A stretch of DNA of 64,000 bases from an uncultured Verrucomicrobiae bacterium (GTDB lineage Bacteria > Verrucomicrobiota > Verrucomicrobiia > Limisphaerales > J093): assembly GCA_937946835.1 (NCBI GenBank), contig CALFAV010000020.1:907-64906 (forward strand), read 5' to 3'. The notes under the pieces were generated by a model, which was not told the DNA's origin, searched no databases, and saw only the letters and a list, made by a program, of their open reading frames with translations. A program made the position numbers and the translations under genes. Below, one piece after another: positions 1 to 64,000 of the stretch. The number at the start of each line of letters is the position of its first letter. Positions within the stretch are counted from its first letter, which is position 1.

Positions 1-195
1 GAACTCATCCTCGGTCAGGCCGGCCTCCCGTTAAATGGCGCGGAACGTCCCCGTCGGGATGTCGCCGGGATCGAGGGCGACATAGGTTTGGCGACCATCG
101 GAATGCCGGAGGATGACATACGAGCCCGACTGGCGTTTGACGACAAACCCGGCGCGTTGAAGGCGGGCCAGGACCTCACGCGCTTTGAAGGGCAT
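1..195 (-). pseudogene. hicA: HicA-family toxin, inactivated (in-frame TAA at 33-31; homology continues past the window edge)
   Basis: ATG at 195-193 reads [64 protein letters not shown]. This is the HicA pattern, overlapping the 3' end of a HicB-like gene. Confidence 0.8.
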
Positions 196-424
196 GATCG
201 GGTACTTCCAAGGTGGTGAGGAGCGCTTCAGTCAGAGGCGGCACGGGCTCGCCGTTGGCTCGCTTTTCCTCCAACCACAGCCGGACCAGGTCCAGGACGG
301 CCGCACGGGCGCCCTCAATGCCCGGTCCGTGGGTGGTCAACCCCAGGCTGGGCACATGCGCGTAGTAGTAGCCTGCCGGGAAATCCGGGTCTTGGACCGG
401 GTCGAACATGACACCCACTTTCAT
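176..424 (-). CDS. hicB: HicB-family antitoxin (short, no DNA-binding domain)
   Basis: 82 aa with [36 protein letters not shown]...GEPVP, the typical HicB N-terminal domain. Confidence 0.85.
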
Positions 425-444
425 GGGTCAAGGCTATTCCGGTT

Positions 445-1614
445 TCACGCCGTCGCCAAGTTCGCTTCCACCACCCCGGCGCGGGTGGGCAGGCCGGGCG
501 GGCCGGGGGGCACGTCGCCTTCCCAGACGCGAAGCGGCTCGTAAAAGCTGTTGCGCTGGACCGGCACGCGGCCGGTTTCGCGGATGGCGCGGATCATGGC
601 CGCCTCGGTTTGAAGCTGGCCCGCGGGCGCGCCGGCCATGCGGAAGATGTGTTCCTCGACGATGGTGCCGTGCAGGTCGTCCGCGCCGAAGCTCAGCGCC
701 ACCTGCGCCAGCTTCAGCCCCAGCCCCACCCAGTACGCGGTGAGGTGGTCGAAGTTGTCGAGGTAGAGCCGGCTCACGGCGAGGGTGCGCAGGGTGTCGA
801 AGCCGGTGGGCGGATGCTGCACGGGCAGGGCGTTGTTCTCCGGCTGGTAGGGCAGGGGAATGAACGCGCTGAAGCCGCGGGTTTCGTCCTGGAGTTCGCG
901 CAGGCGTCGCAGATGGTCCACGCGGTCGGCCGGGGACTCGACGTGGCCGTAGAGCATGGTGCAGGTGCTGCGGCCGCCGAGTTGATGCCAGGTGCGGTGC
1001 ACCTCCAGCCATTCCTCGGCGCTTTCCTTGCCCCGGGCGATCTGCGCGCGCACCGCCGGGGCAAAGATCTCCGCACCGCCGCCGGTGAGCGAGTCCAGGC
1101 CGGCCTCGCGCAGGGCGATCAGCGTGTCGCGCACCGTTTTGCGGGCCAGCCAGGCCAGGTGGAGGACTTCGATGGCGGTGAAGCACTTCAGGTGCAGGTG
1201 CGGGCCGACCTCGCGCAGGGCGCGGAGCATTTCGAGGTAGTACTCGAAGGGCAGGGACGGGTGCAGGCCGCCGACGATGTGCAGTTCGGTGATGCCCAGT
1301 TTCAGGGCTTCGCGGGCCTTTTCGACAATCTCAGCCACGCTCAGCTCGAAGCCGTCGGCGTCGCGCTTTTTGCGGGCAAAGGCGCAGAACTGGCAGCTCA
1401 GGATGCAGTAGTTGGAGTAGTTGATGTAGCGGTTGAGGATGTAGGTGACGCGCCGCCCGTTGCGACGCTGGTTGGCGAAATCGGCCAGCGCCCCCAGCGC
1501 GTTCAGGTCGCGGCACGCGAACAGCCGCAGGGCGTCGGCCTCGGAAAGGCGTTGGCCGGCGGCCACCTTGTCATGCAGATCGCGCAGCGGGCTGTGGGTG
1601 ACGAAGAAATTCAT
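445..1614 (-). CDS. mqnE: aminofutalosine synthase, radical SAM (CofH/MqnE family)
   Basis: INYSNYCILSCQFCAF CX3CX2C motif, GGGAEIF, TMLYGHVE, SRLYLDNFDHLTAYW. Start placed at MNFFV (ATG 1614). Confidence 0.85.
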   Translation of the reverse strand: MNFFVTHSPLRDLHDKVAAGQRLSEADALRLFACRDLNALGALADFANQRRNGRRVTYILNRYINYSNYCILSCQFCAFARKKRDADGFELSVAEIVEKAREALKLGITELHIVGGLHPSLPFEYYLEMLRALREVGPHLHLKCFTAIEVLHLAWLARKTVRDTLIALREAGLDSLTGGGAEIFAPAVRAQIARGKESAEEWLEVHRTWHQLGGRSTCTMLYGHVESPADRVDHLRRLRELQDETRGFSAFIPLPYQPENNALPVQHPPTGFDTLRTLAVSRLYLDNFDHLTAYWVGLGLKLAQVALSFGADDLHGTIVEEHIFRMAGAPAGQLQTEAAMIRAIRETGRVPVQRNSFYEPLRVWEGDVPPGPPGLPTRAGVVEANLATA

Positions 1615-1907
1615 CCCGACGCCAGTTAAGCAGCCAACGCTCGGAAAGGCAAACGCACCGGCGGCGGCGTCGGGCGGCGACCGGTTGATCAGTCGCTTCC
1701 GACCGGAGGCTCCGACCAGTCCCGGTGAAAACCCGGGCGGCGGGGTGAACACCGCGGAGAGCGTGGGCGGTGCGCAGCCTGCGGCCGCCGGTCGGCGGAC
1801 CCTGGCGGCAGCCATCGCTTCGGCACCCGGTGGGTCCGGTCCAAATCAACCTTTTCCCCCGGGATTGACGCCGGTACACTGGCGCTTCCTTTGGACCGTT
1901 TATCGCC

Positions 1908-3977
1908 ATGGCTGAAGACAAAAGTCCGGTCAAACCCCTCGAAGCGCCGCCGCTGGCGCCGTTGAAACTGAAGCCCCGTCTGGCCCGCACCCCCCGGCAG
2001 GCCCCGCGCTACGCGGTGACGGTGAAGAACCTGGCCGGGGAGGAGGTCGTGGTGGCCGACCCTCGCGCCACCCGGGCGCTGGTGGCGCTGATGAACGTGC
2101 ACGCGGTCAACGGCGGGGCGGCCTGCCATTGGGGCGGCCCGGCGGCCCTGGCCGAGATCAACGCCGCCATCCACGCCCAGATGTTCGCCGTGCAGGGACG
2201 CGAATGGTACGAGGCGTTCAACTACGTCAACGACGCCGGGCACACCGAGAATGGCGTCTATGCCCTGCGGGCGCTCTACGGCTTTGACGGCCTGACCTTC
2301 GAGGACCTCAAGGGCTTCCGCAGTCTCACCAGCAAGCTGACCGGGCATGGCGAGTCGCATCTCAACCCCGAGGGCGTGCTCTTGAGCAACGGCCCGCTCG
2401 GCTCGGCGCTGCCGCAGGCCCAGGGTCTGGCCCTGGCCGACAAGCTTGCCGGCAACGACCGCGTCACCCTGACGGTCATGTCCGACGGCGCGGCGATGGA
2501 GGGCGAGGCCAAGGAGGCGTTTGCCGCCATTCCCGGCCTGGCCGGCAAGGGGCGCCTGAACCCGTTCGTGCTGGTGATCTCCGACAACGACACCAAGCTC
2601 TCGGGCCGCATCTCCCAGGACGCCTACAGCCTGGCGCCCACCTTCAAGGCCCTGGCCACGCTCGGCTGGCAGGTGATCTCGGTGCCCAACGGCCACGACC
2701 TGCAGGCCGTGTACCAGGCGATCGAAAAGGCCGTGGCCGGCGCGCGCGCCAAACCCACCCAGCCGGTGTGCGTGCTGTGCAAAACCATCAAGGGCTACGG
2801 CGTCAGGGCCACCGAGCAGAGCGCCTCCGGCGGCCACGGCTTCCCGCTCAGCAGCGGCGAGAAGATCGTGGAGTTTGTGCGCGAGATTTACGGCGGTGAA
2901 GCACCGCCCGAAGAACTGGCCCGTTGGGCCGGGGAACTGCGCGCCGACTGGGAGGCCCGCGAGGCCGCCAAAAAGGCCAAAGCCGCCGCGGCCACGCCCG
3001 CCCCGGCCGCGCCGAAAAAAGACAAGGTCCAGAGCGGCCTGGCGCGCGGAGCCATTCGGGCCGCCCAGGCGGGGTACCCCGTGTTTTCCGTGTCGTCGGA
3101 TGTGCAGGGTTCCACCGGCATCAGCGCCTTCCAAAAGAGTTTTCCCGACCGCTGGATCGAGGTGGGCGTGGCCGAGGCCAACATGATCAGCACCGGCGCG
3201 GGCCTGTCCAAGCTGGGGTTCATCCCCATCGTGGACACCTTTGCCCAGTTCGGCGTCACCAAGGGCAATCTGCCGCTGACCATGGCCGCGCTATCCCAGG
3301 CGCCGGTGATCGCCATCTTCTCCCACTGCGGGCTGCAGGACGCCGCCGACGGCGCCTCGCACCAAGCCACGACCTACCTGGCCGCGGTCAGCGCCATTCC
3401 CCACACCGTGGTGGTGGTGCCTTCCTGCGCCGAGGAGGCCGAGGCGTTCATGTTCGAGGCCGTCAAGCGGCTGGCGGAGGCGCGCAAAAACGGGGAGGAC
3501 GGCGAGAGTGTGGTGTTTTTCGTCGGACGCGAGAACTACCCCGTGAGCCTGCAGCCCGGGGCGAAATACCTCTGGGGCAAACCCCAGTTGCTGGCCGAGG
3601 GCACGGACGTGGTGCTGGTGGGCTGCGGGCCGCTGGTGGGCAAGGTCCTCGAGGCCGGCCAGGCACTGGCCGCCCAGGGCATCCGGGCCACGGTCTTCAA
3701 CCACCCGTTCGTGAACCGGCCGGACATGGACGCCTTGGCCACCGCGGTCCGGGACTGCGGCGGGCGGCTGGTGACCCTCGAGGATCACCAGATCACCGCG
3801 GGCATGGGCGCGCAGCTTTCCCACGCGCTCTCCCGCGCCGGAGTGGCCCACCGGGTGATTTCGCTCGGCATCAACGGCGTGTTCGGGCAGTCGGCCTACC
3901 TGGCCGAGCACTTGTACGAAAAACACGGCCTCACCACGATGAAGGTCATCGAGGCGGCCAAACGGTTGTTGAGCTGA
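1908..3977 (+). CDS. transketolase (single-chain, TPP-dependent)
   Basis: ACHWGG, GHGE, GPLGS, SDGAAMEG...DN TPP-binding motif, EVGVAEANM, DGASHQ, TLEDHQ. Confidence 0.85.
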   Translation: MAEDKSPVKPLEAPPLAPLKLKPRLARTPRQAPRYAVTVKNLAGEEVVVADPRATRALVALMNVHAVNGGAACHWGGPAALAEINAAIHAQMFAVQGREWYEAFNYVNDAGHTENGVYALRALYGFDGLTFEDLKGFRSLTSKLTGHGESHLNPEGVLLSNGPLGSALPQAQGLALADKLAGNDRVTLTVMSDGAAMEGEAKEAFAAIPGLAGKGRLNPFVLVISDNDTKLSGRISQDAYSLAPTFKALATLGWQVISVPNGHDLQAVYQAIEKAVAGARAKPTQPVCVLCKTIKGYGVRATEQSASGGHGFPLSSGEKIVEFVREIYGGEAPPEELARWAGELRADWEAREAAKKAKAAAATPAPAAPKKDKVQSGLARGAIRAAQAGYPVFSVSSDVQGSTGISAFQKSFPDRWIEVGVAEANMISTGAGLSKLGFIPIVDTFAQFGVTKGNLPLTMAALSQAPVIAIFSHCGLQDAADGASHQATTYLAAVSAIPHTVVVVPSCAEEAEAFMFEAVKRLAEARKNGEDGESVVFFVGRENYPVSLQPGAKYLWGKPQLLAEGTDVVLVGCGPLVGKVLEAGQALAAQGIRATVFNHPFVNRPDMDALATAVRDCGGRLVTLEDHQITAGMGAQLSHALSRAGVAHRVISLGINGVFGQSAYLAEHLYEKHGLTTMKVIEAAKRLLS

Positions 3978-4077
3978 ACCCGGCGCCGCCAACCACCCGC
4001 GGGTTGTCCGCCGCGCGGCCCAAGAAAGCGGCCCGGGGCACAGTGCCGAGACCGGGAAGGCCGCGGCGGCGGGCGGC

Positions 4078-4362
4078 TCAGGTTTTGCGCTGCCGGACCT
4101 CTTCCTTCTTGCGCTCGAGCTCTTCCTGGAGTCGCCGCCGTTCGGCCTGCAGCTCCTGGCGGGCCTTCTCCGCCGCCTCGAAGTCGCCCTGCACCTCGGC
4201 CCGGGCGATGGCTTCCCGGGCGGTGATCTCTCGCTCGGCCAGGCGGGCCTTGTAGCGCGATTCCAGCTCGGCGATTTCCTGTTTTTGCTCGGCACTGAGG
4301 GTCACCACCGGACCCTGTTGTTTGGCCAGGCGTTCCATGGCCAGTTCGTAGGCGGTTTTCAT
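4078..4362 (-). CDS. hypothetical coiled-coil protein
   Basis: 94 aa, starts MKTAYELAMERL, charged helical composition, 15 bp downstream of the TPR gene. Confidence 0.75.
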   Translation of the reverse strand: MKTAYELAMERLAKQQGPVVTLSAEQKQEIAELESRYKARLAEREITAREAIARAEVQGDFEAAEKARQELQAERRRLQEELERKKEEVRQRKT

Positions 4363-4377
4363 AGCGATGGGGATGAA

Positions 4378-4845
4378 TCAGGTTGCGCCAGGGCCGGCCG
4401 GGCCGGCGGCCGGCGCTTTTTTCTTCCACGGCATGTCGGGAAAGTGCTCGGGGACGGGTGGGGCGGGTCGGGCCGCGGGAGGCGAATCCCCTTCTTCAGT
4501 CGGGGGGCTGGCCGCGGCCTGTTGAATTTGAGCGCGCCACGAGGCCATCCGCGCCCGCGCCCCGTGATGCTCGGCCCGGGCCTTGTCGCCGGCCTTCAGG
4601 TAAAACAGCGACAGGTTGGTGTGCACGCGGGGTTCCGCCGGCTGCAACTGCTCGGCCCTGTGTCCCTCGGCAATGGCCCGCGCGGCGTCGCCCAGTCGGT
4701 AGTAGGTAAGGCCCAGGGCCAGCCGCGCCTCGAAGTGGTCGGGCTGGCGCGCCAGCAACGCTTCCAGCCGCTCCGCGGCGAGCGCGAAGTCCCCGCGGCT
4801 GAAGGCGGCGATGGCCTCGTCGAATTGGTCTTGCGCGGTTGCCAT
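4378..4845 (-). CDS. tetratricopeptide repeat protein
   Basis: MATAQDQFDEAIAAFSRGDF...ARLALGLTYYRLGD...VHTNLSLFYLKAGD TPR pattern, ATG at 4845. Confidence 0.75.
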   Translation of the reverse strand: MATAQDQFDEAIAAFSRGDFALAAERLEALLARQPDHFEARLALGLTYYRLGDAARAIAEGHRAEQLQPAEPRVHTNLSLFYLKAGDKARAEHHGARARMASWRAQIQQAAASPPTEEGDSPPAARPAPPVPEHFPDMPWKKKAPAAGPAGPGAT

Positions 4846-5111
4846 GACGCGAATGCCGGAGGTTACCGTCCCCGGGGGAGGGCGCAAGTCGGGTCGGCAC
4901 CGCGCCGGCCCGACGCCGCCTCCGGAGGCCGCGCACTCGCGCGGGCAAGCGGGATGTATCCCGGCCCGTGCGGCCCGTGATTTTGACCTGTTCGACCCGG
5001 CGCCGCCGGCGCAAGCTCTCGGGCCGTTGCCGCGGGGGCCCGGACCGCAGATCGGAAATCTGCCGCCGCCGGAATGCCCCCGGGAAAACACGGCTTTTGG
5101 AGATTGCTGGG

Positions 5112-5900
5112 ATGCGACCTGTCCACCCGCCCGCGCCGGGACCACTGCTGATTGCCACCGACTTCGACGGCACGTTGTTTGCCGAGTTCGAGGACCCGCC
5201 CGTGCCGCCGGCCTTCGAGGAGACGCTCGCCGCGTTGCAGGCCCGCGGCGCCCGCTGGGTTATCAACACCGGCCGCGACCTGCCGGGGTTGCTCGAGGCG
5301 CTGGCCCGCGCCCGGCTCCGGGTGCAGCCGGATTACCTGGTGCTGGTGGAGCGGGAGTTGTACCGGCACGACGGGGTCCGCTACGTCCCGCTCGAGGACT
5401 GGAACCGGCGCTGCGCGGAGACGCACGCCGCGTTGTTTGCCCGCGTGCAGCCGGACGTGCCGCGGTTGACCGCGTGGGTGAACGCGCGCTTCTCGGCGAT
5501 GGTGTACGCGGATGCCTGGTCGCCGTTTTGCCTGGTGGCGGGCCGGGCCGAGGATGCCGAGGCCATTTGCCGCCACCTCGAGGCCTATTGCCGGGAAGTG
5601 CCCGGATTGACGGTGGTGCGCAACGACGTCTATGCCCGGTTCAGTCATGTGGACTTCAGCAAGGGCACCGCGCTGGCCGAACTGACCCGGCGCGCCGGGC
5701 TTACCGCCGAGTCGGTGTTCGCGGCGGGAGATCACCTGAATGACCTGCCGATGTTGCGCCGCACGGTCGCCCGCTGGCTGGTATGCCCGGCCAACGCCGT
5801 GCCGGAGGTGCAGGAGCAGGTGCGCCGCGAGGGCGGGGAGGTCAGCCAACTGCGGCATGGACACGCCGTGGTGGCGGCGTTGCGGCGGTTTCTGGAGTAA
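5112..5900 (+). CDS. HAD-superfamily hydrolase, subfamily IIB
   Basis: Motif I TDFDGT, motif II INTGR, SKG, motif IV AGDHLND. Confidence 0.85.
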   Translation: MRPVHPPAPGPLLIATDFDGTLFAEFEDPPVPPAFEETLAALQARGARWVINTGRDLPGLLEALARARLRVQPDYLVLVERELYRHDGVRYVPLEDWNRRCAETHAALFARVQPDVPRLTAWVNARFSAMVYADAWSPFCLVAGRAEDAEAICRHLEAYCREVPGLTVVRNDVYARFSHVDFSKGTALAELTRRAGLTAESVFAAGDHLNDLPMLRRTVARWLVCPANAVPEVQEQVRREGGEVSQLRHGHAVVAALRRFLE

Positions 5901-5912
5901 CCCCCGGCGTGC

Positions 5913-6857
5913 TCAACGCGGCCTCGGGGCTTCGCCCTCGGTGGCCACGCGCTGCGTCAGCGCTTCCAGGAACTCCCGCGCCCGCCGCGCCTCGGCCACG
6001 AGCTGATGCCGCTCGCCGCGGGCCACGGTTTCGACCAGGATCGGGCCGCGCGTGAAGCCGCCCTGCCGCAACCGCGCCAGCACGGCCGGGAAATTCACCT
6101 GCCCCGTGCCGGGCGTCACCATCACGTCCTTGGGCGGCCGGAAGTCCTTGGCGCTCATCCCCACCACCAGGCCGTCCACGGTGGCGGCGTCGGCCACGGG
6201 ATCGCGCGCGCCGTCGGAGTAGTAGAAGATGTTGCCGGGGTCGTACCAGAGCCGGAAGTTCGGATGGTTCACCCGCTCGATGACGGCGCGGCACTCGGGG
6301 CCGGTGGCAATGAAACCGCCATGCGGTTTGATGGTCAGGCGCACGCCGCGCGCGGCGGCGAAGTCGCACACCTCGCGAAGGGCATCGTAATAGGGCGCCT
6401 GCAGCGCCGCCTCGCCCGTGCCGCCCAGCAGCAGGTCGGGCGAACCACAGGCGGTGCAATGCTCGACCAGCCGCTGCAGGGCCCGCACGTTGTCCGCGAC
6501 CGCGGGCTTGACCGCGTAATCGCCGTACACCGACAGGCAGTCCAGTTTCCGCTCCCGGATTTCCGCCCCCACCCGCGCCGCTTCTTCGGGCGAGGTATCC
6601 GCGGTGATGACAACCCAGGATTTACCCTTGGCGGTCATGATGCCGCAGTGGCGAAAGCCCGCCGCGGCGATCGCGTCCAGGGCGGTCGGCAGGTCGTATT
6701 GGTCGAACGGGCGGGTGTAGCAGCCGATCACCCAGCCCGCGTTCGGGGCCGGGGCGGCGCGCAGGTGCTCGGCCAGGCCGATGGCAGCCAGGCCCAGTTG
6801 GGTCAGCCGGCGGCCAAAACGGCGGCGCGACAGCGGTTCATGCCAGGGAGTGCTCAC
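5913..6857 (-). CDS. Tat-exported sugar-phosphate isomerase/epimerase (AP endonuclease-2 TIM barrel)
   Basis: SRRRF Tat motif, IKPHGG, WYDPGN, PGTGQVNF, ILVET. GTG start at 6857 inferred. Confidence 0.75.
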   Translation of the reverse strand: MSTPWHEPLSRRRFGRRLTQLGLAAIGLAEHLRAAPAPNAGWVIGCYTRPFDQYDLPTALDAIAAAGFRHCGIMTAKGKSWVVITADTSPEEAARVGAEIRERKLDCLSVYGDYAVKPAVADNVRALQRLVEHCTACGSPDLLLGGTGEAALQAPYYDALREVCDFAAARGVRLTIKPHGGFIATGPECRAVIERVNHPNFRLWYDPGNIFYYSDGARDPVADAATVDGLVVGMSAKDFRPPKDVMVTPGTGQVNFPAVLARLRQGGFTRGPILVETVARGERHQLVAEARRAREFLEALTQRVATEGEAPRPR

Positions 6858-7014
6858 CGGGGCACCTTGGCAAAAACCGGCGGCGCCAGCCACCACGGAA
6901 ATGCCGTGAGACCAGCCGCGGATTCCCGGCCGACCTCCCGCGGCTGGAACACACCTGCCCGGGCTGGCGGCCAAGGCCGGAGGGAACTTGAGAAACCGGC
7001 GCGGGGGAGGCGGT

Positions 7015-9348
<2,334 letters not shown>

Positions 9349-9386
9349 CAGGTCCGGCCCGGGAGAACAGCCGCCGGGAAGCGGGC

Positions 9387-11081
9387 TTACAGCGGCCGCA
9401 GGCGCGGCCATTCCAGCTCGAAGCCCTGGTTGCGCAGCGCCTGCTGGAACTCGGCCAGGAGCTTGGGCGTGTTGCGGACCTGGCGCGGCACGACCTTGCG
9501 CGCCCGGCAGAATGCCGCCAGCGCACCGGCGGCTTCGCCGATGTTCCACTCGACCGGGTGCAGCCGATAGGCGCCGTTGGTGATGTGGGTGGTGCCGATG
9601 TTTTTGGCCGCGGCGAGCAGGTTTTCCACGCGGCGCGGGATCAACGCGCCGAGCGGGATTTGGAAGGGCAGGCAGCTCAGGTCGAGGTAGTTTTTGCCGC
9701 CGGTGGTGGGGTGCAGGTCAATGCGGTAGGCGCCCACGCCCACGCTGTCCGGGAACGGTTCGGCCGAGACCTCCTCGCGGGTCTTGCCGGTGGTGGCCAT
9801 GCGGGCTTCGGTGCCGATGTGCTGCTCGGTGACGGTGAACTCGGCGCGGAGCCGGCGCGCCTCGCGGATGTAGGGGGCCTTGGCCAGGCCGTCGGTGGTG
9901 CCCACCACGTCGGCCCGCAGACGCAGGCCTTTCCAGCCGGTGCCGCCATCCGGCCGGGGTGCCTCGGTCTGCATCCAGTACAGCAGCGCGAGGCTGAGCT
10001 GTTTGGCCCGGGCGAGGTGCCGGGCGGCTTCCGCCGCGGGCACGTCCACCAGCGGGCCGAGCCAGTAGTCGTTCTGCGGCCAGTTGATCAGGGAGATGTC
10101 GCTGCGATAGGTACCGGGGGCGAATTGGGCCGCGGCGGCGATGCGCCGGTAGGTCCAGAGGTTCGGGCCGCTGACCTTGAGGGTGGGGTCGAACGCCACT
10201 TCGCGCGGCTGGAGCGTGATCGGGTGGGTGGTTTTCCAGCTTAACAGCGGACCCGGCCAGGGCGGGGTCAGTTGCGGCACGAAGCTTCGCCAGAAATCGT
10301 ACTCGGCCGGGCGCTCGAGGGTGTGGTTCTCGCCCTCGAGGTAATCCACCGCGAAGCAGCAGGTGAAGGCCTGCTGGTTGGCCGGCTCCGGCTCGGGGGG
10401 CGCATGTGGTTCGCCGGTGTCGCGCTGCGCCTCCGCGCCGGTCACGTACTCGGTGCCGGTCAGGGGCAGCAGGTCGCCCAACTCGGTGGCGTCCACGAAC
10501 AGCGGCGCGGTGAGCGTGCGGCGCGTGCCGGTGCGGCGGTCTTCCACCTGGACGGCCCGGAGGTGGTCGCCGTCGGTTTCCGCAGCCACGGGCACGTGTT
10601 CCCGCAGGACCGCGAGCCGGCCGCCGCTCAGATGCGGGGCGAGCATTTGGTCCAACACGGCCAGGGCCACGCGCGGCTCGTGGCAGAGGCGGGAGACCCA
10701 GCCGTTGCCGGGGTTGAGGTGGCGTTGGGCGCGGGCCTCGGGGGTGAGCGGGTAACGTTCCCGGTAAAAGGCGCGCACCCCGTCGCGGAATTCCCGGTAG
10801 CTGCGCGTGCAGCCGAAGCTTTCGATCCAGGGATGCTCATCCGGGGGTACGGCCTGGGAGGTCAACTGCCCGCCGATCCAGTCGGTGGCTTCGGTCATCA
10901 CCACCCGCAGCCCGGCGCGGCAGGCGGCCAGGGCAGCGGCGCACCCGCCCGTGCCGCCGCCGATGATCACGAGGTCCGCCGACCACTCCCGGCCGGCCGC
11001 CGCCGTGGCGCGAGCTTGAAACCACCACGGGCCGCCGAGGGCGCCGGCGGTGAGCGTGTGGAAAAAGGAGCGTCGGTTCAT
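9387..11081 (-). CDS. Tat-exported FAD-dependent oxidoreductase
   Basis: MNRRSFF Tat signal, IIGGGTGG Rossmann motif, IGGQLTS, DATELGD, PYIREARR, RLHPVEWNIGEAAG. Confidence 0.85.
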   Translation of the reverse strand: MNRRSFFHTLTAGALGGPWWFQARATAAAGREWSADLVIIGGGTGGCAAALAACRAGLRVVMTEATDWIGGQLTSQAVPPDEHPWIESFGCTRSYREFRDGVRAFYRERYPLTPEARAQRHLNPGNGWVSRLCHEPRVALAVLDQMLAPHLSGGRLAVLREHVPVAAETDGDHLRAVQVEDRRTGTRRTLTAPLFVDATELGDLLPLTGTEYVTGAEAQRDTGEPHAPPEPEPANQQAFTCCFAVDYLEGENHTLERPAEYDFWRSFVPQLTPPWPGPLLSWKTTHPITLQPREVAFDPTLKVSGPNLWTYRRIAAAAQFAPGTYRSDISLINWPQNDYWLGPLVDVPAAEAARHLARAKQLSLALLYWMQTEAPRPDGGTGWKGLRLRADVVGTTDGLAKAPYIREARRLRAEFTVTEQHIGTEARMATTGKTREEVSAEPFPDSVGVGAYRIDLHPTTGGKNYLDLSCLPFQIPLGALIPRRVENLLAAAKNIGTTHITNGAYRLHPVEWNIGEAAGALAAFCRARKVVPRQVRNTPKLLAEFQQALRNQGFELEWPRLRPL

Positions 11082-11328
11082 GGTCGCAGCGCCCGCCAGT
11101 GTGGCACCGCTGTGGGCCAGCGTCCACCGTCGGCTGAAACCGACCGCCCCGGACGGCCAGCTAGCGGGGTGGCTTGCGCCCTTGGGAAGGGCGGCGGGAG
11201 TGGTGGGTGAGGCTTGGCGCTGGGGGGCGCAGTTACGGTCTCGGTTCGCCTCTTGGGTCTGCGGGCTTGCCTGGCTTGGAAGATCACCTATGTTGCCTTC
11301 ACCGCGAAGGATGACGCGCGGATGTGTC

Positions 11329-13722
11329 GTGAAAAACTGGTGTAATTCCTCCGTTACCCGCCTGCTCCACGGCCGGTTCGCATGGTTGGCCGGGCTGGGG
11401 TTGGGGTGGTTGGTCGCGCTGCGCGCCGACGTGGCGCCCGTCGAACCCCCGCCGTCCGAGACCCCGCCGTCCAAGCTGGCGCAAACCGAATCGGCCGGGG
11501 ACCCGCTCCGGGACCTGATCACCTTCACCGCCAGGTACGACCAGGCGGTGCCGCTGTTGCCGGGGGCATATGATTCGGACATTACCCGGTTGACCGCGCG
11601 CATCCTTGAAAACATGCATTACTCGCGTCACCCGCTGGATGCCGAGTATGCGGGGCGTTTTTTTCAGCGGTATCTGGAGCTGCTCGATCCGCAGCATTTT
11701 CACTTCACCCAGGAAGACCTGAAGGAATTCGAGCGGTATCGGGAACGGCTGGCGGAGTTGACCCTGCGCCAGGGCGACACCCGGCCGGCCAACGAGATTT
11801 TTGCCCGCTACTTGCAGCGGGTGGACCAGCGTGTGGCGTGGGTGGCCAGGCTGTTGCAGGAAGGGCAGTTTGATTTCACCGGGGAGGACCGCTACACCCC
11901 GAATCGGAAGGACGCGCCCTGGCCGGAAAACCTCGAGGCCGCGCGGGCGCTCTGGAGCCAGCATCTGCGGCACGAGTACCTCCTGGAATTGCTTAACAAG
12001 CAAAAGCCCGAGGAAATCGTCAAAAAGCTCGCCCTCCGGTACAAGCGCCTGCTGCGCATGTTGGGGGAATTCGACCGCGAGGACATTCTCCAATTTTACC
12101 TTTCCGCGCTGGCCAACGCCTACGACCCGCACTCGGATTACATGGGCAAGGCGCAGTTGGACAATTTCGCCATCAGCATGCGGCTGTCGCTGTTTGGCAT
12201 CGGGGCCTTGCTGCGCTCGGAAGACGGTTACTGCACCATCGAAAGCCTGACGCCCGGCGGGCCGGCGGCGCGCAGCAAGAAACTCAAACCCAAAGACCGC
12301 ATCATTGCCGTCCAACAGGCCGGCGGGGAGCCGGTGGACGTGGTGGACATGAAGTTGTCGAAGGTCGTGGAAATGATCCGCGGCCCGAAAGACACCGAGG
12401 TTACCCTGATCATCATCCCGGCCGACGCGGCTGACGCTTCCGAGCGGCGCACCGTCACGCTGGTGCGCGATGAGATCAAGCTGGAAGACCAGGCGGCCAA
12501 GGCGCGCTTGTTTGAAGTGCCGGTGGGCGACGGCACCCCGGTCCGGGTGGGGGTGATTGATCTGCCCTCGTTTTACGCCAGCCTGGATTTGGGGAAAACG
12601 ACCGACAAAGCCGAGCCCCGCAGCACCACAGCGGATGTGACGCGGCTGATCCAAAAACTGACCGCCGAGGGGATTTCCGGGCTGATTCTGGACCTGCGCC
12701 GCAACGGCGGGGGATCACTCGAGGAGGCCATCAAATTGACGGGCTTGTTCATTCGCGACGGGCCCGTGGTGCAGGTGCGCGACGCCAATGACGAGATCTA
12801 CGTGGAGCGGGACACGGACCCCGAGGTGCTTTATGACGGGCCCTTGGTGGTGTTGACCAGTCGCTTCAGCGCCTCGGCGTCGGAAATTTTGGCGGCGGCC
12901 TTGCAGGATTACGACCGGGCGCTGGTGGTGGGGGACAAGTCCACCCACGGCAAGGGCACGGTGCAGACCATTTACGAGTTGGGACGCTTTACGCGCCGTT
13001 TCCCGGAAAATTTCAATCCGGGCGCCCTCAAGGTTACCATCCGCAAATTCTATCGGGCCAACGGGGCCTCCACCCAGGTTCGGGGGGTGGTGCCGGACAT
13101 TGTTCTTCCTTCGGTCAACAACGAGATGGAGGTGGGAGAAGGAGCCCAGCCGAACGCGCTGCCCTGGGACTCCATCCCCGCGGCGAAATTTGCGCGGCTG
13201 GGTCGGGTGCAAGCCCACTTGCCCGAGTTGCGTCGCCGCTCCGAAATCCGGCTGGCGACCGACCCGGATTGGGCCTTTGTCCGGGAGGACATCGAGACCT
13301 ACCGCAAAGCCCAGGCCGACAAGAGCCTGTCCCTGAATCTGGCGCAGCGCCTGAAGGAGCGGGAAGAAGCCGAAGCGCGCGCCAAAGCACGCAAGCGCGA
13401 CCAGGCGGCGCGGAGCAACGGCCAGGAAAAAATTTACGAGATCACCCTCACCCGCGCTTCCCAACCGGGCCTGCCTCCACCTCTGGGCAGCACCAACGCC
13501 CCGCCTGTTGCCTCGGAGGCTCCGGCGACGGTGGCCGCGGCGGTGGATTCGGACGATGCCGATGAGGAGATGACACCGGACCAATTGGCAATGCGGGATG
13601 TGCATTTGCGGGAGGCCAAGCGGATTTTGCTCGACCTGATTGAGTTAACCACGGGTACCGCAGCCCAACCACCGGTCGCGGCTGCTGATAAGGACGCGCC
13701 CTCCAAACCCCGGCTTCCGTAA
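11329..13722 (+). CDS. prc: carboxy-terminal processing (tail-specific) protease, S41A
   Basis: YDPHSDY, GIGA PDZ domain, LDLRRNGGG, SASASEI catalytic Ser, GKGTVQ. Start approximate. Confidence 0.88.
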   Translation: MKNWCNSSVTRLLHGRFAWLAGLGLGWLVALRADVAPVEPPPSETPPSKLAQTESAGDPLRDLITFTARYDQAVPLLPGAYDSDITRLTARILENMHYSRHPLDAEYAGRFFQRYLELLDPQHFHFTQEDLKEFERYRERLAELTLRQGDTRPANEIFARYLQRVDQRVAWVARLLQEGQFDFTGEDRYTPNRKDAPWPENLEAARALWSQHLRHEYLLELLNKQKPEEIVKKLALRYKRLLRMLGEFDREDILQFYLSALANAYDPHSDYMGKAQLDNFAISMRLSLFGIGALLRSEDGYCTIESLTPGGPAARSKKLKPKDRIIAVQQAGGEPVDVVDMKLSKVVEMIRGPKDTEVTLIIIPADAADASERRTVTLVRDEIKLEDQAAKARLFEVPVGDGTPVRVGVIDLPSFYASLDLGKTTDKAEPRSTTADVTRLIQKLTAEGISGLILDLRRNGGGSLEEAIKLTGLFIRDGPVVQVRDANDEIYVERDTDPEVLYDGPLVVLTSRFSASASEILAAALQDYDRALVVGDKSTHGKGTVQTIYELGRFTRRFPENFNPGALKVTIRKFYRANGASTQVRGVVPDIVLPSVNNEMEVGEGAQPNALPWDSIPAAKFARLGRVQAHLPELRRRSEIRLATDPDWAFVREDIETYRKAQADKSLSLNLAQRLKEREEAEARAKARKRDQAARSNGQEKIYEITLTRASQPGLPPPLGSTNAPPVASEAPATVAAAVDSDDADEEMTPDQLAMRDVHLREAKRILLDLIELTTGTAAQPPVAAADKDAPSKPRLP

Positions 13723-13774
13723 CCGGTTCTCGTCTTTCGGAGGAGGCTCTTGGGAAGTGGACCTTGGCTGTGGA

Positions 13775-14722
13775 TCAAGGATGGAGCCATTTCAAGCCGA
13801 ATTGGATCCACAAGGGCATGGTCACCAGCGAAAGGAGGGTGGTACTGGCGACCACGTAAATCGCTGTGACCACATCACCCTCATAGTGGCGGGCCATCAC
13901 AATGGGGAAGACCGCTGCCGGCATGGCGGCTTGTAGCAGGACCACCCGTTTAAGTTCGGCGGCAAGGGGTAGCAGCCACGCTCCGACCAAAAAAAGGATG
14001 GGCAACGCTCCCAAGCGCAGCAACACGGCGAGGCTCATCACTCGAAGCCCTTGGGGCCAATTCATTCCCCGGACCTGATCGGCCAAGGTCGCGCCAATCA
14101 AGAGCATCCCCAATGGGATGGCGCATTGACCTATGAGGTGAGCGGCTTCTCGGGCAAAAGCAGGCACAAGCCGCTCTCCGCCACTGATGTTCAACAACAC
14201 CCCCAACATAATTGCCAGCAAGGGCGGGCTGAGCAACTTGCGCCATTGCTGACGTGGGCCCAACCCGGTAAGCAGGGGAAGCCCGAACAGCCAAAGCGCC
14301 ATTTCCACACCCCAATTGTGGACGAAAAGCACTGCTACGGTTGATTGATCAAAGAGCCTCATGGCCAGTGGGATGGGTAGGTAACCGTAGTTGTAAACGG
14401 CCACGGTGAAGGCAAAGGTATTTCGGGTCACCCGGTGTTCCGTTGGCAAGGCCTTGGCAACCAGCAAACCCGCAAACACACCCAGGGCAACCGTGCCAAA
14501 ACCGGTCAGTGGGGCCAGCAAGACGTTTTTTGGATCTGCAGCCGCGGGGCTACCCAGGACCGAATCCAACACCAAGCAGGGAATCAGCGCTTGAACAAGC
14601 AAACGCAATATGCCCGCGTCCGCTGTTTCGGGAAACCAACTCAGCCGGCGCACCGCAAACCCCGTGGCCAAAACGACAAAAACCGGTAGTACGGCCTGAA
14701 AAATGGGGCGAAATTCATTCAT
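13775..14722 (-). CDS. AEC (auxin efflux carrier) family transporter
   Basis: Polytopic membrane protein with NYGYLPIPL, SPPLLA, IPLGMLLIG, QAAMPAA. Confidence 0.85.
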   Translation of the reverse strand: MNEFRPIFQAVLPVFVVLATGFAVRRLSWFPETADAGILRLLVQALIPCLVLDSVLGSPAAADPKNVLLAPLTGFGTVALGVFAGLLVAKALPTEHRVTRNTFAFTVAVYNYGYLPIPLAMRLFDQSTVAVLFVHNWGVEMALWLFGLPLLTGLGPRQQWRKLLSPPLLAIMLGVLLNISGGERLVPAFAREAAHLIGQCAIPLGMLLIGATLADQVRGMNWPQGLRVMSLAVLLRLGALPILFLVGAWLLPLAAELKRVVLLQAAMPAAVFPIVMARHYEGDVVTAIYVVASTTLLSLVTMPLWIQFGLKWLHP

Positions 14723-14950
14723 GGCGACGCCAAATTTTGTGATGCCCAAAGGCTGGACAGTGTCGTATGCGATCCTGGGGCAGATCAAACAGCTTTTGGA
14801 CTGGGGATTCGACCTGGGGGCAGCGAGGATGTGCCAGATTGGACAAATTGATTCACCCTGCCCCCTGCATCAATGCGCGAAAAGGACCCATGCGAGGTCT
14901 GTCACGGCATGGTCAAGTGGGGCACACGCCAAAACACTGACACTAAACAG

Positions 14951-14967
14951 TCGGCACGAAAACTGCT
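14951..14967 (+). promoter_or_regulatory. sigma54 (-24/-12) promoter
   Basis: TCGGCACG-AAAA-CTGCT, with GG at 14953-54 and GC at 14965-66 exactly 10 nt apart (consensus YTGGCACGNNNNTTGCW). Confidence 0.7.
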
Positions 14968-14977
14968 CCTATTAGAG

Positions 14978-15149
14978 GCAAACCAGCGTCGGGTTTCTGC
15001 GACGGAAATCGGCTGAATCCCGCCGCTCCTGCGATCACCGCAGGCGCAAAAGGTCCTCAGTGGCCTGCTTTCGGCGGCTGAAAACGCTGCCGACCTACCT
15101 TGTAACGTCGCCTGGCGGTCCCGGAATCCGGGACCGCCAGTTCTCTTTT
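14978..15149 (+). ncRNA. candidate sigma54-dependent small RNA 1 (or structured leader of nnr)
   Basis: Lies between the sigma54 promoter and a 13-bp terminator, has several hairpins, and contains no credible ORF. Confidence 0.5.
15112..15149 (+). terminator. intrinsic terminator
   Basis: CTGGCGGTCCCGG-AAT-CCGGGACCGCCAG followed by TTCTCTTTT. Confidence 0.8.
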
Positions 15150-15201
15150 GTGGGTTCGCCAATTCGCTTGCCTGCCAAGTCGCTTTTCCCAAACTCGGTT
15201 T

Positions 15202-16692
15202 GTGCCGGTACCGGTATTGAGTGTATCTCAGGTTCGAGATTGGGAGGCTGCGTCATGGAAATCCGGATGCCTTGAAACCGAAGTCATCACCCAAGTGGGC
15301 CGCCGGCTGGCAAGGCGTTTACTGTCGTTAACCGAACCCGGCGAGCGTCTTTTACTGCTCGTCGGCAAAGGGCACAACGGCGATGACACGCGGGCGGCCG
15401 CCGGGCATTTACCGGATCGGCAGGTTGACGTCCTCGAAATTCCTGAGCCAAAGGCCGGTTTGGACGCGTTCAAGCGAGCCTTGAACCGAGCCCCCGCCTG
15501 GTTGGTGGACGGTCTGTTTGGCATCGGGCTCAACCGTCCGCTAAATGAGGATTGGGTGCGGTTAATCGAGGCAATCAACGATACCAAGCTCCCGGTTGTG
15601 GCTGTGGATGTCCCTTCAGGTCTGGATGCACAAACCGGCCTTGCCTGGGGAGCGGCAGTCCGAGCGCAACTCACGGTGACGGTGGGGGTACCGAAAATCG
15701 GTTTGTTAAACCCGTCGGCTTGGCCTTACACCGGGCGCTTGGTGGTCGAGCCGGACATTGGTCTTTTACCCCCGCCAAAGGAAAGCGAACTTTGGTGGAC
15801 CCTCCCGGATGATTTTAACAATTTTCCGCCGCCGCCCCCTGTGGCTGCCCACAAGGGTGACCGAGGTCACTTGCTGATTTTTGCCGGGTCACGCGGTTTT
15901 CACGGTGCGGCAGTACTGGCTGCCCGCGCCGCCCAGCGGGCCAGACCTGGTTTGATCAGCTTGGGCACCATGCCCGAAGTGTACGTGCCGATTTCGGCGC
16001 AGTTGCAAGCGGTGATGGTGGATGATTGGCGGGCGACGCTATCCAAACTGCCCCGGGCCAGTGCGTGTTTGATTGGACCGGGTTTGGCCGCAGCGGATCT
16101 CCCAGCCACATTTCGTGATTGCATGGTGGATTTGTGGAGTAACGCACACGTACCGGTTATAGCCGATGCCAGCGTTTTGGATTGGCTACCTCCCGATTCG
16201 TTTGAGTCCAAGGCGACCCGGGTGATTACCCCTCATCCGGGAGAGGCAGCCCGCATGTTGAACATTGGTGTGCAGGCGGTTCAAAATGACCGTCCCGGAA
16301 CACTGCGGGCGTTGTCCCAACGCCACAAGCGGTGCTGGGCGGTGCTGAAAGGATTTCAGACCTTGGTGGGTCGAAACCAAGGGATCATCTGGGTAAACTC
16401 TTCTGGTGACGCCAGTTTGGCACAGGGAGGTACGGGAGACATTTTGGCCGGCTTTCTGGCGGGGTTGCTGGCCCAACCCGACCTGGCCGCGGCGCCAGAA
16501 ACCACGATAAGGTACGGGGTTTGGCGCCACGGTGCTGCAGCGGATCGAATTGAAGCGACCGGCTACCGTTGGGCTCCGGAGGAATTGATCGCAGCATTGG
16601 GGCACCTCCATCCGACAGCAAATGGGGAGGAGCAAAAAGCGTCCCAATCGGGAATCAATCCGGAATGGTTCCAACAGTCCACACGCACTTAA
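15202..16692 (+). CDS. nnr: bifunctional NAD(P)H-hydrate epimerase/dehydratase (YjeF)
   Basis: GKGHNGDD, DGLFGIG, AVDVPSG, HKGDRG, TPHPGEAARM, LAQGGTGDILAG. Confidence 0.88.
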   Translation: MPVPVLSVSQVRDWEAASWKSGCLETEVITQVGRRLARRLLSLTEPGERLLLLVGKGHNGDDTRAAAGHLPDRQVDVLEIPEPKAGLDAFKRALNRAPAWLVDGLFGIGLNRPLNEDWVRLIEAINDTKLPVVAVDVPSGLDAQTGLAWGAAVRAQLTVTVGVPKIGLLNPSAWPYTGRLVVEPDIGLLPPPKESELWWTLPDDFNNFPPPPPVAAHKGDRGHLLIFAGSRGFHGAAVLAARAAQRARPGLISLGTMPEVYVPISAQLQAVMVDDWRATLSKLPRASACLIGPGLAAADLPATFRDCMVDLWSNAHVPVIADASVLDWLPPDSFESKATRVITPHPGEAARMLNIGVQAVQNDRPGTLRALSQRHKRCWAVLKGFQTLVGRNQGIIWVNSSGDASLAQGGTGDILAGFLAGLLAQPDLAAAPETTIRYGVWRHGAAADRIEATGYRWAPEELIAALGHLHPTANGEEQKASQSGINPEWFQQSTRT

Positions 16693-16753
16693 CCTATTTG
16701 TGATCAAATTGTTTTGAACTAAAATTTCGAGGTTAAAAATTTTCAGAAAGCCG

Positions 16754-16782
16754 TTGACAACCCCAAAGCTTACCCATAGGCT
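16754..16782 (+). promoter_or_regulatory. sigma70 promoter of the thrT-tuf operon
   Basis: TTGACA-17 nt-TAGGCT with an AT-rich UP-like tract upstream. Confidence 0.7.
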
Positions 16783-16884
16783 TCGCGTCTTGTTATTGTT
16801 CTGACACGCCGTACGCTTCGGCAAATCCAGCCTTGCGTACGGTTGCTTGTCGTTCAATACAAGTCGGTTGCAAACAAAAAGATT

Positions 16885-16960
<76 letters not shown>

Positions 16961-16991
16961 CCGAATAAGTGATTCAAAATCAGTAAAACCA

Positions 16992-18182
16992 ATGGCTAAA
17001 GAGCAATTCCAACGGACCAAGCCGCACGTCAACATCGGCACCATCGGCCACATTGACCATGGCAAATCCACCCTCACCGCTGCGATCGTGGCCACTCAGG
17101 CGAAAAAAGGTTTGGCAACCCCCATTTCTTACTCAGACATCACCAAAGGGGGGACGGTGCGCGACGAAACCAAAACCGTAACCATTGCGATTTCCCACGT
17201 TGAGTACCAAAGCGACAAACGACATTACGCTCACGTGGACTGCCCCGGGCACGCGGACTACATCAAAAACATGATTACCGGGGCGGCCCAAATGGACGGG
17301 GCGATTTTGGTGGTGGATGCTGCCGAGGGGCCCATGCCGCAAACCAAAGAACACGTGCTCCTGGCCCGGCAGGTGGGGGTGCCGGCGATCATTGTTTACC
17401 TCAACAAGGTGGACTTGGTGGATGACCCGGAGTTGTTGGATTTGGTGGAAATGGAGCTTCGAGATCTGCTGACCAAATACGAATTCCCCGGCGACAAGGT
17501 TCCCATAATCCGTGGGAGTGCCAAGGCGGCGTTGGCCGGTGACCCCAAGGGTGAAGAATCCATCCAAAAGCTTCTGGAAGCGGTGGATGAGTTCATCCCG
17601 CTGCCGGTGCGCGAAGTGGACAAGCCCTTCTTGATGAGCATCGAAGACGTGTTCAATATCGAAGGGCGGGGCACGGTCGTCACCGGGCGGGTCGAACGCG
17701 GGGTGTTGGAACGTATGTCCGAAGTGGAAATCGTCGGTCTGCGAGAGACCCGCAAGACGGTGGCCACCGACATCGAAATGTTCCGCAAACTATTGGATAA
17801 GGCCCAGGCTGGAGACAACGTGGGCGTGTTGCTTCGGGGCACCAAAAAAGAAGAAGTGGAGCGTGGTATGGTGCTGGCCAAGCCAGGGACCATCACCCCG
17901 CACACGCATTTCAAGGCGGAGGTTTATGTCCTGTCCAAGGAAGAAGGCGGCCGTCACACGCCGTTCTTCAGCAACTACCGGCCGCAGTTTTACTTCCGCA
18001 CGACCGACGTCACCGGCACGATTACCCTGCCTCCCGGGGTGGAAATGGTCATGCCCGGGGACAATGTCTCCCTGGAGATCAAAGTGATTGCGCCGATTGC
18101 CATGGAACGGGGCCAGCGGTTTGCCATCCGCGAAGGCGGACGGACCATTGGAGCAGGGCGGGTAACCGAGATCATCGAATGA
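16992..18182 (+). CDS. tuf: elongation factor Tu
   Basis: [28 protein letters not shown]. Confidence 0.99.
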
Positions 18183-18243
18183 AACACTTGCGTCCCGATC
18201 CGGGAGGGAATAAAATTTTATGCGATTCGGTTTTCCGGTACAC

Positions 18244-18319
18244 AGGGCGGTAGCTCAATTGGCAGAGTAGCGGTCTCCAAAACCGTCGGTTGGGGGTTCG
18301 AGTCCCTCCCGCCCTGCCA
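18244..18319 (+). tRNA. tRNA-Trp(CCA)
   Basis: AGGGCGG...CCGCCCT-GCCA, anticodon loop CTCCAAA. Confidence 0.97.
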
Positions 18320-18331
18320 GACCGTGTCACG

Positions 18332-18420
18332 GGAGGGGTGGCAGAGTGGTCGAATGCGGCGGTCTTGAAAACCGTTGTGGGTTGCACCCACCGGGGGTTC
18401 GAATCCCTCCCCCTCCGCCA
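18332..18420 (+). tRNA. tRNA-Ser(TGA)
   Basis: GGAGGGG...CCCCTCC-GCCA, anticodon loop CTTGAAA, long variable arm GTGGG-TTGCA-CCCAC. Confidence 0.96.
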
Positions 18421-18434
18421 TGGACTGACAGACA

Positions 18435-18701
18435 GTGCGCGATTACATCTCATTGGGGTTGTGGATCTTGGTCATTGGTGGCGTTTTTGCCTACCTTTGG
18501 CGGAAGGGTCATTTGTTGCGTTTGGGGATCTACCTGGCCGAAACGCGGGAGGAGCTCCGTAAATGCACGTGGCCTTCTGTGGATGAGCTAAAGGGCTCCA
18601 CGGTGGTGGTGATGATCACCATCATCATGTTGGCTGTGTTTACCATGGCTTCAGACTTCATCATTCTCAAAATTGTGCGGGGAATTCTACCGAAGCTTTA
18701 A
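18435..18701 (+). CDS. secE: preprotein translocase subunit SecE
   Basis: EELRKCTWPS motif plus TM helix, canonical position before nusG. Confidence 0.93.
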   Translation: MRDYISLGLWILVIGGVFAYLWRKGHLLRLGIYLAETREELRKCTWPSVDELKGSTVVVMITIIMLAVFTMASDFIILKIVRGILPKL

Positions 18702-18731
18702 TTCCCATAACGCTTGCACCTCGCGCCCCTC

Positions 18732-19280
18732 ATGCGTAGCCAGTGGTTTGTCCTCCACACCCTTTCCGGCCAAGAAATGAAGGTTAAGGAAAGCATTGAA
18801 AAACGCCTCAAAACTGAGGAGATGGGAGAGTACATCCACGAGGTGTTGGTCCCGATCGAAAAAGTGGCCGAGGTGCGCGGGGGAAAAAAAATAGTTACCA
18901 GTCGGAAACTTTATCCGGGTTATGTGTTCATTCACATGGTTTTACTGGATGAAAACCAGCGCTTGATTGAGAGACCTTGGTATTTTATTCGAGAAACCCC
19001 CGGGATCATCGGTTTTGTGGGTGGCGATCGCCCCACGCCAACGAGTCAGGAGGATATTGACCGGATCAAGGCGCAAATTTCGGAATCGGAGGAAACTGAG
19101 CGGCCGAAGGTCAGCTTCGAGGTGGGAGAAACGGTTAAAATCAATGACGGACCTTTCCTCAACTTCAACGGGGTGATCGAGGAGATTGATCCGGACCGGG
19201 GTAAAGTGAAGGTAACTGTAAACATTTTCGGTCGAAGCACGCCGGTGGAACTGGAATACTGGCAACTCGAAAAGGTATAA
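18732..19280 (+). CDS. nusG: transcription termination/antitermination factor NusG
   Basis: WFVLHTLSGQE, YPGYVF, KOW domain GPFLNFNG, IFGRSTPVEL. Confidence 0.97.
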   Translation: MRSQWFVLHTLSGQEMKVKESIEKRLKTEEMGEYIHEVLVPIEKVAEVRGGKKIVTSRKLYPGYVFIHMVLLDENQRLIERPWYFIRETPGIIGFVGGDRPTPTSQEDIDRIKAQISESEETERPKVSFEVGETVKINDGPFLNFNGVIEEIDPDRGKVKVTVNIFGRSTPVELEYWQLEKV

Positions 19281-19333
19281 ACCAAGCCGTTAAACTGCGA
19301 TCAATTCCTTTTCAATTTCAACCTTGAACGTGT

Positions 19334-19759
19334 ATGGCAAAGAAGGTGGTCGGTCAGATCAAGTTGCAAATACCGGCGGGTCAAGCCAATCCGGCCCCCC
19401 CTGTTGGTCCCGCCCTGGGACAGCATGGCGTGAACATCATGGCTTTCTGCAAGGAGTTCAACGCCAAGACCAAAGACCAGGCCGGGATGATCGTGCCCGT
19501 GGTCATTACGGTTTATCAGGATAAGTCCTTTAGTTTCATCACCAAGTCCCCGCCGGCGGCAGTTCTGCTCAAGAAGGCGGCGGGCATTGCCGCCGGTTCG
19601 AAAACCCCGAACAAAGAAAAAGTGGGAAAGGTGACGCGCAAGCAGTTACTGGACATCGTCAAAATAAAACAGGCCGACCTCAATGCCACCAATGAAGAAG
19701 CGGCCGTGCGGGTCATCGCCGGCACGGCTCGGAGTATGGGCATTGAGGTGGTAAATTAA
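19334..19759 (+). CDS. rplK: 50S ribosomal protein L11
   Basis: [27 protein letters not shown]. Confidence 0.99.
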
Positions 19760-19768
19760 CCCAATGCG

Positions 19769-19799
19769 GCGGGAGAGCCGATTGGTTCGTTAAAACCGC
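19769..19799 (+). promoter_or_regulatory. L1-binding autoregulatory mRNA element upstream of rplA
   Basis: GCGG-GAG-AGCC(GATT)GGTT-CGTTAAAA-CCGC, a stem with GGGAG/UAAA internal loop as in L1 leaders located between rplK and rplA. Confidence 0.6.
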
Positions 19800-19807
19800 G
19801 CCATCCC

Positions 19808-20512
19808 ATGCCCAAGAAACACAGCAAACGTTATCGCAAAGCACTCGGCTTGTTTGATGCCGGCAAAGTTTATCCGCTTTCGCAAGCGGTGGATTTGTTG
19901 GTTTCATTTCCCCGAGCGCGTTTCAACGAAACCGTGGAACTGGCCCTGCGTTTGGGTGTGGATCCCAAGCAATCGGATCAGATGGTGCGGGGCACCGTAC
20001 CTCTTCCCCACGGGAGCGGCAAAGTGGTTCGTGTGGCGGTATTTGCCAAGCCGGGGGCCGCAGCCGATGCCGCCCGGGCTGCTGGGGCTGAGTTTGTGGG
20101 CTACGAAGATTTGATTAAAAAATGCCAGGAAGGTTGGGCCGAATTTGATGTAGCGGTTGCCACACCCGAAGCAATGACCGAAGTACGAAAACTCGGCAAG
20201 GTGCTTGGTCCCAAAGGCTTGATGCCAAACCCGAAGACCGGTACCGTGACCGAAGACACTGCGAAAGCGGTGCGCGAAGTCAAAGCCGGCCGTGTCGAAT
20301 TCAAAATTGACAAGGCGGGGAACGTCCATGTGCCCATTGGTAAGTTATCGTTTACCCCCCAGCAACTGATCGAAAATGCCCAAGCTGTGATTGACGCCGT
20401 GTTGCGTGCCCGTCCCGCCACCGTGCGGGGGACCTACATGCGTTCCTGTGTCCTGACCAGCACCATGAACCCGGGTATTCGGTTGGATGTCCGCACCTTG
20501 ACCAACCCCTAA
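19808..20512 (+). CDS. rplA: 50S ribosomal protein L1
   Basis: FNETVE, VRGTVPLPHG, LGPKGLMPNPKTGTVT. Confidence 0.99.
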   Translation: MPKKHSKRYRKALGLFDAGKVYPLSQAVDLLVSFPRARFNETVELALRLGVDPKQSDQMVRGTVPLPHGSGKVVRVAVFAKPGAAADAARAAGAEFVGYEDLIKKCQEGWAEFDVAVATPEAMTEVRKLGKVLGPKGLMPNPKTGTVTEDTAKAVREVKAGRVEFKIDKAGNVHVPIGKLSFTPQQLIENAQAVIDAVLRARPATVRGTYMRSCVLTSTMNPGIRLDVRTLTNP

Positions 20513-20528
20513 TCGCTGAAAAATCGCC

Positions 20529-21041
20529 ATGCGACGCGAAAAGCAATTTCTGACCCAGGAATATCGGAGCCGGCTGAACGCCTCGCCGTTCTTCATCGTG
20601 GTGGAATACAAGGGCCTAAACGTGGCTCAGTTCCGCGAGCTGCGGCACCGGCTCAGCAAGGCGGGAGCGGAAATTCACGTGGTGAAGAACACGGTTTTTC
20701 GGATTGCGGCGCGGGAGGCCGGGCTGCCCGATTTGGATGGCATGTTGGTGGGCCAGTTGGCGGTGGTGACCGGCCAGCGAGATGTCAGCGCAGCGGCCAA
20801 AGTCCTGAAAACTTTTCAGGCGGAGTTCGACAAACCCAAAATCCAATTTGGCTGCCTGGGCAATCAACGACTTGAGCGGGCAACCTTGCTTGCTCTGGCC
20901 GAGCTGCCTTCTCTGGAGGTGCTGCGTGGCCAATTGTTGGGTGTGCTCCAAGCACCCGCCGGCCGACTGGTCCGTCTGTTGCATACTCCGGCCACTCAAC
21001 TGGCTCGGGTGTTGCAAGCAAGAGTCGAAAAGGGTGCCTGA
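20529..21041 (+). CDS. rplJ: 50S ribosomal protein L10
   Basis: YKGLNV, VVKNT, LAELPS, synteny. Confidence 0.96.
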   Translation: MRREKQFLTQEYRSRLNASPFFIVVEYKGLNVAQFRELRHRLSKAGAEIHVVKNTVFRIAAREAGLPDLDGMLVGQLAVVTGQRDVSAAAKVLKTFQAEFDKPKIQFGCLGNQRLERATLLALAELPSLEVLRGQLLGVLQAPAGRLVRLLHTPATQLARVLQARVEKGA

Positions 21042-21179
21042 GCCCGCGCAAGATTTCGCCGCCGTGCAACAACGGTGGTGAATACAAGAACAAACCCAAT
21101 CAGTAAATCGTCGGGCCCACAGGCCGTGGGTTGAAAGCCTTCGTGGCCACGAAGGACGACGAGACGGAAAGGTAGAAAC

Positions 21180-21572
21180 ATGGCAGACATCGCAGCGTTG
21201 GTGGATCAGTTGAGCAAGCTCACGGTCTTGGAGACCGCCGAGCTGGTGAAGAAGCTGGAGGAAACCTGGGGCGTTACCGCCGCCGCGCCCGTGGCGGTAG
21301 CGGCGGTCGGCGCCCCTGCGACCGGAGCCCAGGCGGCGCCGGCCGAAGAAGCCAAGACCACTTTTGATGTCATCTTGGCGTCCGCCCCGGCCGACAAGAA
21401 AATCGCGGTCATCAAAGCCGTTCGGGAAATCAAGGCCGGACTGGGCTTGGCCGAGGCCAAGAAATTGGTGGAAGAAGCGCCCAAGCCGGTGCTCGAGGGC
21501 GCCAGCAAGCAAGACGCTGAAGCGGCCAAGAAGAAACTGGAAGACGCCGGCGCCAAGGTGGAAATTAAATGA
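21180..21572 (+). CDS. rplL: 50S ribosomal protein L7/L12
   Basis: [32 protein letters not shown]. Confidence 0.98.
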
Positions 21573-21586
21573 CGTCGTTGTTGGGG

Positions 21587-21615
21587 CGGGGAACGGCCCA
21601 ACCGGCCGTTCCCCG
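21587..21615 (+). other. 12-bp hairpin between rplL and rpoB (attenuator or processing site; no U tract)
   Basis: CGGGGAACGGCC-CAACC-GGCCGTTCCCCG. Confidence 0.5.
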
Positions 21616-21770
21616 TGCTCAACCCCGTGGTTGATTCCGACCCATCAAGACATCCTCGCGGCCAACTCGATTTGGTTTTCCGCCGGAGCCGACTGTGGTG
21701 TTCACAGCCGGAAAGGAGGATTCTTGTCCGGACCGCAGCGGACCGTCCGTGAACCTGCGGTAAGTTGAAC

Positions 21771-25691
<3,921 letters not shown>

Positions 25692-25727
25692 TTCTGCCGC
25701 ACCCGCAGCTTCCGCCCACGCACAGGT

Positions 25728-28700
25728 ATGAACACCAAAGAGACAACCCGCGAATTGCTCGGTCTCGACAAGGTGAACCAGGTGGAGTACGTGGCGATCA
25801 GCATCGCCTCGCCCGAAACCATCCGCTCCTGGTCCAAAGGGGAGGTCAAGAACCCCGAAACCATCAACTACCGCACCTTCAAACCGGAGAAGGGCGGGCT
25901 GTTCTGCGAACGCATCTTCGGCCCGGTCAAGGACTGGGAGTGCTCCTGCGGCAAGTACAAGCGCATCAAACACCGCGGCGTGGTCTGCGACCGCTGCGGG
26001 GTGGAGGTGACCCTGTCCCGGGTCCGGCGCGAGCGCATGGGGCACATTGACCTGGCCGTGCCGGTCTCGCACATCTGGTTCTTCAAGTGCATGCCCTCGC
26101 GCATCGGCCTGATGCTCGACATGACGGCCCGGGCGCTGGAACGGGTCATTTACTACGAGGATTACATGGTCGTGGACCCGGGCAACACGCCGCTGCAAAA
26201 GCACCAGTTGCTCAGCGAAAACGAGTATCGGGAGGCCCGGGAGACCTACGGCCCCGACGCTTTCGTCGCCAAGATGGGCGCCGAGGCGGTGCGGGACGCG
26301 CTCGCCCAGATTGACCTGCAGCAAAGCATCACCGAATTGCAGCAGGCCATGAGCGAGACCAAGAGCAAGCAAATCCGCAAGAAACTGGCCAAACGGATCA
26401 AGCTTTTCCAGGGCTTCCTCCATTCCAAGACCCGTCCGGAGTGGATGATCCTGACCGTCCTGCCGGTCATTCCGCCGGACCTGCGCCCCTTGGTGCCCCT
26501 GGAAGGGGGGCGGTTTGCCACTTCCGATCTCAACGACCTGTACCGCCGCGTCATCAACCGGAACAACCGGTTGAAAAATCTGCTCCAGCTCAAGACGCCC
26601 GAGGTCATCATCCGCAATGAAAAGCGCATGCTCCAGGAAGCGGTGGATGCGCTGTTCGACAACGGCCGCCACGGCCGGCCGGTGACCGGCGCGGGCAACC
26701 GCGCGCTCAAGTCCCTCTCCGACATGCTCAAGGGCAAGTCCGGGCGCTTCCGCCAGAATCTGCTCGGCAAGCGGGTGGACTACTCCGGCCGCTCGGTCAT
26801 CGTCATTGGTCCCGAGTTGAAGGTCCACCAGTGCGGTCTGCCCAAGAAGATGGCCCTGGTGCTCTTCGAGCCCTTCATCATTCGCCGCCTCAAGGAAAAG
26901 GGCCTTGTCCACACGGTGCGCTCGGCCAAGAAACTCATCGAGCGCCAGACCACCGAGGTCTGGGATGTGCTGGAGGAGGTGACCAAGGGGCATCCGGTGC
27001 TCCTGAACCGGGCGCCCACCCTGCACCGGCTTTCCGTCCAAGCCTTCGAGCCGGTGCTCATCGAGGGCGAGGCCATTCGCATTCACCCGCTCGTCTGCAC
27101 CGCTTACAACGCGGACTTCGACGGTGATCAGATGGCGGTCCATGTGCCGCTCTCGGTCGAGGCCCAGCTCGAGGCCCGCTTGCTGATGATGGCGCCCCTG
27201 AACCTCTTCAGCCCATCTTCGGGCCGCCCCATCATGACACCCACCCAGGACATCACCCTCGGGTGTTATTACCTGACCGCCGAGCCGCGCAAACCCCGCA
27301 AGGAGGGCGAGCGGTTGCGGCTGTTTGGCAGCAAGGACGAAGTGCTCTTTGCCCACGCCGAGGGTGAACTCAAAACCCACGACCGCCTCCTGCTGGCCAA
27401 TCCGGACCGGGGCCGGAAAACGATTTTCGGCGATCCCGACAAGGCCGTCATCGAAACCACTGTGGGCCGGGTCATCTTCAGTGAAATCTGGCCGCCGGAA
27501 CTGGGCTTTTTCAACAAGGTGGCCGGCAAGCCGCAGCTTGGGGACATCATCTGGAGCTGCTACAAGCACTGCGGCCACGAAAAGACCATCCAGAGCCTCG
27601 ACCGCCTCAAGGAGGTGGGGTTCCGCGAGGCCACCCGGGCGGGCGTGTCCATCGGCATCGAGGACATGATCATCCCGAAGGAGAAGGACCAGGAAATCAA
27701 CCGGGCCTTCAAGGAAATCGCCGAGGTCGAAAAACAATACCGGCGCGGCATCATCACCCCCGGCGAGCGGTACAACAAGATCGTGGACATCTGGACCCAC
27801 TGCACGGACCAGATTGCCAACGTGATGATCCGCACCCTCGAGGCCAATCAGGGCAAGCGCGAGTACAACCCGCTTTATCTGATGGTGGACTCCGGGGCCC
27901 GCGGCAACAAGGCCCAGGTGCGCCAGCTGGCCGGTCTGCGCGGCCTCATGGCCAAACCCGACGGCTCGATCATCGAAAAACCCATTCTCGCCAACTTCCG
28001 CGAGGGGCTCTCGGTGCTCGAGTACTTCATCTCCACTCACGGCGCCCGCAAGGGCCTGGCCGACACCGCCCTCAAGACCGCCGACTCCGGCTACATGACC
28101 CGCAAGCTCGTGGACGTGGCCCAGGATGTCATCATCCGCGAGGAGGACTGCGGCACCACCAACGGCATCTGGGTCAAGGCCATCGAGCAGGGCGAGGATG
28201 AAGTGGTCCGGCTGAGCGAGCGGATCATGGGCCGCTTTGCCTGCGATGACATCGTGGACCCGCACGACGCCACGCGGTTGCTGGTGCGCGCCAACGAGTA
28301 CATTGACGAGGCGAAGGCGCGCGAGATCGAAAACTCCGGCGTGGACCGCATCAAAATCCGTTCCGTCCTCACCTGCGAATCCAAACATGGGGTGTGCATC
28401 TACTGCTACGGCCTGAACCTGGCCACCGGTGCGCTCGCCAAGCTGGGCGAGGCGGTGGGCATCATCGCCGCCCAATCCATCGGCGAGCCGGGCACCCAGT
28501 TGACGATGCGCACCTTTCACATCGGGGGCACCGCCTCGCAGGTCTTCAAGCTGCCGCAGATCAAGGCCAAGTTCGACGGCACGGTGCGTTACAACGACAT
28601 CCGCTACGTCCCCCTCCAGGACGGCAGCAACATCGTCCTGAACAAAAATGGCTCCGTGGCCATCGTGGATGGCCAGGGTCGGGAACTGGAAACCCACAAC

Positions 28701-29879
28701 GTGGTCATCGGGGCCGTCATCTCCAAGCCCGACGGTGGCCGGGTCGCCAAGGGCGAGACCTTCGTGCAATGGGACCCGTACAATGTGCCGATCATTTCGG
28801 AAAAAGCCGGGCGCATCCGGTTCCACGACATCATTGAAAACGTGACGATGAAATACGTGACCGATGAAACCACCGGCCAGGAGTCCATGGTGGTCATCGA
28901 GCACAAGGAGGACCTGCATCCGCAAATCCTGGTCGAAGACGAAAAGACCGGGACCCTCGCCAGTTATCCCATCCCTTCCGGGGCCCACATCACGGTCATC
29001 GAAGATGACCGGATTTTGCCCGGGGCGCTGCTGGCCAAGACCCCGCGGCGCACCGTCAAGACCAAGGACATCACCGGCGGTCTGCCGCGCGTGGCCGAAT
29101 TGTTCGAGGCGCGCCGTCCAAAGGATGCCGCCGAGATCGCGCGGATCGCCGGCATTGTGGACTTCGGTCCCACCGTGCGGGGCAAGCGCTGCATCATCAT
29201 CCGCGATCCCCAGACCGGGCAGGAGGAGGAGCACCTCATCCCCATCGGCAAGCACGTCATCGTCTTCAAGGGCGACCGGGTGGACAAGGGCCAGCAGCTC
29301 ACCGAGGGCTCGGTGGTCCCGCACGAGATTCTGGAGGTGAGCGGGGCGCAGGAATTGCAGGCCCGCCTGGTGAGCGAAATTCAGGAGGTGTACCGCCTGC
29401 AGGGGGTCACCATCAACGACAAGCACATCGAGATCATCATCCGCCAGATGCTGCGCAAGGTGCGCATCACCGATCCCGGCGACACCACCTTCCTCTGGGG
29501 CGAGCAGGTGGACAAGCTCGCGTTCGAGGAGGAGAACAAACGCGTCGAGGATAAAGGCGGCAAGGCGGCCGAGGCCCAGCCCGTGTTGTTGGGTATCACC
29601 AAGGCCTCGCTGGAGACCGAAAGCTTCCTCAGCGCCGCCTCCTTCCAGGACACCACCCGCGTGCTCACCGAGGCGGCCACAATGGGCAAGGTGGACTACC
29701 TGCGCGGCTTCAAGGAAAACGTCATCATGGGCCACATCATCCCGGCGGGCACCGGTTACGTGGCGCACCGCAACATCCGGGTCAAGCCCCTGGTGGAATT
29801 GCCCGTCGAGGAGGAGCCCGCGGCGGCTGAACCGGCAGAGCCCACCGATCTGCTGGCTGGCGAGGTCGCGCCAAGCTGA
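25728..29879 (+). CDS. rpoC: RNA polymerase beta' subunit
   Basis: NADFDGD, zinc-finger Cys residues, [16 protein letters not shown]. Confidence 0.99.
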
Positions 29880-29902
29880 TCGCGACGGTCGAAACTCTTC
29901 CC

Positions 29903-29928
29903 AAGCCGGCCTCTTGGCCGGCTTTTTT
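29903..29928 (+). terminator. intrinsic terminator of rpoBC
   Basis: AAGCCGGCC-TCTT-GGCCGGCTT followed by a T run. Confidence 0.85.
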
Positions 29929-30017
29929 ATTTTCGGCCTAGCCGACACCGAAAGCCAGGGTTCGTGGGCAGGGAAGCTCGCCGCACGAAATGCTTCTGTG
30001 CCGACAGCGGAGGGGAA

Positions 30018-30369
30018 TGGTGGAGGCGAGGGGAGTCGAACCCCTGTCCCTGAAACGCGCCCCAGTCGCGACTACATGCTTAGCCGGAGGTTCGTCTCGG
30101 CTGCGGGAACGCCCCCCGGCGTGCTTCCCCGCAACCCAGTCGGCATGAAATTTGTCGGGCGGTCCCGCGCCGACCCCGGCACCGCCTCTGCCTGCTGTGG
30201 CGTTCAGCCGGCGTAGCAGGCGTCCACCGGTGAACGTCGCGGCAGTTTAGGCCGCGAGAGCCAACTCTTCGTTAGCAGTTTTGGTTGATGCGATGTTTTA
30301 CGAGGCCCACGCATCGTCCTCGGCATGCCGCTTCTGGCACACATCCCAGGTCGAAACCGGTGCGCCCCC
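30018..30369 (-). ncRNA. ssrA: tmRNA; tag peptide (A)ANEELALAA
   Basis: 5' GGGGGCG...TTTCGAC, 3' GGGGTTCGACTCCCCTCGCCTCCACCA, tag ORF 30276-30247 GCT AAC GAA GAG TTG GCT CTC GCG GCC TAA. Confidence 0.96.
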
Positions 30370-30381
30370 GAAGCTGATTTA

Positions 30382-30410
30382 ACAATGGACACGGGCAATC
30401 TCGCCGTCAA
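30382..30410 (-). promoter_or_regulatory. sigma70 promoter of ssrA
   Basis: TTGACG-17 nt-CATTGT, 12 nt upstream of the mature 5' end. Confidence 0.55.
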
Positions 30411-30441
30411 GTCCCCAGATTGGCCGGGTGGGCCGACCAAC

Positions 30442-30470
30442 AAAAAAACCGGCCGCTCGTGGCGGCCGGT
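30442..30470 (-). terminator. intrinsic terminator of the PEP-CTERM gene
   Basis: On the minus strand ACCGGCCGC-CACGA-GCGGCCGGT followed by a T run. Confidence 0.8.
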
Positions 30471-30496
30471 CGGAAGGAAGGCCATTCACCCCGGAT

Positions 30497-31585
30497 TCAA
30501 CGGCGTCGCCCCAACCACAAGGCCAAGCCGCCCAATCCGAGCAGGGCCAGCGGGGCCGGCTCCGGGATGACCTGAAACGCCATGATGCCGTTGTTCGGGC
30601 TGACGACGAACAACAGCGAACCGTCCGGCGAAAAGTCCAGATTGCCCACGCCGTTGCCGTTGGCGTTTTGCGTGGGCAGCGGCTCGGAGTCAATCGGGTC
30701 AAACGTGCCGCCATCCACAAACTGGGAAGCGTCGTAGAGGTTCACCCGCTGTTCCCCGACGGTGGAGCGGAAGGTCAGGGTGGCCAGGAGATTGTTGGCG
30801 GGGCTAAAGGCGTTCGGCCCCGTGGTGCCTGCGATGGGATTCAAGGTGTAGGTTTCCACCTGAGCCCCGGTGCCGGCAAACGGGTCGTAGTTGATGCGGC
30901 GCAGCGTGTTGTTCTGGTCGGCGTAAATCCAGAAGCCGGAGCCGAAGGACAGGCCCAGCCGCATGTCGCCGTCACCAACCCCGCTGACGACGATTCCCTG
31001 GGCGTCGAAGGTGTCTCCATCATCAAACGAAGCCAGGTGGGCCAGGATGTTGTCGAAATTGCCCGAGGTTCCTCCCGCGGTAGCGATTACTTCAATCATA
31101 GCGCTGGAGGTGCGGACGCGGAGGGTGTCTCCGAAGCGATACGTACCGCCGGCGGGGTCCCCGTTGTAAACCAGCCGGGGAGCCGAAGCCTCCGAGGCCC
31201 ACTGGTACACCTTGAACGGGTTGGTGCTGGAACTGACGGTCAGGTTGGCAGCGTAGATCTGCCCGTTGTCTCCCACGTCAATCATGTTGATGGGGAAAGT
31301 GCCGCCAGACACCCCGGTCAGGTCCATCGTGCCCACATAGCCGCCGGTGGCGGCATCCAGCACAATAATTTTGGGACTTTCGTTCCGGCTCACCACCAGC
31401 ACGTGCCCGGTGAAGGGGTTGTAGGCCAGCCCGCGCTCGGTGTGGGAGCCGGCGCCGCCCAAGGTCACCCCGGGAGCCAGCGTGGTGCCCGGGGCAATGT
31501 TCCACAGGGGCTCCAGCGCGGGCTGCCCCAGCGCGATGCCACCGGCGCTCAAGACCAACAAGGGAAGGACTTGCTTGGGATTCAT
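30497..31585 (-). CDS. PEP-CTERM surface protein (beta-propeller-like)
   Basis: Signal peptide MNPKQVLPLLVLSAGGIALG, C-terminus VIPEPAPLALLGLGGLALWLGRRR. Confidence 0.9.
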   Translation of the reverse strand: MNPKQVLPLLVLSAGGIALGQPALEPLWNIAPGTTLAPGVTLGGAGSHTERGLAYNPFTGHVLVVSRNESPKIIVLDAATGGYVGTMDLTGVSGGTFPINMIDVGDNGQIYAANLTVSSSTNPFKVYQWASEASAPRLVYNGDPAGGTYRFGDTLRVRTSSAMIEVIATAGGTSGNFDNILAHLASFDDGDTFDAQGIVVSGVGDGDMRLGLSFGSGFWIYADQNNTLRRINYDPFAGTGAQVETYTLNPIAGTTGPNAFSPANNLLATLTFRSTVGEQRVNLYDASQFVDGGTFDPIDSEPLPTQNANGNGVGNLDFSPDGSLLFVVSPNNGIMAFQVIPEPAPLALLGLGGLALWLGRRR

Positions 31586-31813
31586 AAAACCGCGGCTAGG
31601 AAATTCGCAGTTGGTTCGGGCGTCAACCCTTTTTTTGCTGTGGAGCCTGATTTTTACACTCGCCGCAGGGCAGGACAACCAACGGGGACTGATGGCCCGG
31701 CGCAAAGCTGTGGGAGGTGCAGGAAGCCCGGACGCCGGCCGTCGTTACCGCCCGGTGTACCCCGGTCTGGTCGTGAACCCACCGCCACCGGCACGACCAG
31801 GTCCGGCCGGGTC

Positions 31814-32713
31814 TCAGCATCCGAACACTTGGCGTACGAATTCCCGGCTGCGGCGGTGGTTTTCTTCCACGCTGCGGGTGACGCGCGTGCCTTCTTCCAG
31901 GGCCAGCTCAACGGCGTACACCGGCGCCAGTTGCCGCTCGCGGGCGAACCGGGCGATTTCCACGTAGTCAATGTCGCCGGTGTCGAGGTCTTCCCACCAG
32001 ACCCCGTTGCGGCTTTGGCGCAGGTGCCAGGAAACCACGCGCTCCCCGTAGGCGCGCAGGGCCTCGAGGGGCGGCAGACCGCCGCGGTACATCCAGTGGA
32101 CGTCAATGTTGAAGCCCACCACCTCGGCCGGGGTGTGGCGGAAGTTGAAGTGAAATTCCCGGGCCTGCTCGGCCAGTTCCGGGGTGTGGTGGTGGATGCC
32201 CAGCTTCAGCCCCAGGGCGTTCAAGCCCTGCCCCAGCTCGGTCAGCGCCGCCGCCTGGCGCTCAAGCTCGGCCTCGGTCTTGGCGCGGCCGATCGGGTCC
32301 GGATTGCAGTTGAGGATGCGGAAGCCCGCCTCGCGCGCCGCTTGCGCGGCCCGGAGCAGGCGCTGAACGACCTCTCCGGCCTTTTCGTCGTGGAGCCGCC
32401 CGCCCGTGTAAAGGGTCACGGGCTGAAGGCCGTTGGCGCGGAGGCGCTCGGCGAAGCGCCCGTTGGCTTCCGGCCGGTCCACGTCCAGAAACCCTTCGGC
32501 GAAGTCATAGCCCGCCTCCCGCAACGCGGAGAGCACCTCGTCCAGATGCTCGTTGAGATTTTTGCCCGCGCGCTGGTAGTACTGGCCCCAGCCGTAGAGC
32601 TGCGAGCCCACCAGCGGCCGGGGGGCAGGCGCCCCGGCCCGGGCGGCCGCGGCCAGGGCCGTGGACACGCCGGTGGTGAGACGGCGCAGGAAGTCCCGTC
32701 GGGAGGTTGCCAT
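31814..32713 (-). CDS. Tat-exported sugar-phosphate isomerase/epimerase (IolE-like TIM barrel)
   Basis: SRRDFL Tat motif, IHHHTPE, DVHW, WHLR, GDIDY, VE. Confidence 0.8.
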   Translation of the reverse strand: MATSRRDFLRRLTTGVSTALAAAARAGAPAPRPLVGSQLYGWGQYYQRAGKNLNEHLDEVLSALREAGYDFAEGFLDVDRPEANGRFAERLRANGLQPVTLYTGGRLHDEKAGEVVQRLLRAAQAAREAGFRILNCNPDPIGRAKTEAELERQAAALTELGQGLNALGLKLGIHHHTPELAEQAREFHFNFRHTPAEVVGFNIDVHWMYRGGLPPLEALRAYGERVVSWHLRQSRNGVWWEDLDTGDIDYVEIARFARERQLAPVYAVELALEEGTRVTRSVEENHRRSREFVRQVFGC

Positions 32714-32836
32714 GCGCTCGGCCTACCACGAAGCCGCCGCGCCGGCAACCCGCAACCCCCCGCCGGCCCGCGCGGCGCCCGGCCCCGGGAAAACAGTTGT
32801 CAGCGGCCGGCCGCTTCGTAGCCTGCACGGCAGCGG

Positions 32837-33523
32837 ATGAAGACCTTTGCCGAACTGGGTTTTCCCGGGCGCCTGATCGCCGTCGAGGGGATTGACGGCT
32901 CGGGCAAGAGCACCCAGGTGCACTTGTTGCAGTGCTGGCTGGAACAACTGCAGTTAAAGGTCTTCCTGAGCGAGTGGAACTCCTCCGAGCTGGTCAAAAG
33001 CGCCACCTCCCGCGGCAAGAAGACCCATCTGTTGACCCCCACCACCTTCAGCCTGATCCACGCCACGGACTTTGCCGACCGCTACGAGCGCCAGCTCCTG
33101 CCCTTGCTGCGCGCCGGGTACCTGGTGCTGTGCGATCGGTACATCTTCACCGCCTTTGCCCGGGACGTGGTCCGCGGCTGCCCGCCGGACTGGGTGCGCG
33201 GGCTGTACGGCTTCGCCGCGCTGCCGGACCTGGTGTTTTTCTTCAAGGCCCACCTCGAGGTGTCCCTGCAGCGCATCCTCCAGGGGCGGGAAGAGCTGAA
33301 GTATTTCGAGGCGGGCATGGACCTGCGCCTGTCGTCCGACCCGGTGGAAAGCTACCGCATTTTCCAGGGCCGCCTGCTGGAGCAATACCTGGCCATGTCG
33401 GCCGAGTTCAAATTTTACGAGGTGGACGCCAACCAACCGGTCGAAGCCAGCCAGCGCGTGGTGCGCCAGATCGTGGCCGACCGGATCCCCTTCAAACAAT
33501 TCGCCGCCACCGCGCGTCCCTGA
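32837..33523 (+). CDS. thymidylate kinase-like protein A
   Basis: EGIDGSGKSTQ P-loop, CDRYIFT. Confidence 0.85.
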   Translation: MKTFAELGFPGRLIAVEGIDGSGKSTQVHLLQCWLEQLQLKVFLSEWNSSELVKSATSRGKKTHLLTPTTFSLIHATDFADRYERQLLPLLRAGYLVLCDRYIFTAFARDVVRGCPPDWVRGLYGFAALPDLVFFFKAHLEVSLQRILQGREELKYFEAGMDLRLSSDPVESYRIFQGRLLEQYLAMSAEFKFYEVDANQPVEASQRVVRQIVADRIPFKQFAATARP

Positions 33524-33528
33524 CGGCC

Positions 33529-34302
33529 ATGCCGCGCACCGCCACCCATTCCCCGCGTTGTGCCGCGCCCGCCCCGGCCGGGCTGCCCGGGTTGAATGTG
33601 CGGGTGCCCCGGCCGCATCCCAAGCGCTTTTACGGCCACGGCATTCCCGGCGTGGACCCGGCCACATTGACCGGCCGGCTCATTGTGGTGGAGGGAGCGG
33701 ACGGCTCGGGGCGTTCCACCCAGATCGCCCGCCTGGTGCAATGGCTCGAAAGCCAGGGCCATCCCACCGTGCAGGTGGGGTTGAAGCGTTCCACGCTCGT
33801 GGCCGAGGAGCTGGAGCGTGCCCAGCAGGGCAACATCCTCAGTCACACCACCCTGAGCCTGTTTTACGCCACCGACTTCGCCGACCAGCTCGAAAACGTC
33901 ATGCTGCCCGCCCTGCGGGCCGGGTTCATGGTCCTGGCCGACCGGTACATTTACACCCTCATGGCCCGGGACCTGGTCCGCGGTTCGGACGAGGCGTGGT
34001 TGCGCAACCTGTACGGCATCGCGCTGGTGCCCGACGCGGTCTTTTACCTGGAGGTGCCGCCGGAGGAACTGGTCCAGCGCACCTTCGCCAAGAGCCACGC
34101 CCTCGATTACTGGGAAAGCGGCATGGACCTGGGCCTGGCCCGGGACATGTTCGACAGCTTCATCCGGTACCAGCAACTGATGGCCCAGACCTTTCGGCGC
34201 CTGCAAAAAATCTACAACTTCACCATCGTGGACGGCACCCGGTCCATCGAGGCCATCAACGCCGAACTGCGGCAGAAGATTGAAAAACTCCTGGCAGAGT
34301 GA
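33529..34302 (+). CDS. thymidylate kinase-like protein B
   Basis: EGADGSGRSTQ P-loop (Lys replaced by Arg), ADRYIYT, paralog of the preceding gene. Confidence 0.85.
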   Translation: MPRTATHSPRCAAPAPAGLPGLNVRVPRPHPKRFYGHGIPGVDPATLTGRLIVVEGADGSGRSTQIARLVQWLESQGHPTVQVGLKRSTLVAEELERAQQGNILSHTTLSLFYATDFADQLENVMLPALRAGFMVLADRYIYTLMARDLVRGSDEAWLRNLYGIALVPDAVFYLEVPPEELVQRTFAKSHALDYWESGMDLGLARDMFDSFIRYQQLMAQTFRRLQKIYNFTIVDGTRSIEAINAELRQKIEKLLAE

Positions 34303-34333
34303 CCGACCCGTCCGGGGACCCCCTCGCAAGCAC

Positions 34334-35320
34334 ATGGCCGACACCACCAAAGACCGGGAATACCTCATGGGCGTGGACCTCGGCGGGACCAAAATCCTCG
34401 CCGGGGTGTTTGACGACAAACTCGAGTGCCTGGGCCGGGCCAAGAAGAGCACCAAGGCGCAGCGCGGGGCCGACGTCGTGGTCGAGCGCGTGGCCGCCAC
34501 CGTGCTCGAGGCCATTGACGAGTGTGACCTCCAGCCCAAACAAATCCGCGGCCTGGGTCTGGGCGCACCCGGCGCTTGCGATCCCGAGACCGGCACCGTG
34601 ATCTTCGCCCCCAACCTGGCCTGGAAAAACTACCCCCTCAAAAAGGAGCTCGAAAAACGCCTGCCCTTTCCGGTCTTCGTCGAAAACGATTGCAACATCC
34701 AGACCCTCGGCGTGTACGAAAAGGAACTCAAGGGCAAGCCCCGCCACCTGGTCGGCATCTTCCTGGGCACGGGCATCGGCGCGGGAATCATCCTCGACGG
34801 CAAGCTCTACCGGGGCTTCAACCGCACGGCGGGCGAAATCGGGCACATGGTCCTCGAGGTGGGCGGCCCCAAATGCGGCTGTGGCAACAAGGGCTGCTTC
34901 GAGGCCCTGGCCAGCCGCACGGCCATCTTCAAGCGCCTGGAGGCCGCCCTCAGGGACGGCCACAAAACCGTCCTCACCGAAATGCTGGGCGCGAACCTCG
35001 AGGACCTCCGCAGTGGCGACCTCCGCAAGGCCATCAAGCGCGGGGACAAACTGGTCGAACGCATCGTCGAGGAGGCCGCCGAGTACACCGGCATCGCCGT
35101 GGCCAACATCATCAACCTCCTCAACCCCGAGGTCATCGTCCTCGGGGGTGGCGTCATGGATGCGCTCGAGGACGAGATGCTCGCCATCATCATCGAAACC
35201 GCCCGCGACTACGCCATGAACGGCACCGCCGAGGGCATTGAAATCCTCGCCAGCCGGCTGGGCGACGAGGCGGGCATCACCGGCGGGGCGGTCCTCGCCC
35301 GCCGCGAAACCAGAAAGTAG
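34334..35320 (+). CDS. ROK-family sugar kinase (glucokinase-like)
   Basis: GVDLGGTK, VENDCN, GTGIGAG, AGEIGH, CGCGNKGCFE. Confidence 0.9.
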   Translation: MADTTKDREYLMGVDLGGTKILAGVFDDKLECLGRAKKSTKAQRGADVVVERVAATVLEAIDECDLQPKQIRGLGLGAPGACDPETGTVIFAPNLAWKNYPLKKELEKRLPFPVFVENDCNIQTLGVYEKELKGKPRHLVGIFLGTGIGAGIILDGKLYRGFNRTAGEIGHMVLEVGGPKCGCGNKGCFEALASRTAIFKRLEAALRDGHKTVLTEMLGANLEDLRSGDLRKAIKRGDKLVERIVEEAAEYTGIAVANIINLLNPEVIVLGGGVMDALEDEMLAIIIETARDYAMNGTAEGIEILASRLGDEAGITGGAVLARRETRK

Positions 35321-35334
35321 CCCCCCGCCCCGCC

Positions 35335-36315
35335 ATGGCCGTTCCGGAGGCCGGTCCCTTCCCGGTGCGCCGCGCCGTGGTGGAGATCGGCACCAACTCG
35401 GTCAAACTCCTGGTGGGCGACGTCCGTGGCGGCGAAGTGGAGCCCGTTCTGGAACTGAGCCGCCAAACCCGCCTGGGCCGCGGCTTTTATCCCCACCGCC
35501 AACTTCAGCCCGGCCCCGTGAACGAAACGGCGGCGGCCGTCGCGGCCTTTTGCCGCCGCGCGCGCGACGCGGGGGCAACGGCGGTGCGCGCCCTGGCCAC
35601 CAGCGCGGCCCGGGAAGCCCTCAACCCGGAACGGTTGCTCGAAGCCGTGCGCGCGGCCGCGGGGCTGGAGGTGGAAATCATCACCGGCGAGCTGGAGGCA
35701 CGCTGGGGGTTTGCGGGGGTGACTTCCGATCCGCGTTGGCGAGACCATGCCCTGTTGCTGCTGGACGTGGGCGGCGGCAGCACCGAATTCACCCTGGGTC
35801 GCGGTGGGGACCTGCGTTTTCACGGGAGCCTCCCGCTGGGCGCGGTCCGGTTGCTGGAGGAACTGGCGCCGCCGGACCCGCCCGGCCCGGCGGGGCTGGC
35901 GCGCGCCCGCCGCCGCGTGGGGGAATTTCTCGAATCGCAACTGGCGGGGGAGTTGCGCCCACGGTTGGCAGCGTTTGCACCGGGGACCGTGAGCCTGACG
36001 GGCATCGGCGGTACGGCCACCGTGCTGGTCATGATGGCCCGGGGGCTGACCCGCTTTGAGCGCACCGCGGTGGACGGTTACCGGCTCCGTCGCGACGACC
36101 TCACCGGTTGGCTGGAACGGCTCTGGGCGTTGCCGCTGGCCCGGCGCCGGCAAATCCCCGGGTTGCCGCCCGAACGCGCCGACGTGATCCTCACCGGCGT
36201 GCTCATTTACGACGCCGTGATGTCCTGCTTCGGCTTTGCCGTTCTGGGCGTGAGCACCCGTGGCCTGCGCCACGCCGCCCTGGTGGAATGGCCCGGGAGC
36301 GGCCCGGTGCCGTGA
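35335..36315 (+). CDS. ppx: Ppx/GppA-family phosphatase (short form)
   Basis: EIGTNSVKL, ATSAAREA, GELEA, DVGGGSTE, RADVILTG. Confidence 0.85.
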   Translation: MAVPEAGPFPVRRAVVEIGTNSVKLLVGDVRGGEVEPVLELSRQTRLGRGFYPHRQLQPGPVNETAAAVAAFCRRARDAGATAVRALATSAAREALNPERLLEAVRAAAGLEVEIITGELEARWGFAGVTSDPRWRDHALLLLDVGGGSTEFTLGRGGDLRFHGSLPLGAVRLLEELAPPDPPGPAGLARARRRVGEFLESQLAGELRPRLAAFAPGTVSLTGIGGTATVLVMMARGLTRFERTAVDGYRLRRDDLTGWLERLWALPLARRRQIPGLPPERADVILTGVLIYDAVMSCFGFAVLGVSTRGLRHAALVEWPGSGPVP

Positions 36316-36331
36316 ACCGCCGCCCGGCGGT

Positions 36332-37048
36332 TCAGCGCAGGCGCGCGTCGCGCCACCAGGCCACGTGGCCGTCCAGATACAGGCGGTGGCGCCCGCGCGG
36401 ATGCGGTGCCTGGCCGCGCCGCGTTTCCTCGACACCGGGCGCCGTGGCCGGGAAATAAACGTCGGTCACGAACTCGACCTCCGCCGGACCGTTCACCGGG
36501 CCGACCCGGGGATTGCCGGCCGCAGCCAGGTCGCTCACGGCCTGCCCGCGGGTTTTGCCCCAGAAATTGTCGGCGGGGATTGGCTCGTCCGGTCGGTCGA
36601 AGCGCCACATCCAGTAGCCGATGCGCGCGGCGTTGGTCGCGGTCGAGACGCTTTGCCAGGCCTGTTGCACCTCGGCCCAGGCGGTCCCGCGTGCGGCGGG
36701 GCAGCGCCAGGTATCTGCGACAGCCAACTCGTTGCTCAACACCACCGCCGCCCAGCCCGCCCGCGGATCGGAAGGCGGCCAGGACGTCCACGGTCGGTAG
36801 CCTCCGGGCAGGCCGGTTTTGAGGTCGCGGCGGTCCGGGAAGCGCTCCGCGTGTTCGCCCAGGTAGAGTTCCCAGGCCAGGGCCTGTTGGCGGAGGTTGG
36901 ATCGGCAGGCGGTGGCGGTGGCCTGCTGCTTGGCACGGCCCAGCGCGGGCAACAACAGCCCGGCCAGCAGGGCGATCACCGCCAGGACCACCAGCACCTC
37001 AACCAGCGTGAAGCCCCGGCTTGACGGCTGGGTGCGCGAATGTCTCAT
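36332..37048 (-). CDS. prepilin-type N-methylation protein with C-terminal H-X9-DG motif
   Basis: RGFTLVEVLVVLAVIALLAGLLLPAL...CRSNLRQ and HPRGRHRLYLDGH. Confidence 0.88.
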   Translation of the reverse strand: MRHSRTQPSSRGFTLVEVLVVLAVIALLAGLLLPALGRAKQQATATACRSNLRQQALAWELYLGEHAERFPDRRDLKTGLPGGYRPWTSWPPSDPRAGWAAVVLSNELAVADTWRCPAARGTAWAEVQQAWQSVSTATNAARIGYWMWRFDRPDEPIPADNFWGKTRGQAVSDLAAAGNPRVGPVNGPAEVEFVTDVYFPATAPGVEETRRGQAPHPRGRHRLYLDGHVAWWRDARLR

Positions 37049-37058
37049 TCGAGCCGTG

Positions 37059-37277
37059 ATGAACCTGGAAGAAATCCGCAGGCGCCTGCAAGGTGGTTTC
37101 AAGCCGTTCACCTTGCACCTCTCCGACGGGCGCAAGTACGACGTGCCGCATCCCGAATTCATCATGGTGACCCGCCGCAGCGTGGCGGTGGCGGACCCGC
37201 ACGGGTTCATTGACGTCCTGGACCCGCTTCACATCGTGTCGGTCAAGGACCTCGTCCCGCGAAAGGCGCGTCGTTGA
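37059..37277 (+). CDS. small hypothetical protein (72 aa), possible Sm/Hfq-like fold
   Basis: MNLEEIRRRLQGGFKPFTLHLSDGRKYDVPHPEF...LDPLHIVSV, host-like codon usage. Confidence 0.7.
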   Translation: MNLEEIRRRLQGGFKPFTLHLSDGRKYDVPHPEFIMVTRRSVAVADPHGFIDVLDPLHIVSVKDLVPRKARR

Positions 37278-39479
37278 TCAGCGCGGCAGCGCAAAGGCCA
37301 CATAGGCATCCCCCGATTTGGTCCCCATTTTGCCCCCGCCGCAGGCGATCACCACAAACTGCCGCCCGCCGACCTCGTACGTGGCGGGCGTCGCGTAACC
37401 GCCGGCCGGCAGCCTGGTTTGCCAGAGCAACCGACCGGTGCGCTTGTCAAAGGCCCGGAACATTTCGTCCTTGGTCGCCCCGATGAAAATCAACCCGCCG
37501 GCCGTGACCACCGGCCCGCCATAGTTTTCCGCGCCGGTGGGGGGCAGGCCGCGGGCGGTCAGCTCGGGGAACTCCCCCAGGGGCACGCGCCAGCGGTATT
37601 CGCCGGTGTTGAGATCAATCGCGTTGAGGGTGCCCCAGGGCGGTTTGACCGCCGGGTAACCATCCGGGTCGAACCAGCGGTTGTACCCGGTGATGGTGTA
37701 GGGGATCATGCCCAGGGCATCGCCGGTGTCCTCCCCGGCCGGAGCGGCGGCCTCGTTGCGCGGGTCGGCCGGGGCGTCCGGGTTCAACAGGTAATCGGTC
37801 ACGGCGGCCTTTTGGCGGGGCGAAAGGAAGGCGAAGGAGGGCATCACACCCTTGCCGGTTTCGAGCAGCGTGGTGATGTCCCCGGGCTTGAGTTTCTGGC
37901 CGATGCCCACCAGCGTGGGTACGTTCTGAGCCGCATTGCCCGCGCGGTCCAGGCCGTGGCAGGCCGCGCAAATCTGGGTGTAGAGCGCCCGGCCGCTGGC
38001 CGCCACGCCCGGCGCTTCCTGGCCGGTCTCGACCATGTTCAGCACCCAGGCCATTTCGTTGGCGTTGACATACAACACGCCGTCCGGGTCCACCGCCGCG
38101 CCGCCCCATTCGGCCCCGCCGTCGAAGCCCGGAAAGATGATGGTGCCCTCGCGGCTGGGCGGCAGGAAGGGCACGTGGGGGCGCAGCTTCACAAACCGGT
38201 CCAGCACCGCGCGGTGGGCCTCGGGCGTGCGGTCGGTGATTTCGGCGTGGGTGAAAAGCTGTCGGGCGAACGGCGCCGGCTTGGACGGCACGGGCTGGGT
38301 GGGCCAGGCGGCCTCGCCCTGCAGATCGCTGGGGGGGACCGGCCGCTCCTCGATGGGGAAGAGCGGCGCGCCGGTCACGCGCTCAAAGACAAACACGTGG
38401 CCGGACTTGGTCACCTGGGCCACGGCGTCCACCCGCCGGCCGTTCCGGCGGAGCGTCACCAGATTGGGTGGCGCGGGCAGGTCGCGGTCCCAGAGGTCGT
38501 GATGAACGAACTGGAAATGCCAGAGCCGGCGGCCGGTGCGGGCGTCCAGGGCCAGCAGACAGTTGGCAAAGAGGTTTTGGCCATGCCGGTTGCCGCCCCA
38601 GAAGTCGAAGGCGGCGGACCCGGTGGGCACATATACGATGCCCCGGGCGCGGTCCACGGCCATGCCGGCCCAGCAGTTGGCGCCGCCGATGTATTTCCAG
38701 GCGTCCGGCGGCCAGGTTTCGTATCCCGGCTCACCCGGGTGCGGGATGGTGTTGAAGCGCCACACCAGCGCACCGGTGCGGAGGTCATAGGCGCGGATGT
38801 GCCCCGGCGCGGCAGGCGCCGGGCCTTCGCCCACGCGCATGGGCAGGAACAACAGGTTTTCCCACACCGCCCCGGGCGTGTTGGCCAACACGGAAAGTCG
38901 GCTGACATCGCGGCCCAGGCCTTCCTTGATGTCCACCCGGCCGCCGTGCCCGAAGGACTCGATGAGCCGGCCGGTGCGGGCGTCCAGCGCGTAAAGATAG
39001 TGGTCCGCGGTGAAAAGCACCCGCCGGTCTTCCCCCTCCCGCCAGAAGACGACGCCGCGGTTGACGCCCAGGGCGTTGTTGGCCCCGCCCGCGGCGAAGG
39101 GGTCGAAGCGCCAGAGCTCGCGCCCGGTGGCGGCGTCCAGCGCGAAGAGTTTCAAGCCGGGGGAGGTGCCGTAGAGCACGCCATCCACGATCAACGGATT
39201 GCATTGGATTTGGGACAGGTTGTTGGTCCGCGCGTCGCCGCAGCGGTAAATCCAGGCCACCTGCAGGCGGTGAACGTTGCGCGTGTGAATCTGGCGCAGG
39301 GTCGAGTACTGCGAACTGGCGGCGTCGCCCAGATAGGTGTCCCAGTTGCGCCCCGCGCCAGCCAGCAGCGGCAGCGCCCCGCACAGCGCCCCCAGAAGTG
39401 TCAGTGCGCCGCCTCGGCTCCGGCCGGGTCGGGAGCTGAGACGATCGGTTCGTGGGCAGAAGTTCGATTGGTTTGACAC
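37278..39479 (-). CDS. PQQ-dependent (glucose/sugar) dehydrogenase with cytochrome c domain
   Basis: PQQ propeller repeats (LDAATGRELW), HHDLWDRDLP, GGAEWGG, heme motif CAACH. Start approximate. Confidence 0.88.
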   Translation of the reverse strand: MSNQSNFCPRTDRLSSRPGRSRGGALTLLGALCGALPLLAGAGRNWDTYLGDAASSQYSTLRQIHTRNVHRLQVAWIYRCGDARTNNLSQIQCNPLIVDGVLYGTSPGLKLFALDAATGRELWRFDPFAAGGANNALGVNRGVVFWREGEDRRVLFTADHYLYALDARTGRLIESFGHGGRVDIKEGLGRDVSRLSVLANTPGAVWENLLFLPMRVGEGPAPAAPGHIRAYDLRTGALVWRFNTIPHPGEPGYETWPPDAWKYIGGANCWAGMAVDRARGIVYVPTGSAAFDFWGGNRHGQNLFANCLLALDARTGRRLWHFQFVHHDLWDRDLPAPPNLVTLRRNGRRVDAVAQVTKSGHVFVFERVTGAPLFPIEERPVPPSDLQGEAAWPTQPVPSKPAPFARQLFTHAEITDRTPEAHRAVLDRFVKLRPHVPFLPPSREGTIIFPGFDGGAEWGGAAVDPDGVLYVNANEMAWVLNMVETGQEAPGVAASGRALYTQICAACHGLDRAGNAAQNVPTLVGIGQKLKPGDITTLLETGKGVMPSFAFLSPRQKAAVTDYLLNPDAPADPRNEAAAPAGEDTGDALGMIPYTITGYNRWFDPDGYPAVKPPWGTLNAIDLNTGEYRWRVPLGEFPELTARGLPPTGAENYGGPVVTAGGLIFIGATKDEMFRAFDKRTGRLLWQTRLPAGGYATPATYEVGGRQFVVIACGGGKMGTKSGDAYVAFALPR

Positions 39480-39556
39480 GCGGCGGAGTGTAGCGGCGCG
39501 CCGCCGGAGCGCGAGTCCGCTGGCGGACGGAGGGTTCCCCCCGGGGGGCACGGCTT

Positions 39557-40177
39557 TCAGCCGGCGAAGCGACCGGGAGAAAACGCGCCGCGCGGGGGGC
39601 GTGATTGGGAACTGATCCAGACCAGCGTGCCGACGGGGACGTGGTCAAAGAGGGGCATCAGGTCCGCGGCGGCCAGGTGCAGGCAGCCCCGGGAGGCGGG
39701 CCGGCCGAGCGTGGGTTCGTCATCCAGGCCGTGGATGTAGATGTAGCGGCGGAACGTGTCCACCCGTCCGCCGAGGTTGTGGCCGGGTTCCAACCCGCGC
39801 AGCCACAGGATGCGATGCGCAATGGGCGCGGGGCGCGTGCCGGTCCAGGTGAAGCCCACGGGTTGTCGCGCCCGAAAGACCGTGCCCACCGGCCAGCCGG
39901 CGCCGATTTTGACGGTCACCTCGTGCAATCCCAAGGGCGTGCGGTTCGATCCCAGGATTTGGCCCACCCCGCGGCGGGCGCTGGACATGCGGAAGCAAGC
40001 CTGCAGCCGATAGGCGTCACACCGGGCCGCTTCGGCCACCCACCACTCGAGGCATTGGCTGCCCACCCAGGCCAGGAGCAGGTGCCGGGTCAACCGCACC
40101 CCGTGCCGTCGGCAGCGCAGCCGCAGTTCCCGCGGCAGGGCCGGCCACTCCAGGTGCGGGCGGACGGACAGGCTCAC
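39557..40177 (-). CDS. L,D-transpeptidase (YkuD) family protein
   Basis: TPLG and IYIHG...PASRGC catalytic motif, start overlaps the argA stop. Confidence 0.8.
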   Translation of the reverse strand: MSLSVRPHLEWPALPRELRLRCRRHGVRLTRHLLLAWVGSQCLEWWVAEAARCDAYRLQACFRMSSARRGVGQILGSNRTPLGLHEVTVKIGAGWPVGTVFRARQPVGFTWTGTRPAPIAHRILWLRGLEPGHNLGGRVDTFRRYIYIHGLDDEPTLGRPASRGCLHLAAADLMPLFDHVPVGTLVWISSQSRPPRGAFSPGRFAG

Positions 40178-41454
40178 TGAAGTTTCTTGACCAGGATTTT
40201 CGAGCGGCGCCCGGTCTGTTCGTACTTTTCGCGCCGGGCCGGGGGGAGGTCCTCGGGGGTGCCCGCGACGAACCCGCCCTTGGACTGGAAGTAGGTGAAG
40301 GCCTGGGTGGAGAGGGCCAGCAACTCCTTCAAGCCCAGCTCGCGGGCCTTGTTTTCGGCAAACTGGAGCAGTTTCCGGCCGATGCCCTGGTTTTCGTGCG
40401 AGGGTTTGACAAACAGGCAGGCCACCTCGCCCTTGCCCGCCTCGGGGTAGGCGTGCAGGGCCACACAGCCCACGGGGTTCTTGTCTATTTCGTACAGGAA
40501 GTAGTCGCCCAGATGCTTCTCGATGCTGGCGCGGCTGCGGCGGACCAGTTCCTCGGTTTCCACCGAGGGCTGGATGAGTTTGAGCAGGTTGGGAATGTCC
40601 TTTTTGAGGGCGCGGCGGATTTGCCGGTATTCGTTGGCGTACACCAGCGTGCCCACGCCCTCGTTGGAGAACAGCTCGGCCAGGAGGGCTTCGTCCAGTC
40701 GGCCGTTGATGATGTGGACGCGCGGGATGCCGGCCTTGCAGGCGGCGGCGGCGTGGAGGGCCTTGGACAGGCACTCGGGCGCGAAGTCCTGGCGGTGCGT
40801 GGCCAGGGCTTCTTCCAGGTCACTGGCCAGGATTTGCCGCAGCAGACGGCCCTGATAAATCAACCCGTCGGCCGGGGTCACGAAGAGGATTTTGACCGCC
40901 TGCAGGGCCGTGGCCAGGGCCACGGCCACGGCGTCGGAGTTGACCCGGTAGGTGCGGCCCTCGCCGTCGAAGCCCAGGGGAGGCACCACCGGGATGATGT
41001 CGTCCTGGAGCAACGCCTGGAGCAGTCCCACGTCCACCCGCTCGACCTTGCCGGTGAAGAGATGGTCCACGCCCTGCAGGATGCCCAGCGGATGGGCCAC
41101 GAGGGCGTTGGGGCAGGCGGCCCGCAGGTCCTGGGTGGCCAGGCCCTCGAGGATTTCGTGGGTGAGCCGGTTGGCGGCCTCGAGGGCCAGTTGCAACGTG
41201 GCGGCGTCGGTGACACCGCTGCCGTCCAGGTTGGAGGGACTGATCCCCTGGCGTTCGGCCAGGCGCTGAATCTGGGCGGCCGCGCCGTGGACCAGCACCA
41301 CGCGGATGCTCAGCGAGCGCAACACCGCCACGTCCATGAGGATGTTGGCGAAGTTCTCGTCGGTGACGATCGCGCCGTCCACGCTGATGACGAACGTCCG
41401 TTCGCGGAAGCGCGGGATGTATTGCAGGATGCCCCGCAGATCGGTGGGTTTCAC
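40174..41454 (-). CDS. argA: amino-acid N-acetyltransferase
   Basis: AAK-like domain (VLVHGA, ELFSNEGVGT) plus GNAT domain (EVACLFV, QGIG, RRSK). Confidence 0.92.
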   Translation of the reverse strand: MKPTDLRGILQYIPRFRERTFVISVDGAIVTDENFANILMDVAVLRSLSIRVVLVHGAAAQIQRLAERQGISPSNLDGSGVTDAATLQLALEAANRLTHEILEGLATQDLRAACPNALVAHPLGILQGVDHLFTGKVERVDVGLLQALLQDDIIPVVPPLGFDGEGRTYRVNSDAVAVALATALQAVKILFVTPADGLIYQGRLLRQILASDLEEALATHRQDFAPECLSKALHAAAACKAGIPRVHIINGRLDEALLAELFSNEGVGTLVYANEYRQIRRALKKDIPNLLKLIQPSVETEELVRRSRASIEKHLGDYFLYEIDKNPVGCVALHAYPEAGKGEVACLFVKPSHENQGIGRKLLQFAENKARELGLKELLALSTQAFTYFQSKGGFVAGTPEDLPPARREKYEQTGRRSKILVKKLQ

Positions 41455-41562
41455 TTCAGGAACAAACCGTCTGGCTACCCGGCATTGAGCCGAAATCCCG
41501 GCCCGGGCTGCAACGCTTTTCTGGACCGGATCGAGGGTGCCACCAGTCGGCCGGTGGCCCGG

Positions 41563-41856
41563 TCAGGCCGTCCCGCGCGACGCCAACCGGTCACATCGGC
41601 GGGCCAGATCAAAATCCCGGTCGGTCAGGCCGCCCGCGTCGTGGGTGGTCAGGGTGAGGGTGACCCGGTTCCACCGGATTTCGATGTCCGGGTGGTGTCC
41701 TGCTTTTTCGGCGGCCCGGGCCACGGCGTTGACGAACTTCATGGCGGTGGCGAAGTCCGGGAATTCAAACGTGCGGCGGAGGGCCTGGCGAACCCGGGTC
41801 CAGTGGGGCACCGTGGCCAGGCGGGTTTTGATTTCTGCGGGGGTCAGTGGGTTCAT
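41563..41856 (-). CDS. pterin-4-alpha-carbinolamine dehydratase
   Basis: AEKAGHHPDI, TTHDAGGLT. Confidence 0.9.
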   Translation of the reverse strand: MNPLTPAEIKTRLATVPHWTRVRQALRRTFEFPDFATAMKFVNAVARAAEKAGHHPDIEIRWNRVTLTLTTHDAGGLTDRDFDLARRCDRLASRGTA

Positions 41857-41908
41857 GGTATCGGGCCGCCGGGCGGGGCGGTCATTCCCGCAACCAGAGT
41901 GTCGTGGT

Positions 41909-42964
41909 TTAGTGGGAGGTCAACTCCTCGAGCTTGCGCGCGACCGCGCCGGTGTCGAGCAGGTTCTCGGCCGCGACCCAGCCGTCGTACCAGGAGGCGG
42001 CGTGGCCGGCCACGAGGAGCGCGCCGGCGGCGTTCAGCAGCAGGGCGTCGCGCTTGGGACCGCGCTCGGTGCCGGAAAAGACGGCGCGCAGGCAGGCGGC
42101 ATTGGCCGCGGCATCACCGCCGCGGAGGTCTTCCACGCGCGCGGCCTGGAGGGGGAAATCTTTGGGGTTGAGCCGGCTGACCTGGACCGCGCCTCCAGGG
42201 AGGTAGCCGGCCAGGGTCGTTTCGCCCAGGCTGGAGATTTCGTCCAGGTACACCGGCGCGCCGTCCTCGCGCCGCCCGGCCTCGCCGCACACCACCAGAC
42301 CACGCCGGACACCGAGCTGTTGCAACACGCGGGCGAACGGCTCGCACCAGTGCGGCTCGGGCACGCCCAGGAGCTGGTAGTCCGGCCGGGCGGGGTTGAG
42401 CAGCGGGCCCAGGAGGTTGAAGAGCGTGCGCCGGCCGCGTTGGGCGCACAGTTGCCGGGCCGGAGCCACCGCCCGGAAGGCCGGGTGGTACCGCGGCGCC
42501 AGCAGAAAGACAAAGCCGTGCTGCTGGAGGGCTTGGGCGGCTTTGACGGGAGCCAGTTCGGTGGGTACGCCCAGGGCGGCCAGCACATCCGCGCTGCCGG
42601 CCCGGGAGGTGACGGCCCGGTTGCCGTGCTTGGCCACCGGCACCCCGGCGGCGGCGGCGATCAGGGCGGCGCCGGTGGACAGATTGATGGTGCCCAGGCG
42701 ATCACCACCGGTGCCCACCACGTCCAGCACCCCGCGTTCGCGGACCGCGGCCGGTACCTCCAACGGGATGGCCCGGTCGCGCAGCCCGGCGGCAAACCCG
42801 AGAATCTCCTCGGGGGTCTCGCCCTTGGTGGCCAGGGCGGTGAGGAATTCGGCCTTGGGTTCCGCCGGCATCGCTTCGTCCGTGAGGGCTTCCAGAGCGG
42901 CGGCTATTTCGGCCGGTGCCAGGGCGGTACCGTGGCGAAGTTGTTCCGTCAACCGTTCCAGCAT
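41909..42964 (-). CDS. trpD: anthranilate phosphoribosyltransferase
   Basis: DVVGTGGD, KHGNRAVTSRAGSADVL, FNLLGPLLNP, DE. Confidence 0.95.
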   Translation of the reverse strand: MLERLTEQLRHGTALAPAEIAAALEALTDEAMPAEPKAEFLTALATKGETPEEILGFAAGLRDRAIPLEVPAAVRERGVLDVVGTGGDRLGTINLSTGAALIAAAAGVPVAKHGNRAVTSRAGSADVLAALGVPTELAPVKAAQALQQHGFVFLLAPRYHPAFRAVAPARQLCAQRGRRTLFNLLGPLLNPARPDYQLLGVPEPHWCEPFARVLQQLGVRRGLVVCGEAGRREDGAPVYLDEISSLGETTLAGYLPGGAVQVSRLNPKDFPLQAARVEDLRGGDAAANAACLRAVFSGTERGPKRDALLLNAAGALLVAGHAASWYDGWVAAENLLDTGAVARKLEELTSH

Positions 42965-43157
42965 GACTCGGGGAAGTTGACCGGGGTTGCGTCGGGGGAC
43001 AAGTCCAACCGCAGTGGGACGGTCCGGGAAAAGGCCGGAACGCGCGCGCCGTACCCGGGTTGTGGCCCCGGGCCGTCCCGGGGAACCGGGCCCCCCCTTT
43101 GCGGACTTTCGGCTTGCGAAGGGGCCGTGAGATTTGCTAACGCTTTTGCATTCTTTT

Positions 43158-43913
43158 ATGGCTGCAATCGGCCGTTTTCAAAAAGGTGACGACATCTTCT
43201 ACGCCAAGGTCGTGGACGGGGAGTTGTACCGTCTGATCGGCGACGTGTTCGGATCACCCTCGTTTGAGAAAAAACCGACCTCGCTGAAGGGGGTCAAGAC
43301 CCTGGTGCCGGTGACCCCGTCGAAGCTGATTGCGGTGGGGCTCAATTACGCCGATCACGCGCGCGAATCCGGCAAGCCCCTGCCCAAGGAACCGCTGTTC
43401 TGGCTGAAGGCGCCCACCTCGTTGCTGCCCGACGGCGGCAAGATCGAGATCCCGTTCCCGGATCACCGGGTGGATTTCGAGGCCGAGCTGGCGATCATCA
43501 TCGGCCGTCGGGTGCGCAACGTCACCCCCGCCGCGGCCGCCCGGTACATTTTCGGCTACACGGCGGCCCAGGACATCAGCGACCGCACCATCCAGCAGGC
43601 CGAGAGCCAGTGGGCACGGTGCAAATCCTTTGACACCTTCACGCCGCTGGGCCCGTACGTGGAGACCAAGATTGACCCCCATGAGCTGTCCATCCAGCTC
43701 TTCCAAAACGGGCAGCTCCGCCAGAACTCGAACACCAGCCAGATGATCTTCAACTGCTTTCAGTTGGTCAGCTTCATTTCCACCAACATGACCCTCCTGC
43801 CCGGGGACGTGATCCTGACCGGCACGCCCAGCGGGGTGGGGCCCATCGCGTCCGGCGACCGGCTGGAGGTCCGCATTCAGGGCCTGGCGCCGTTGGTCAA
43901 CACCGTCAAGTAA
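43158..43913 (+). CDS. fumarylacetoacetate hydrolase family protein
   Basis: VGLNYADH, DFEAEL, KSFDTF, GDVILTGTPSGVG. Confidence 0.92.
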   Translation: MAAIGRFQKGDDIFYAKVVDGELYRLIGDVFGSPSFEKKPTSLKGVKTLVPVTPSKLIAVGLNYADHARESGKPLPKEPLFWLKAPTSLLPDGGKIEIPFPDHRVDFEAELAIIIGRRVRNVTPAAAARYIFGYTAAQDISDRTIQQAESQWARCKSFDTFTPLGPYVETKIDPHELSIQLFQNGQLRQNSNTSQMIFNCFQLVSFISTNMTLLPGDVILTGTPSGVGPIASGDRLEVRIQGLAPLVNTVK

Positions 43914-43982
43914 CGCCCGCCGCGGCCCGCGAAATTTCCCCCGGCCGGTGGGGGCGTTTACCCGCCACCCGCCTCCTGAAAA

Positions 43983-45740
43983 ATGCGCTGGACTCAGACC
44001 TTCATCCCCACCCTCAAGGAAACGCCCGCGGAGGCGGAAATCGCCTCGCACCAACTGCTGCTGCGCGCCGGTCTGGTGCGCAAAGTAAGCGGCGGGCTTT
44101 ACACCTTCCTGCCCCTGGGCGTGCGCGTGCTCCGCAAGATCGAACGCATCGTGCGCGAGGAGATGGACCGGGCCGGCGCGCTGGAGGTGTCCATGCCCTG
44201 CCTCCAGCCGCCGGAGTTGTGGCAGCAAAGCGGCCGCTACACCACCGCCGCCGAGGTGCTCTACCACGTGTTTGACCGGGCCAAAAAGGAATGGGTGCTC
44301 AGCCCCACCGCCGAGGAGGTCATCACCCACCTGGCCGCCGGCGAACTGGGGTCCTACCGGCAGCTCCCGAAAAACTTCTACCAGATCGGCATCAAGTTCC
44401 GGGACGAAATCCGCCCCCGCTTCGGCCTGATGCGCGCCAGGGAGTTCCTCATGAAGGACGCCTACAGCTTCGACGTGAGCGACGCGGCGGCCCAGGTCAG
44501 TTACGAGAAGATGTACCGCGCCTACGCCCGCATCTTCGCCCGTTGCGGGCTGCGCACCTTCCCGGTCGAGGCGGACACCGGGGTCATCGGCGGCAGCCTT
44601 TCCCACGAATTCATGGTCCCGGCCGAGACGGGCGAGAACGAGGTGGTGTACTGCGAAACCGGCACCTACGCGGCCAATATCGAAAAGGCCACCAGCCGCG
44701 GCCCCCGGCTGCCCACGCCGCAACAAAGCACCGGGCCGGCGCCGGAGAAGTTTTCCACCCCGGGCGTGGTTACCATCGAGGCCCTGGCCGCCGCGCCGTA
44801 CTCGGTGCCCGCCCATCACCAGATCAAAACCCTGGTGTACCTGCTGGACTCGCAGCCGACGCTGGTGCTCTTGCGCGGCGATGACCAATTGAACGAGGCC
44901 AAGCTGCTGGCCCGCACCGGCGCCGCCCGCGCCCGCCCCGCCACCCCGGAGGAATGCAAGGCCACGCTCGGCGCGCATCCCGGCTCCCTGGGGGCCGTCC
45001 GAGCCACGCTGCGCCGGCCCGTGCGCGTGCTGGCCGATCTGGCGCTGCGGGGTGCCGCCGGCATGGCCACCGGCGCCAACGAGGACGGCTTTCACCTGCG
45101 CCACGTGGACCTGGCGCGCGACGTGGTGGTGGACCAATGGGCCGACCTGCGCACGGTACAGGCCGGCGAACTCGATGTGGCCACGGGGCAGCCGCTCAAA
45201 ATCCGCCGGGCCATCGAGGTGGGCCACGTCTTCAAGCTCGGCACCAAATACAGCGAAAAGCTCAACGCCTGCTTCCTGGACGAGACCGGTCAGCGGCAAC
45301 CGGCCGTCATGGGCTGTTACGGCATCGGCATCACCCGCACCCTGCAGGCCATCATCGAGCAGCAACACGATCGGGACGGCATCCTCTGGCCCTTGACCAC
45401 CGCCCCGTATGCGGTTTGCCTCACGCCATTGAACGTGGCGCCGGACAGCGCCCCGATGCGGCTGGCCGAGCAATTGTATGCCGAATTGACCGCCCGCGGC
45501 GTGGAGGTGCTCCTGGACGACCGGGACGAACGGCCGGGCGTGAAGTTCAAGGACGCCGATCTGGTGGGATTCCCCCTCCGGGTGAATCTGGGCGAAAAGG
45601 CCCTGGCCCGGGGCGAAATCGAATTGAAACCGCGGGGGGGCACCCTGACCCCGGTGAAGATCGAGGCGGCCCGGGAGGCCATTCTCGAGTGGCTGAGGGC
45701 GGAATCCGCCCGCCTGGAGGCCACCGTACCCCCGGCCTGA
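43983..45740 (+). CDS. proS: proline--tRNA ligase (with INS editing domain)
   Basis: PTAEE, KFRDEIRPRFGLMRAREFLMKDAYSF, EVGHVF, MGCYGIG. Confidence 0.98.
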   Translation: MRWTQTFIPTLKETPAEAEIASHQLLLRAGLVRKVSGGLYTFLPLGVRVLRKIERIVREEMDRAGALEVSMPCLQPPELWQQSGRYTTAAEVLYHVFDRAKKEWVLSPTAEEVITHLAAGELGSYRQLPKNFYQIGIKFRDEIRPRFGLMRAREFLMKDAYSFDVSDAAAQVSYEKMYRAYARIFARCGLRTFPVEADTGVIGGSLSHEFMVPAETGENEVVYCETGTYAANIEKATSRGPRLPTPQQSTGPAPEKFSTPGVVTIEALAAAPYSVPAHHQIKTLVYLLDSQPTLVLLRGDDQLNEAKLLARTGAARARPATPEECKATLGAHPGSLGAVRATLRRPVRVLADLALRGAAGMATGANEDGFHLRHVDLARDVVVDQWADLRTVQAGELDVATGQPLKIRRAIEVGHVFKLGTKYSEKLNACFLDETGQRQPAVMGCYGIGITRTLQAIIEQQHDRDGILWPLTTAPYAVCLTPLNVAPDSAPMRLAEQLYAELTARGVEVLLDDRDERPGVKFKDADLVGFPLRVNLGEKALARGEIELKPRGGTLTPVKIEAAREAILEWLRAESARLEATVPPA

Positions 45741-45827
45741 CCCCGCGCACGGCCGGGATTGTCGAGGCTTTGGGGCTGGCGCAACATATCCCGCCGGCCA
45801 CCGACTCCACGCCCGGTCCGGCCCGCG

Positions 45828-47288
45828 ATGGACAAGCTGCTGCTCATAGATGACGAGCGGGACATGCACTACTCGTTCCGGCGCATTTTTGACTCGCCGG
45901 ACCTGGAGCTGATCCCCGCCGCCAGTGGGGAGGAGGGCTTGCGCCTCATTGCCGAGCGCCGGCCCGACCTGGTGCTGCTGGACATTCGCCTGGGGGGCAT
46001 CAACGGTTTGGAAACCCTCCGCCGCATCCGACACCTGGACGCCCGCCTGCCGGTCATCCTCATGACGGCGTACGGCACCACCCAGACGGCCATCGAGGCC
46101 ATGAAACTGGGGGCCTACGATTACCTGCTCAAGCCCTTCGACGTGCCGCGGCTCAAGCACATCGTGGGCGAGGCGCTCCGGGCCGCGCGCGCCATGCGCC
46201 AGATAGTGTCCTACCAGCCGCTGCTCGAGCAGGAGGATTACGAACTGGGCATCATCGGACGCAGCCCGGCCATGCAGGAGGTTTTCAAGTTGATCGGCCA
46301 ACTGGCGGCTTCCGACGCCACGGCGCTGATCACGGGGGAAAGCGGCACGGGCAAGGAACTGGTGGCCCGCGCCATTTATCACCACAGCCGCCGCAGCCGC
46401 CAACCGTTCCTGGCCGTCAACTGCGCGGCCATCCCGGAGCAACTGCTCGAGAGCGAACTTTTCGGTCATGAAAAGGGCGCCTTCACCGGCGCCACTCACC
46501 AGCGCATCGGCCGCTTCGAGCAATGCCACGGCGGCACCATTTTCTTGGACGAGATCGGCGACATGAGCCCGGCCACGCAGACCAAGATTCTGCGGGTCCT
46601 GCAGGAGGGCACCTTCGAGCGTGTGGGCGGCAACGCCACAGTGCGGGTGGACGTGCGGGTGATCGCCGCCACCAACCAGGACCTCGAGCGTGCCGTGGCC
46701 GAGAAACGCTTCCGCGAGGACCTGTTCTACCGCCTTAACGTCGTGCGCGTGCGCCTGCCGCCGCTGCGGGAGCGGCCGGGCGACATCCCCCTGCTGGCGG
46801 ACTACTTCCTGCGTCGCGGCGCACAAAAGTTCGGTCGCCCCCCCGGGCTGCTCTCCGCCGAGGCGTTGGCCCTGCTCGAACGCCACTCCTGGCCCGGCAA
46901 CGTGCGCGAACTTGAGAACGCCCTTCAGCACGCCCTGGTTGTCGCCAAGGGCGAAACCATCTTGCCGGCCGACCTGCCGGCCAGCGTGCGGGCGCCTCTG
47001 CCAGCGGCTGCCCCGGAGCAGACCGAGGTTTCGCCGCCCGCGATTTCCCGCGCTTCCGCCGGAGACGACTCGGAAGTGACCGACCTGGCGACCCGCCTTT
47101 TCGCCTGGGCCAGGAGCCACCCGCAACGCAAGGTGATCGAAGCCGTCGAGCGCGCTTTGGTTGTCCAGGCATTGAAAGAAACCCGCGGCAACCAGGTCCG
47201 AGCCGCGCAATTGCTGGGCATGACCCGCGCCACGCTCCGCAAGCGGATCGAACGTTTCGGCATCCGCCGGGAATTCGACGTGCGCTGA
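45828..47288 (+). CDS. NtrC-family sigma54-dependent response regulator (REC-AAA+-Fis HTH)
   Basis: Receiver domain DD/D/K, GESGTGKE, GAFTGA, FLDEIG, WPGNVREL, C-terminal HTH. Confidence 0.95.
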   Translation: MDKLLLIDDERDMHYSFRRIFDSPDLELIPAASGEEGLRLIAERRPDLVLLDIRLGGINGLETLRRIRHLDARLPVILMTAYGTTQTAIEAMKLGAYDYLLKPFDVPRLKHIVGEALRAARAMRQIVSYQPLLEQEDYELGIIGRSPAMQEVFKLIGQLAASDATALITGESGTGKELVARAIYHHSRRSRQPFLAVNCAAIPEQLLESELFGHEKGAFTGATHQRIGRFEQCHGGTIFLDEIGDMSPATQTKILRVLQEGTFERVGGNATVRVDVRVIAATNQDLERAVAEKRFREDLFYRLNVVRVRLPPLRERPGDIPLLADYFLRRGAQKFGRPPGLLSAEALALLERHSWPGNVRELENALQHALVVAKGETILPADLPASVRAPLPAAAPEQTEVSPPAISRASAGDDSEVTDLATRLFAWARSHPQRKVIEAVERALVVQALKETRGNQVRAAQLLGMTRATLRKRIERFGIRREFDVR

Positions 47289-47732
47289 ACGCCTGCGGCG
47301 GAGTGCCCGGCGCGGCGCCACCCGGCCGGCTTCGTCGGGTCTTCCCGCGGCCGCCCCTTGGAGCATCCGACGCGCTCTGACCGCCTCCCCGGCGGCCGTG
47401 TCACGCTGCCTTTAGCCGGTATTTTCCGAGAGGGTTTCCAACCCCGGTTCACGGGGTTATTTGACAACAGGCGGAACAGCCCGTCCAAATCTTGGCCGGG
47501 TCTGCGATTAGCAAATCCCAAATCCATCGGCGGCAACCCCGATTCGTTCGCGTCCCAGGTTGCTGTCGAAAACGGCGTGGGCGGGCGGCGATTGCGAATG
47601 AAATTCACGGCACAACCCTTTGGTCCACAAAAGGATGTTCCAACGAACGGTACGGCTCCAAATGGCGGGAGAGCTCGACTGTCCCGTCGCGTCAGCCCCA
47701 CCTGCGTCGCGGCTTTGAAATCCCACCTCGGG

Positions 47733-47749
47733 CAGGCATACCGGTTGCT
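47733..47749 (+). promoter_or_regulatory. sigma54 (-24/-12) promoter
   Basis: CAGGCATA-CCGG-TTGCT, with GG at 47735-36 and GC at 47747-48 exactly 10 nt apart. Confidence 0.65.
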
Positions 47750-47759
47750 TGAGGAGCGG

Positions 47760-47923
47760 GCGTTACTTTGCGCCCAAGGGCTGCTGCCGGCACGGGGGCC
47801 GGTGGCTGGGCGCGTGGAGTAACCAAGTCGGCTGAGTTTGCCGGCGCCATGCCGGCGGGGAACAGGGTTGCCGTGCTTGAAGGGTCGGTCTGCCGCCCGC
47901 TCCAACGGGCGGCAGACTTTTTT
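47760..47923 (+). ncRNA. candidate sigma54-dependent small RNA 2
   Basis: Two long hairpins followed by a terminator, beginning at the predicted +1 of the sigma54 promoter. Confidence 0.55.
47888..47923 (+). terminator. intrinsic terminator
   Basis: GTCTGCCGCCCG-CTCCAA-CGGGCGGCAGAC-TTTTTT. Confidence 0.88.
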
Positions 47924-48178
47924 AGGGCTTCGGCCCCGCGTGCTCGCTGGCGAGTCCCCGAAAGCTTTCCCCTTTCAGGGCAGAACCCATTTTTGCCGCC
48001 GGCATCTCATCGCGGGGCCGGTGCCGAGCGGCAAGCACCGGTCCGGGGCATGACCTCATTCGTCACTTGACGCCTCGGTCCTGTTCCCGGCCGGCTTTCC
48101 CCGCAGCGCCCTTGCCGCGCGCCGGAGCGAGCGATTCTCGATTTGAAGCCCCCCGCGCCTCCGGGTCTAATCCCGCCG

Positions 48179-49462
48179 ATGACCATCGCCGCGATCGCCG
48201 CCTGGCAAATCTTCGACTCGCGCGGCCACCCGACCGTCGAGGCCGAGGTCACGCTGACCAACGGTGCCCGGGGCCGCGGCGTGGCGCCCTCCGGCGCATC
48301 CACCGGGCAATTCGAGGCCCTCGAGTTGCGCGACGGCGCCCCGCATCGTTTCCGGGGCCGCTCGGTCTTCCGCGCCATTGCCCACATCGAGGGGGAAATC
48401 GCCCGGGCCTTGCGGGGCCGCGACGCCGCGGATCAGGCGGCGATTGACCGGACCCTGATCGAACTGGACGGCACGCCGAACAAAAGCCGCCTTGGGGCCA
48501 ACGCCCTGCTGCCGGTTTCGATGGCCGTGGCCCGCGCCGCCGCGGCCGCCCGCGGGGTGCCGCTGCACGTCCACCTGGGCGGTGGCGAGGGAACGCTCCT
48601 GCCCGTGCCCGAGATTCAAATCATCGGCGGCGGCGCGCACGCGCACTGGCGCACCGACGTGCAGGACTACCTGCTCATCGCGGTCGGCGCCCGCAGCTAC
48701 GCCGAAACGCTTGAGATCACGCACAACGTCTTTCACACCGCCGGCGACCTGCTCCGCGCGCGCGGCGGCAGCGCTGGCGTGGCCGACGAGGGCGGTTACT
48801 GGCCGGACTTTGACGACAACGAAGCGCCGCTGGCCCTGTTGGTGGAGGCCATCGAACGCGCCGGCTACACCCCCGGCCGCGAGGCCGCCCTGGCCCTGGA
48901 CGTGGCCGCCAGCGAATGGTTCGACGCGGCGACGGGCCGGTACCGCCTTCGGCTGGAGCAACGCACACTGACCTCGGATGAACTGGTTGCCCGCCTGGCC
49001 GACTGGTGCGCCCGTTACCCGATCGTTTCGATCGAGGACCCCCTGGCCGACACGGATTGGGACGGTTGGCGAAAAATCACCGCCGCGCTCGGCGGCCGCG
49101 TGCAACTGGTCGGCGACGACCTCTTCACCACCCGGGTCGAGCGCATCTGGTTCGGCCACCAACAGGGTGCAGCCAACGCCGTGCTGATCAAACCCAATCA
49201 GGTCGGCACCGTCACCGAAACGATCGAGGCCATCCGTTTCACCCGGCAGTTGGGCTGGCAGCCGATTGTCTCGGCCCGCTCGGGAGAAACCGAGGACACC
49301 TTCATCGCCCACCTGGCCGTGGCCACCAACGCCGGCCAGCTCAAGGTCGGCGCATTCGCCCGCGGCGAACGCACCGCCAAGTGGAACGAGGTGCTGCGCA
49401 TCGCGCGGGAGCTGGGCGCGCGCGCGCGCTTCAGCGGCTTTCAACCGCCCCGCGCTGTTTGA
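48179..49462 (+). CDS. eno: enolase-family protein (divergent paralog)
   Basis: DSRGHPTVE, PSGASTG, DEGG, SIEDP, VGDDL, IKPNQ; variant motifs QDY and SARSG. Confidence 0.85.
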   Translation: MTIAAIAAWQIFDSRGHPTVEAEVTLTNGARGRGVAPSGASTGQFEALELRDGAPHRFRGRSVFRAIAHIEGEIARALRGRDAADQAAIDRTLIELDGTPNKSRLGANALLPVSMAVARAAAAARGVPLHVHLGGGEGTLLPVPEIQIIGGGAHAHWRTDVQDYLLIAVGARSYAETLEITHNVFHTAGDLLRARGGSAGVADEGGYWPDFDDNEAPLALLVEAIERAGYTPGREAALALDVAASEWFDAATGRYRLRLEQRTLTSDELVARLADWCARYPIVSIEDPLADTDWDGWRKITAALGGRVQLVGDDLFTTRVERIWFGHQQGAANAVLIKPNQVGTVTETIEAIRFTRQLGWQPIVSARSGETEDTFIAHLAVATNAGQLKVGAFARGERTAKWNEVLRIARELGARARFSGFQPPRAV

Positions 49463-49486
49463 GCCGCCAGGCGTCGGCCCGTTCTG

Positions 49487-49951
49487 GTGTTGTTGTTCGC
49501 CGCCGTGGCGGTCCCCGACTTGACACGCGGCGGGTCGGTCCCGGCTGGGATCCCTGCGGCCCCCAACCTGCGCCTGGCCTCGTTGCCCCCGCGGCGGGGA
49601 GACGCCCGCGTCGGCTTTACCCTGCTGGTCCCGGCGCAGACCGGCGTCACCTTCACCAATCTCCTCCACGGCGACCTCTCCCTGACCAACGCCGTGGCCC
49701 ACAACGGCTCGGGCGTGGCCATCGGCAACGTGGACGGCGACGGTGACCTGGACCTGTTCGCGGGTGGGCGATTTATTCCGGGTCGTTACCCCGAACCGGC
49801 GCCCTCCGCGTTGTGGTTGGCCGGGCCGGAGGGTTGGCAGCTCAGCGAGTCGGGCAACGGACCACTGCGCGAACCGGGGGTGCCCTCAAACTGCATTTAC
49901 TTTGTCGGCCTTCGCGTGGCGCTGGGACCGGTGTTATCCAAAGGACGCTGA
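49487..49951 (+). pseudogene. collapsed fragment of an FG-GAP/VCBS-repeat (ASPIC/UnbV-type) protein
   Basis: TGVTFTN...NGSGVAIGNVDGDG is fused directly to DLDLFAGGRFIPGRYPEP, and the sequence after about 49880 is unrelated. Confidence 0.6.
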
Positions 49952-50090
49952 GTCTGCCGCCGGACGGAACGAGGCAGCGCGCGCGGGCAGATCTTTTTTC
50001 CCGTGCCGCCAGAAAACACGGCATCGTACGACACGGCGGCGACCCGCTTGCTTGCGGTAGCTGCCGGCCTCTGGCCCGGCGGGAGCTGGT

Positions 50091-50347
50091 GTAGCGCAGA
50101 TTGCCAATCTGCCGTATCGCCGGCTGGCAGCCGGCGGCGCGTGGTGCAGGCTCCCTCCACACCCGGGCCGCGACGCAGCGCGGCCCTACCCGAGGAAGCG
50201 CCAGCGAGCGGGCGCACTCCACAGGCTGGCGCCCCGGAGCGGCGTCCCTGCCCACGCCGGGCGTTGGGGAGAGCGGACCCTCCCCGGTCACGAAAGTAGC
50301 GGCGGGCGTCCCGCCTGCCGTAAAGCCAGGCCACCCGGCCGGCTGGC
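50091..50347. repeat. mosaic of REP-like palindromic elements (GTAG/GGAG-led)
   Basis: GTAG-C-GCAGATT/AATCTGC + GCCGGCT/AGCCGGC; GGGCCGCG/CGCGGCCC-TAC (GTAG on minus strand); GTAG-CGGCGGGCG/CGCCTGCCG; further degenerate units. Confidence 0.7.
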
Positions 50348-50842
50348 TGACGCTGGGCGTCAACAGCGACGACGGATTCCAGATGCAGGCCGGCTACATC
50401 AACGTGCCGGCCGTGGGCGTGCTGCTGGGCGAGTTCGACGGCGGCCGCGAGGCCAGCGACACCGCTTTTCGCGTGTTCGTTCAGGACGCCGGCATCTACC
50501 CCCTGCGCGTCATCTGGCAGGAGGGGCGCCGGCGGGGCGAACATCGAACTGTTCAGCGTGAAGGCCGACGGCACCAAGGTGCTGCTCAACGACACCGACA
50601 ACGGCGGCCTGCGCACCTACCGTAGTGGCGGGGCGCCGAACAAACCCACCGAGCCGCTCCGGTTCACCGGCATTCAGAAGAACGCCAACGGCACCCTCAC
50701 GGTGCACTGGACCGGCGGCGGCACGCGGCAAAGCGCCCCGGCCGTCACCGGCCCGAGGCAAGACGTGACCGGCGCCGCGTCACCGTACACGCTGACACCA
50801 CTCGCCGCCGAAGCGCAGCGCTTCCTGCGCCTGCGTCAGTAA
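50335..50842 (+). pseudogene. 3' remnant of a secreted protein (PA14-like domain plus short C-terminal beta tail), frameshifted
   Basis: LTLGVNSDDGF...GIYPLRVIWQEG, +1 shift in the G run 50523-50526, then AGGANIELFSVKADG...QRFLRLRQ*. No start codon or signal peptide. Confidence 0.7.
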
Positions 50843-50875
50843 CCCCGGGACCGCGCCTCGGTCAGGGTCTCGAGG

Positions 50876-50903
50876 GGGCCGGGTACCCGCCCGGCCCTTT
50901 TTT
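50876..50903 (+). terminator. intrinsic terminator
   Basis: GGGCCGGG-TACCCG-CCCGGCCC-TTTTTT. Confidence 0.8.
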
Positions 50904-51038
50904 GTGCCGGCCGCAGCCGGTTCGTCCGGGCCGGTCGCCCCCACCCGGTCATGGGACCTGCCGGACATCCGGCCTCCCGCCGGTCTGCCCGTTTCCCGCT
51001 TGGCCGGATTTCCGAAGCGGCCCAGACTGACTGTCGCG

Positions 51039-52781
51039 ATGGTGTTGTTGCCGGTCATTGAGCGGGAACTGCGCGTGGCCGCCCGGCGGGGCAAGACCTA
51101 CTGGCTCCGCATCGCGGCCGCGTTGGTGGCGGCCGTGGTGTGTGGCTGGGTGGTGTGGTGGGCGGAGACGCCGCAGCCGAACGTCCAGTTGGGGCGCACG
51201 CTCTTCACGTATCTGAGCGTGCTGGCGTTTGCCTTCGGGCTGCTGGTCGGGCCGTTCATCACGGCCGATTGCCTCAGTGAGGAGAAACGGGACGGCACGC
51301 TGGGGCTGCTGTTTCTGACGGACCTGAGCAGTCTGCACGTGGTGTTGGGCAAATGGATCGCCACGTCGCTGGCCGGGTTGTACGGGCTGCTGGCCATTTT
51401 GCCGGCGCTGGGGCTGCCGCTGCTGTTTGGCGGGGTGACCCCCGGCGAGTACGGCCGCACGGCGCTGGGGGTGACCAACGCCATCTTTTTTTCCCTGGCC
51501 GGCGGGATGTTCGTCTCGGTGCTGAGCCGGGAGCAGACCAAGGCCACGCTGGGCGCGGTGGCGCTGGTGCTGGGGATCACGGGTTTGGTGCCGGGCTTGT
51601 ATGTCTTCCTGAGCGCGGTGTTTTGGGGCCGGCCGTTGACGGGCACGCCCCCGCTGGCGCTGCTCAGTCCCGCCTACACCGGGGTGTTGGCCCAGGATGC
51701 CGCGTACCGGGCCGCGCCGCACCTGTTTTGGACTTCCTTCGGCCTGGTGCAGGGGCTGGCCTGGGTTTTTTTGGTGGGTACGGCGTTGCTGGTGCCGCGG
51801 GTCTGGCGGGAGGACCCGGGCGAAAAACCGGTGGCGCGTCGCTGGTTGTACCGGCTGGGGTACACGCGCGGTTGGCGTCGGGCTTTTCAGCGGCGGCTGG
51901 AGCGCAATCCGGTGTTGGCCGTGGCGGCCCGCCGCCGCTGGCCGCACTGGGTGTTTTGGACGCTGGTGGGGTTGGTGGCGGTGAACGTGTACTGGATTGC
52001 GATCGGCTCGCGCCGGGTGCCGGGGGCCTCCCAGTTTCACTCGAACTTCGCCCACGCGCTGATCTTCACCAACCGGGTCTGGATCACGGTGATGGCGTGC
52101 CACTTTTTCCTCGAGGCCCGGCGGACCGGGGCGCTGGAATTGTTGCTCACCACGCCGCTGCCGGTGCGCACCCTGTTGCGCGGGCATTGGCGGGCGCTGG
52201 TGGGGTACTTTGCCGGACCGATCCTCGTCATTGGCCTGTTGCACGTGGGCTATGTGTGGGGCAACTGGATGCAGGTCAGCGGCCGCCCGGGGGTGATGGC
52301 GGGGGCGTCGCTGCTGCCCTTTTACGTGGCCGCCGCCGCGAGCAGCTACGTGAACTTCCTGACCGACGTGCTGGCGTTGTGCGCGGTGGGCGGCTGGCTG
52401 AGCCTGTCGCTGCGCAAGCCCGCCCTGGCCCTGCTGCTGACCTTCGGCCTGGTCATTCTGCTGCCCTGGGTGGTGGGCTACTACCTGCCGGCCGGCGCCA
52501 CGCTGGGCGGCGGGCGCTTCACCCGGTGGTTGCTGAGTCTGCCCTGGGTCCAACAGCTTGTGCCCGGCGGGTTGCTGGGATTCTCGCTGGACCGCACCGC
52601 GGCCTGGGTGGGGAAAAACCTGGTGTTCATCCTCTGGGCGTTGCCGCGGCTGCGCCGACATTTTCGGGCCGCCGCCGCCCTGCCCGGATACTGGCGCAGT
52701 GAGGGCAAGGCCGGGCGACCCCCGGCAACCCTTGGCCCGGTGGTGGCCCCGGCGGTGGGCCCCTCACCGGCCGGGGGCTGA
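51039..52781 (+). CDS. ABC-2-type permease with two internally duplicated halves
   Basis: MVLLPVIERELR start, EEKRDGTLGLLFLTDL and EARRTGALELLLTTPL repeats, many TM helices. Confidence 0.8.
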   Translation: MVLLPVIERELRVAARRGKTYWLRIAAALVAAVVCGWVVWWAETPQPNVQLGRTLFTYLSVLAFAFGLLVGPFITADCLSEEKRDGTLGLLFLTDLSSLHVVLGKWIATSLAGLYGLLAILPALGLPLLFGGVTPGEYGRTALGVTNAIFFSLAGGMFVSVLSREQTKATLGAVALVLGITGLVPGLYVFLSAVFWGRPLTGTPPLALLSPAYTGVLAQDAAYRAAPHLFWTSFGLVQGLAWVFLVGTALLVPRVWREDPGEKPVARRWLYRLGYTRGWRRAFQRRLERNPVLAVAARRRWPHWVFWTLVGLVAVNVYWIAIGSRRVPGASQFHSNFAHALIFTNRVWITVMACHFFLEARRTGALELLLTTPLPVRTLLRGHWRALVGYFAGPILVIGLLHVGYVWGNWMQVSGRPGVMAGASLLPFYVAAAASSYVNFLTDVLALCAVGGWLSLSLRKPALALLLTFGLVILLPWVVGYYLPAGATLGGGRFTRWLLSLPWVQQLVPGGLLGFSLDRTAAWVGKNLVFILWALPRLRRHFRAAAALPGYWRSEGKAGRPPATLGPVVAPAVGPSPAGG

Positions 52782-52840
52782 GGCGGCGGGGCCACCCGGC
52801 TTCGGGCGAGCACCGGCGGTCTTTCCCCCGCCCGGTGCGC

Positions 52841-53713
52841 TCAGGAACTGGCGCTGGTGTAGCGCCGAACGGAAAGACGCCAGACCAGGCCGGAGATTCC
52901 AAGGACGGCGCCGGCCAGGGAGAGCAGCAGCAGCATTTCCCACGGCGAGGAGAGTTTTTCGGCCAGCAGCTTGGCGGGCACGTTTGCCACCAGGAGCATC
53001 GGCAGCACCCAGGTGAACACCACTTTGAACGGGCCGGAAGGAAACGCGGCGTCGGGCACGCGCGCGACGTTGAACAGGTTGTAGTAGCCCCACACCAGGC
53101 CCTGCGCCTGCACGGTCCAGAAGCTGACCGTGGCGAGCATGAACATGAGCGCGTAATGGATCAGCACGCCCGCGACGCACAACAGGCCAAAGCCCGCCAG
53201 TTGCAGCGCGTCCGGTCGCAGCCCCAGGCGCGCCGCGGCGTAGCCCATGACGACAAGGGCCGAGGCGGCGTTGACAAACGCGCCCCAATCCAGTTGGCGC
53301 AGGGAGATCAGAAAGCGCGGGTTTACCGGCAAGAGGAGAAAAAAGTCCAGCCGGCCTGTGCGCACGTGGTCGGAGAGCTGCACGCAGTTGGTCAGGAAAA
53401 CCGCGGTGAAGAGCTGCTGGATGAACTGGCTGGCGCCCACCAGCAGGACCACTTCCCAGCGCGACCAGGTGGCGATGCTCTCGGTGTGTTGGTAAATCAC
53501 CGCCACGAAGGCCAGTTGCAGTGCGAACCACAGCAGTTCGACCCCGATCCAGAGCAGGAAGTTGGTCTTGAAGCTCATCTCCCGCACCAGCGAGTTGCGG
53601 CACAACACCGCGTACACGCCCGCGTGGTGCCGGAGCCGATGCCAGACCCCGGCCTTCCGACTCGCGCGGGGGGCGGGGTCGGGATCGGCGGGCGAAGGCG
53701 AAGGGGGGGTCAT
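52841..53713 (-). CDS. ABC-2 family permease
   Basis: VRTGRLDFFLLLPV motif, 6 TM segments. Confidence 0.85.
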   Translation of the reverse strand: MTPPSPSPADPDPAPRASRKAGVWHRLRHHAGVYAVLCRNSLVREMSFKTNFLLWIGVELLWFALQLAFVAVIYQHTESIATWSRWEVVLLVGASQFIQQLFTAVFLTNCVQLSDHVRTGRLDFFLLLPVNPRFLISLRQLDWGAFVNAASALVVMGYAAARLGLRPDALQLAGFGLLCVAGVLIHYALMFMLATVSFWTVQAQGLVWGYYNLFNVARVPDAAFPSGPFKVVFTWVLPMLLVANVPAKLLAEKLSSPWEMLLLLSLAGAVLGISGLVWRLSVRRYTSASS

Positions 53714-53720
53714 GCTCGTT

Positions 53721-54527
53721 TCAACCGCCGGCGGCCGAGTAATGTTTGATGCCGCGGACCCAGACCCCGCGGGCCAGGCCGTACACCAGGGCCACCCACG
53801 CGGCCTGGATGGCCAGCCCCTGCACCAGCGCGGCTCCCTGAATGCGGCCCAGGTAAATCCCCACCGGAAAGTAAAGCTGGTAGGGGAACGGGGTGAATTG
53901 CAGCACCGCCAACAATCCCGGCGGCAGGATGTCCAGCGGGAACAGGTGTCCGCCGGCGATGTATTCAAACGCAAAGAGGATGAAGATGAAGGTCGAGATT
54001 TCCAGTAGCCAGAACGCCAGCAGCGCCATCGTGTACGAGATCAGGAACTGCAACAGGGCGGTCAACACGACCGACACCCCGAACGCGGCCAGGGCAACTC
54101 CATCCGGCGGTGGGGCCAGGTGCCGGTGTTGCCAGACCATAAACACGCCCACCGGGAGCAACGCCGCCGCCGTGTACACCACCCGCCCGGCGGCAAACAG
54201 GCTCAAGCGGTAGGTCAGGTAGTCCATGGGCTTGAGCAGAAACTGGCTGATGCGGCCCTCACGGATGTCAGCCGCGATCTGCCAGTCGTCCTCGGTCACG
54301 CCGGTCAGCGCGTCCACCACCGTCATCACCAGGTAGTAGGCGATCATTCCGGAAAGGGTGTACCCCGCGACCTCCGGCCGCTCCGGGTTGCTGGCGTAAA
54401 TGGCCCGCCACAGGTACAGCGTGGCCAGCAACGGCACCAGGCCGAACGTGGCGCGGAACAGGAAATTCGCCCGGTACGCCAGCGCGTTCTGCACGCCGAT
54501 GCGAAACACCTGAAGGTACTTGGTCAT
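53721..54527 (-). CDS. ABC-2 family permease
   Basis: AYRANF, DIREGRISQFLLKP, GGHLFPLDILP, C-terminal AAGG. Confidence 0.85.
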   Translation of the reverse strand: MTKYLQVFRIGVQNALAYRANFLFRATFGLVPLLATLYLWRAIYASNPERPEVAGYTLSGMIAYYLVMTVVDALTGVTEDDWQIAADIREGRISQFLLKPMDYLTYRLSLFAAGRVVYTAAALLPVGVFMVWQHRHLAPPPDGVALAAFGVSVVLTALLQFLISYTMALLAFWLLEISTFIFILFAFEYIAGGHLFPLDILPPGLLAVLQFTPFPYQLYFPVGIYLGRIQGAALVQGLAIQAAWVALVYGLARGVWVRGIKHYSAAGG

Positions 54528-54640
54528 GGACCGGCCCCGGGGCGGCCCCCGGTCTGCGGCACCCATTGTGGCGCAGGCCGCGTTGACACGCCAGCGGCGC
54601 GCGCCGCCCCGGGCGGGGACCGGCAGCGCAGGTCCGTCGC

Positions 54641-54676
54641 TTGACGCGCCGAACGAGCTTACCTACCGTCCGGTAG
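54641..54676 (+). promoter_or_regulatory. sigma70 promoter with overlapping TetR-type operator
   Basis: TTGACG(54641)-17 nt-TACCGT(54664); dyad CTACCG-TC-CGGTAG at 54663-54676 covers the -10 box. Confidence 0.65.
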
Positions 54677-54679
54677 CAC

Positions 54680-55303
54680 ATGAGGGCGGCTCCCCCCGAC
54701 ACCCGGCAGCGGCTGCTGGCCGCGGCCCTGAAACACTTTGCCCGGCGCGGCTATGCCGCCACGTCGGTGCGGGAGATCGTGGCCGATGCCGGCGTGGCGA
54801 AACCGGTGCTGTACTACCATTTCGGCAGCAAACCCGGACTGTTCAAGGCGCTGGTGGAGTCCGCGCAGACCGAACGGTTGCGGTTGATGCAGGCCGCCGC
54901 CGCGCGCGGAACCGGCGTCGCCGGGCGGCTGGAGGAAATCCTCAACGCGGTCTTCGAGTATTCCCGGCACCACGCGGACCTGATGCGGCTGGCGTTTGCC
55001 ACGGCGTTTGCGCCGCGGGACGAAGTGCCCCCGGGGGCGCGCTGCTGGCGCAAGGCCCGACGTAACTTCGAGTTGGTCCGGGACCTGATCGCCGCGGGGC
55101 AGGCGGCGGGGGAACTGCGCCGGGATTGCGACGCCGAGCAACTGGCCTTCGCCTTGTACGGCCAGTTGATCAGCCACGTCATGCTGCATTTGTTGATGCC
55201 CCGGAAACGCCCGGACCGTCGCACCGCGCGGCAGATGGTGCGTCTGTTTTTGGAGGGCGCCGCCGCGCCCGACTCCCCCGCGGGCCGAACCGGATCCCCC
55301 TGA
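54680..55303 (+). CDS. TetR/AcrR family transcriptional regulator
   Basis: FARRGYAATSVREIVADAGVAKPVLYYHFGSK HTH. Confidence 0.93.
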   Translation: MRAAPPDTRQRLLAAALKHFARRGYAATSVREIVADAGVAKPVLYYHFGSKPGLFKALVESAQTERLRLMQAAAARGTGVAGRLEEILNAVFEYSRHHADLMRLAFATAFAPRDEVPPGARCWRKARRNFELVRDLIAAGQAAGELRRDCDAEQLAFALYGQLISHVMLHLLMPRKRPDRRTARQMVRLFLEGAAAPDSPAGRTGSP

Positions 55304-55309
55304 ACAGCG

Positions 55310-56503
55310 ATGAGAGCGATGCCCTGGTTTTGGAGCCTGCTGAGCGGTCTGGCCCTGATTTGTACCGGCTGCCGGCGGGCCGGTTCGCCGGCCGGCCCGG
55401 CCGGTCCCGGGGCGCCCGGCGGGAGCGGTCCCGGCGTGGCCATGGCCCTGCCGGTTGTGGCGGTCGAAGTGCGCCGGGAGCCGGTGGTTGAGTCGGTCTC
55501 GCTGGTGGGCAACCTGGCCCCCAACGAGGCGGTCGAAATCAAGGCCGAGACCGATGGAGTTGTCCGGGAGGTGCTCTTCGAGGAAGGCCGGGAGGTGGAA
55601 GCCGGCGCCCTGTTGGTGCAACTGGACGACACCAAACTGCAGGCGGAACTGGCCGATGCCCGGGCCCGCCTGCAACTGGCCGAGGCCAGTCACGCCCGGG
55701 CGCGGGAGTTGCGGGAAAACCGTCTCATTTCCGAGCAGGAGTACGACCAGGCCGCGTCCACCCTGGCGGTCAGTCGCGCCACGGTCGAGTTGCGTGAGCG
55801 GCAGTTGCGGGATGCAAAGGTGGCGGCGCCGTTTCGCGGGCGCACCGGGGCGCGCCTGGTCAGCCCCGGCCAGGTCATCACCCGCAACACCGTCATCACC
55901 TGGCTGGTGGACCTGGACCCGATGAAGGTGGAAATGAACGTCCCGGAACGCTTCCTGGGCCAGGTGCACCCGGGCCAGCAGGTGCGTTTCCGGGTGGCGG
56001 CCTGGCCGGACCGGGAATTCGCCGGGGAGATTTACTTCATCGCGCCGCGCCTGGACGAGGTCACCCGCACCGCGCTGGTCAAGGCGCGCATTCCCAACCC
56101 CGACGGCTTGCTCAAGGCGGGCATGGTGGCCAATCTCGAGTTGACACTGGTGCTGCGCCCCGAGGCCCCGGTCATCCCGGAGGCGGCGCTGATGAGCAAT
56201 GGGGAGATGACCTTCGTTTTTCTGGTGGGGCCGGGCGACACGGTGGAGCTGCGGCCGGTGACGGTGGGCCGGCGGATGCCCCGCCGGGTGGAGATCCTTG
56301 CCGGTCTGACGGGCGGGGAGCGGGTGATTGTGGAGGGACATCAAAAGGTCGGCCCGGGCATGAAGGTGGTCCCGGCCGGGCCGGAAAAGGCGGCCGTTTA
56401 CGCGACCACCGAGTTGCACGTGGCCGGGCCGGCGACAGGCGCGGGCACCAATCGTCCGGCGGGGGCTGCCGCCCCACCGGCCGCGCCGCCCGCCGGGCCT
56501 TGA
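55310..56503 (+). CDS. RND efflux periplasmic adaptor subunit
   Basis: Lipoprotein-like N-terminus (CTGC), lipoyl half-motifs, APFRG, TRTALVKA. Confidence 0.92.
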   Translation: MRAMPWFWSLLSGLALICTGCRRAGSPAGPAGPGAPGGSGPGVAMALPVVAVEVRREPVVESVSLVGNLAPNEAVEIKAETDGVVREVLFEEGREVEAGALLVQLDDTKLQAELADARARLQLAEASHARARELRENRLISEQEYDQAASTLAVSRATVELRERQLRDAKVAAPFRGRTGARLVSPGQVITRNTVITWLVDLDPMKVEMNVPERFLGQVHPGQQVRFRVAAWPDREFAGEIYFIAPRLDEVTRTALVKARIPNPDGLLKAGMVANLELTLVLRPEAPVIPEAALMSNGEMTFVFLVGPGDTVELRPVTVGRRMPRRVEILAGLTGGERVIVEGHQKVGPGMKVVPAGPEKAAVYATTELHVAGPATGAGTNRPAGAAAPPAAPPAGP

Positions 56504-56512
56504 GGGACCGCC

Positions 56513-59500
56513 ATGACCCTGCCCGATCTCAGCATTCGCCGGCCGGTGCTCACCTCGATGATGAGCCTGGCGCTGGTGCTGTTCGGCCTGGTGAGCCTCA
56601 CGCGCCTGCCGGTGCGGGAGTTGCCCAACATTGACCCGCCGGTGGTCAGTGTCACCACGGTGTACCCGGGCGCCAACGCCCGGGTGGTCGAGACCGAGGT
56701 CACCGAGCGGCTCGAGGAGGCCATCAGCAACATCGAGGGCATCAAGACCCTCACCAGCACCAGTCGCGAGCAGGTCAGCAACATCACCGTGGAGTTTGAC
56801 CTGTCCCGGGACGTGGACCTGGCGGCGCAGGACGTGCGCGACCGCGTGGCCCGGGTGCGCGGCCAGTTGCCCGAGGACATCCTTGAGCCGGTCGTGGCCA
56901 AGCAGGAGTCCGACGCCCAGCCGATCATGTGGATTTCGGTCAACAGCGACCGTCACTCGCCCCGCGAGCTGACCACCATCGCCGAACTCCAGATCAAAAA
57001 CCGCCTGCAAACCGTGGCCGGGGTGTCCTCGGTCATCATCGGCGGTGAGAAGCGCTTTGCCATGCGGCTGTGGCTGGATGCCGAACGCCTGGCCGCACAC
57101 GGCGTGACCGTGCTGGACGTGCAGCGGGCGTTGCGCGAGCAGAACGTCGAACTGCCCAGCGGCCGGGTGGAGAACCTCGACCGCGAGATGACCATCCAGA
57201 CCCTGGGCGAGCTCAAGACCCCGGAGGAATTCAACAACCTGGTGGTGTTGGCGGATGGCGTGCGTCTGGTGCGGCTGCGGGACGTGGGCTACGCCGAGGC
57301 GGGCGTCGAGGACCTGCGGGCCGTGGCGCGATTCAACGGCCGCTCCACGGTGTTTCTGGGCGTGGTCAAGCAGTCCCGCGCCAACACGGTGCAGGTGGCC
57401 CACGGGGTCCGGGCCGAACTGGAGCGCGTGCGGCCCGGGCTGCCGGTGGGGGTGAACCTGGTGGCCGCGTACGACTCCTCCACGTTTGTGGAAGAGGCCA
57501 TCAACGAGGTGTGGCTCACCCTGGGCATCGCCTTCGTGCTGGTGGTGGTGGTGATCTTCGTGTTTCTGCGCAACGTGCGCTCGACGGTCATTCCGGGCGT
57601 GGTCATCCCGGTGTCCATCGTGGGCGTGTTCACCGTGCTCTACGCGATGGGCTACTCGGTGAACATCCTCACCATGCTGGCGCTGGTGCTGGCCATCGGC
57701 ATCGTGGTGGACGACGCCATCGTGGTGCTGGAGAACATCTACCGGCACATCGAGGCGGGCGAGCCGCCGATGAAGGCGGCGTTCACCGCCATGCGGGAAA
57801 TCGGCTTTGCCATCATTGCCATCACGGTGTCGCTGGTGGCGGTGTTCATCCCGCTGGCTTTTCAAAGGACCGCCACAGGGCGGCTGTTCATCGAGTTTGC
57901 CTTCGCGCTGGCCGGCTCGGTGGTCATTTCGGCCTTCGTGGCGCTGTCGCTCACGCCCATGATGGCGGCGCGCATTTTGCGCCCGGTCCAGCGGGAGAAG
58001 CACGGGCCGCTGTTTCTGGCCTTCGAGCGGGGGTTCGACGCGTTGTCCCGCGGCTATGCGGCCCTGCTGCGGCGCGTGTTGCGGCACCGGGTGCTCACGT
58101 TGGGCGTGGGGGTGGGGGCGCTGGCGCTGATGGTTTGGGCCTACCGCAGTCTGGACAAGGAATTCCTGCCGGAGGAGGACCGCGGGATGTTCCTGTGCTT
58201 TGTGGTGACCCCGGAAGGGTCCACCGCCGAGTACACCGACCGGATGATGCGGCAGATGGAGGGGTTGCTGGAACAGGTGCCGGAGATTCGCTCACGAGGG
58301 GTGATCGTGGCCCCGCCGTTTGGCGGCCCGGGCGCCGCCAATCAGGGCATTGCCTTTGTGCGCCTCCACCCCGAGCGCCAGCGGAGCGTGCAGGACCTGG
58401 TCAACGGCCCCGACGGGTTGCGGATGCAGTTGATCGCCGGGGTTGAAGGGGCCCTGGTCATTCCGAACATCCCCAAGCCCATCAGCCGCGGGTTTGGGGC
58501 GCCGTTCAGTCTGGTGCTGCAAAACGACGACCTGGACCAGTTGAACGCCACGGCCCAGCGCGTGGCCAACCAGCTTCGCACCAACGGATTCCTGGTCAAC
58601 GTGCGCAGCTCGTTCGAGGTGACCAAGCCCGAGTTGCGCATCGAGATTGACCGCAACCGCGCCGCCGCCCTCGGGGTTTCGATCGCGGACATTTCACGCA
58701 CGCTCCAGATCCTGTTTGGCGGCCTGGACCTGAGCCGGATCAAGGTGGGCGGCAAACAATATGACGTCATTGCCCAACTGGATCGGTACTCCCGGCTCAC
58801 GCCGCGGGACCTGGAGCGGGTGTACGTGCGCAACAATCGGGGCGCCCTGATTCAATTGAACAGCGTGGTCTCGTACCACACGGGCGCGGCGCCCAACGCC
58901 ATCGAGCATTACAACCGCCTGCGCAGCGCCACCCTCACCGCCACGCCGGTGGGCGTGACGCTGGGCACGGCCATCGAGCGCGTAGAAGCGATGCTGGCGC
59001 AGGCCTTGCCCCCGGGCACGCTGCACGCCTGGTCGGGCGAGTCTCGGGACCTGCTCGAGGCGCAGGCGCAGTTCTGGTGGATTCTGGGCCTGGCCATCGT
59101 GATCGTGTACATGGTGCTGGCCTCGCAGTTCGAGAGCCTGGTGCATCCGTTCACGGTGATGTTGGCCCTGCCGCTGGCGGGGGTGGGCGCCTTTGGGTTG
59201 CTCTGGTTGCTGGGCTGGGGCGGTCGGGCCGGGTGGTTGCCGCCGATTCCGGCCATGAATTTCAACCTCTACAGTCAGGTCGGCGTGGTGCTCCTGGTCG
59301 GCCTGGTGACGAAAAACTCGATCCTCCTGGTCGAATTTGCGAATCAGCAACGGACGCGGGTGCGGGACGCGCGCGAAGCGATGGTCCGCGCCGGCCTGGT
59401 GCGGCTGCGGCCCATTCTGATGACCAGTTTCTCGACCATCGCCGGGATTTTGCCCATCGCCATCGGCTTCGGCGCCGGGGCCGAAAGCCGCCGGCCGATG

Positions 59501-59662
59501 GGCGTGGCCGTGGTGGGGGGAATGATCACCAGCACCTTCCTCACCCTGTTCATCATCCCGGTGGTGTACACGGTGTTTTCCGATTTCAGCGACCGGGTGT
59601 TGCGCCGCAAGCCGGAGCCGGTGACCGCGGCCGTGGTGACCGAGCCGGTCGTGGGTTCTTGA
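56513..59662 (+). CDS. RND efflux transporter permease (AcrB/HAE1 family)
   Basis: SIRRPV, GIVVDDAIVV, KNSIL, RLRPILMT. Confidence 0.96.
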   Translation: MTLPDLSIRRPVLTSMMSLALVLFGLVSLTRLPVRELPNIDPPVVSVTTVYPGANARVVETEVTERLEEAISNIEGIKTLTSTSREQVSNITVEFDLSRDVDLAAQDVRDRVARVRGQLPEDILEPVVAKQESDAQPIMWISVNSDRHSPRELTTIAELQIKNRLQTVAGVSSVIIGGEKRFAMRLWLDAERLAAHGVTVLDVQRALREQNVELPSGRVENLDREMTIQTLGELKTPEEFNNLVVLADGVRLVRLRDVGYAEAGVEDLRAVARFNGRSTVFLGVVKQSRANTVQVAHGVRAELERVRPGLPVGVNLVAAYDSSTFVEEAINEVWLTLGIAFVLVVVVIFVFLRNVRSTVIPGVVIPVSIVGVFTVLYAMGYSVNILTMLALVLAIGIVVDDAIVVLENIYRHIEAGEPPMKAAFTAMREIGFAIIAITVSLVAVFIPLAFQRTATGRLFIEFAFALAGSVVISAFVALSLTPMMAARILRPVQREKHGPLFLAFERGFDALSRGYAALLRRVLRHRVLTLGVGVGALALMVWAYRSLDKEFLPEEDRGMFLCFVVTPEGSTAEYTDRMMRQMEGLLEQVPEIRSRGVIVAPPFGGPGAANQGIAFVRLHPERQRSVQDLVNGPDGLRMQLIAGVEGALVIPNIPKPISRGFGAPFSLVLQNDDLDQLNATAQRVANQLRTNGFLVNVRSSFEVTKPELRIEIDRNRAAALGVSIADISRTLQILFGGLDLSRIKVGGKQYDVIAQLDRYSRLTPRDLERVYVRNNRGALIQLNSVVSYHTGAAPNAIEHYNRLRSATLTATPVGVTLGTAIERVEAMLAQALPPGTLHAWSGESRDLLEAQAQFWWILGLAIVIVYMVLASQFESLVHPFTVMLALPLAGVGAFGLLWLLGWGGRAGWLPPIPAMNFNLYSQVGVVLLVGLVTKNSILLVEFANQQRTRVRDAREAMVRAGLVRLRPILMTSFSTIAGILPIAIGFGAGAESRRPMGVAVVGGMITSTFLTLFIIPVVYTVFSDFSDRVLRRKPEPVTAAVVTEPVVGS

Positions 59663-59756
59663 ACGGATCCTGCCGGGGGGCGGCAGGCCGGGGCTTTGCC
59701 GACGTCCCGAAGCACGCGGCCGGCGCGCGGTGTTTGCGGGCCGCCGCTCCCGGCCC

Positions 59757-60869
59757 TCACCGCGCCGGCGTTTCGCCCGTTTCCCGCAGCCGCTCAAAGA
59801 TCACCTCGTGGCCGCGTGGCGTCAGGTGGCCGTCGTGGCGGTAATACAACCGCTCGCGCCCGGCCCGGTAACGCGCTCGGAGTTGTTCCGCCAGGTTGAG
59901 CCAGGGTCGTTGGCGTGCCTCGCAAATCGCCTCCACCTGCCGCAGGTGCACCTGTTGAAACTGGGCCGAGAGCGAGTCGGGCTCCTCCACGAACGAACGG
60001 CCCGCCAGCAACAGAAGACGTAGTCGGACGCCGGCCGCGGTCGCGGTCTGCTCAATCCGCGCCAGGAGGGCCTCAAACAGGGCGTGGGTCCCGGCAAGGC
60101 GAACTTCCAGCTCCGGGCGGAAGTCCCGGCCGCGGCCCGGGTCACCGCGCAGCGCCCGAACCAGCCGGGAGCGCCCGGCCAACCACTCCACCCAGCCCGG
60201 GTTGTTCGGGGCGTCGCCCAGCAACACCGACTCCAGCGCGGCGGGGGGTGGGGCGGGGGCGGACGCCGTCAACGGCACCGGCACGTTGCGCAGTTGGAGG
60301 CCGTCGGGGCCGCGCTCAAAGAACGGTTTGGCCGCGTTCACCTGGAGCGGCCGGGCCCATTGGTTGTCCAGCAGGTCATTGCCCACGTACACCACCAGCC
60401 ACAACTCGTCCGGGTGGTAGCGCGGCAACACCTCTTCGATCAACAACGCCTGCTGGTCGGTGCTGCTGCCCGGCAGCGCCAGGTTCAGATACCTGTGGCG
60501 GCCGTCGCGGTTGAGCCGGCTGACAAACGTCTCCCCGTCGTGGACCCCCAGCCCAAAGGTGAAACTGTCGCCCACCACGGCGATCCGCCGACCGCGGCGG
60601 GACGCGGGCAGGGCCGGGTCGTGGCGAAAGCCCTCGGGGTTGATGCGGTACTGCGCGGTGAAGTCGTGATGCCGGTGCGTGCCCTGCCAGCCCGGCGTCA
60701 GTCGCCAGCCCAGCCGCGGGTCGTACCGGAGCATCCCCGGGTCCAGCCGGTCACTGTGTCGAAGCCGCGCCTCCCGCCAGCGCAGCAGACCTTCCGTTCC
60801 CAGCAGCCCCAGGCAGCCGGTGACCAGCACCGTGACCAGCCGAAATTTCGTTCGTTTGTCCAAGGGCAC
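59757..60869 (-). CDS. SGNH/GDSL hydrolase-family protein, membrane-anchored
   Basis: N-terminal TM helix, VGDSFTFG, GND, DGH. Start approximate. Confidence 0.85.
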   Translation of the reverse strand: MPLDKRTKFRLVTVLVTGCLGLLGTEGLLRWREARLRHSDRLDPGMLRYDPRLGWRLTPGWQGTHRHHDFTAQYRINPEGFRHDPALPASRRGRRIAVVGDSFTFGLGVHDGETFVSRLNRDGRHRYLNLALPGSSTDQQALLIEEVLPRYHPDELWLVVYVGNDLLDNQWARPLQVNAAKPFFERGPDGLQLRNVPVPLTASAPAPPPAALESVLLGDAPNNPGWVEWLAGRSRLVRALRGDPGRGRDFRPELEVRLAGTHALFEALLARIEQTATAAGVRLRLLLLAGRSFVEEPDSLSAQFQQVHLRQVEAICEARQRPWLNLAEQLRARYRAGRERLYYRHDGHLTPRGHEVIFERLRETGETPAR

Positions 60870-60990
60870 CCGAACTGGAGTCGAACCCCCCGATGCCGGC
60901 AACTCCAAAAAGGCGTTGACCGCCGCCGGATTTCGGCGGGGACCGCCCGCCCCGGAGCCAAGTTCGATTGCCCCTTGGCGCCCGGCCTTT

Positions 60991-61860
60991 ATGCTGGCGG
61001 CCGTGATCAAGCCGGTGCTTCAAGACGAGGCCTTCCTGGCCGACGTGGAGTCGGCGCGCCGCGACCCCGCGCGGCTGCACCTTTGGTGGTTGGGGCAGAG
61101 CGGCTTTCTGGTCCAATGGGCCGGACGCCACCTGCTGTTCGACCCCTACCTGTCCGATTCCCTCACCCGCAAGTACGCCGGCACGGATCGGCCGCACGTG
61201 CGCCTTTCCGAGCGGGTGATTGCCCCCGAGCGCCTCGACTTTTTGGACGTGGTCAGCTCCAGCCACAACCACACCGACCACCTCGACCCCGACACGCTCC
61301 AACCGCTGGCCCGCGCCAACGTGGGCCTGCGACTGGTTTGTCCCCGGGCCAATCTGGCCGAAGCCCACCGCCGCTCCGGCCTTGATCCGGCCCAACTCAT
61401 CGGCCTGGACCCGGACGAGCCGCCCCGCGCGGTGACAATCGGTCCGTTCGAGTTTCACGCCGTGCCGGCCGCCCACGAAGCCCTGGAGCGCGACGCGGCG
61501 GGGTGGTACCACTTCGTGGGCTACGTGGTCCGGGCGGGACCGTTCACCCTCTACCACAGCGGGGACACCGTCCTGTACGAAGGCATGGTGGAGCGGTTGC
61601 GGTCGTTTCGCGTGGACGTGGCCCTGCTGCCCATCAACGGGCGCGCGCCGGAACGACGGGTGGCGGGCAACCTTTGGGGTCGGGAGGCCGCCCGGTTGGC
61701 CGGGAAAATCGGCGCACGCCTGGTGGTGCCCTGTCACTACGACCTGTTCGCGTTCAACACGGCCACGCCGGACGAGTTCGTCGCCGAGTGCCGGCGGCTG
61801 GCACAACCGTTCCGGGTGCTCGCCCTGGGCGAACGGTTGAGCCTCGAGCCGCCGGGCTGA
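60991..61860 (+). CDS. metallo-beta-lactamase fold hydrolase (UlaG-like)
   Basis: WLGQSG, DPYLS, SHNHTDHLD, HSGDT, LPING, PCHY. Confidence 0.88.
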   Translation: MLAAVIKPVLQDEAFLADVESARRDPARLHLWWLGQSGFLVQWAGRHLLFDPYLSDSLTRKYAGTDRPHVRLSERVIAPERLDFLDVVSSSHNHTDHLDPDTLQPLARANVGLRLVCPRANLAEAHRRSGLDPAQLIGLDPDEPPRAVTIGPFEFHAVPAAHEALERDAAGWYHFVGYVVRAGPFTLYHSGDTVLYEGMVERLRSFRVDVALLPINGRAPERRVAGNLWGREAARLAGKIGARLVVPCHYDLFAFNTATPDEFVAECRRLAQPFRVLALGERLSLEPPG

Positions 61861-61869
61861 ACGGGCATT

Positions 61870-63144
61870 TCACCCGGCGATCAGGTAAGGAATCGTCAGC
61901 GGTCCCTGGGGCAGCACGGCCACCCGCGCGTCCGGCCCGCGGCGGGCCAGTTCTTGCCGCACGAAGGTCCCGATGTCCGGGCACGGCTCCAGGTGGCAGG
62001 CGCGCACGGTGTCTTCCGGCAGGGCGCTGTGGAGAAGCACCCGTGCCCGGCGCAGGATCCGGAGCAGGATTTGCACCTGCCATTGCTCCGGTTGCATCGG
62101 CTCGCGCTCGAGCCGGGCCAGCAGGCCGGCGGGGTCGGGGGCGCTGCGGAGCAGGCGCTCGAACGGGCTGCCCGCCGGCACGCCCTCGCGGCATTCGCAC
62201 GCCAGCACGATCGCCCCGCCGTCCTTTACGATTCGCGCCGCGGCGGCCGCGCCCTTGACGCCCTGGTACAGGTTCAGGTCCAGCGGCGCGCCGCTGTTGG
62301 TCGTGAGCACGAGATCAAAGGGCGCCGCCACCGGCTGCATGGCCGTGGCGCGGACAAACTCGCAGCCGGCCCGATGCGCGGCCTCCAGGTCGCCGGCGAA
62401 GACGCCGGTGATTTCGCGCCGCTCGTTGAGCGCCACGTTGAGCAAGAAGCCGGGCCCAACGCGCCGCGCCGCATCCCGCAACTCTTCCCAGAGCGGGTTG
62501 CCCTCGGTGATGCCAAAGGTCGCGTTCGGGTGGGCGAGGTTGGCGGGACGGTGATTGGCCATGACCGTGCGCAGGCCCGCGCAGCCGGGGAGGATGCCCT
62601 TGGGCCCGCCACTGAAGCCGGCGAAGAAATGCGGCTCGATGAAGCCGGTGATGATGCGCACGTCCGCCTCGACCAGGTGCCGGTTCAGCCGGGCGGGGGT
62701 GCCGTCGCGCAGCGTGCCCACGGTGACCAACGAGGCGTCATCGTGGCAGTCGTGGTTGAGCACGCGGTACCGCGCCGGGACCGCGGGCGTGAGCATCCGC
62801 GCCAGCTCCGCCGGCGTGTTGGCGCGGTGCGTGCCGGTGGAGTTGAGCAACGTGAGGTTCGCCGGCGGCACATGCGCCAGTTCCTCCAGCAGCCACGGGA
62901 TCAGCCGCTCGTTGGGCGTGGCCCGGGTGCTGTCGGTGAACACAAGGCACACGCGGTCGCCGGGCTTGACCAGGTCGCGCAGCGGCGGCGAACCAATCGG
63001 CTGACGCAGCGCGGCGCGCACGGCGGCGCGTTCGTCCGGCAGGCCGGGACGATGGGCCGGCTCGATCACGGTGGTGCGTTCGGCCGGCAGGCGGACCCCC
63101 AGGCCGCGGGTGCCATAGGCGAGTGGGACTTCCCGGTACTGCAT
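61870..63144 (-). CDS. larA: nickel-pincer-dependent racemase/epimerase, LarA family
   Basis: DSTRATP, TGTHR, NHD, EPHFFAGFSGGPK, NH, DLNLYQGVK. Confidence 0.9.
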   Translation of the reverse strand: MQYREVPLAYGTRGLGVRLPAERTTVIEPAHRPGLPDERAAVRAALRQPIGSPPLRDLVKPGDRVCLVFTDSTRATPNERLIPWLLEELAHVPPANLTLLNSTGTHRANTPAELARMLTPAVPARYRVLNHDCHDDASLVTVGTLRDGTPARLNRHLVEADVRIITGFIEPHFFAGFSGGPKGILPGCAGLRTVMANHRPANLAHPNATFGITEGNPLWEELRDAARRVGPGFLLNVALNERREITGVFAGDLEAAHRAGCEFVRATAMQPVAAPFDLVLTTNSGAPLDLNLYQGVKGAAAAARIVKDGGAIVLACECREGVPAGSPFERLLRSAPDPAGLLARLEREPMQPEQWQVQILLRILRRARVLLHSALPEDTVRACHLEPCPDIGTFVRQELARRGPDARVAVLPQGPLTIPYLIAG

Positions 63145-63388
63145 GGCGGATGACTGACATGCGCCGGCGCCAAGGGCAACCCTGCAAATCAGCCCGGCGA
63201 GCCCGCGGGCGCCCGTTGAAACTGGACCGGCCTGCAGGGGGAAGCGGCTTAACTCAGGCGAGGCCGGCCGGGTTAATCCCCGTGGTTGCTCGGGCGAGAC
63301 ACCGCTGTAGCCCGAGGTTTTCCGATTGGTCGAGGTATCTTTTGGAGGACATTAAAAAGTTCGTTAACAGGCCGGTTGCGCGAAGTAA

Positions 63389-63418
63389 GTTCGCCTCGTT
63401 CGCCTCGTTCGCCTCGTT
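63389..63418. repeat. 9-bp tandem repeat (GTTCGCCTC) x3.3
   Basis: GTTCGCCTC GTTCGCCTC GTTCGCCTC GTT. Confidence 0.9.
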
Positions 63419-63449
63419 GTGCAGCGAAGGGCAAGCCGTGGATGGAACG

Positions 63450-64000
63450 ATGAACCTGCGAGCCAACAACGACGCCGGAGTCCTGATCCAGGGACAAGCG
63501 TATTGTCCACCGCGATCCACCAAAGGGCGGGGTCTGCGCCTTCTGCTGTCCGGCCTTTGGTGGGGAGTGTCCCTGCCGCTGGCCTTTGGGGGAGAGGACG
63601 GCCCAGCGGCGGCTCACAAACCGGAGGTTTTGACAGCGTCACCTTCACCATCCCTGGCCCCCGAGCATGTCGCGTTTCTGGAATTCCTGACCAACCGGCC
63701 CGCGATCAAGGAGATCGTTTGGGAATTGTCGGCGAATCGCTTTACCCGTACCAAGCCGGATGGAACCCCCGACCCATTGCCCGTGGCGTTTGTTCCGGCC
63801 CGCGGGGCACTGCAACCCGGGGGCTTTTTCTGGGAATATCCCACGGATCAGCCCCTCACAAAGGCGGCTATTTACGGAGAGTCGGTGGACATGTACTGGT
63901 GGGTGAGCACCAATACGGTCGCATTGGCACCCCGACGCGGGCCGGGCGCGCATCCGCAAAATGGCATGCAGATCTTGGGGCAGAATTATCGGGCGCTGCT
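63450..64000 (+). CDS. hypothetical exported protein, truncated by the window end (absent from the ORF track)
   Basis: Open frame from ATG 63450: MNLRAN...GLRLLLSGLWWGVSLPLAFG (signal-like)...FLEFLTNRPAIKEIVWE...YWWVSTN..., with no stop before 64000. Confidence 0.65.
   Translation, partial: MNLRANNDAGVLIQGQAYCPPRSTKGRGLRLLLSGLWWGVSLPLAFGGEDGPAAAHKPEVLTASPSPSLAPEHVAFLEFLTNRPAIKEIVWELSANRFTRTKPDGTPDPLPVAFVPARGALQPGGFFWEYPTDQPLTKAAIYGESVDMYWWVSTNTVALAPRRGPGAHPQNGMQILGQNYRAL

Follow-up and report, generated by a model that had tools for sequence, protein, structure and literature searches.

The window analysed here, a stretch of 64,000 nucleotides, derives from a Limisphaerales/Pedosphaera-like, soil-type Verrucomicrobium and contains two intergenic blocks, termed unit 1 and unit 2 (Table 1), in each of which a -24/-12 promoter is followed by an ORF-free, structured RNA of approximately 170 nucleotides and then by a strong terminator. 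Re-reading of the sequence recovered all of these elements, as a first-pass annotation had proposed them, and likewise located the NtrC-family activator gene that lies directly upstream of unit 2. Both ends of each RNA, and its dependence on sigma-54, are predictions from the promoter and the terminator. Judged from the sequence, it is quite probable that the window holds two independent and unrelated sigma-54-dependent small non-coding RNA genes.

Table 1. Features of the two units and of the neighbouring activator gene (positions counted from the first nucleotide of the window).
Feature	Position	Strand	Remarks
Unit 1 candidate activator site, dyad TGTGCCA-GAT-TGGACAA	14830..14846	+	122 nt before promoter; putative function
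Unit 1 sigma-54 promoter CGGCACGAAAACTGCT	14952..14967	+	GG 14953-14954, GC 14965-14966
Unit 1 RNA, ~170 nt	14976..15149	+	5' end predicted from promoter, 3' end from terminator
Unit 1 hairpin-loop GCGAC, proposed pseudoknot 5' strand	14999..15003	+	nearly invariant
Unit 1 unpaired pyrimidine-rich joint AAAAGGUCCUCAGUGGCCUGCUU	15048..15071	+	candidate pairing region; putative function
Unit 1 second pyrimidine-rich joint CCUACCUUGUAAC	15094..15106	+	ACC(U/C)ACCU nearly invariant in genus
Unit 1 GUCGC, proposed pseudoknot 3' strand	15107..15111	+	directly before terminator; pairs with GCGAC 14999-15003
Unit 1 intrinsic terminator	15112..15149	+	hairpin 15112-15140, 13 pairs, 11 G-C, then T tract TTCTCTTTTG
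NtrC-like response-regulator enhancer-binding protein gene	45759/45828..47288	+	REC, Sigma54_activat (sigma-54 AAA+) and HTH_8 domains
Unit 2 candidate activator site, dyad GTCCAAATCTTGGCC (GTCCA-N5-TGGYC)	47483..47497	+	~250 nt before promoter; putative function
Unit 2 second conserved upstream block GTTCCAACGAACGGTACGG	47637..47655	+	consensus TTC(C)AAC.AAC.GGT.CGG
Unit 2 sigma-54 promoter AGGCATACCGGTTGCT	47734..47749	+	GG at 47735
Unit 2 RNA, ~168 nt	47757..47924	+	A(A/C)AGGGU motif present three or four times

The promoter, RNA body and terminator of both units are conserved jointly in related genomes, and because they are conserved together, the architecture of the units lies far beyond chance. 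Neither RNA displays codon periodicity, which marks both as non-coding, and the lengths of insertions and deletions within them are not multiples of three; neither matched any Rfam family, even at E-values of up to 10. Each unit possesses its own terminator, its neighbours vary among genomes, and both are thus independent of adjacent genes. The genome encodes rpoN (one Sigma54_DBD gene, on contig C4) and seven strong Sigma54_activat genes, corresponding to seven true enhancer-binding proteins, and this machinery, along with the conserved promoters, bodies and terminators, backs the original proposal that the units are sigma-54-dependent, terminator-ended non-coding RNA genes. A third conserved sigma-54 small RNA, rich in G and U, is found on contig C62, so that the design recurs in this genome; the 6S RNA is encoded on that same contig (C62:15098-15280, 57.7 bits to RF00013), and neither unit corresponds to it. 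Each unit would represent a self-contained module, in which one or more upstream activator sites precede a -24/-12 promoter that drives a structured RNA ending in an intrinsic terminator. Sigma-54 holoenzyme alone is unable to open a promoter, and each RNA would therefore be expected only in response to a signal-activated enhancer-binding protein.

The unit 1 promoter is the top-scoring site of the genome, a rank that is partly circular because the matrix was trained on these same small RNA promoters. Its -24/-12 element is found in register at 27/27 loci inspected within the family and at 11/11 order-level loci, whereas the spacer is variable, as are the first bases to be transcribed. The upstream dyad is kept as GYGCCA-N3-TGGACRAA in the five closest genomes; it is not recognisable in more distant genera, and no upstream motif is conserved past those five.

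The RNA of unit 1 folds better than its shuffled counterparts (z = -4.29; none of 200 shuffles equalled it), and covariance model R1 matches positions 14975-15152 with a score of 191 bits. The fold comprises five helices and a proposed loop-to-tail pseudoknot within some 170 nucleotides; across 27 family sequences, covariation is strong: both partners have changed in 37 of its 48 pairs, and the proportion of cells that pair is 90.3%, as compared with 27-50% when the partners are slid. Pair counts are inflated where the alignment (A3 and A4) was fitted to the model. The terminator helix also covaries (37 homologues), and a strong terminator is found in every homologue. The pseudoknot itself is likely, given that 23 sequences have G-C and 5 have A-U as its central pair; near-invariant loop nucleotides comprise GCGAC and an AUCA-type loop of the fourth helix. 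A motif of the CCUNCY or UCCNCY type (a set chosen after inspection, and without a shuffle control) occurs in the first joint of 34/37 homologues, and the motif of the second joint is kept order-wide in only 12/37.

Within the family, 28 of 33 genomes, representing 10 of the 11 genera, each carry a single full-length copy of unit 1, which also occurs in 28 of 120 other sampled genomes of the order; in the rest of the phylum, 6 of 150 genomes yielded only short and weak matches of 26-28 bits. This distribution points to an RNA family that is old, is present in single copy and extends over the whole order. The flanking genes vary among genomes, several of those downstream being convergent (opposite-strand genes at that position include those for a 3-keto-disaccharide hydrolase, a topoisomerase and a hybrid histidine kinase), and only a divergently oriented gene for an M29 aminopeptidase recurs among the neighbours, at 15/27 family loci and 0/11 order-level loci.

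The helices of unit 1, along with the probable pseudoknot, would leave the pyrimidine-rich joints unpaired, and these joints could then pair in trans with purine-rich sites in mRNAs, independently of Hfq; we infer such a trans-acting role with roughly an even chance of being correct. Hfq (PF17209) and CsrA (PF02599) were not found in this genome, which is 89% complete. A model of ribosome-site masking is weakened by the finding that Shine-Dalgarno-like 4-mers show no enrichment upstream of crude ORF starts (9.1%, with control values of 10.3% and 7.9%; n = 2197); given this lack of enrichment, any targets that unit 1 may have would not have to be ribosome-binding sites. Target prediction within the single genome yielded only GC-driven noise. 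Small RNAs with C/U-rich seeds, such as RsaE/RoxS and the CcsR family, are not known to be sigma-54-dependent; they resemble unit 1 in that unpaired pyrimidine-rich motifs lie between helices, but unit 1 is not homologous to them and possesses a sigma-54-type promoter.

An appreciably less probable reading is that unit 1, as a structured RNA, serves to bind a protein or small ligand, as do 6S RNA, GlmY and CsrB, with sigma-54 merely timing its synthesis. A compact fold of five helices with a covarying pseudoknot would suit such a role, and the invariant loop nucleotides, the failure to find Hfq and the lack of Shine-Dalgarno enrichment all point in the same direction; set against them are a neighbourhood in which the M29 aminopeptidase gene alone recurs and no partner is suggested, a most persistent unpaired feature that is a simple pyrimidine-rich stretch of the kind typical of pairing seeds, the failure to find CsrA, and a 6S RNA encoded elsewhere. 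GlmY, a structured sigma-54 small RNA of Enterobacteria (approximately 150-180 nucleotides, under GlrR/QseF) that is encoded away from its activator gene and has a homologous partner, GlmZ, is the closest to unit 1 in layout, and unit 1 may likewise bind a protein; unit 1 differs in that it is single-copy, displays no sequence or structure match to GlmY in Rfam and has no glmS-related context.

Pairing in trans remains the reading that we prefer for unit 1; unit 2 differs from it in both distribution and sequence. Unit 2 is present in only five genomes, all of one genus, and at 5/5 of these loci the promoter (retained as GGCAY-N5/6-CTGCTT), the RNA, the terminator and the upstream dyad are conserved next to different neighbours. 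The RNA matches covariance model R2 at 160 bits, folds better than shuffles (z = -3.06, 2 of 200 as good) and terminates in a hairpin of 13 pairs (47887-47918) followed by a T run; both partners have changed in 13 of 52 pairs, and the proportion of cells that pair is 89.5%, versus 32-46% when slid, although both values derive from only five close sequences. The dyad lies at -268 to -290, and occurs once in each of four of these genomes and twice in the fifth. The second upstream block, GTTCCAACGAACGGTACGG, aligns with TTTCAACAAC(T/C)GGTTCGG in genomes G008 and G002, and by eye the G001 locus carries a similar sequence on its reverse strand. Unit 2 would appear to be a young RNA, limited to part of one genus, with AGGGU repeats and a unique upstream dyad of its own.

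The protein encoded beside unit 2 is the best NtrC match among the seven enhancer-binding proteins of the genome (514.1 bits to TIGR01818 over its full length, the others scoring 309-426 bits), and because that score lies below the curated cut-off of 558.6, 'NtrC-like' is the strongest permissible label. Its adjacency to unit 2 is absent from 4/4 other unit 2 genomes, nothing resembling unit 2 lies downstream of its orthologues (five in the genus and four more distant), and the activator is also found in genomes that lack unit 2, such as G009. The gene would be a neighbour by recent rearrangement, and a partnership with unit 2 is only putative; activator-small RNA adjacency seen in one genome may mislead.

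The first-pass annotation had gone further, in reading the units as sibling small RNAs driven by this one activator through shared motifs. Those motifs are indeed present in the sequence, upstream as AGGATGTGCCA (14826-14836, 127 nucleotides before the GG at 14953) and AGGATGTTCCA (47632-47642, 103 nucleotides before the GG at 47735), and internally as AAATCGGCTGAAT (15006-15018) and AAGTCGGCTGAGT (47825-47837); neither pair, when checked by alignment score and by dinucleotide shuffles, rises above background. A 10-of-11 match between the 200-nucleotide upstream regions arises in 26.5% of 200 dinucleotide shuffles, and in 17% the RNA bodies match at 11 of 13 positions; the annotation itself had cautioned that such short matches might be due to chance. 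The best local alignment of the two units is the upstream 11-mer itself, at a score of 17 versus 18.9 +/- 2.2 (whole units) and 16.6 +/- 2.1 (RNA bodies) for shuffles. As a common upstream site, AGGATGTKCCA is not supported, in that each unit conserves different letters and its own dyad: AGGATGTGCCA spans only the left half of the unit 1 dyad, with its GCCA part conserved and its AGGA part not, and AGGATGTTCCA overlaps only the first bases of the conserved block at 47637-47655. The internal motif falls in a variable part of unit 2, and in unit 1 forms a helix strand that is altered in two genomes of the genus. Neither covariance model finds the other unit, and one unit is distributed order-wide while the other occurs in five genomes within a single genus. 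Homology between the two RNAs is lacking, and the description of them as siblings does not hold.

That the NtrC-like protein drives both RNAs, with AGGATGTKCCA as its binding site and AARTCGGCTGART as a shared seed or protein-binding motif, is accordingly improbable. The activator gene lies directly 5' of unit 2 in this genome, the upstream motifs precede the promoters by 100-130 nucleotides (a typical activator distance), the unit 1 motif overlaps a conserved dyad, and one genus (g11) lacks both unit 1 and an activator orthologue while retaining rpoN, a double absence that counts as one event because it concerns a single lineage. Both motifs nonetheless occur at chance level, the spacing of the dyads differs (N3 versus N5) as do the conserved letters, the internal motif is not conserved among unit 2 orthologues, the adjacency is absent elsewhere and the activator occurs in genomes without unit 2, and no orthologue was found in five unit 1-bearing genomes that are 75-94% complete, the best full-length hit there being at most 49% identical. 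Common control of both units by one activator, though conceivable, is not supported by any finding here, and different activators for unit 1 and unit 2 appear most likely.

It is very improbable that the units are instead cis-acting leaders or attenuators of the genes that follow them (yjeF/nnr after unit 1 and enolase after unit 2). Both genes are co-oriented here and begin 100-220 nucleotides past the terminators, and a co-oriented ABC-transporter ATPase gene follows unit 2 in G008 and G006; the downstream genes nevertheless change among genomes, and are often convergent for unit 1, the strong terminator is retained in every unit 1 homologue, and no alternative anti-terminator pairing was noticed. 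The units are known here from sequence alone, and yet it is scarcely credible that their promoter- and terminator-like elements are idle chance look-alikes within silent spacers, given discrete promoter-to-terminator blocks that are conserved between diverged flanks, a promoter at 38/38 unit 1 loci inspected and at 5/5 unit 2 loci, and compensatory base changes in both units.

Two further systems invite comparison with independent units under separate activators. Qrr1-5 of Vibrio (which we take to be Rfam RF00378) are Hfq-requiring, sigma-54-dependent paralogues of approximately 100 nucleotides that share a long conserved stretch and are controlled by LuxO, an NtrC-family response regulator, with qrr1 located beside the activator gene. 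The units resemble them in their sigma-54 promoters and short, terminator-ended RNAs, and in the position of unit 2 beside an activator gene; they differ in that they are unrelated to one another, are longer (approximately 170 nucleotides), yield no Rfam Qrr match and occur where Hfq was not found, and in that the adjacency is not conserved. CrcZ and CrcY of Pseudomonas depend upon sigma-54 and CbrB; the gene for CrcZ directly follows that for its activator, an arrangement that unit 2 shares here, and the repeated A-rich motifs of CrcZ sequester Hfq/Crc, whereas no A-rich repeats are visible by eye in either unit, Hfq was not found and Rfam gives no match. A sponge of the CsrB/RsmZ type was considered and rejected: CsrA was not found in this genome, and the repeats of unit 2 read AGGG(U), not GGA.

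To our knowledge, detailed work on sigma-54-dependent small RNAs has been confined to Proteobacteria (with Qrr, GlmY and CrcZ among the examples) and almost no riboregulation has been described in the Verrucomicrobiota; in agreement with the first-pass annotation, literature searching uncovered no comparable sigma-54 small RNA system in Verrucomicrobia. As a rather doubtful extension, unit 1 might define a new class of compact, pseudoknotted riboregulator, strictly controlled by sigma-54 from the origin of the order onwards and acting without Hfq or CsrA (for example, by binding a protein or metabolite), that together with unit 2 and the C62 RNA forms an RNA output layer of several enhancer-binding proteins. 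Unit 1 represents a new RNA family, ready for Rfam, whose sigma-54 promoter is kept at all inspected loci over one order of Verrucomicrobiota, in a genome in which neither Hfq nor CsrA was detected. It offers a clean marker of sigma-54 promoters in uncultured soil and freshwater Verrucomicrobiota, and the promoters and candidate dyads may provide a tractable entry to the signals that are sensed by orphan enhancer-binding proteins.

The first-pass annotation had described two intergenic units in the window, each with a sigma-54 promoter, a structured RNA free of open reading frames and a strong terminator; these elements are present in both units as claimed, and all of the coordinates proved correct when the sequence was re-read. 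The RNAs of both units fold better than their dinucleotide shuffles (z = -4.29 for unit 1 and z = -3.06 for unit 2). Unit 1 is flanked by a divergent AEC-type transporter gene on one side and by yjeF/nnr on the other, and unit 2 by the gene of an activator with REC-AAA+-HTH_8 architecture and by enolase. No Rfam 15 family was detected at either unit, whether the whole window was searched with gathering cut-offs or the units themselves at E values up to 10.

RNA features and associated signals (window positions on the given strand, unless a contig or locus is named)
Feature	Position	Strand	Remark
Unit 1, candidate RNA	~14976-15149	+	
Unit 1, promoter CGGCACGAAAACTGCT	14952-14967	+	GG and GC at canonical spacing
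Unit 1, terminator	15112-15140	+	13 pairs and T tract; downstream of ORF-free stretch
Unit 2, candidate RNA	~47757-47924	+	
Unit 2, promoter AGGCATACCGGTTGCT	47734-47749	+	
Unit 2, terminator	47887-47918	+	13 pairs
Third sRNA (with promoter TGGCACTGCATTTGCT)	contig C62 ~10550-10700; locus L191 ~1532-1680	+	outside the window
tmRNA	30018-30369	-	tag ANEELALAA; ordinary
tRNA-Thr	16885-16960	+	ordinary; flanks tuf gene (16992-18182)
tRNA-Trp	18244-18319	+	ordinary; flanks tuf gene
tRNA-Ser	18332-18420	+	ordinary; flanks tuf gene

Unit 1 is a real and old RNA family, whose RNA, promoter and terminator are kept across relatives in the family and in an order-level sample. With BLAST, the RNA body was matched at 75-90% identity in every one of the nine other genus members; eight of the nine matches start near the predicted 5' end (window 14976 to 14985), that of the closest genome also spans the promoter, and all nine stop at the terminator. 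A covariance model made from the ten genus sequences (R1) finds one full-length copy each in 28 of 33 family genomes, representing 10 of 11 genera, a count in which one match is truncated at the edge of its contig and one genome carries an extra 24-nt fragment. Matches were also obtained in 28 of 120 further genomes of the order, at least 15 of them full-length at E 2.4e-8 or better, while the rest of the phylum (150 genomes) yielded only matches of 60-105 nt and 26-28 bits in six genomes, which we take to be terminator-like noise. A GG-N10-GC element (TGGCAY or TGGTAY, followed by TGCT) ends 7-22 nt before the R1 start in each of the 27 family loci whose upstream sequence is long enough (contig-end locus L047 being dropped), and lies 24-45 nt before the match in all of the 11 best order-level loci, the only ones fetched. 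The spacer and the first transcribed bases are free to vary across these loci, and such variation beside a kept promoter element is what a functional promoter would be expected to show.

The fold of unit 1 is accompanied by extensive covariation. In the alignment of 27 family sequences, changes on both sides occur at 37 of the 48 predicted pairs and 90.3% of cells pair, as compared to 27-50% with slid partners; none of 500 column shuffles reached the observed pairing values, and the addition of 10 full-length order-level sequences (with contig-cut L162 left out and two reverse-strand terminator fragments included) gave similar figures, all of them from alignments that were fitted to the model and therefore favour it. 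A near-invariant hairpin loop, GCGAC (14999-15003), is complementary to a near-invariant GUCGC (15107-15111) that immediately precedes the terminator; at the centre of this pairing, 23 sequences have G-C and five have A-U, and GCGAU together with AUCGC was seen by eye in one further genome. On the basis of this complementarity and these paired changes in sequence, we propose that the RNA forms a loop-to-tail pseudoknot, which would take the place of the outer helix in the RNAalifold structure of the genus sequences alone. The unpaired joints are pyrimidine-rich, and a CCUNCY- or UCCNCY-type motif lies between the fourth and sixth helices in 34 of 37 homologues, a figure that is without a control and that refers to a motif set chosen after the data were seen.

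Unit 1 is an independent gene. Its transporter/yjeF context is common only to the four closest genomes, and the genes downstream of it are often convergent. A divergent M29 aminopeptidase gene, starting approximately 190-210 nt upstream, accompanies it in 15 of 27 family loci from six genera (L024, L026-L029, L032, L034, L035, L037, L038, L040 and L042-L045) and in none of 11 order-level loci; in the genome of the window, the M29 gene resides on another contig (C70:41426-42532). This divergent pairing is probably the ancestral arrangement. A GGTCGAG box recurs, by eye, just before the M29 start, and a sigma-54 promoter for the M29 gene was sought and rejected (best score 8.3). A separate block within the window, GCCCAAAGGCTGGACAG (14745-14761), is kept in the five closest genomes, in four of them as ..CCTAGACA.., and, being located some 25 nt upstream of where the divergent transporter gene starts, may be part of the leader of that gene and not of unit 1.

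Unit 2, too, is real, but it is young. It was detected by BLAST and by its own covariance model (R2) only in the genome of the window and four others of the genus, apart from a weak 120-nt match in one other genus. All five copies retain the promoter (GGCAY-N-CTGCTT), the terminator, and a core formed by pairing of UGCGCCCA with UGGGCGCG on either side of a covarying hairpin; each contains three or four A(A/C)AGGGU motifs. In an alignment of only five sequences, changes on both sides are seen at 13 of 52 pairs, and the share of cells that pair is 89.5%, as compared to 32-46% when slid. An upstream dyad, GTCCAAAT(C/G)TTGGCC (GTCCAATCCTTGGTC in genome G001), is found in all five loci at -268 to -290. 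Genome-wide, four genomes have a single site and the fifth has two. The genes on either side are not the same from genome to genome (the relatives have Mur ligase, ABC ATPase and AdoHcy hydrolase, in place of the activator gene and enolase), and the dyad therefore travels with the RNA gene. Weak opposite-strand R2 matches (E ~1e-5 to 3e-4; G002:C18:37163-37295 (+), G008:C130:7265-7394 (+) and G001:C2:142574-142708 (-)) overlap the unit 2 terminator in orthologues and extend approximately 90 nt past it; they may reflect no more than the palindromic terminator, or else a convergent element.

The two units had further been joined into a two-member regulon, in which one activator was envisaged to drive sibling RNAs with a common upstream motif (AGGATGTKCCA) and a common internal 13-mer. 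Both motifs are at chance level in shuffles, and the orthologues agree with chance. The best local alignment between the units is the upstream 11-mer itself, whose score of 17 falls inside the shuffle scores (18.9 +/- 2.2 for whole units and 16.6 +/- 2.1 for RNA bodies); 26.5% of 200 shuffles produce a 10-of-11 match between the 200-nt regions upstream of the two units, and 17% an 11-of-13 match between the RNA bodies. In unit 1 orthologues the AGGA is not kept and only GYGCCA survives, as the left half of a dyad (GYGCCA-N3-TGGACRAA), and the conserved upstream block of unit 2 starts at the last bases of the motif (GTTCCAACGAACGGTACGG here versus TTTCAACAACYGGTTCGG in two relatives). The internal motif is partly a helix strand in unit 1, becoming GACCAUUG or GACAAUUG in two genus genomes, and sits in the least conserved part of the unit 2 RNA. 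Another candidate common element, GYCCAAA-N3-TGGMC, occurs five times in the genome, twice at 208 and 251 nt before the two promoters, and was dropped: the pattern was derived from these same two sites, and its unit 1 copy reads TAGAC in four of five orthologues and lies about 25 nt from the transporter gene start.

An activator gene of NtrC-family type does precede and adjoin unit 2, as had been noted. The assembly (3.46 Mb, 68% G+C, 88 contigs, completeness 89%), of which the window is C20:907-64906, encodes one RpoN, and a strong sigma-54 activator domain is present in seven of its proteins, of which this enhancer-binding protein (bEBP) is the most NtrC-like (TIGR01818 514 bits, below the cut-off of 558.6; others 309-426); its closest named relatives, at 65-68% identity, belong to MAGs labelled Pedosphaera sp., Limisphaerales, Verrucomicrobiales and Verrucomicrobia, in keeping with the assignment to Verrucomicrobia in the first-pass annotation. 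Orthologues 74-86% identical are present in all five genus genomes searched, three of them with prolyl-tRNA synthetase upstream as in the genome of the window, and neither unit 2 nor a convincing sigma-54 promoter was found downstream of any of the five; no such RNA was found near four more distant orthologues, and other genomes that possess both activator and unit 2 carry them on different contigs. The adjacency, being absent in relatives, therefore looks like a recent rearrangement, and is neither evidence for nor exclusion of control of either RNA by the activator protein.

The distribution of the activator was likewise compared with that of unit 1. An orthologue is present in 25 of 33 family genomes; five genomes with unit 1 have no found orthologue (best full-length match at most 49% identical; completeness 75-94%), unit 1 was not found in two with an orthologue, and a phylogenetic profile linking the two was rejected, with seven of 33 genomes discordant. 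Genus g11, a single lineage, has rpoN and neither unit 1 nor an activator orthologue. The 1.5 kb around each unit 1 locus are free of bEBP genes (one locus has a hybrid histidine kinase). Exact 4+4 patterns and palindromes, sought in 27 or 32 upstream regions as a possible family-wide activator site, did not rise above shuffles. The unit 1 dyad has 172 genomic sites at two or fewer mismatches, of which only two are near a sigma-54 promoter, one at unit 1 itself and the other 138 nt before the PII-gene promoter, against a rough chance expectation of ~4. With the motifs at chance and the adjacency confined to one genome, a two-member regulon is not supported.

A genome-wide scan with a matrix from 32 sRNA promoters returned 98 sites with a score of at least 11, of which unit 1 is the highest (17.4) and unit 2 shares third place (16.8), a ranking that is circular for these two units; the other top sites lie mostly before protein genes, such as the PII gene. 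A good promoter before a PII-type gene was noted at C6 ~16371 (-), as was an identical 16-mer promoter, TGGCACCGCAACTGCT, before two genes (C35:13324 (+) and C31:58152 (-)) whose products appear, by eye, to have a hydrophobic, prepilin-like N-terminus. There were three further non-coding candidates with a promoter and a terminator: one on C77 is not conserved, one on C11 is without a conserved promoter, and that on C62 is conserved and, judged from its sequence, is a genuine third sigma-54 sRNA. In all ten genus genomes its promoter, TGGCAYTG-N4-YTGCTWAGTA(A/T)(A/T) (with G as fourth letter from the end in the copy of the window's genome), is followed by a variable hairpin, an invariant G/U-rich stretch (GUUUGGUUGUUGGUUGGUUGCAGUGGUUGGGGUCA) and a terminator hairpin. 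This RNA has no Rfam match and nothing obvious in common with units 1 and 2, and its upstream regions are not conserved.

The sigma-54 holoenzyme forms a closed complex, the opening of which requires ATP hydrolysis by an activated bEBP; the RNAs of both units should therefore be off until a signal activates the cognate bEBP. Unit 1 would then act by base pairing in trans through its unpaired pyrimidine-rich joints, the favoured model, to which we assign an even chance. Its main rival, that unit 1 binds a protein or ligand, draws on the compact pseudoknotted fold and is regarded as rather unlikely. A simple anti-Shine-Dalgarno mechanism is doubtful, since SD-like 4-mers 4-18 nt before ORF starts show no enrichment (9.1% versus 10.3% and 7.9% in controls; n=2197, crude ORF calls), and unit 2 as a sponge for unit 1 was rejected, with duplex energies no better than shuffles in five of five genomes (fraction of shuffles at least as good, 0.095-0.815). 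Target prediction for unit 1 in the single genome returned only GC-driven noise. The AGGGU repeats of unit 2 point to a decoy or to an RNA that pairs at several sites, and no specific partner gained support from the tests made. Translation initiation in this organism may be largely SD-independent; C/A-rich leaders were observed on several sigma-54-driven mRNAs (for example, CCAACCC..AATTCGCC-ATG). Neither Hfq nor CsrA was found in the 89% complete assembly.

Qrr/LuxO, CrcZ/CbrB and GlmY/GlrR are known sigma-54-dependent sRNA systems of the same design. While units 1 and 2 are alike to them in that design, membership in the Qrr, CrcZ or GlmY families fails on sequence, copy structure and chaperone, and a full-text literature search returned nothing on sigma-54-dependent sRNAs in Verrucomicrobia. 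The window contains two new RNA families, and another contig a third, of a regulatory kind that is already known.

Follow-up and report, generated by a model that had tools for sequence, protein, structure and literature searches.

The window, by which we mean the whole 64,000-nt stretch of DNA analysed here, comes from an uncultured Verrucomicrobiae bacterium. Between the gene of an NtrC-like response regulator and that of enolase (from 48179) it has a gap of 890 bp, which holds a sigma-54-type promoter, a series of hairpins and a terminator (Table 1). The best-scoring model for the regulator is NtrC, at 514 bits, which lies under that model's cut-off of 558.6. The promoter reads GGCAT-ACCGG-TTGCT, with GG-N10-GC spacing and with the T that leads the consensus TGGCAC-N5-TTGCW replaced by A/G; from its position we infer a transcription start (+1) at 47760. 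The same genome (G000) encodes rpoN (Sigma54_DBD, 202 bits at G000:C4:70338–70814) and at least 7 paralogous sigma-54 activators.

Table 1. Features of the predicted RNA gene and its upstream region, in window coordinates
Feature	Position	Strand	Remarks
NtrC-like response regulator, REC + sigma-54 AAA+ (GAFTGA) + Fis-type HTH (HTH_8)	45828–47288	+	
Imperfect palindrome GTCCAAATCTTGGCC	47483–47497	.	~250 bp upstream of promoter
Tandem repeats GTTCCAA-N4-CGG (47637–47650) and GCTCCAA-N4-CGG (47655–47668)	47637–47668	+	
Sigma-54-type promoter GGCATACCGGTTGCT	47735–47749	+	−24 GG, 47735–47736; −12 GC, 47747–47748
Predicted ncRNA, ~164 nt	47760–47923	+	Covariance model matches of 144–174 bits in 7 loci
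Long 5′ hairpin P1-P2-P3	47762–47823	+	Internal loop AAGGG on the 5′ side (47776–47780), invariant; apical loop CACGGGG
P4 stem GCCGGC/GCCG-U-GC	47851–47876	+	Presents conserved loop GGGGAACAGGGUU (47857–47869)
Single-stranded linker AAGGGUC (consensus RGGGU)	47880–47886	+	GGGT invariant in alignment
3′ hairpin of 13 bp + T6, predicted intrinsic terminator here	47887–47923	+	Hairpin, 47887–47918; T6, 47918–47923

Taken alone, the promoter match is at chance level. It is the sole exact GGCAY-N5-TTGCW in the window, with 0.79 expected and at least one match in 62 of 100 shuffles, and when 2 mismatches to the full sigma-54 consensus are allowed the window holds 13 matches, compared with 13.6 expected. 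Conservation, rather than the promoter match, is what raises the RNA finding above chance, and it can be followed through several kinds of comparison.

First, a BLASTN search with positions 47600–47930 as the query against 61 genomes (the window's own and 60 relatives) gave matches with E ≤ 1e-11 in 4 of 9 congeneric genomes (G001, G002, G006 and G008), with further matches in G012 and G052 as fragments of 31–40 nt. The alignments begin at query positions 132–136, that is, at the −24 element (window 47731–47735), in three of the four congeners and at position 170 in G006, and in all four they end at query positions 320–324, in the 3′ hairpin. Column identity is 0.72–0.74 over the promoter, 0.5–0.89 through the RNA and 0.45 past the 3′ hairpin, against a background of 0.35–0.45 in the flanks.

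Second, a covariance model made from five sequences (the window's genome and these four congeners) finds the RNA in 5 of 33 genomes of the family, all of them within the window's genus, where 5 of 10 genomes carry it and the 5 without it are the larger ones, of 6–9 Mb. Two full-length copies, near-identical to each other and close to those of G008 and G002, lie on metagenome contigs (L156 and L175). In the five genomes and on both contigs, the promoter has an unchanging GGCA and TGCTT on either side of a variable spacer, and GG-N10-GC is kept in 7 of 7 loci. The carriers, five genomes of one genus and two near-identical contigs, offer few independent changes, and part of the invariance may reflect short divergence time alone.

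At the level of the order, a covariance model search of 151 genomes returned one match beyond the own genome (G180, 33 bits), which we rejected as a family member: it is a false positive made of the end of a coding region and a terminator. A loose pattern, GCGCCCAAGGG-N15–40-TGGGCGC, occurs over genome contigs at 120 loci or more in many phyla, 80 of them among the matches listed. The model was run on 28 of those 80, picked by taxon label, and on 34 metagenome loci from a stricter pattern, and it recognized 2 full-length members and 4 weak partial matches (19–24 bits) among these 62 loci, a count that would miss any members among the other 52 listed loci. The comparison with Rfam proposed alongside the original prediction assigns the region to no described family: none of the 4,227 models of Rfam 15, which include CrcZ, NrsZ, Qrr, GlmY, 6S and riboswitches, matches it at gathering score, and the best sub-threshold match (16.8 bits, with a gathering score of 40) is confined to the terminator. 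Regulatory RNAs of Verrucomicrobiota were found neither in the literature searched nor in Rfam at this locus.

Third, the region has a defined fold. A 168-nt stretch folds at −92.9 kcal/mol (z = −3.40), a value equalled by 1 of 200 shuffles. The long hairpin that had been proposed to start right at +1 folds as drawn, with stems GTTACTTT/GGAGTAAC and TGCGCCCA/TGGGCGCG and an apical stem, and this arrangement of P1, P2, an internal loop AAGGG(Y)U and P3 recurs in all seven sequences when each is folded singly. P1 pairs in each lineage despite sequence change (GUUACUUU/GGAGUAAC, GCGUCAC/GUGGCGC, GUCAUC/GAUGAC and GUCAGCU/AGCUGAC), and compensatory changes are seen in both P1 and P3. The second hairpin of the original prediction is the minimum free energy structure for this sequence, but the relatives favour a short hairpin of variable sequence, between the 5′ hairpin and P4, followed by P4 itself. 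The P4 stem is different in every lineage and paired in each (GAGCCGG/CCGGCUC, GCCGGC/GCCG-U-GC, CCGGGUCGG/CCGACUCGG and AAGCCCGU/ACAGGCUU), with changes on both sides in 6 of 9 pairs, and the loop that it presents, GGGGAA(A)CAGGGUU, is nearly invariant. In the 3′ hairpin, 10 of 13 pairs are G–C and 11 of 13 are the same in every copy, with a loop that varies freely; the hairpin and its T6 are present as predicted, although the stem has 13 pairs rather than the 12 first counted.

When the five-helix structure is scored on the model-based seven-sequence alignment, pairing is found in 89.6% of 327 cells, compared with 33–47% when the partners are slid, and pairs changed on both sides number 13, compared with 4–5 when slid; none of 500 shuffles reaches the observed values. 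The model behind this alignment already contained three of the five helices, and the pair counts of those three therefore lean toward the structure. P1 of G001 and of G006 is shifted in it, and MAFFT does not put P1 in register, so support for P1 comes from the single-sequence folds together with a partly misaligned pair count.

Fourth, the region does not behave as a coding sequence. Anchored on an invariant box, the frame of the 47598–47822 open reading frame, whose translation would have contradicted the RNA, is open for 177 codons here, 12 in G006 and 34 in the metagenome copies. Across the copies no reading frame is conserved or has consistent ends, and the lengths of the indels do not keep to multiples of three. 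We considered whether the conserved block might be a small protein-coding gene or an element acting at the DNA level through protein-binding palindromes, given that the two most invariant stems double as DNA palindromes and that the region, in a genome rich in G+C, is overlapped by open reading frames of 100–154 codons. Such an explanation would have to accommodate P1, P3 and P4 stems that vary in sequence yet stay paired, the absence of any kept frame, indels out of step with codons, and conservation that runs from promoter to terminator, and we regard it as very improbable. The evidence supports the prediction of a separate transcription unit that is structured and non-coding, starts from a conserved promoter of the sigma-54 type and ends in a terminator. 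We read it as a genuine sigma-54-dependent ncRNA gene that would represent a new family, narrow in range and found solely within a subclade of a single uncultured genus of Verrucomicrobiota.

The original prediction placed this RNA just downstream of its activator, in a layout like that of cbrB-crcZ. In the window's genome the layout holds: the RNA gene starts 447 bp past the stop codon of the regulator, on the same strand, and the regulator combines REC, a sigma-54 AAA+ domain with GAFTGA and HTH_8, with NtrC as its best model. The search for the RNA downstream of orthologous regulators, suggested as a check, gave a different picture. All 10 genomes of the genus have an orthologue of the regulator, at 73–86% identity, and 5 of the 10 have the RNA; each of the four RNA-bearing congeners has it on a different contig from the orthologue, with enolase not near. 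The orthologue follows proS in G001, G002 and G006, as here, and that of G008 is truncated by the contig start. The RNA adjoins this regulator in 1 of 7 loci, namely in this genome alone. Because homology with the congeners at the regulator locus ends within ~30 bp after the stop codon, the RNA is located at a synteny break. In the flanks of this break (47289–47480 and 47924–48178), we also noted that enolase is near neither the regulator nor the RNA in the congeners examined.

The link between regulator and RNA could nevertheless be functional, with the adjacent NtrC-like protein binding upstream and activating the RNA promoter in a cassette of the cbrB-crcZ or ntrC-nrsZ type. By a rough estimate, made without formal computation, a chance landing of a relocated RNA module beside one of ~7 activators among ~3,000 genes is unlikely, of the order of 0.5%. 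The NtrC regulon of E. coli includes polyamine uptake genes, and polyamine uptake genes are what the RNA neighbours elsewhere. Against such a circuit stand the single adjacency in seven loci, the different contigs in all four congeners, and the presence of the regulator in twice as many genus genomes as the RNA, which implies that the regulator has other work. In addition, the activator found at 5.7 kb from the RNA in G008 and G002 is another one, with 41% identity, and the enhancer repeats proposed for the circuit are not conserved. We therefore consider this circuit doubtful, if well worth keeping in mind. With neither the link nor the repeats conserved, the cbrB-crcZ-like layout is limited to this genome; we take the position of the RNA beside the regulator to have arisen by accident, or recently, in a single genome, and count the regulator among the candidates, which are the sigma-54 activators, at least 7 in number, that this genome encodes. 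Adjacency alone should not assign activators, given that the cassette-like position is peculiar to one genome.

The activator 5.7 kb from the RNA in G008 and G002 sits beyond the pot operon described below, and its 87% orthologue in the window's genome is on another contig. As a separate observation, a conserved protein of 431 aa is encoded directly after a sigma-54 response-regulator paralogue (L128:1601–2893, + strand; G000:C37:29621–30880), and the protein at L128:1601–2893 has no Pfam or NCBIfam match. This pair of paralogue and 431-aa protein is kept here (87–91% identity) though the adjacent pot operon is gone.

The DNA upstream of the promoter bears on the question of the activator. The tandem repeats 90–125 nt before +1 are present as first described, but they are not conserved as enhancer sites: identity across the relatives is 0.35–0.55 in this region, against the background of 0.35–0.45, and the pattern is absent from the other five sequences. 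The only strongly conserved upstream block is the one around the palindrome, with identity 0.82 over 47479–47498 against the same background. The motif is unique in the 3.46-Mb genome and in relatives extends to TTGGACA-N5-TGTCCAA-N3-TTGGCC. The palindrome is a candidate for an enhancer (UAS) or for a relic of a divergent mpl promoter. That it moved along with the RNA to a new place fits an enhancer; that it resembles, on the opposite strand, a −35/−10 pair facing mpl points to a possible promoter relic. Half-sites of the TGGACA type precede 5 of 40 sigma-54-like promoters, which is no enrichment over the background of 14.5%. Half-sites of the TGGACA/TGTCCA type do occur in the conserved upstream blocks of both sigma-54 RNA candidates in the window, with different spacing, and an enhancer common to the two is a weak lead.

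The seven RNA loci fall into four contexts. The RNA lies between mpl and a potA-potB-potD-like operon in G008, G002 and both metagenome contigs; between ahcY-metK and the pot operon in G006; between mpl and a convergent HEAT-repeat gene in G001; and between the regulator and enolase in this genome alone. Proteins with N-terminal-methylation and HEAT-repeat signatures are encoded nearby, which agrees with the assignment to Verrucomicrobiota. The potA-like protein scores 360.3 bits with the subfamily model TIGR01187 (cut-off 355.6) and has PotB- and PotD-like partners. In the window's assembly, which is 89% complete, we found no orthologue of mpl, potB or potD and no close potA (best 45–50% identity).

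The 3′ end of the RNA differs between these contexts. After the 3′ hairpin, a run of six T follows here and of nine in G001, whereas the five pot-linked loci have 2–4 T. All five instead have a conserved extension of ~80 nt (CUGCUAGCC and two more AGGG motifs) and then a second hairpin with T5–T8, and the pot-linked RNA seems to continue for ~80 nt to a second terminator.

Since 5 of 7 loci have the RNA ahead of potABCD and on the same strand, a link in cis has to be weighed: the sigma-54 promoter would drive the potABCD-like operon, the RNA would be its 5′ leader or attenuator, possibly sensing a ligand, and the copies here and in G001 would be orphaned leftovers. It is exactly those five loci that are without a U-run at the 3′ hairpin, and their ~80-nt segment with a second hairpin just before potA is arranged as in a leader that carries an expression platform. 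However, the two orphan copies are equally conserved, show compensatory changes and end in U-runs (T6 and T9), and this assembly keeps the RNA, although the three orthologues and a close potA were not found in it. No known riboswitch family matches. All 5 potA sequences that were aligned carry, 7–10 nt ahead of the start codon, a conserved CTTGTCG-N17-TTACGAC-like element, and one of them is that of G001, where the RNA does not precede potA; we infer that the element is the pot operon's own promoter, and the pot mRNA made from it would possibly be leaderless. Predicted terminators also separate the RNA from pot. A leader or riboswitch would be expected always before the same gene with no promoter between, and what we found is pot downstream in 5 of 7 loci and a promoter-like element in between. 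A cis-acting leader is accordingly improbable in our judgement. Separately, we noted CTTGTCG-N17-T(T/A)ACG(A/T)C before the GTG or ATG of a potA-like gene, without a Shine–Dalgarno sequence, at L128:6830–6930 (− strand) and in L129, L131, L156 and L192.

Four contexts among seven loci, and retention here with no mpl, potB or potD orthologue and no close potA found, lead us to regard the RNA as independent of its neighbours. One can imagine a history that would join the observations: the RNA might have begun as a sigma-54-driven, nitrogen- or polyamine-responsive potABCD leader and then become a portable riboregulator module (the −250 palindrome, promoter, RNA and terminator) that outlived the loss of the transporter, relocated and was captured here behind an NtrC-like regulator that drives it, with the short form acting in trans and the long form as a cis version. 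We hold this scenario to be improbable as well; if true, capture behind the regulator would be a snapshot of how activator–sRNA cassettes such as ntrC-nrsZ arise.

With promoter and fold conserved, no coding frame and no fixed neighbour, the reading that we favour, and consider somewhat probable, is a free-standing gene for a structured ncRNA of ~165 nt that would be transcribed by sigma-54 polymerase from GGCAT-N5-TTGCT on activator firing, presumably from the predicted +1, and that would act in trans. Transcription by this polymerase would mean that the RNA is made solely when an enhancer-binding activator fires. The product would have four parts: the 5′ hairpin with its AAGGG loop, the short variable hairpin, the P4 loop stem with the RGGGU linker, and the G+C-rich 3′ hairpin. 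The unpaired G-rich motifs (AAGGG, GGGGAACAGGGUU and RGGGU) are invariant while the 3′ hairpin loop varies freely, and they are likely the working surface of the RNA. Most likely, these exposed motifs would serve as the seed and base-pair with C-rich stretches of mRNA, without Hfq, much as NrsZ works through a loop motif that it repeats.

A search of this genome for exact complementarity gave hundreds of 12-mer matches and nothing convincing near a start codon. Two candidates were set aside: the best loop match, of 15 nt at C6:2732, lies midway in a frame of 1,179 codons, and a pairing that the loop could make with Q-loop (ALFP) codons in the mRNAs for ABC ATPases, found for potA in G008 and G002, is represented in this genome by one motif with a 6-nt match.

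The recurrence of a similar short, conserved motif in the internal loop, apical loops and linkers raises a different mode of action, in which the RNA would titrate a protein that binds RNA through its four to seven exposed motifs of the AGGG type, like RsmY/RsmZ with CsrA or CrcZ with Hfq/Crc. The loop ACAGGGA of G006 resembles the CsrA SELEX consensus. Yet neither CsrA (PF02599) nor Hfq (PF17209) was found in any of the five RNA-carrying genomes, which are 89–96% complete, under searches in which control genomes scored. The classical sponge models thus do not apply, and titration of either protein was rejected. Moreover, the core of the motif is GGG rather than GGA, of which there is a single conserved instance, and we estimate that G-runs are not above the level of this genome, with its 68.5% G+C. 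There is only a slight probability, in our view, that the RNA is a protein sponge.

The design of an activator, a sigma-54 promoter and a small RNA is well known; the RNA family itself would be new. CrcZ, which titrates Hfq/Crc through A-rich motifs, is a sigma-54-dependent sRNA encoded after the activator gene cbrB, and NrsZ is induced by nitrogen limitation. The same design of activator, sigma-54 promoter and small RNA is found in Pxr of Myxococcus (after nla19), Qrr of Vibrio (LuxO) and GlmY of enterobacteria (GlrR), and Desulfovibrio has sigma-54 ncRNAs beside response-regulator genes. Like CrcZ, the predicted sigma-54-dependent RNA described here is located in this genome after an NtrC-like regulator gene; unlike CrcZ, its motifs are G-rich, its carriers have Hfq in 0 of 5 genomes, it has no Rfam match and its synteny with the regulator is not conserved. 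It shares with Pxr, Qrr and GlmY the combination of sigma-54 promoter and small RNA, but it belongs to another phylum and no homology to them was detected.

NrsZ offers a close parallel in layout. The NrsZ study describes an sRNA of Pseudomonas of ~226 nt with an RpoN promoter, intergenic after an NtrC-type regulator gene, in which stem-loops are separated by spacer hairpins, a repeated purine-rich loop motif, ACAGGCAG, is the means of action, and the number of modules varies between species (PMC4253122, Wenner et al. 2013). It also reports a conserved RpoN promoter predicted for nrsZ in the other Pseudomonas species compared and an RpoN consensus carried by CrcZ (PMC4253122). The RNA here is like NrsZ in its sigma-54-type promoter after an NtrC-like regulator and in its loop motifs (CAGGG/AAGGG, compared with ACAGGCAG), and its short and long forms recall the variation in NrsZ modules. 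It differs from NrsZ in that its loops are not copies of one module and that the link to the regulator is found in 1 of 7 loci. It also has no sequence or model similarity to NrsZ, which is absent from the Rfam matches with E values as high as 10. A conserved sigma-54-type RNA with invariant single-stranded motifs would provide an entry point to RNA regulation in Verrucomicrobiota genomes in which Hfq and CsrA were not detected.

Finally, the window contains other RNA elements. A second candidate sigma-54-dependent RNA, of ~170 nt, lies at 14836–15150 (+ strand), with the promoter GGCACGAAAACTGCT at 14953–14967 and a hairpin and T-rich run near 15110–15148 as its end. All 10 genomes of the genus keep it together with its promoter, TYGGYAC-N5-YTGCT; it has no Rfam match, and five small-genome relatives share a conserved TGTGCCA-N3-TGGACAA block ~105 bp upstream of it. 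A tmRNA (161 bits) and three tRNA genes, at 30018–30369 (− strand), 16885–16957 and 18244–18417 (+ strand), are ordinary.
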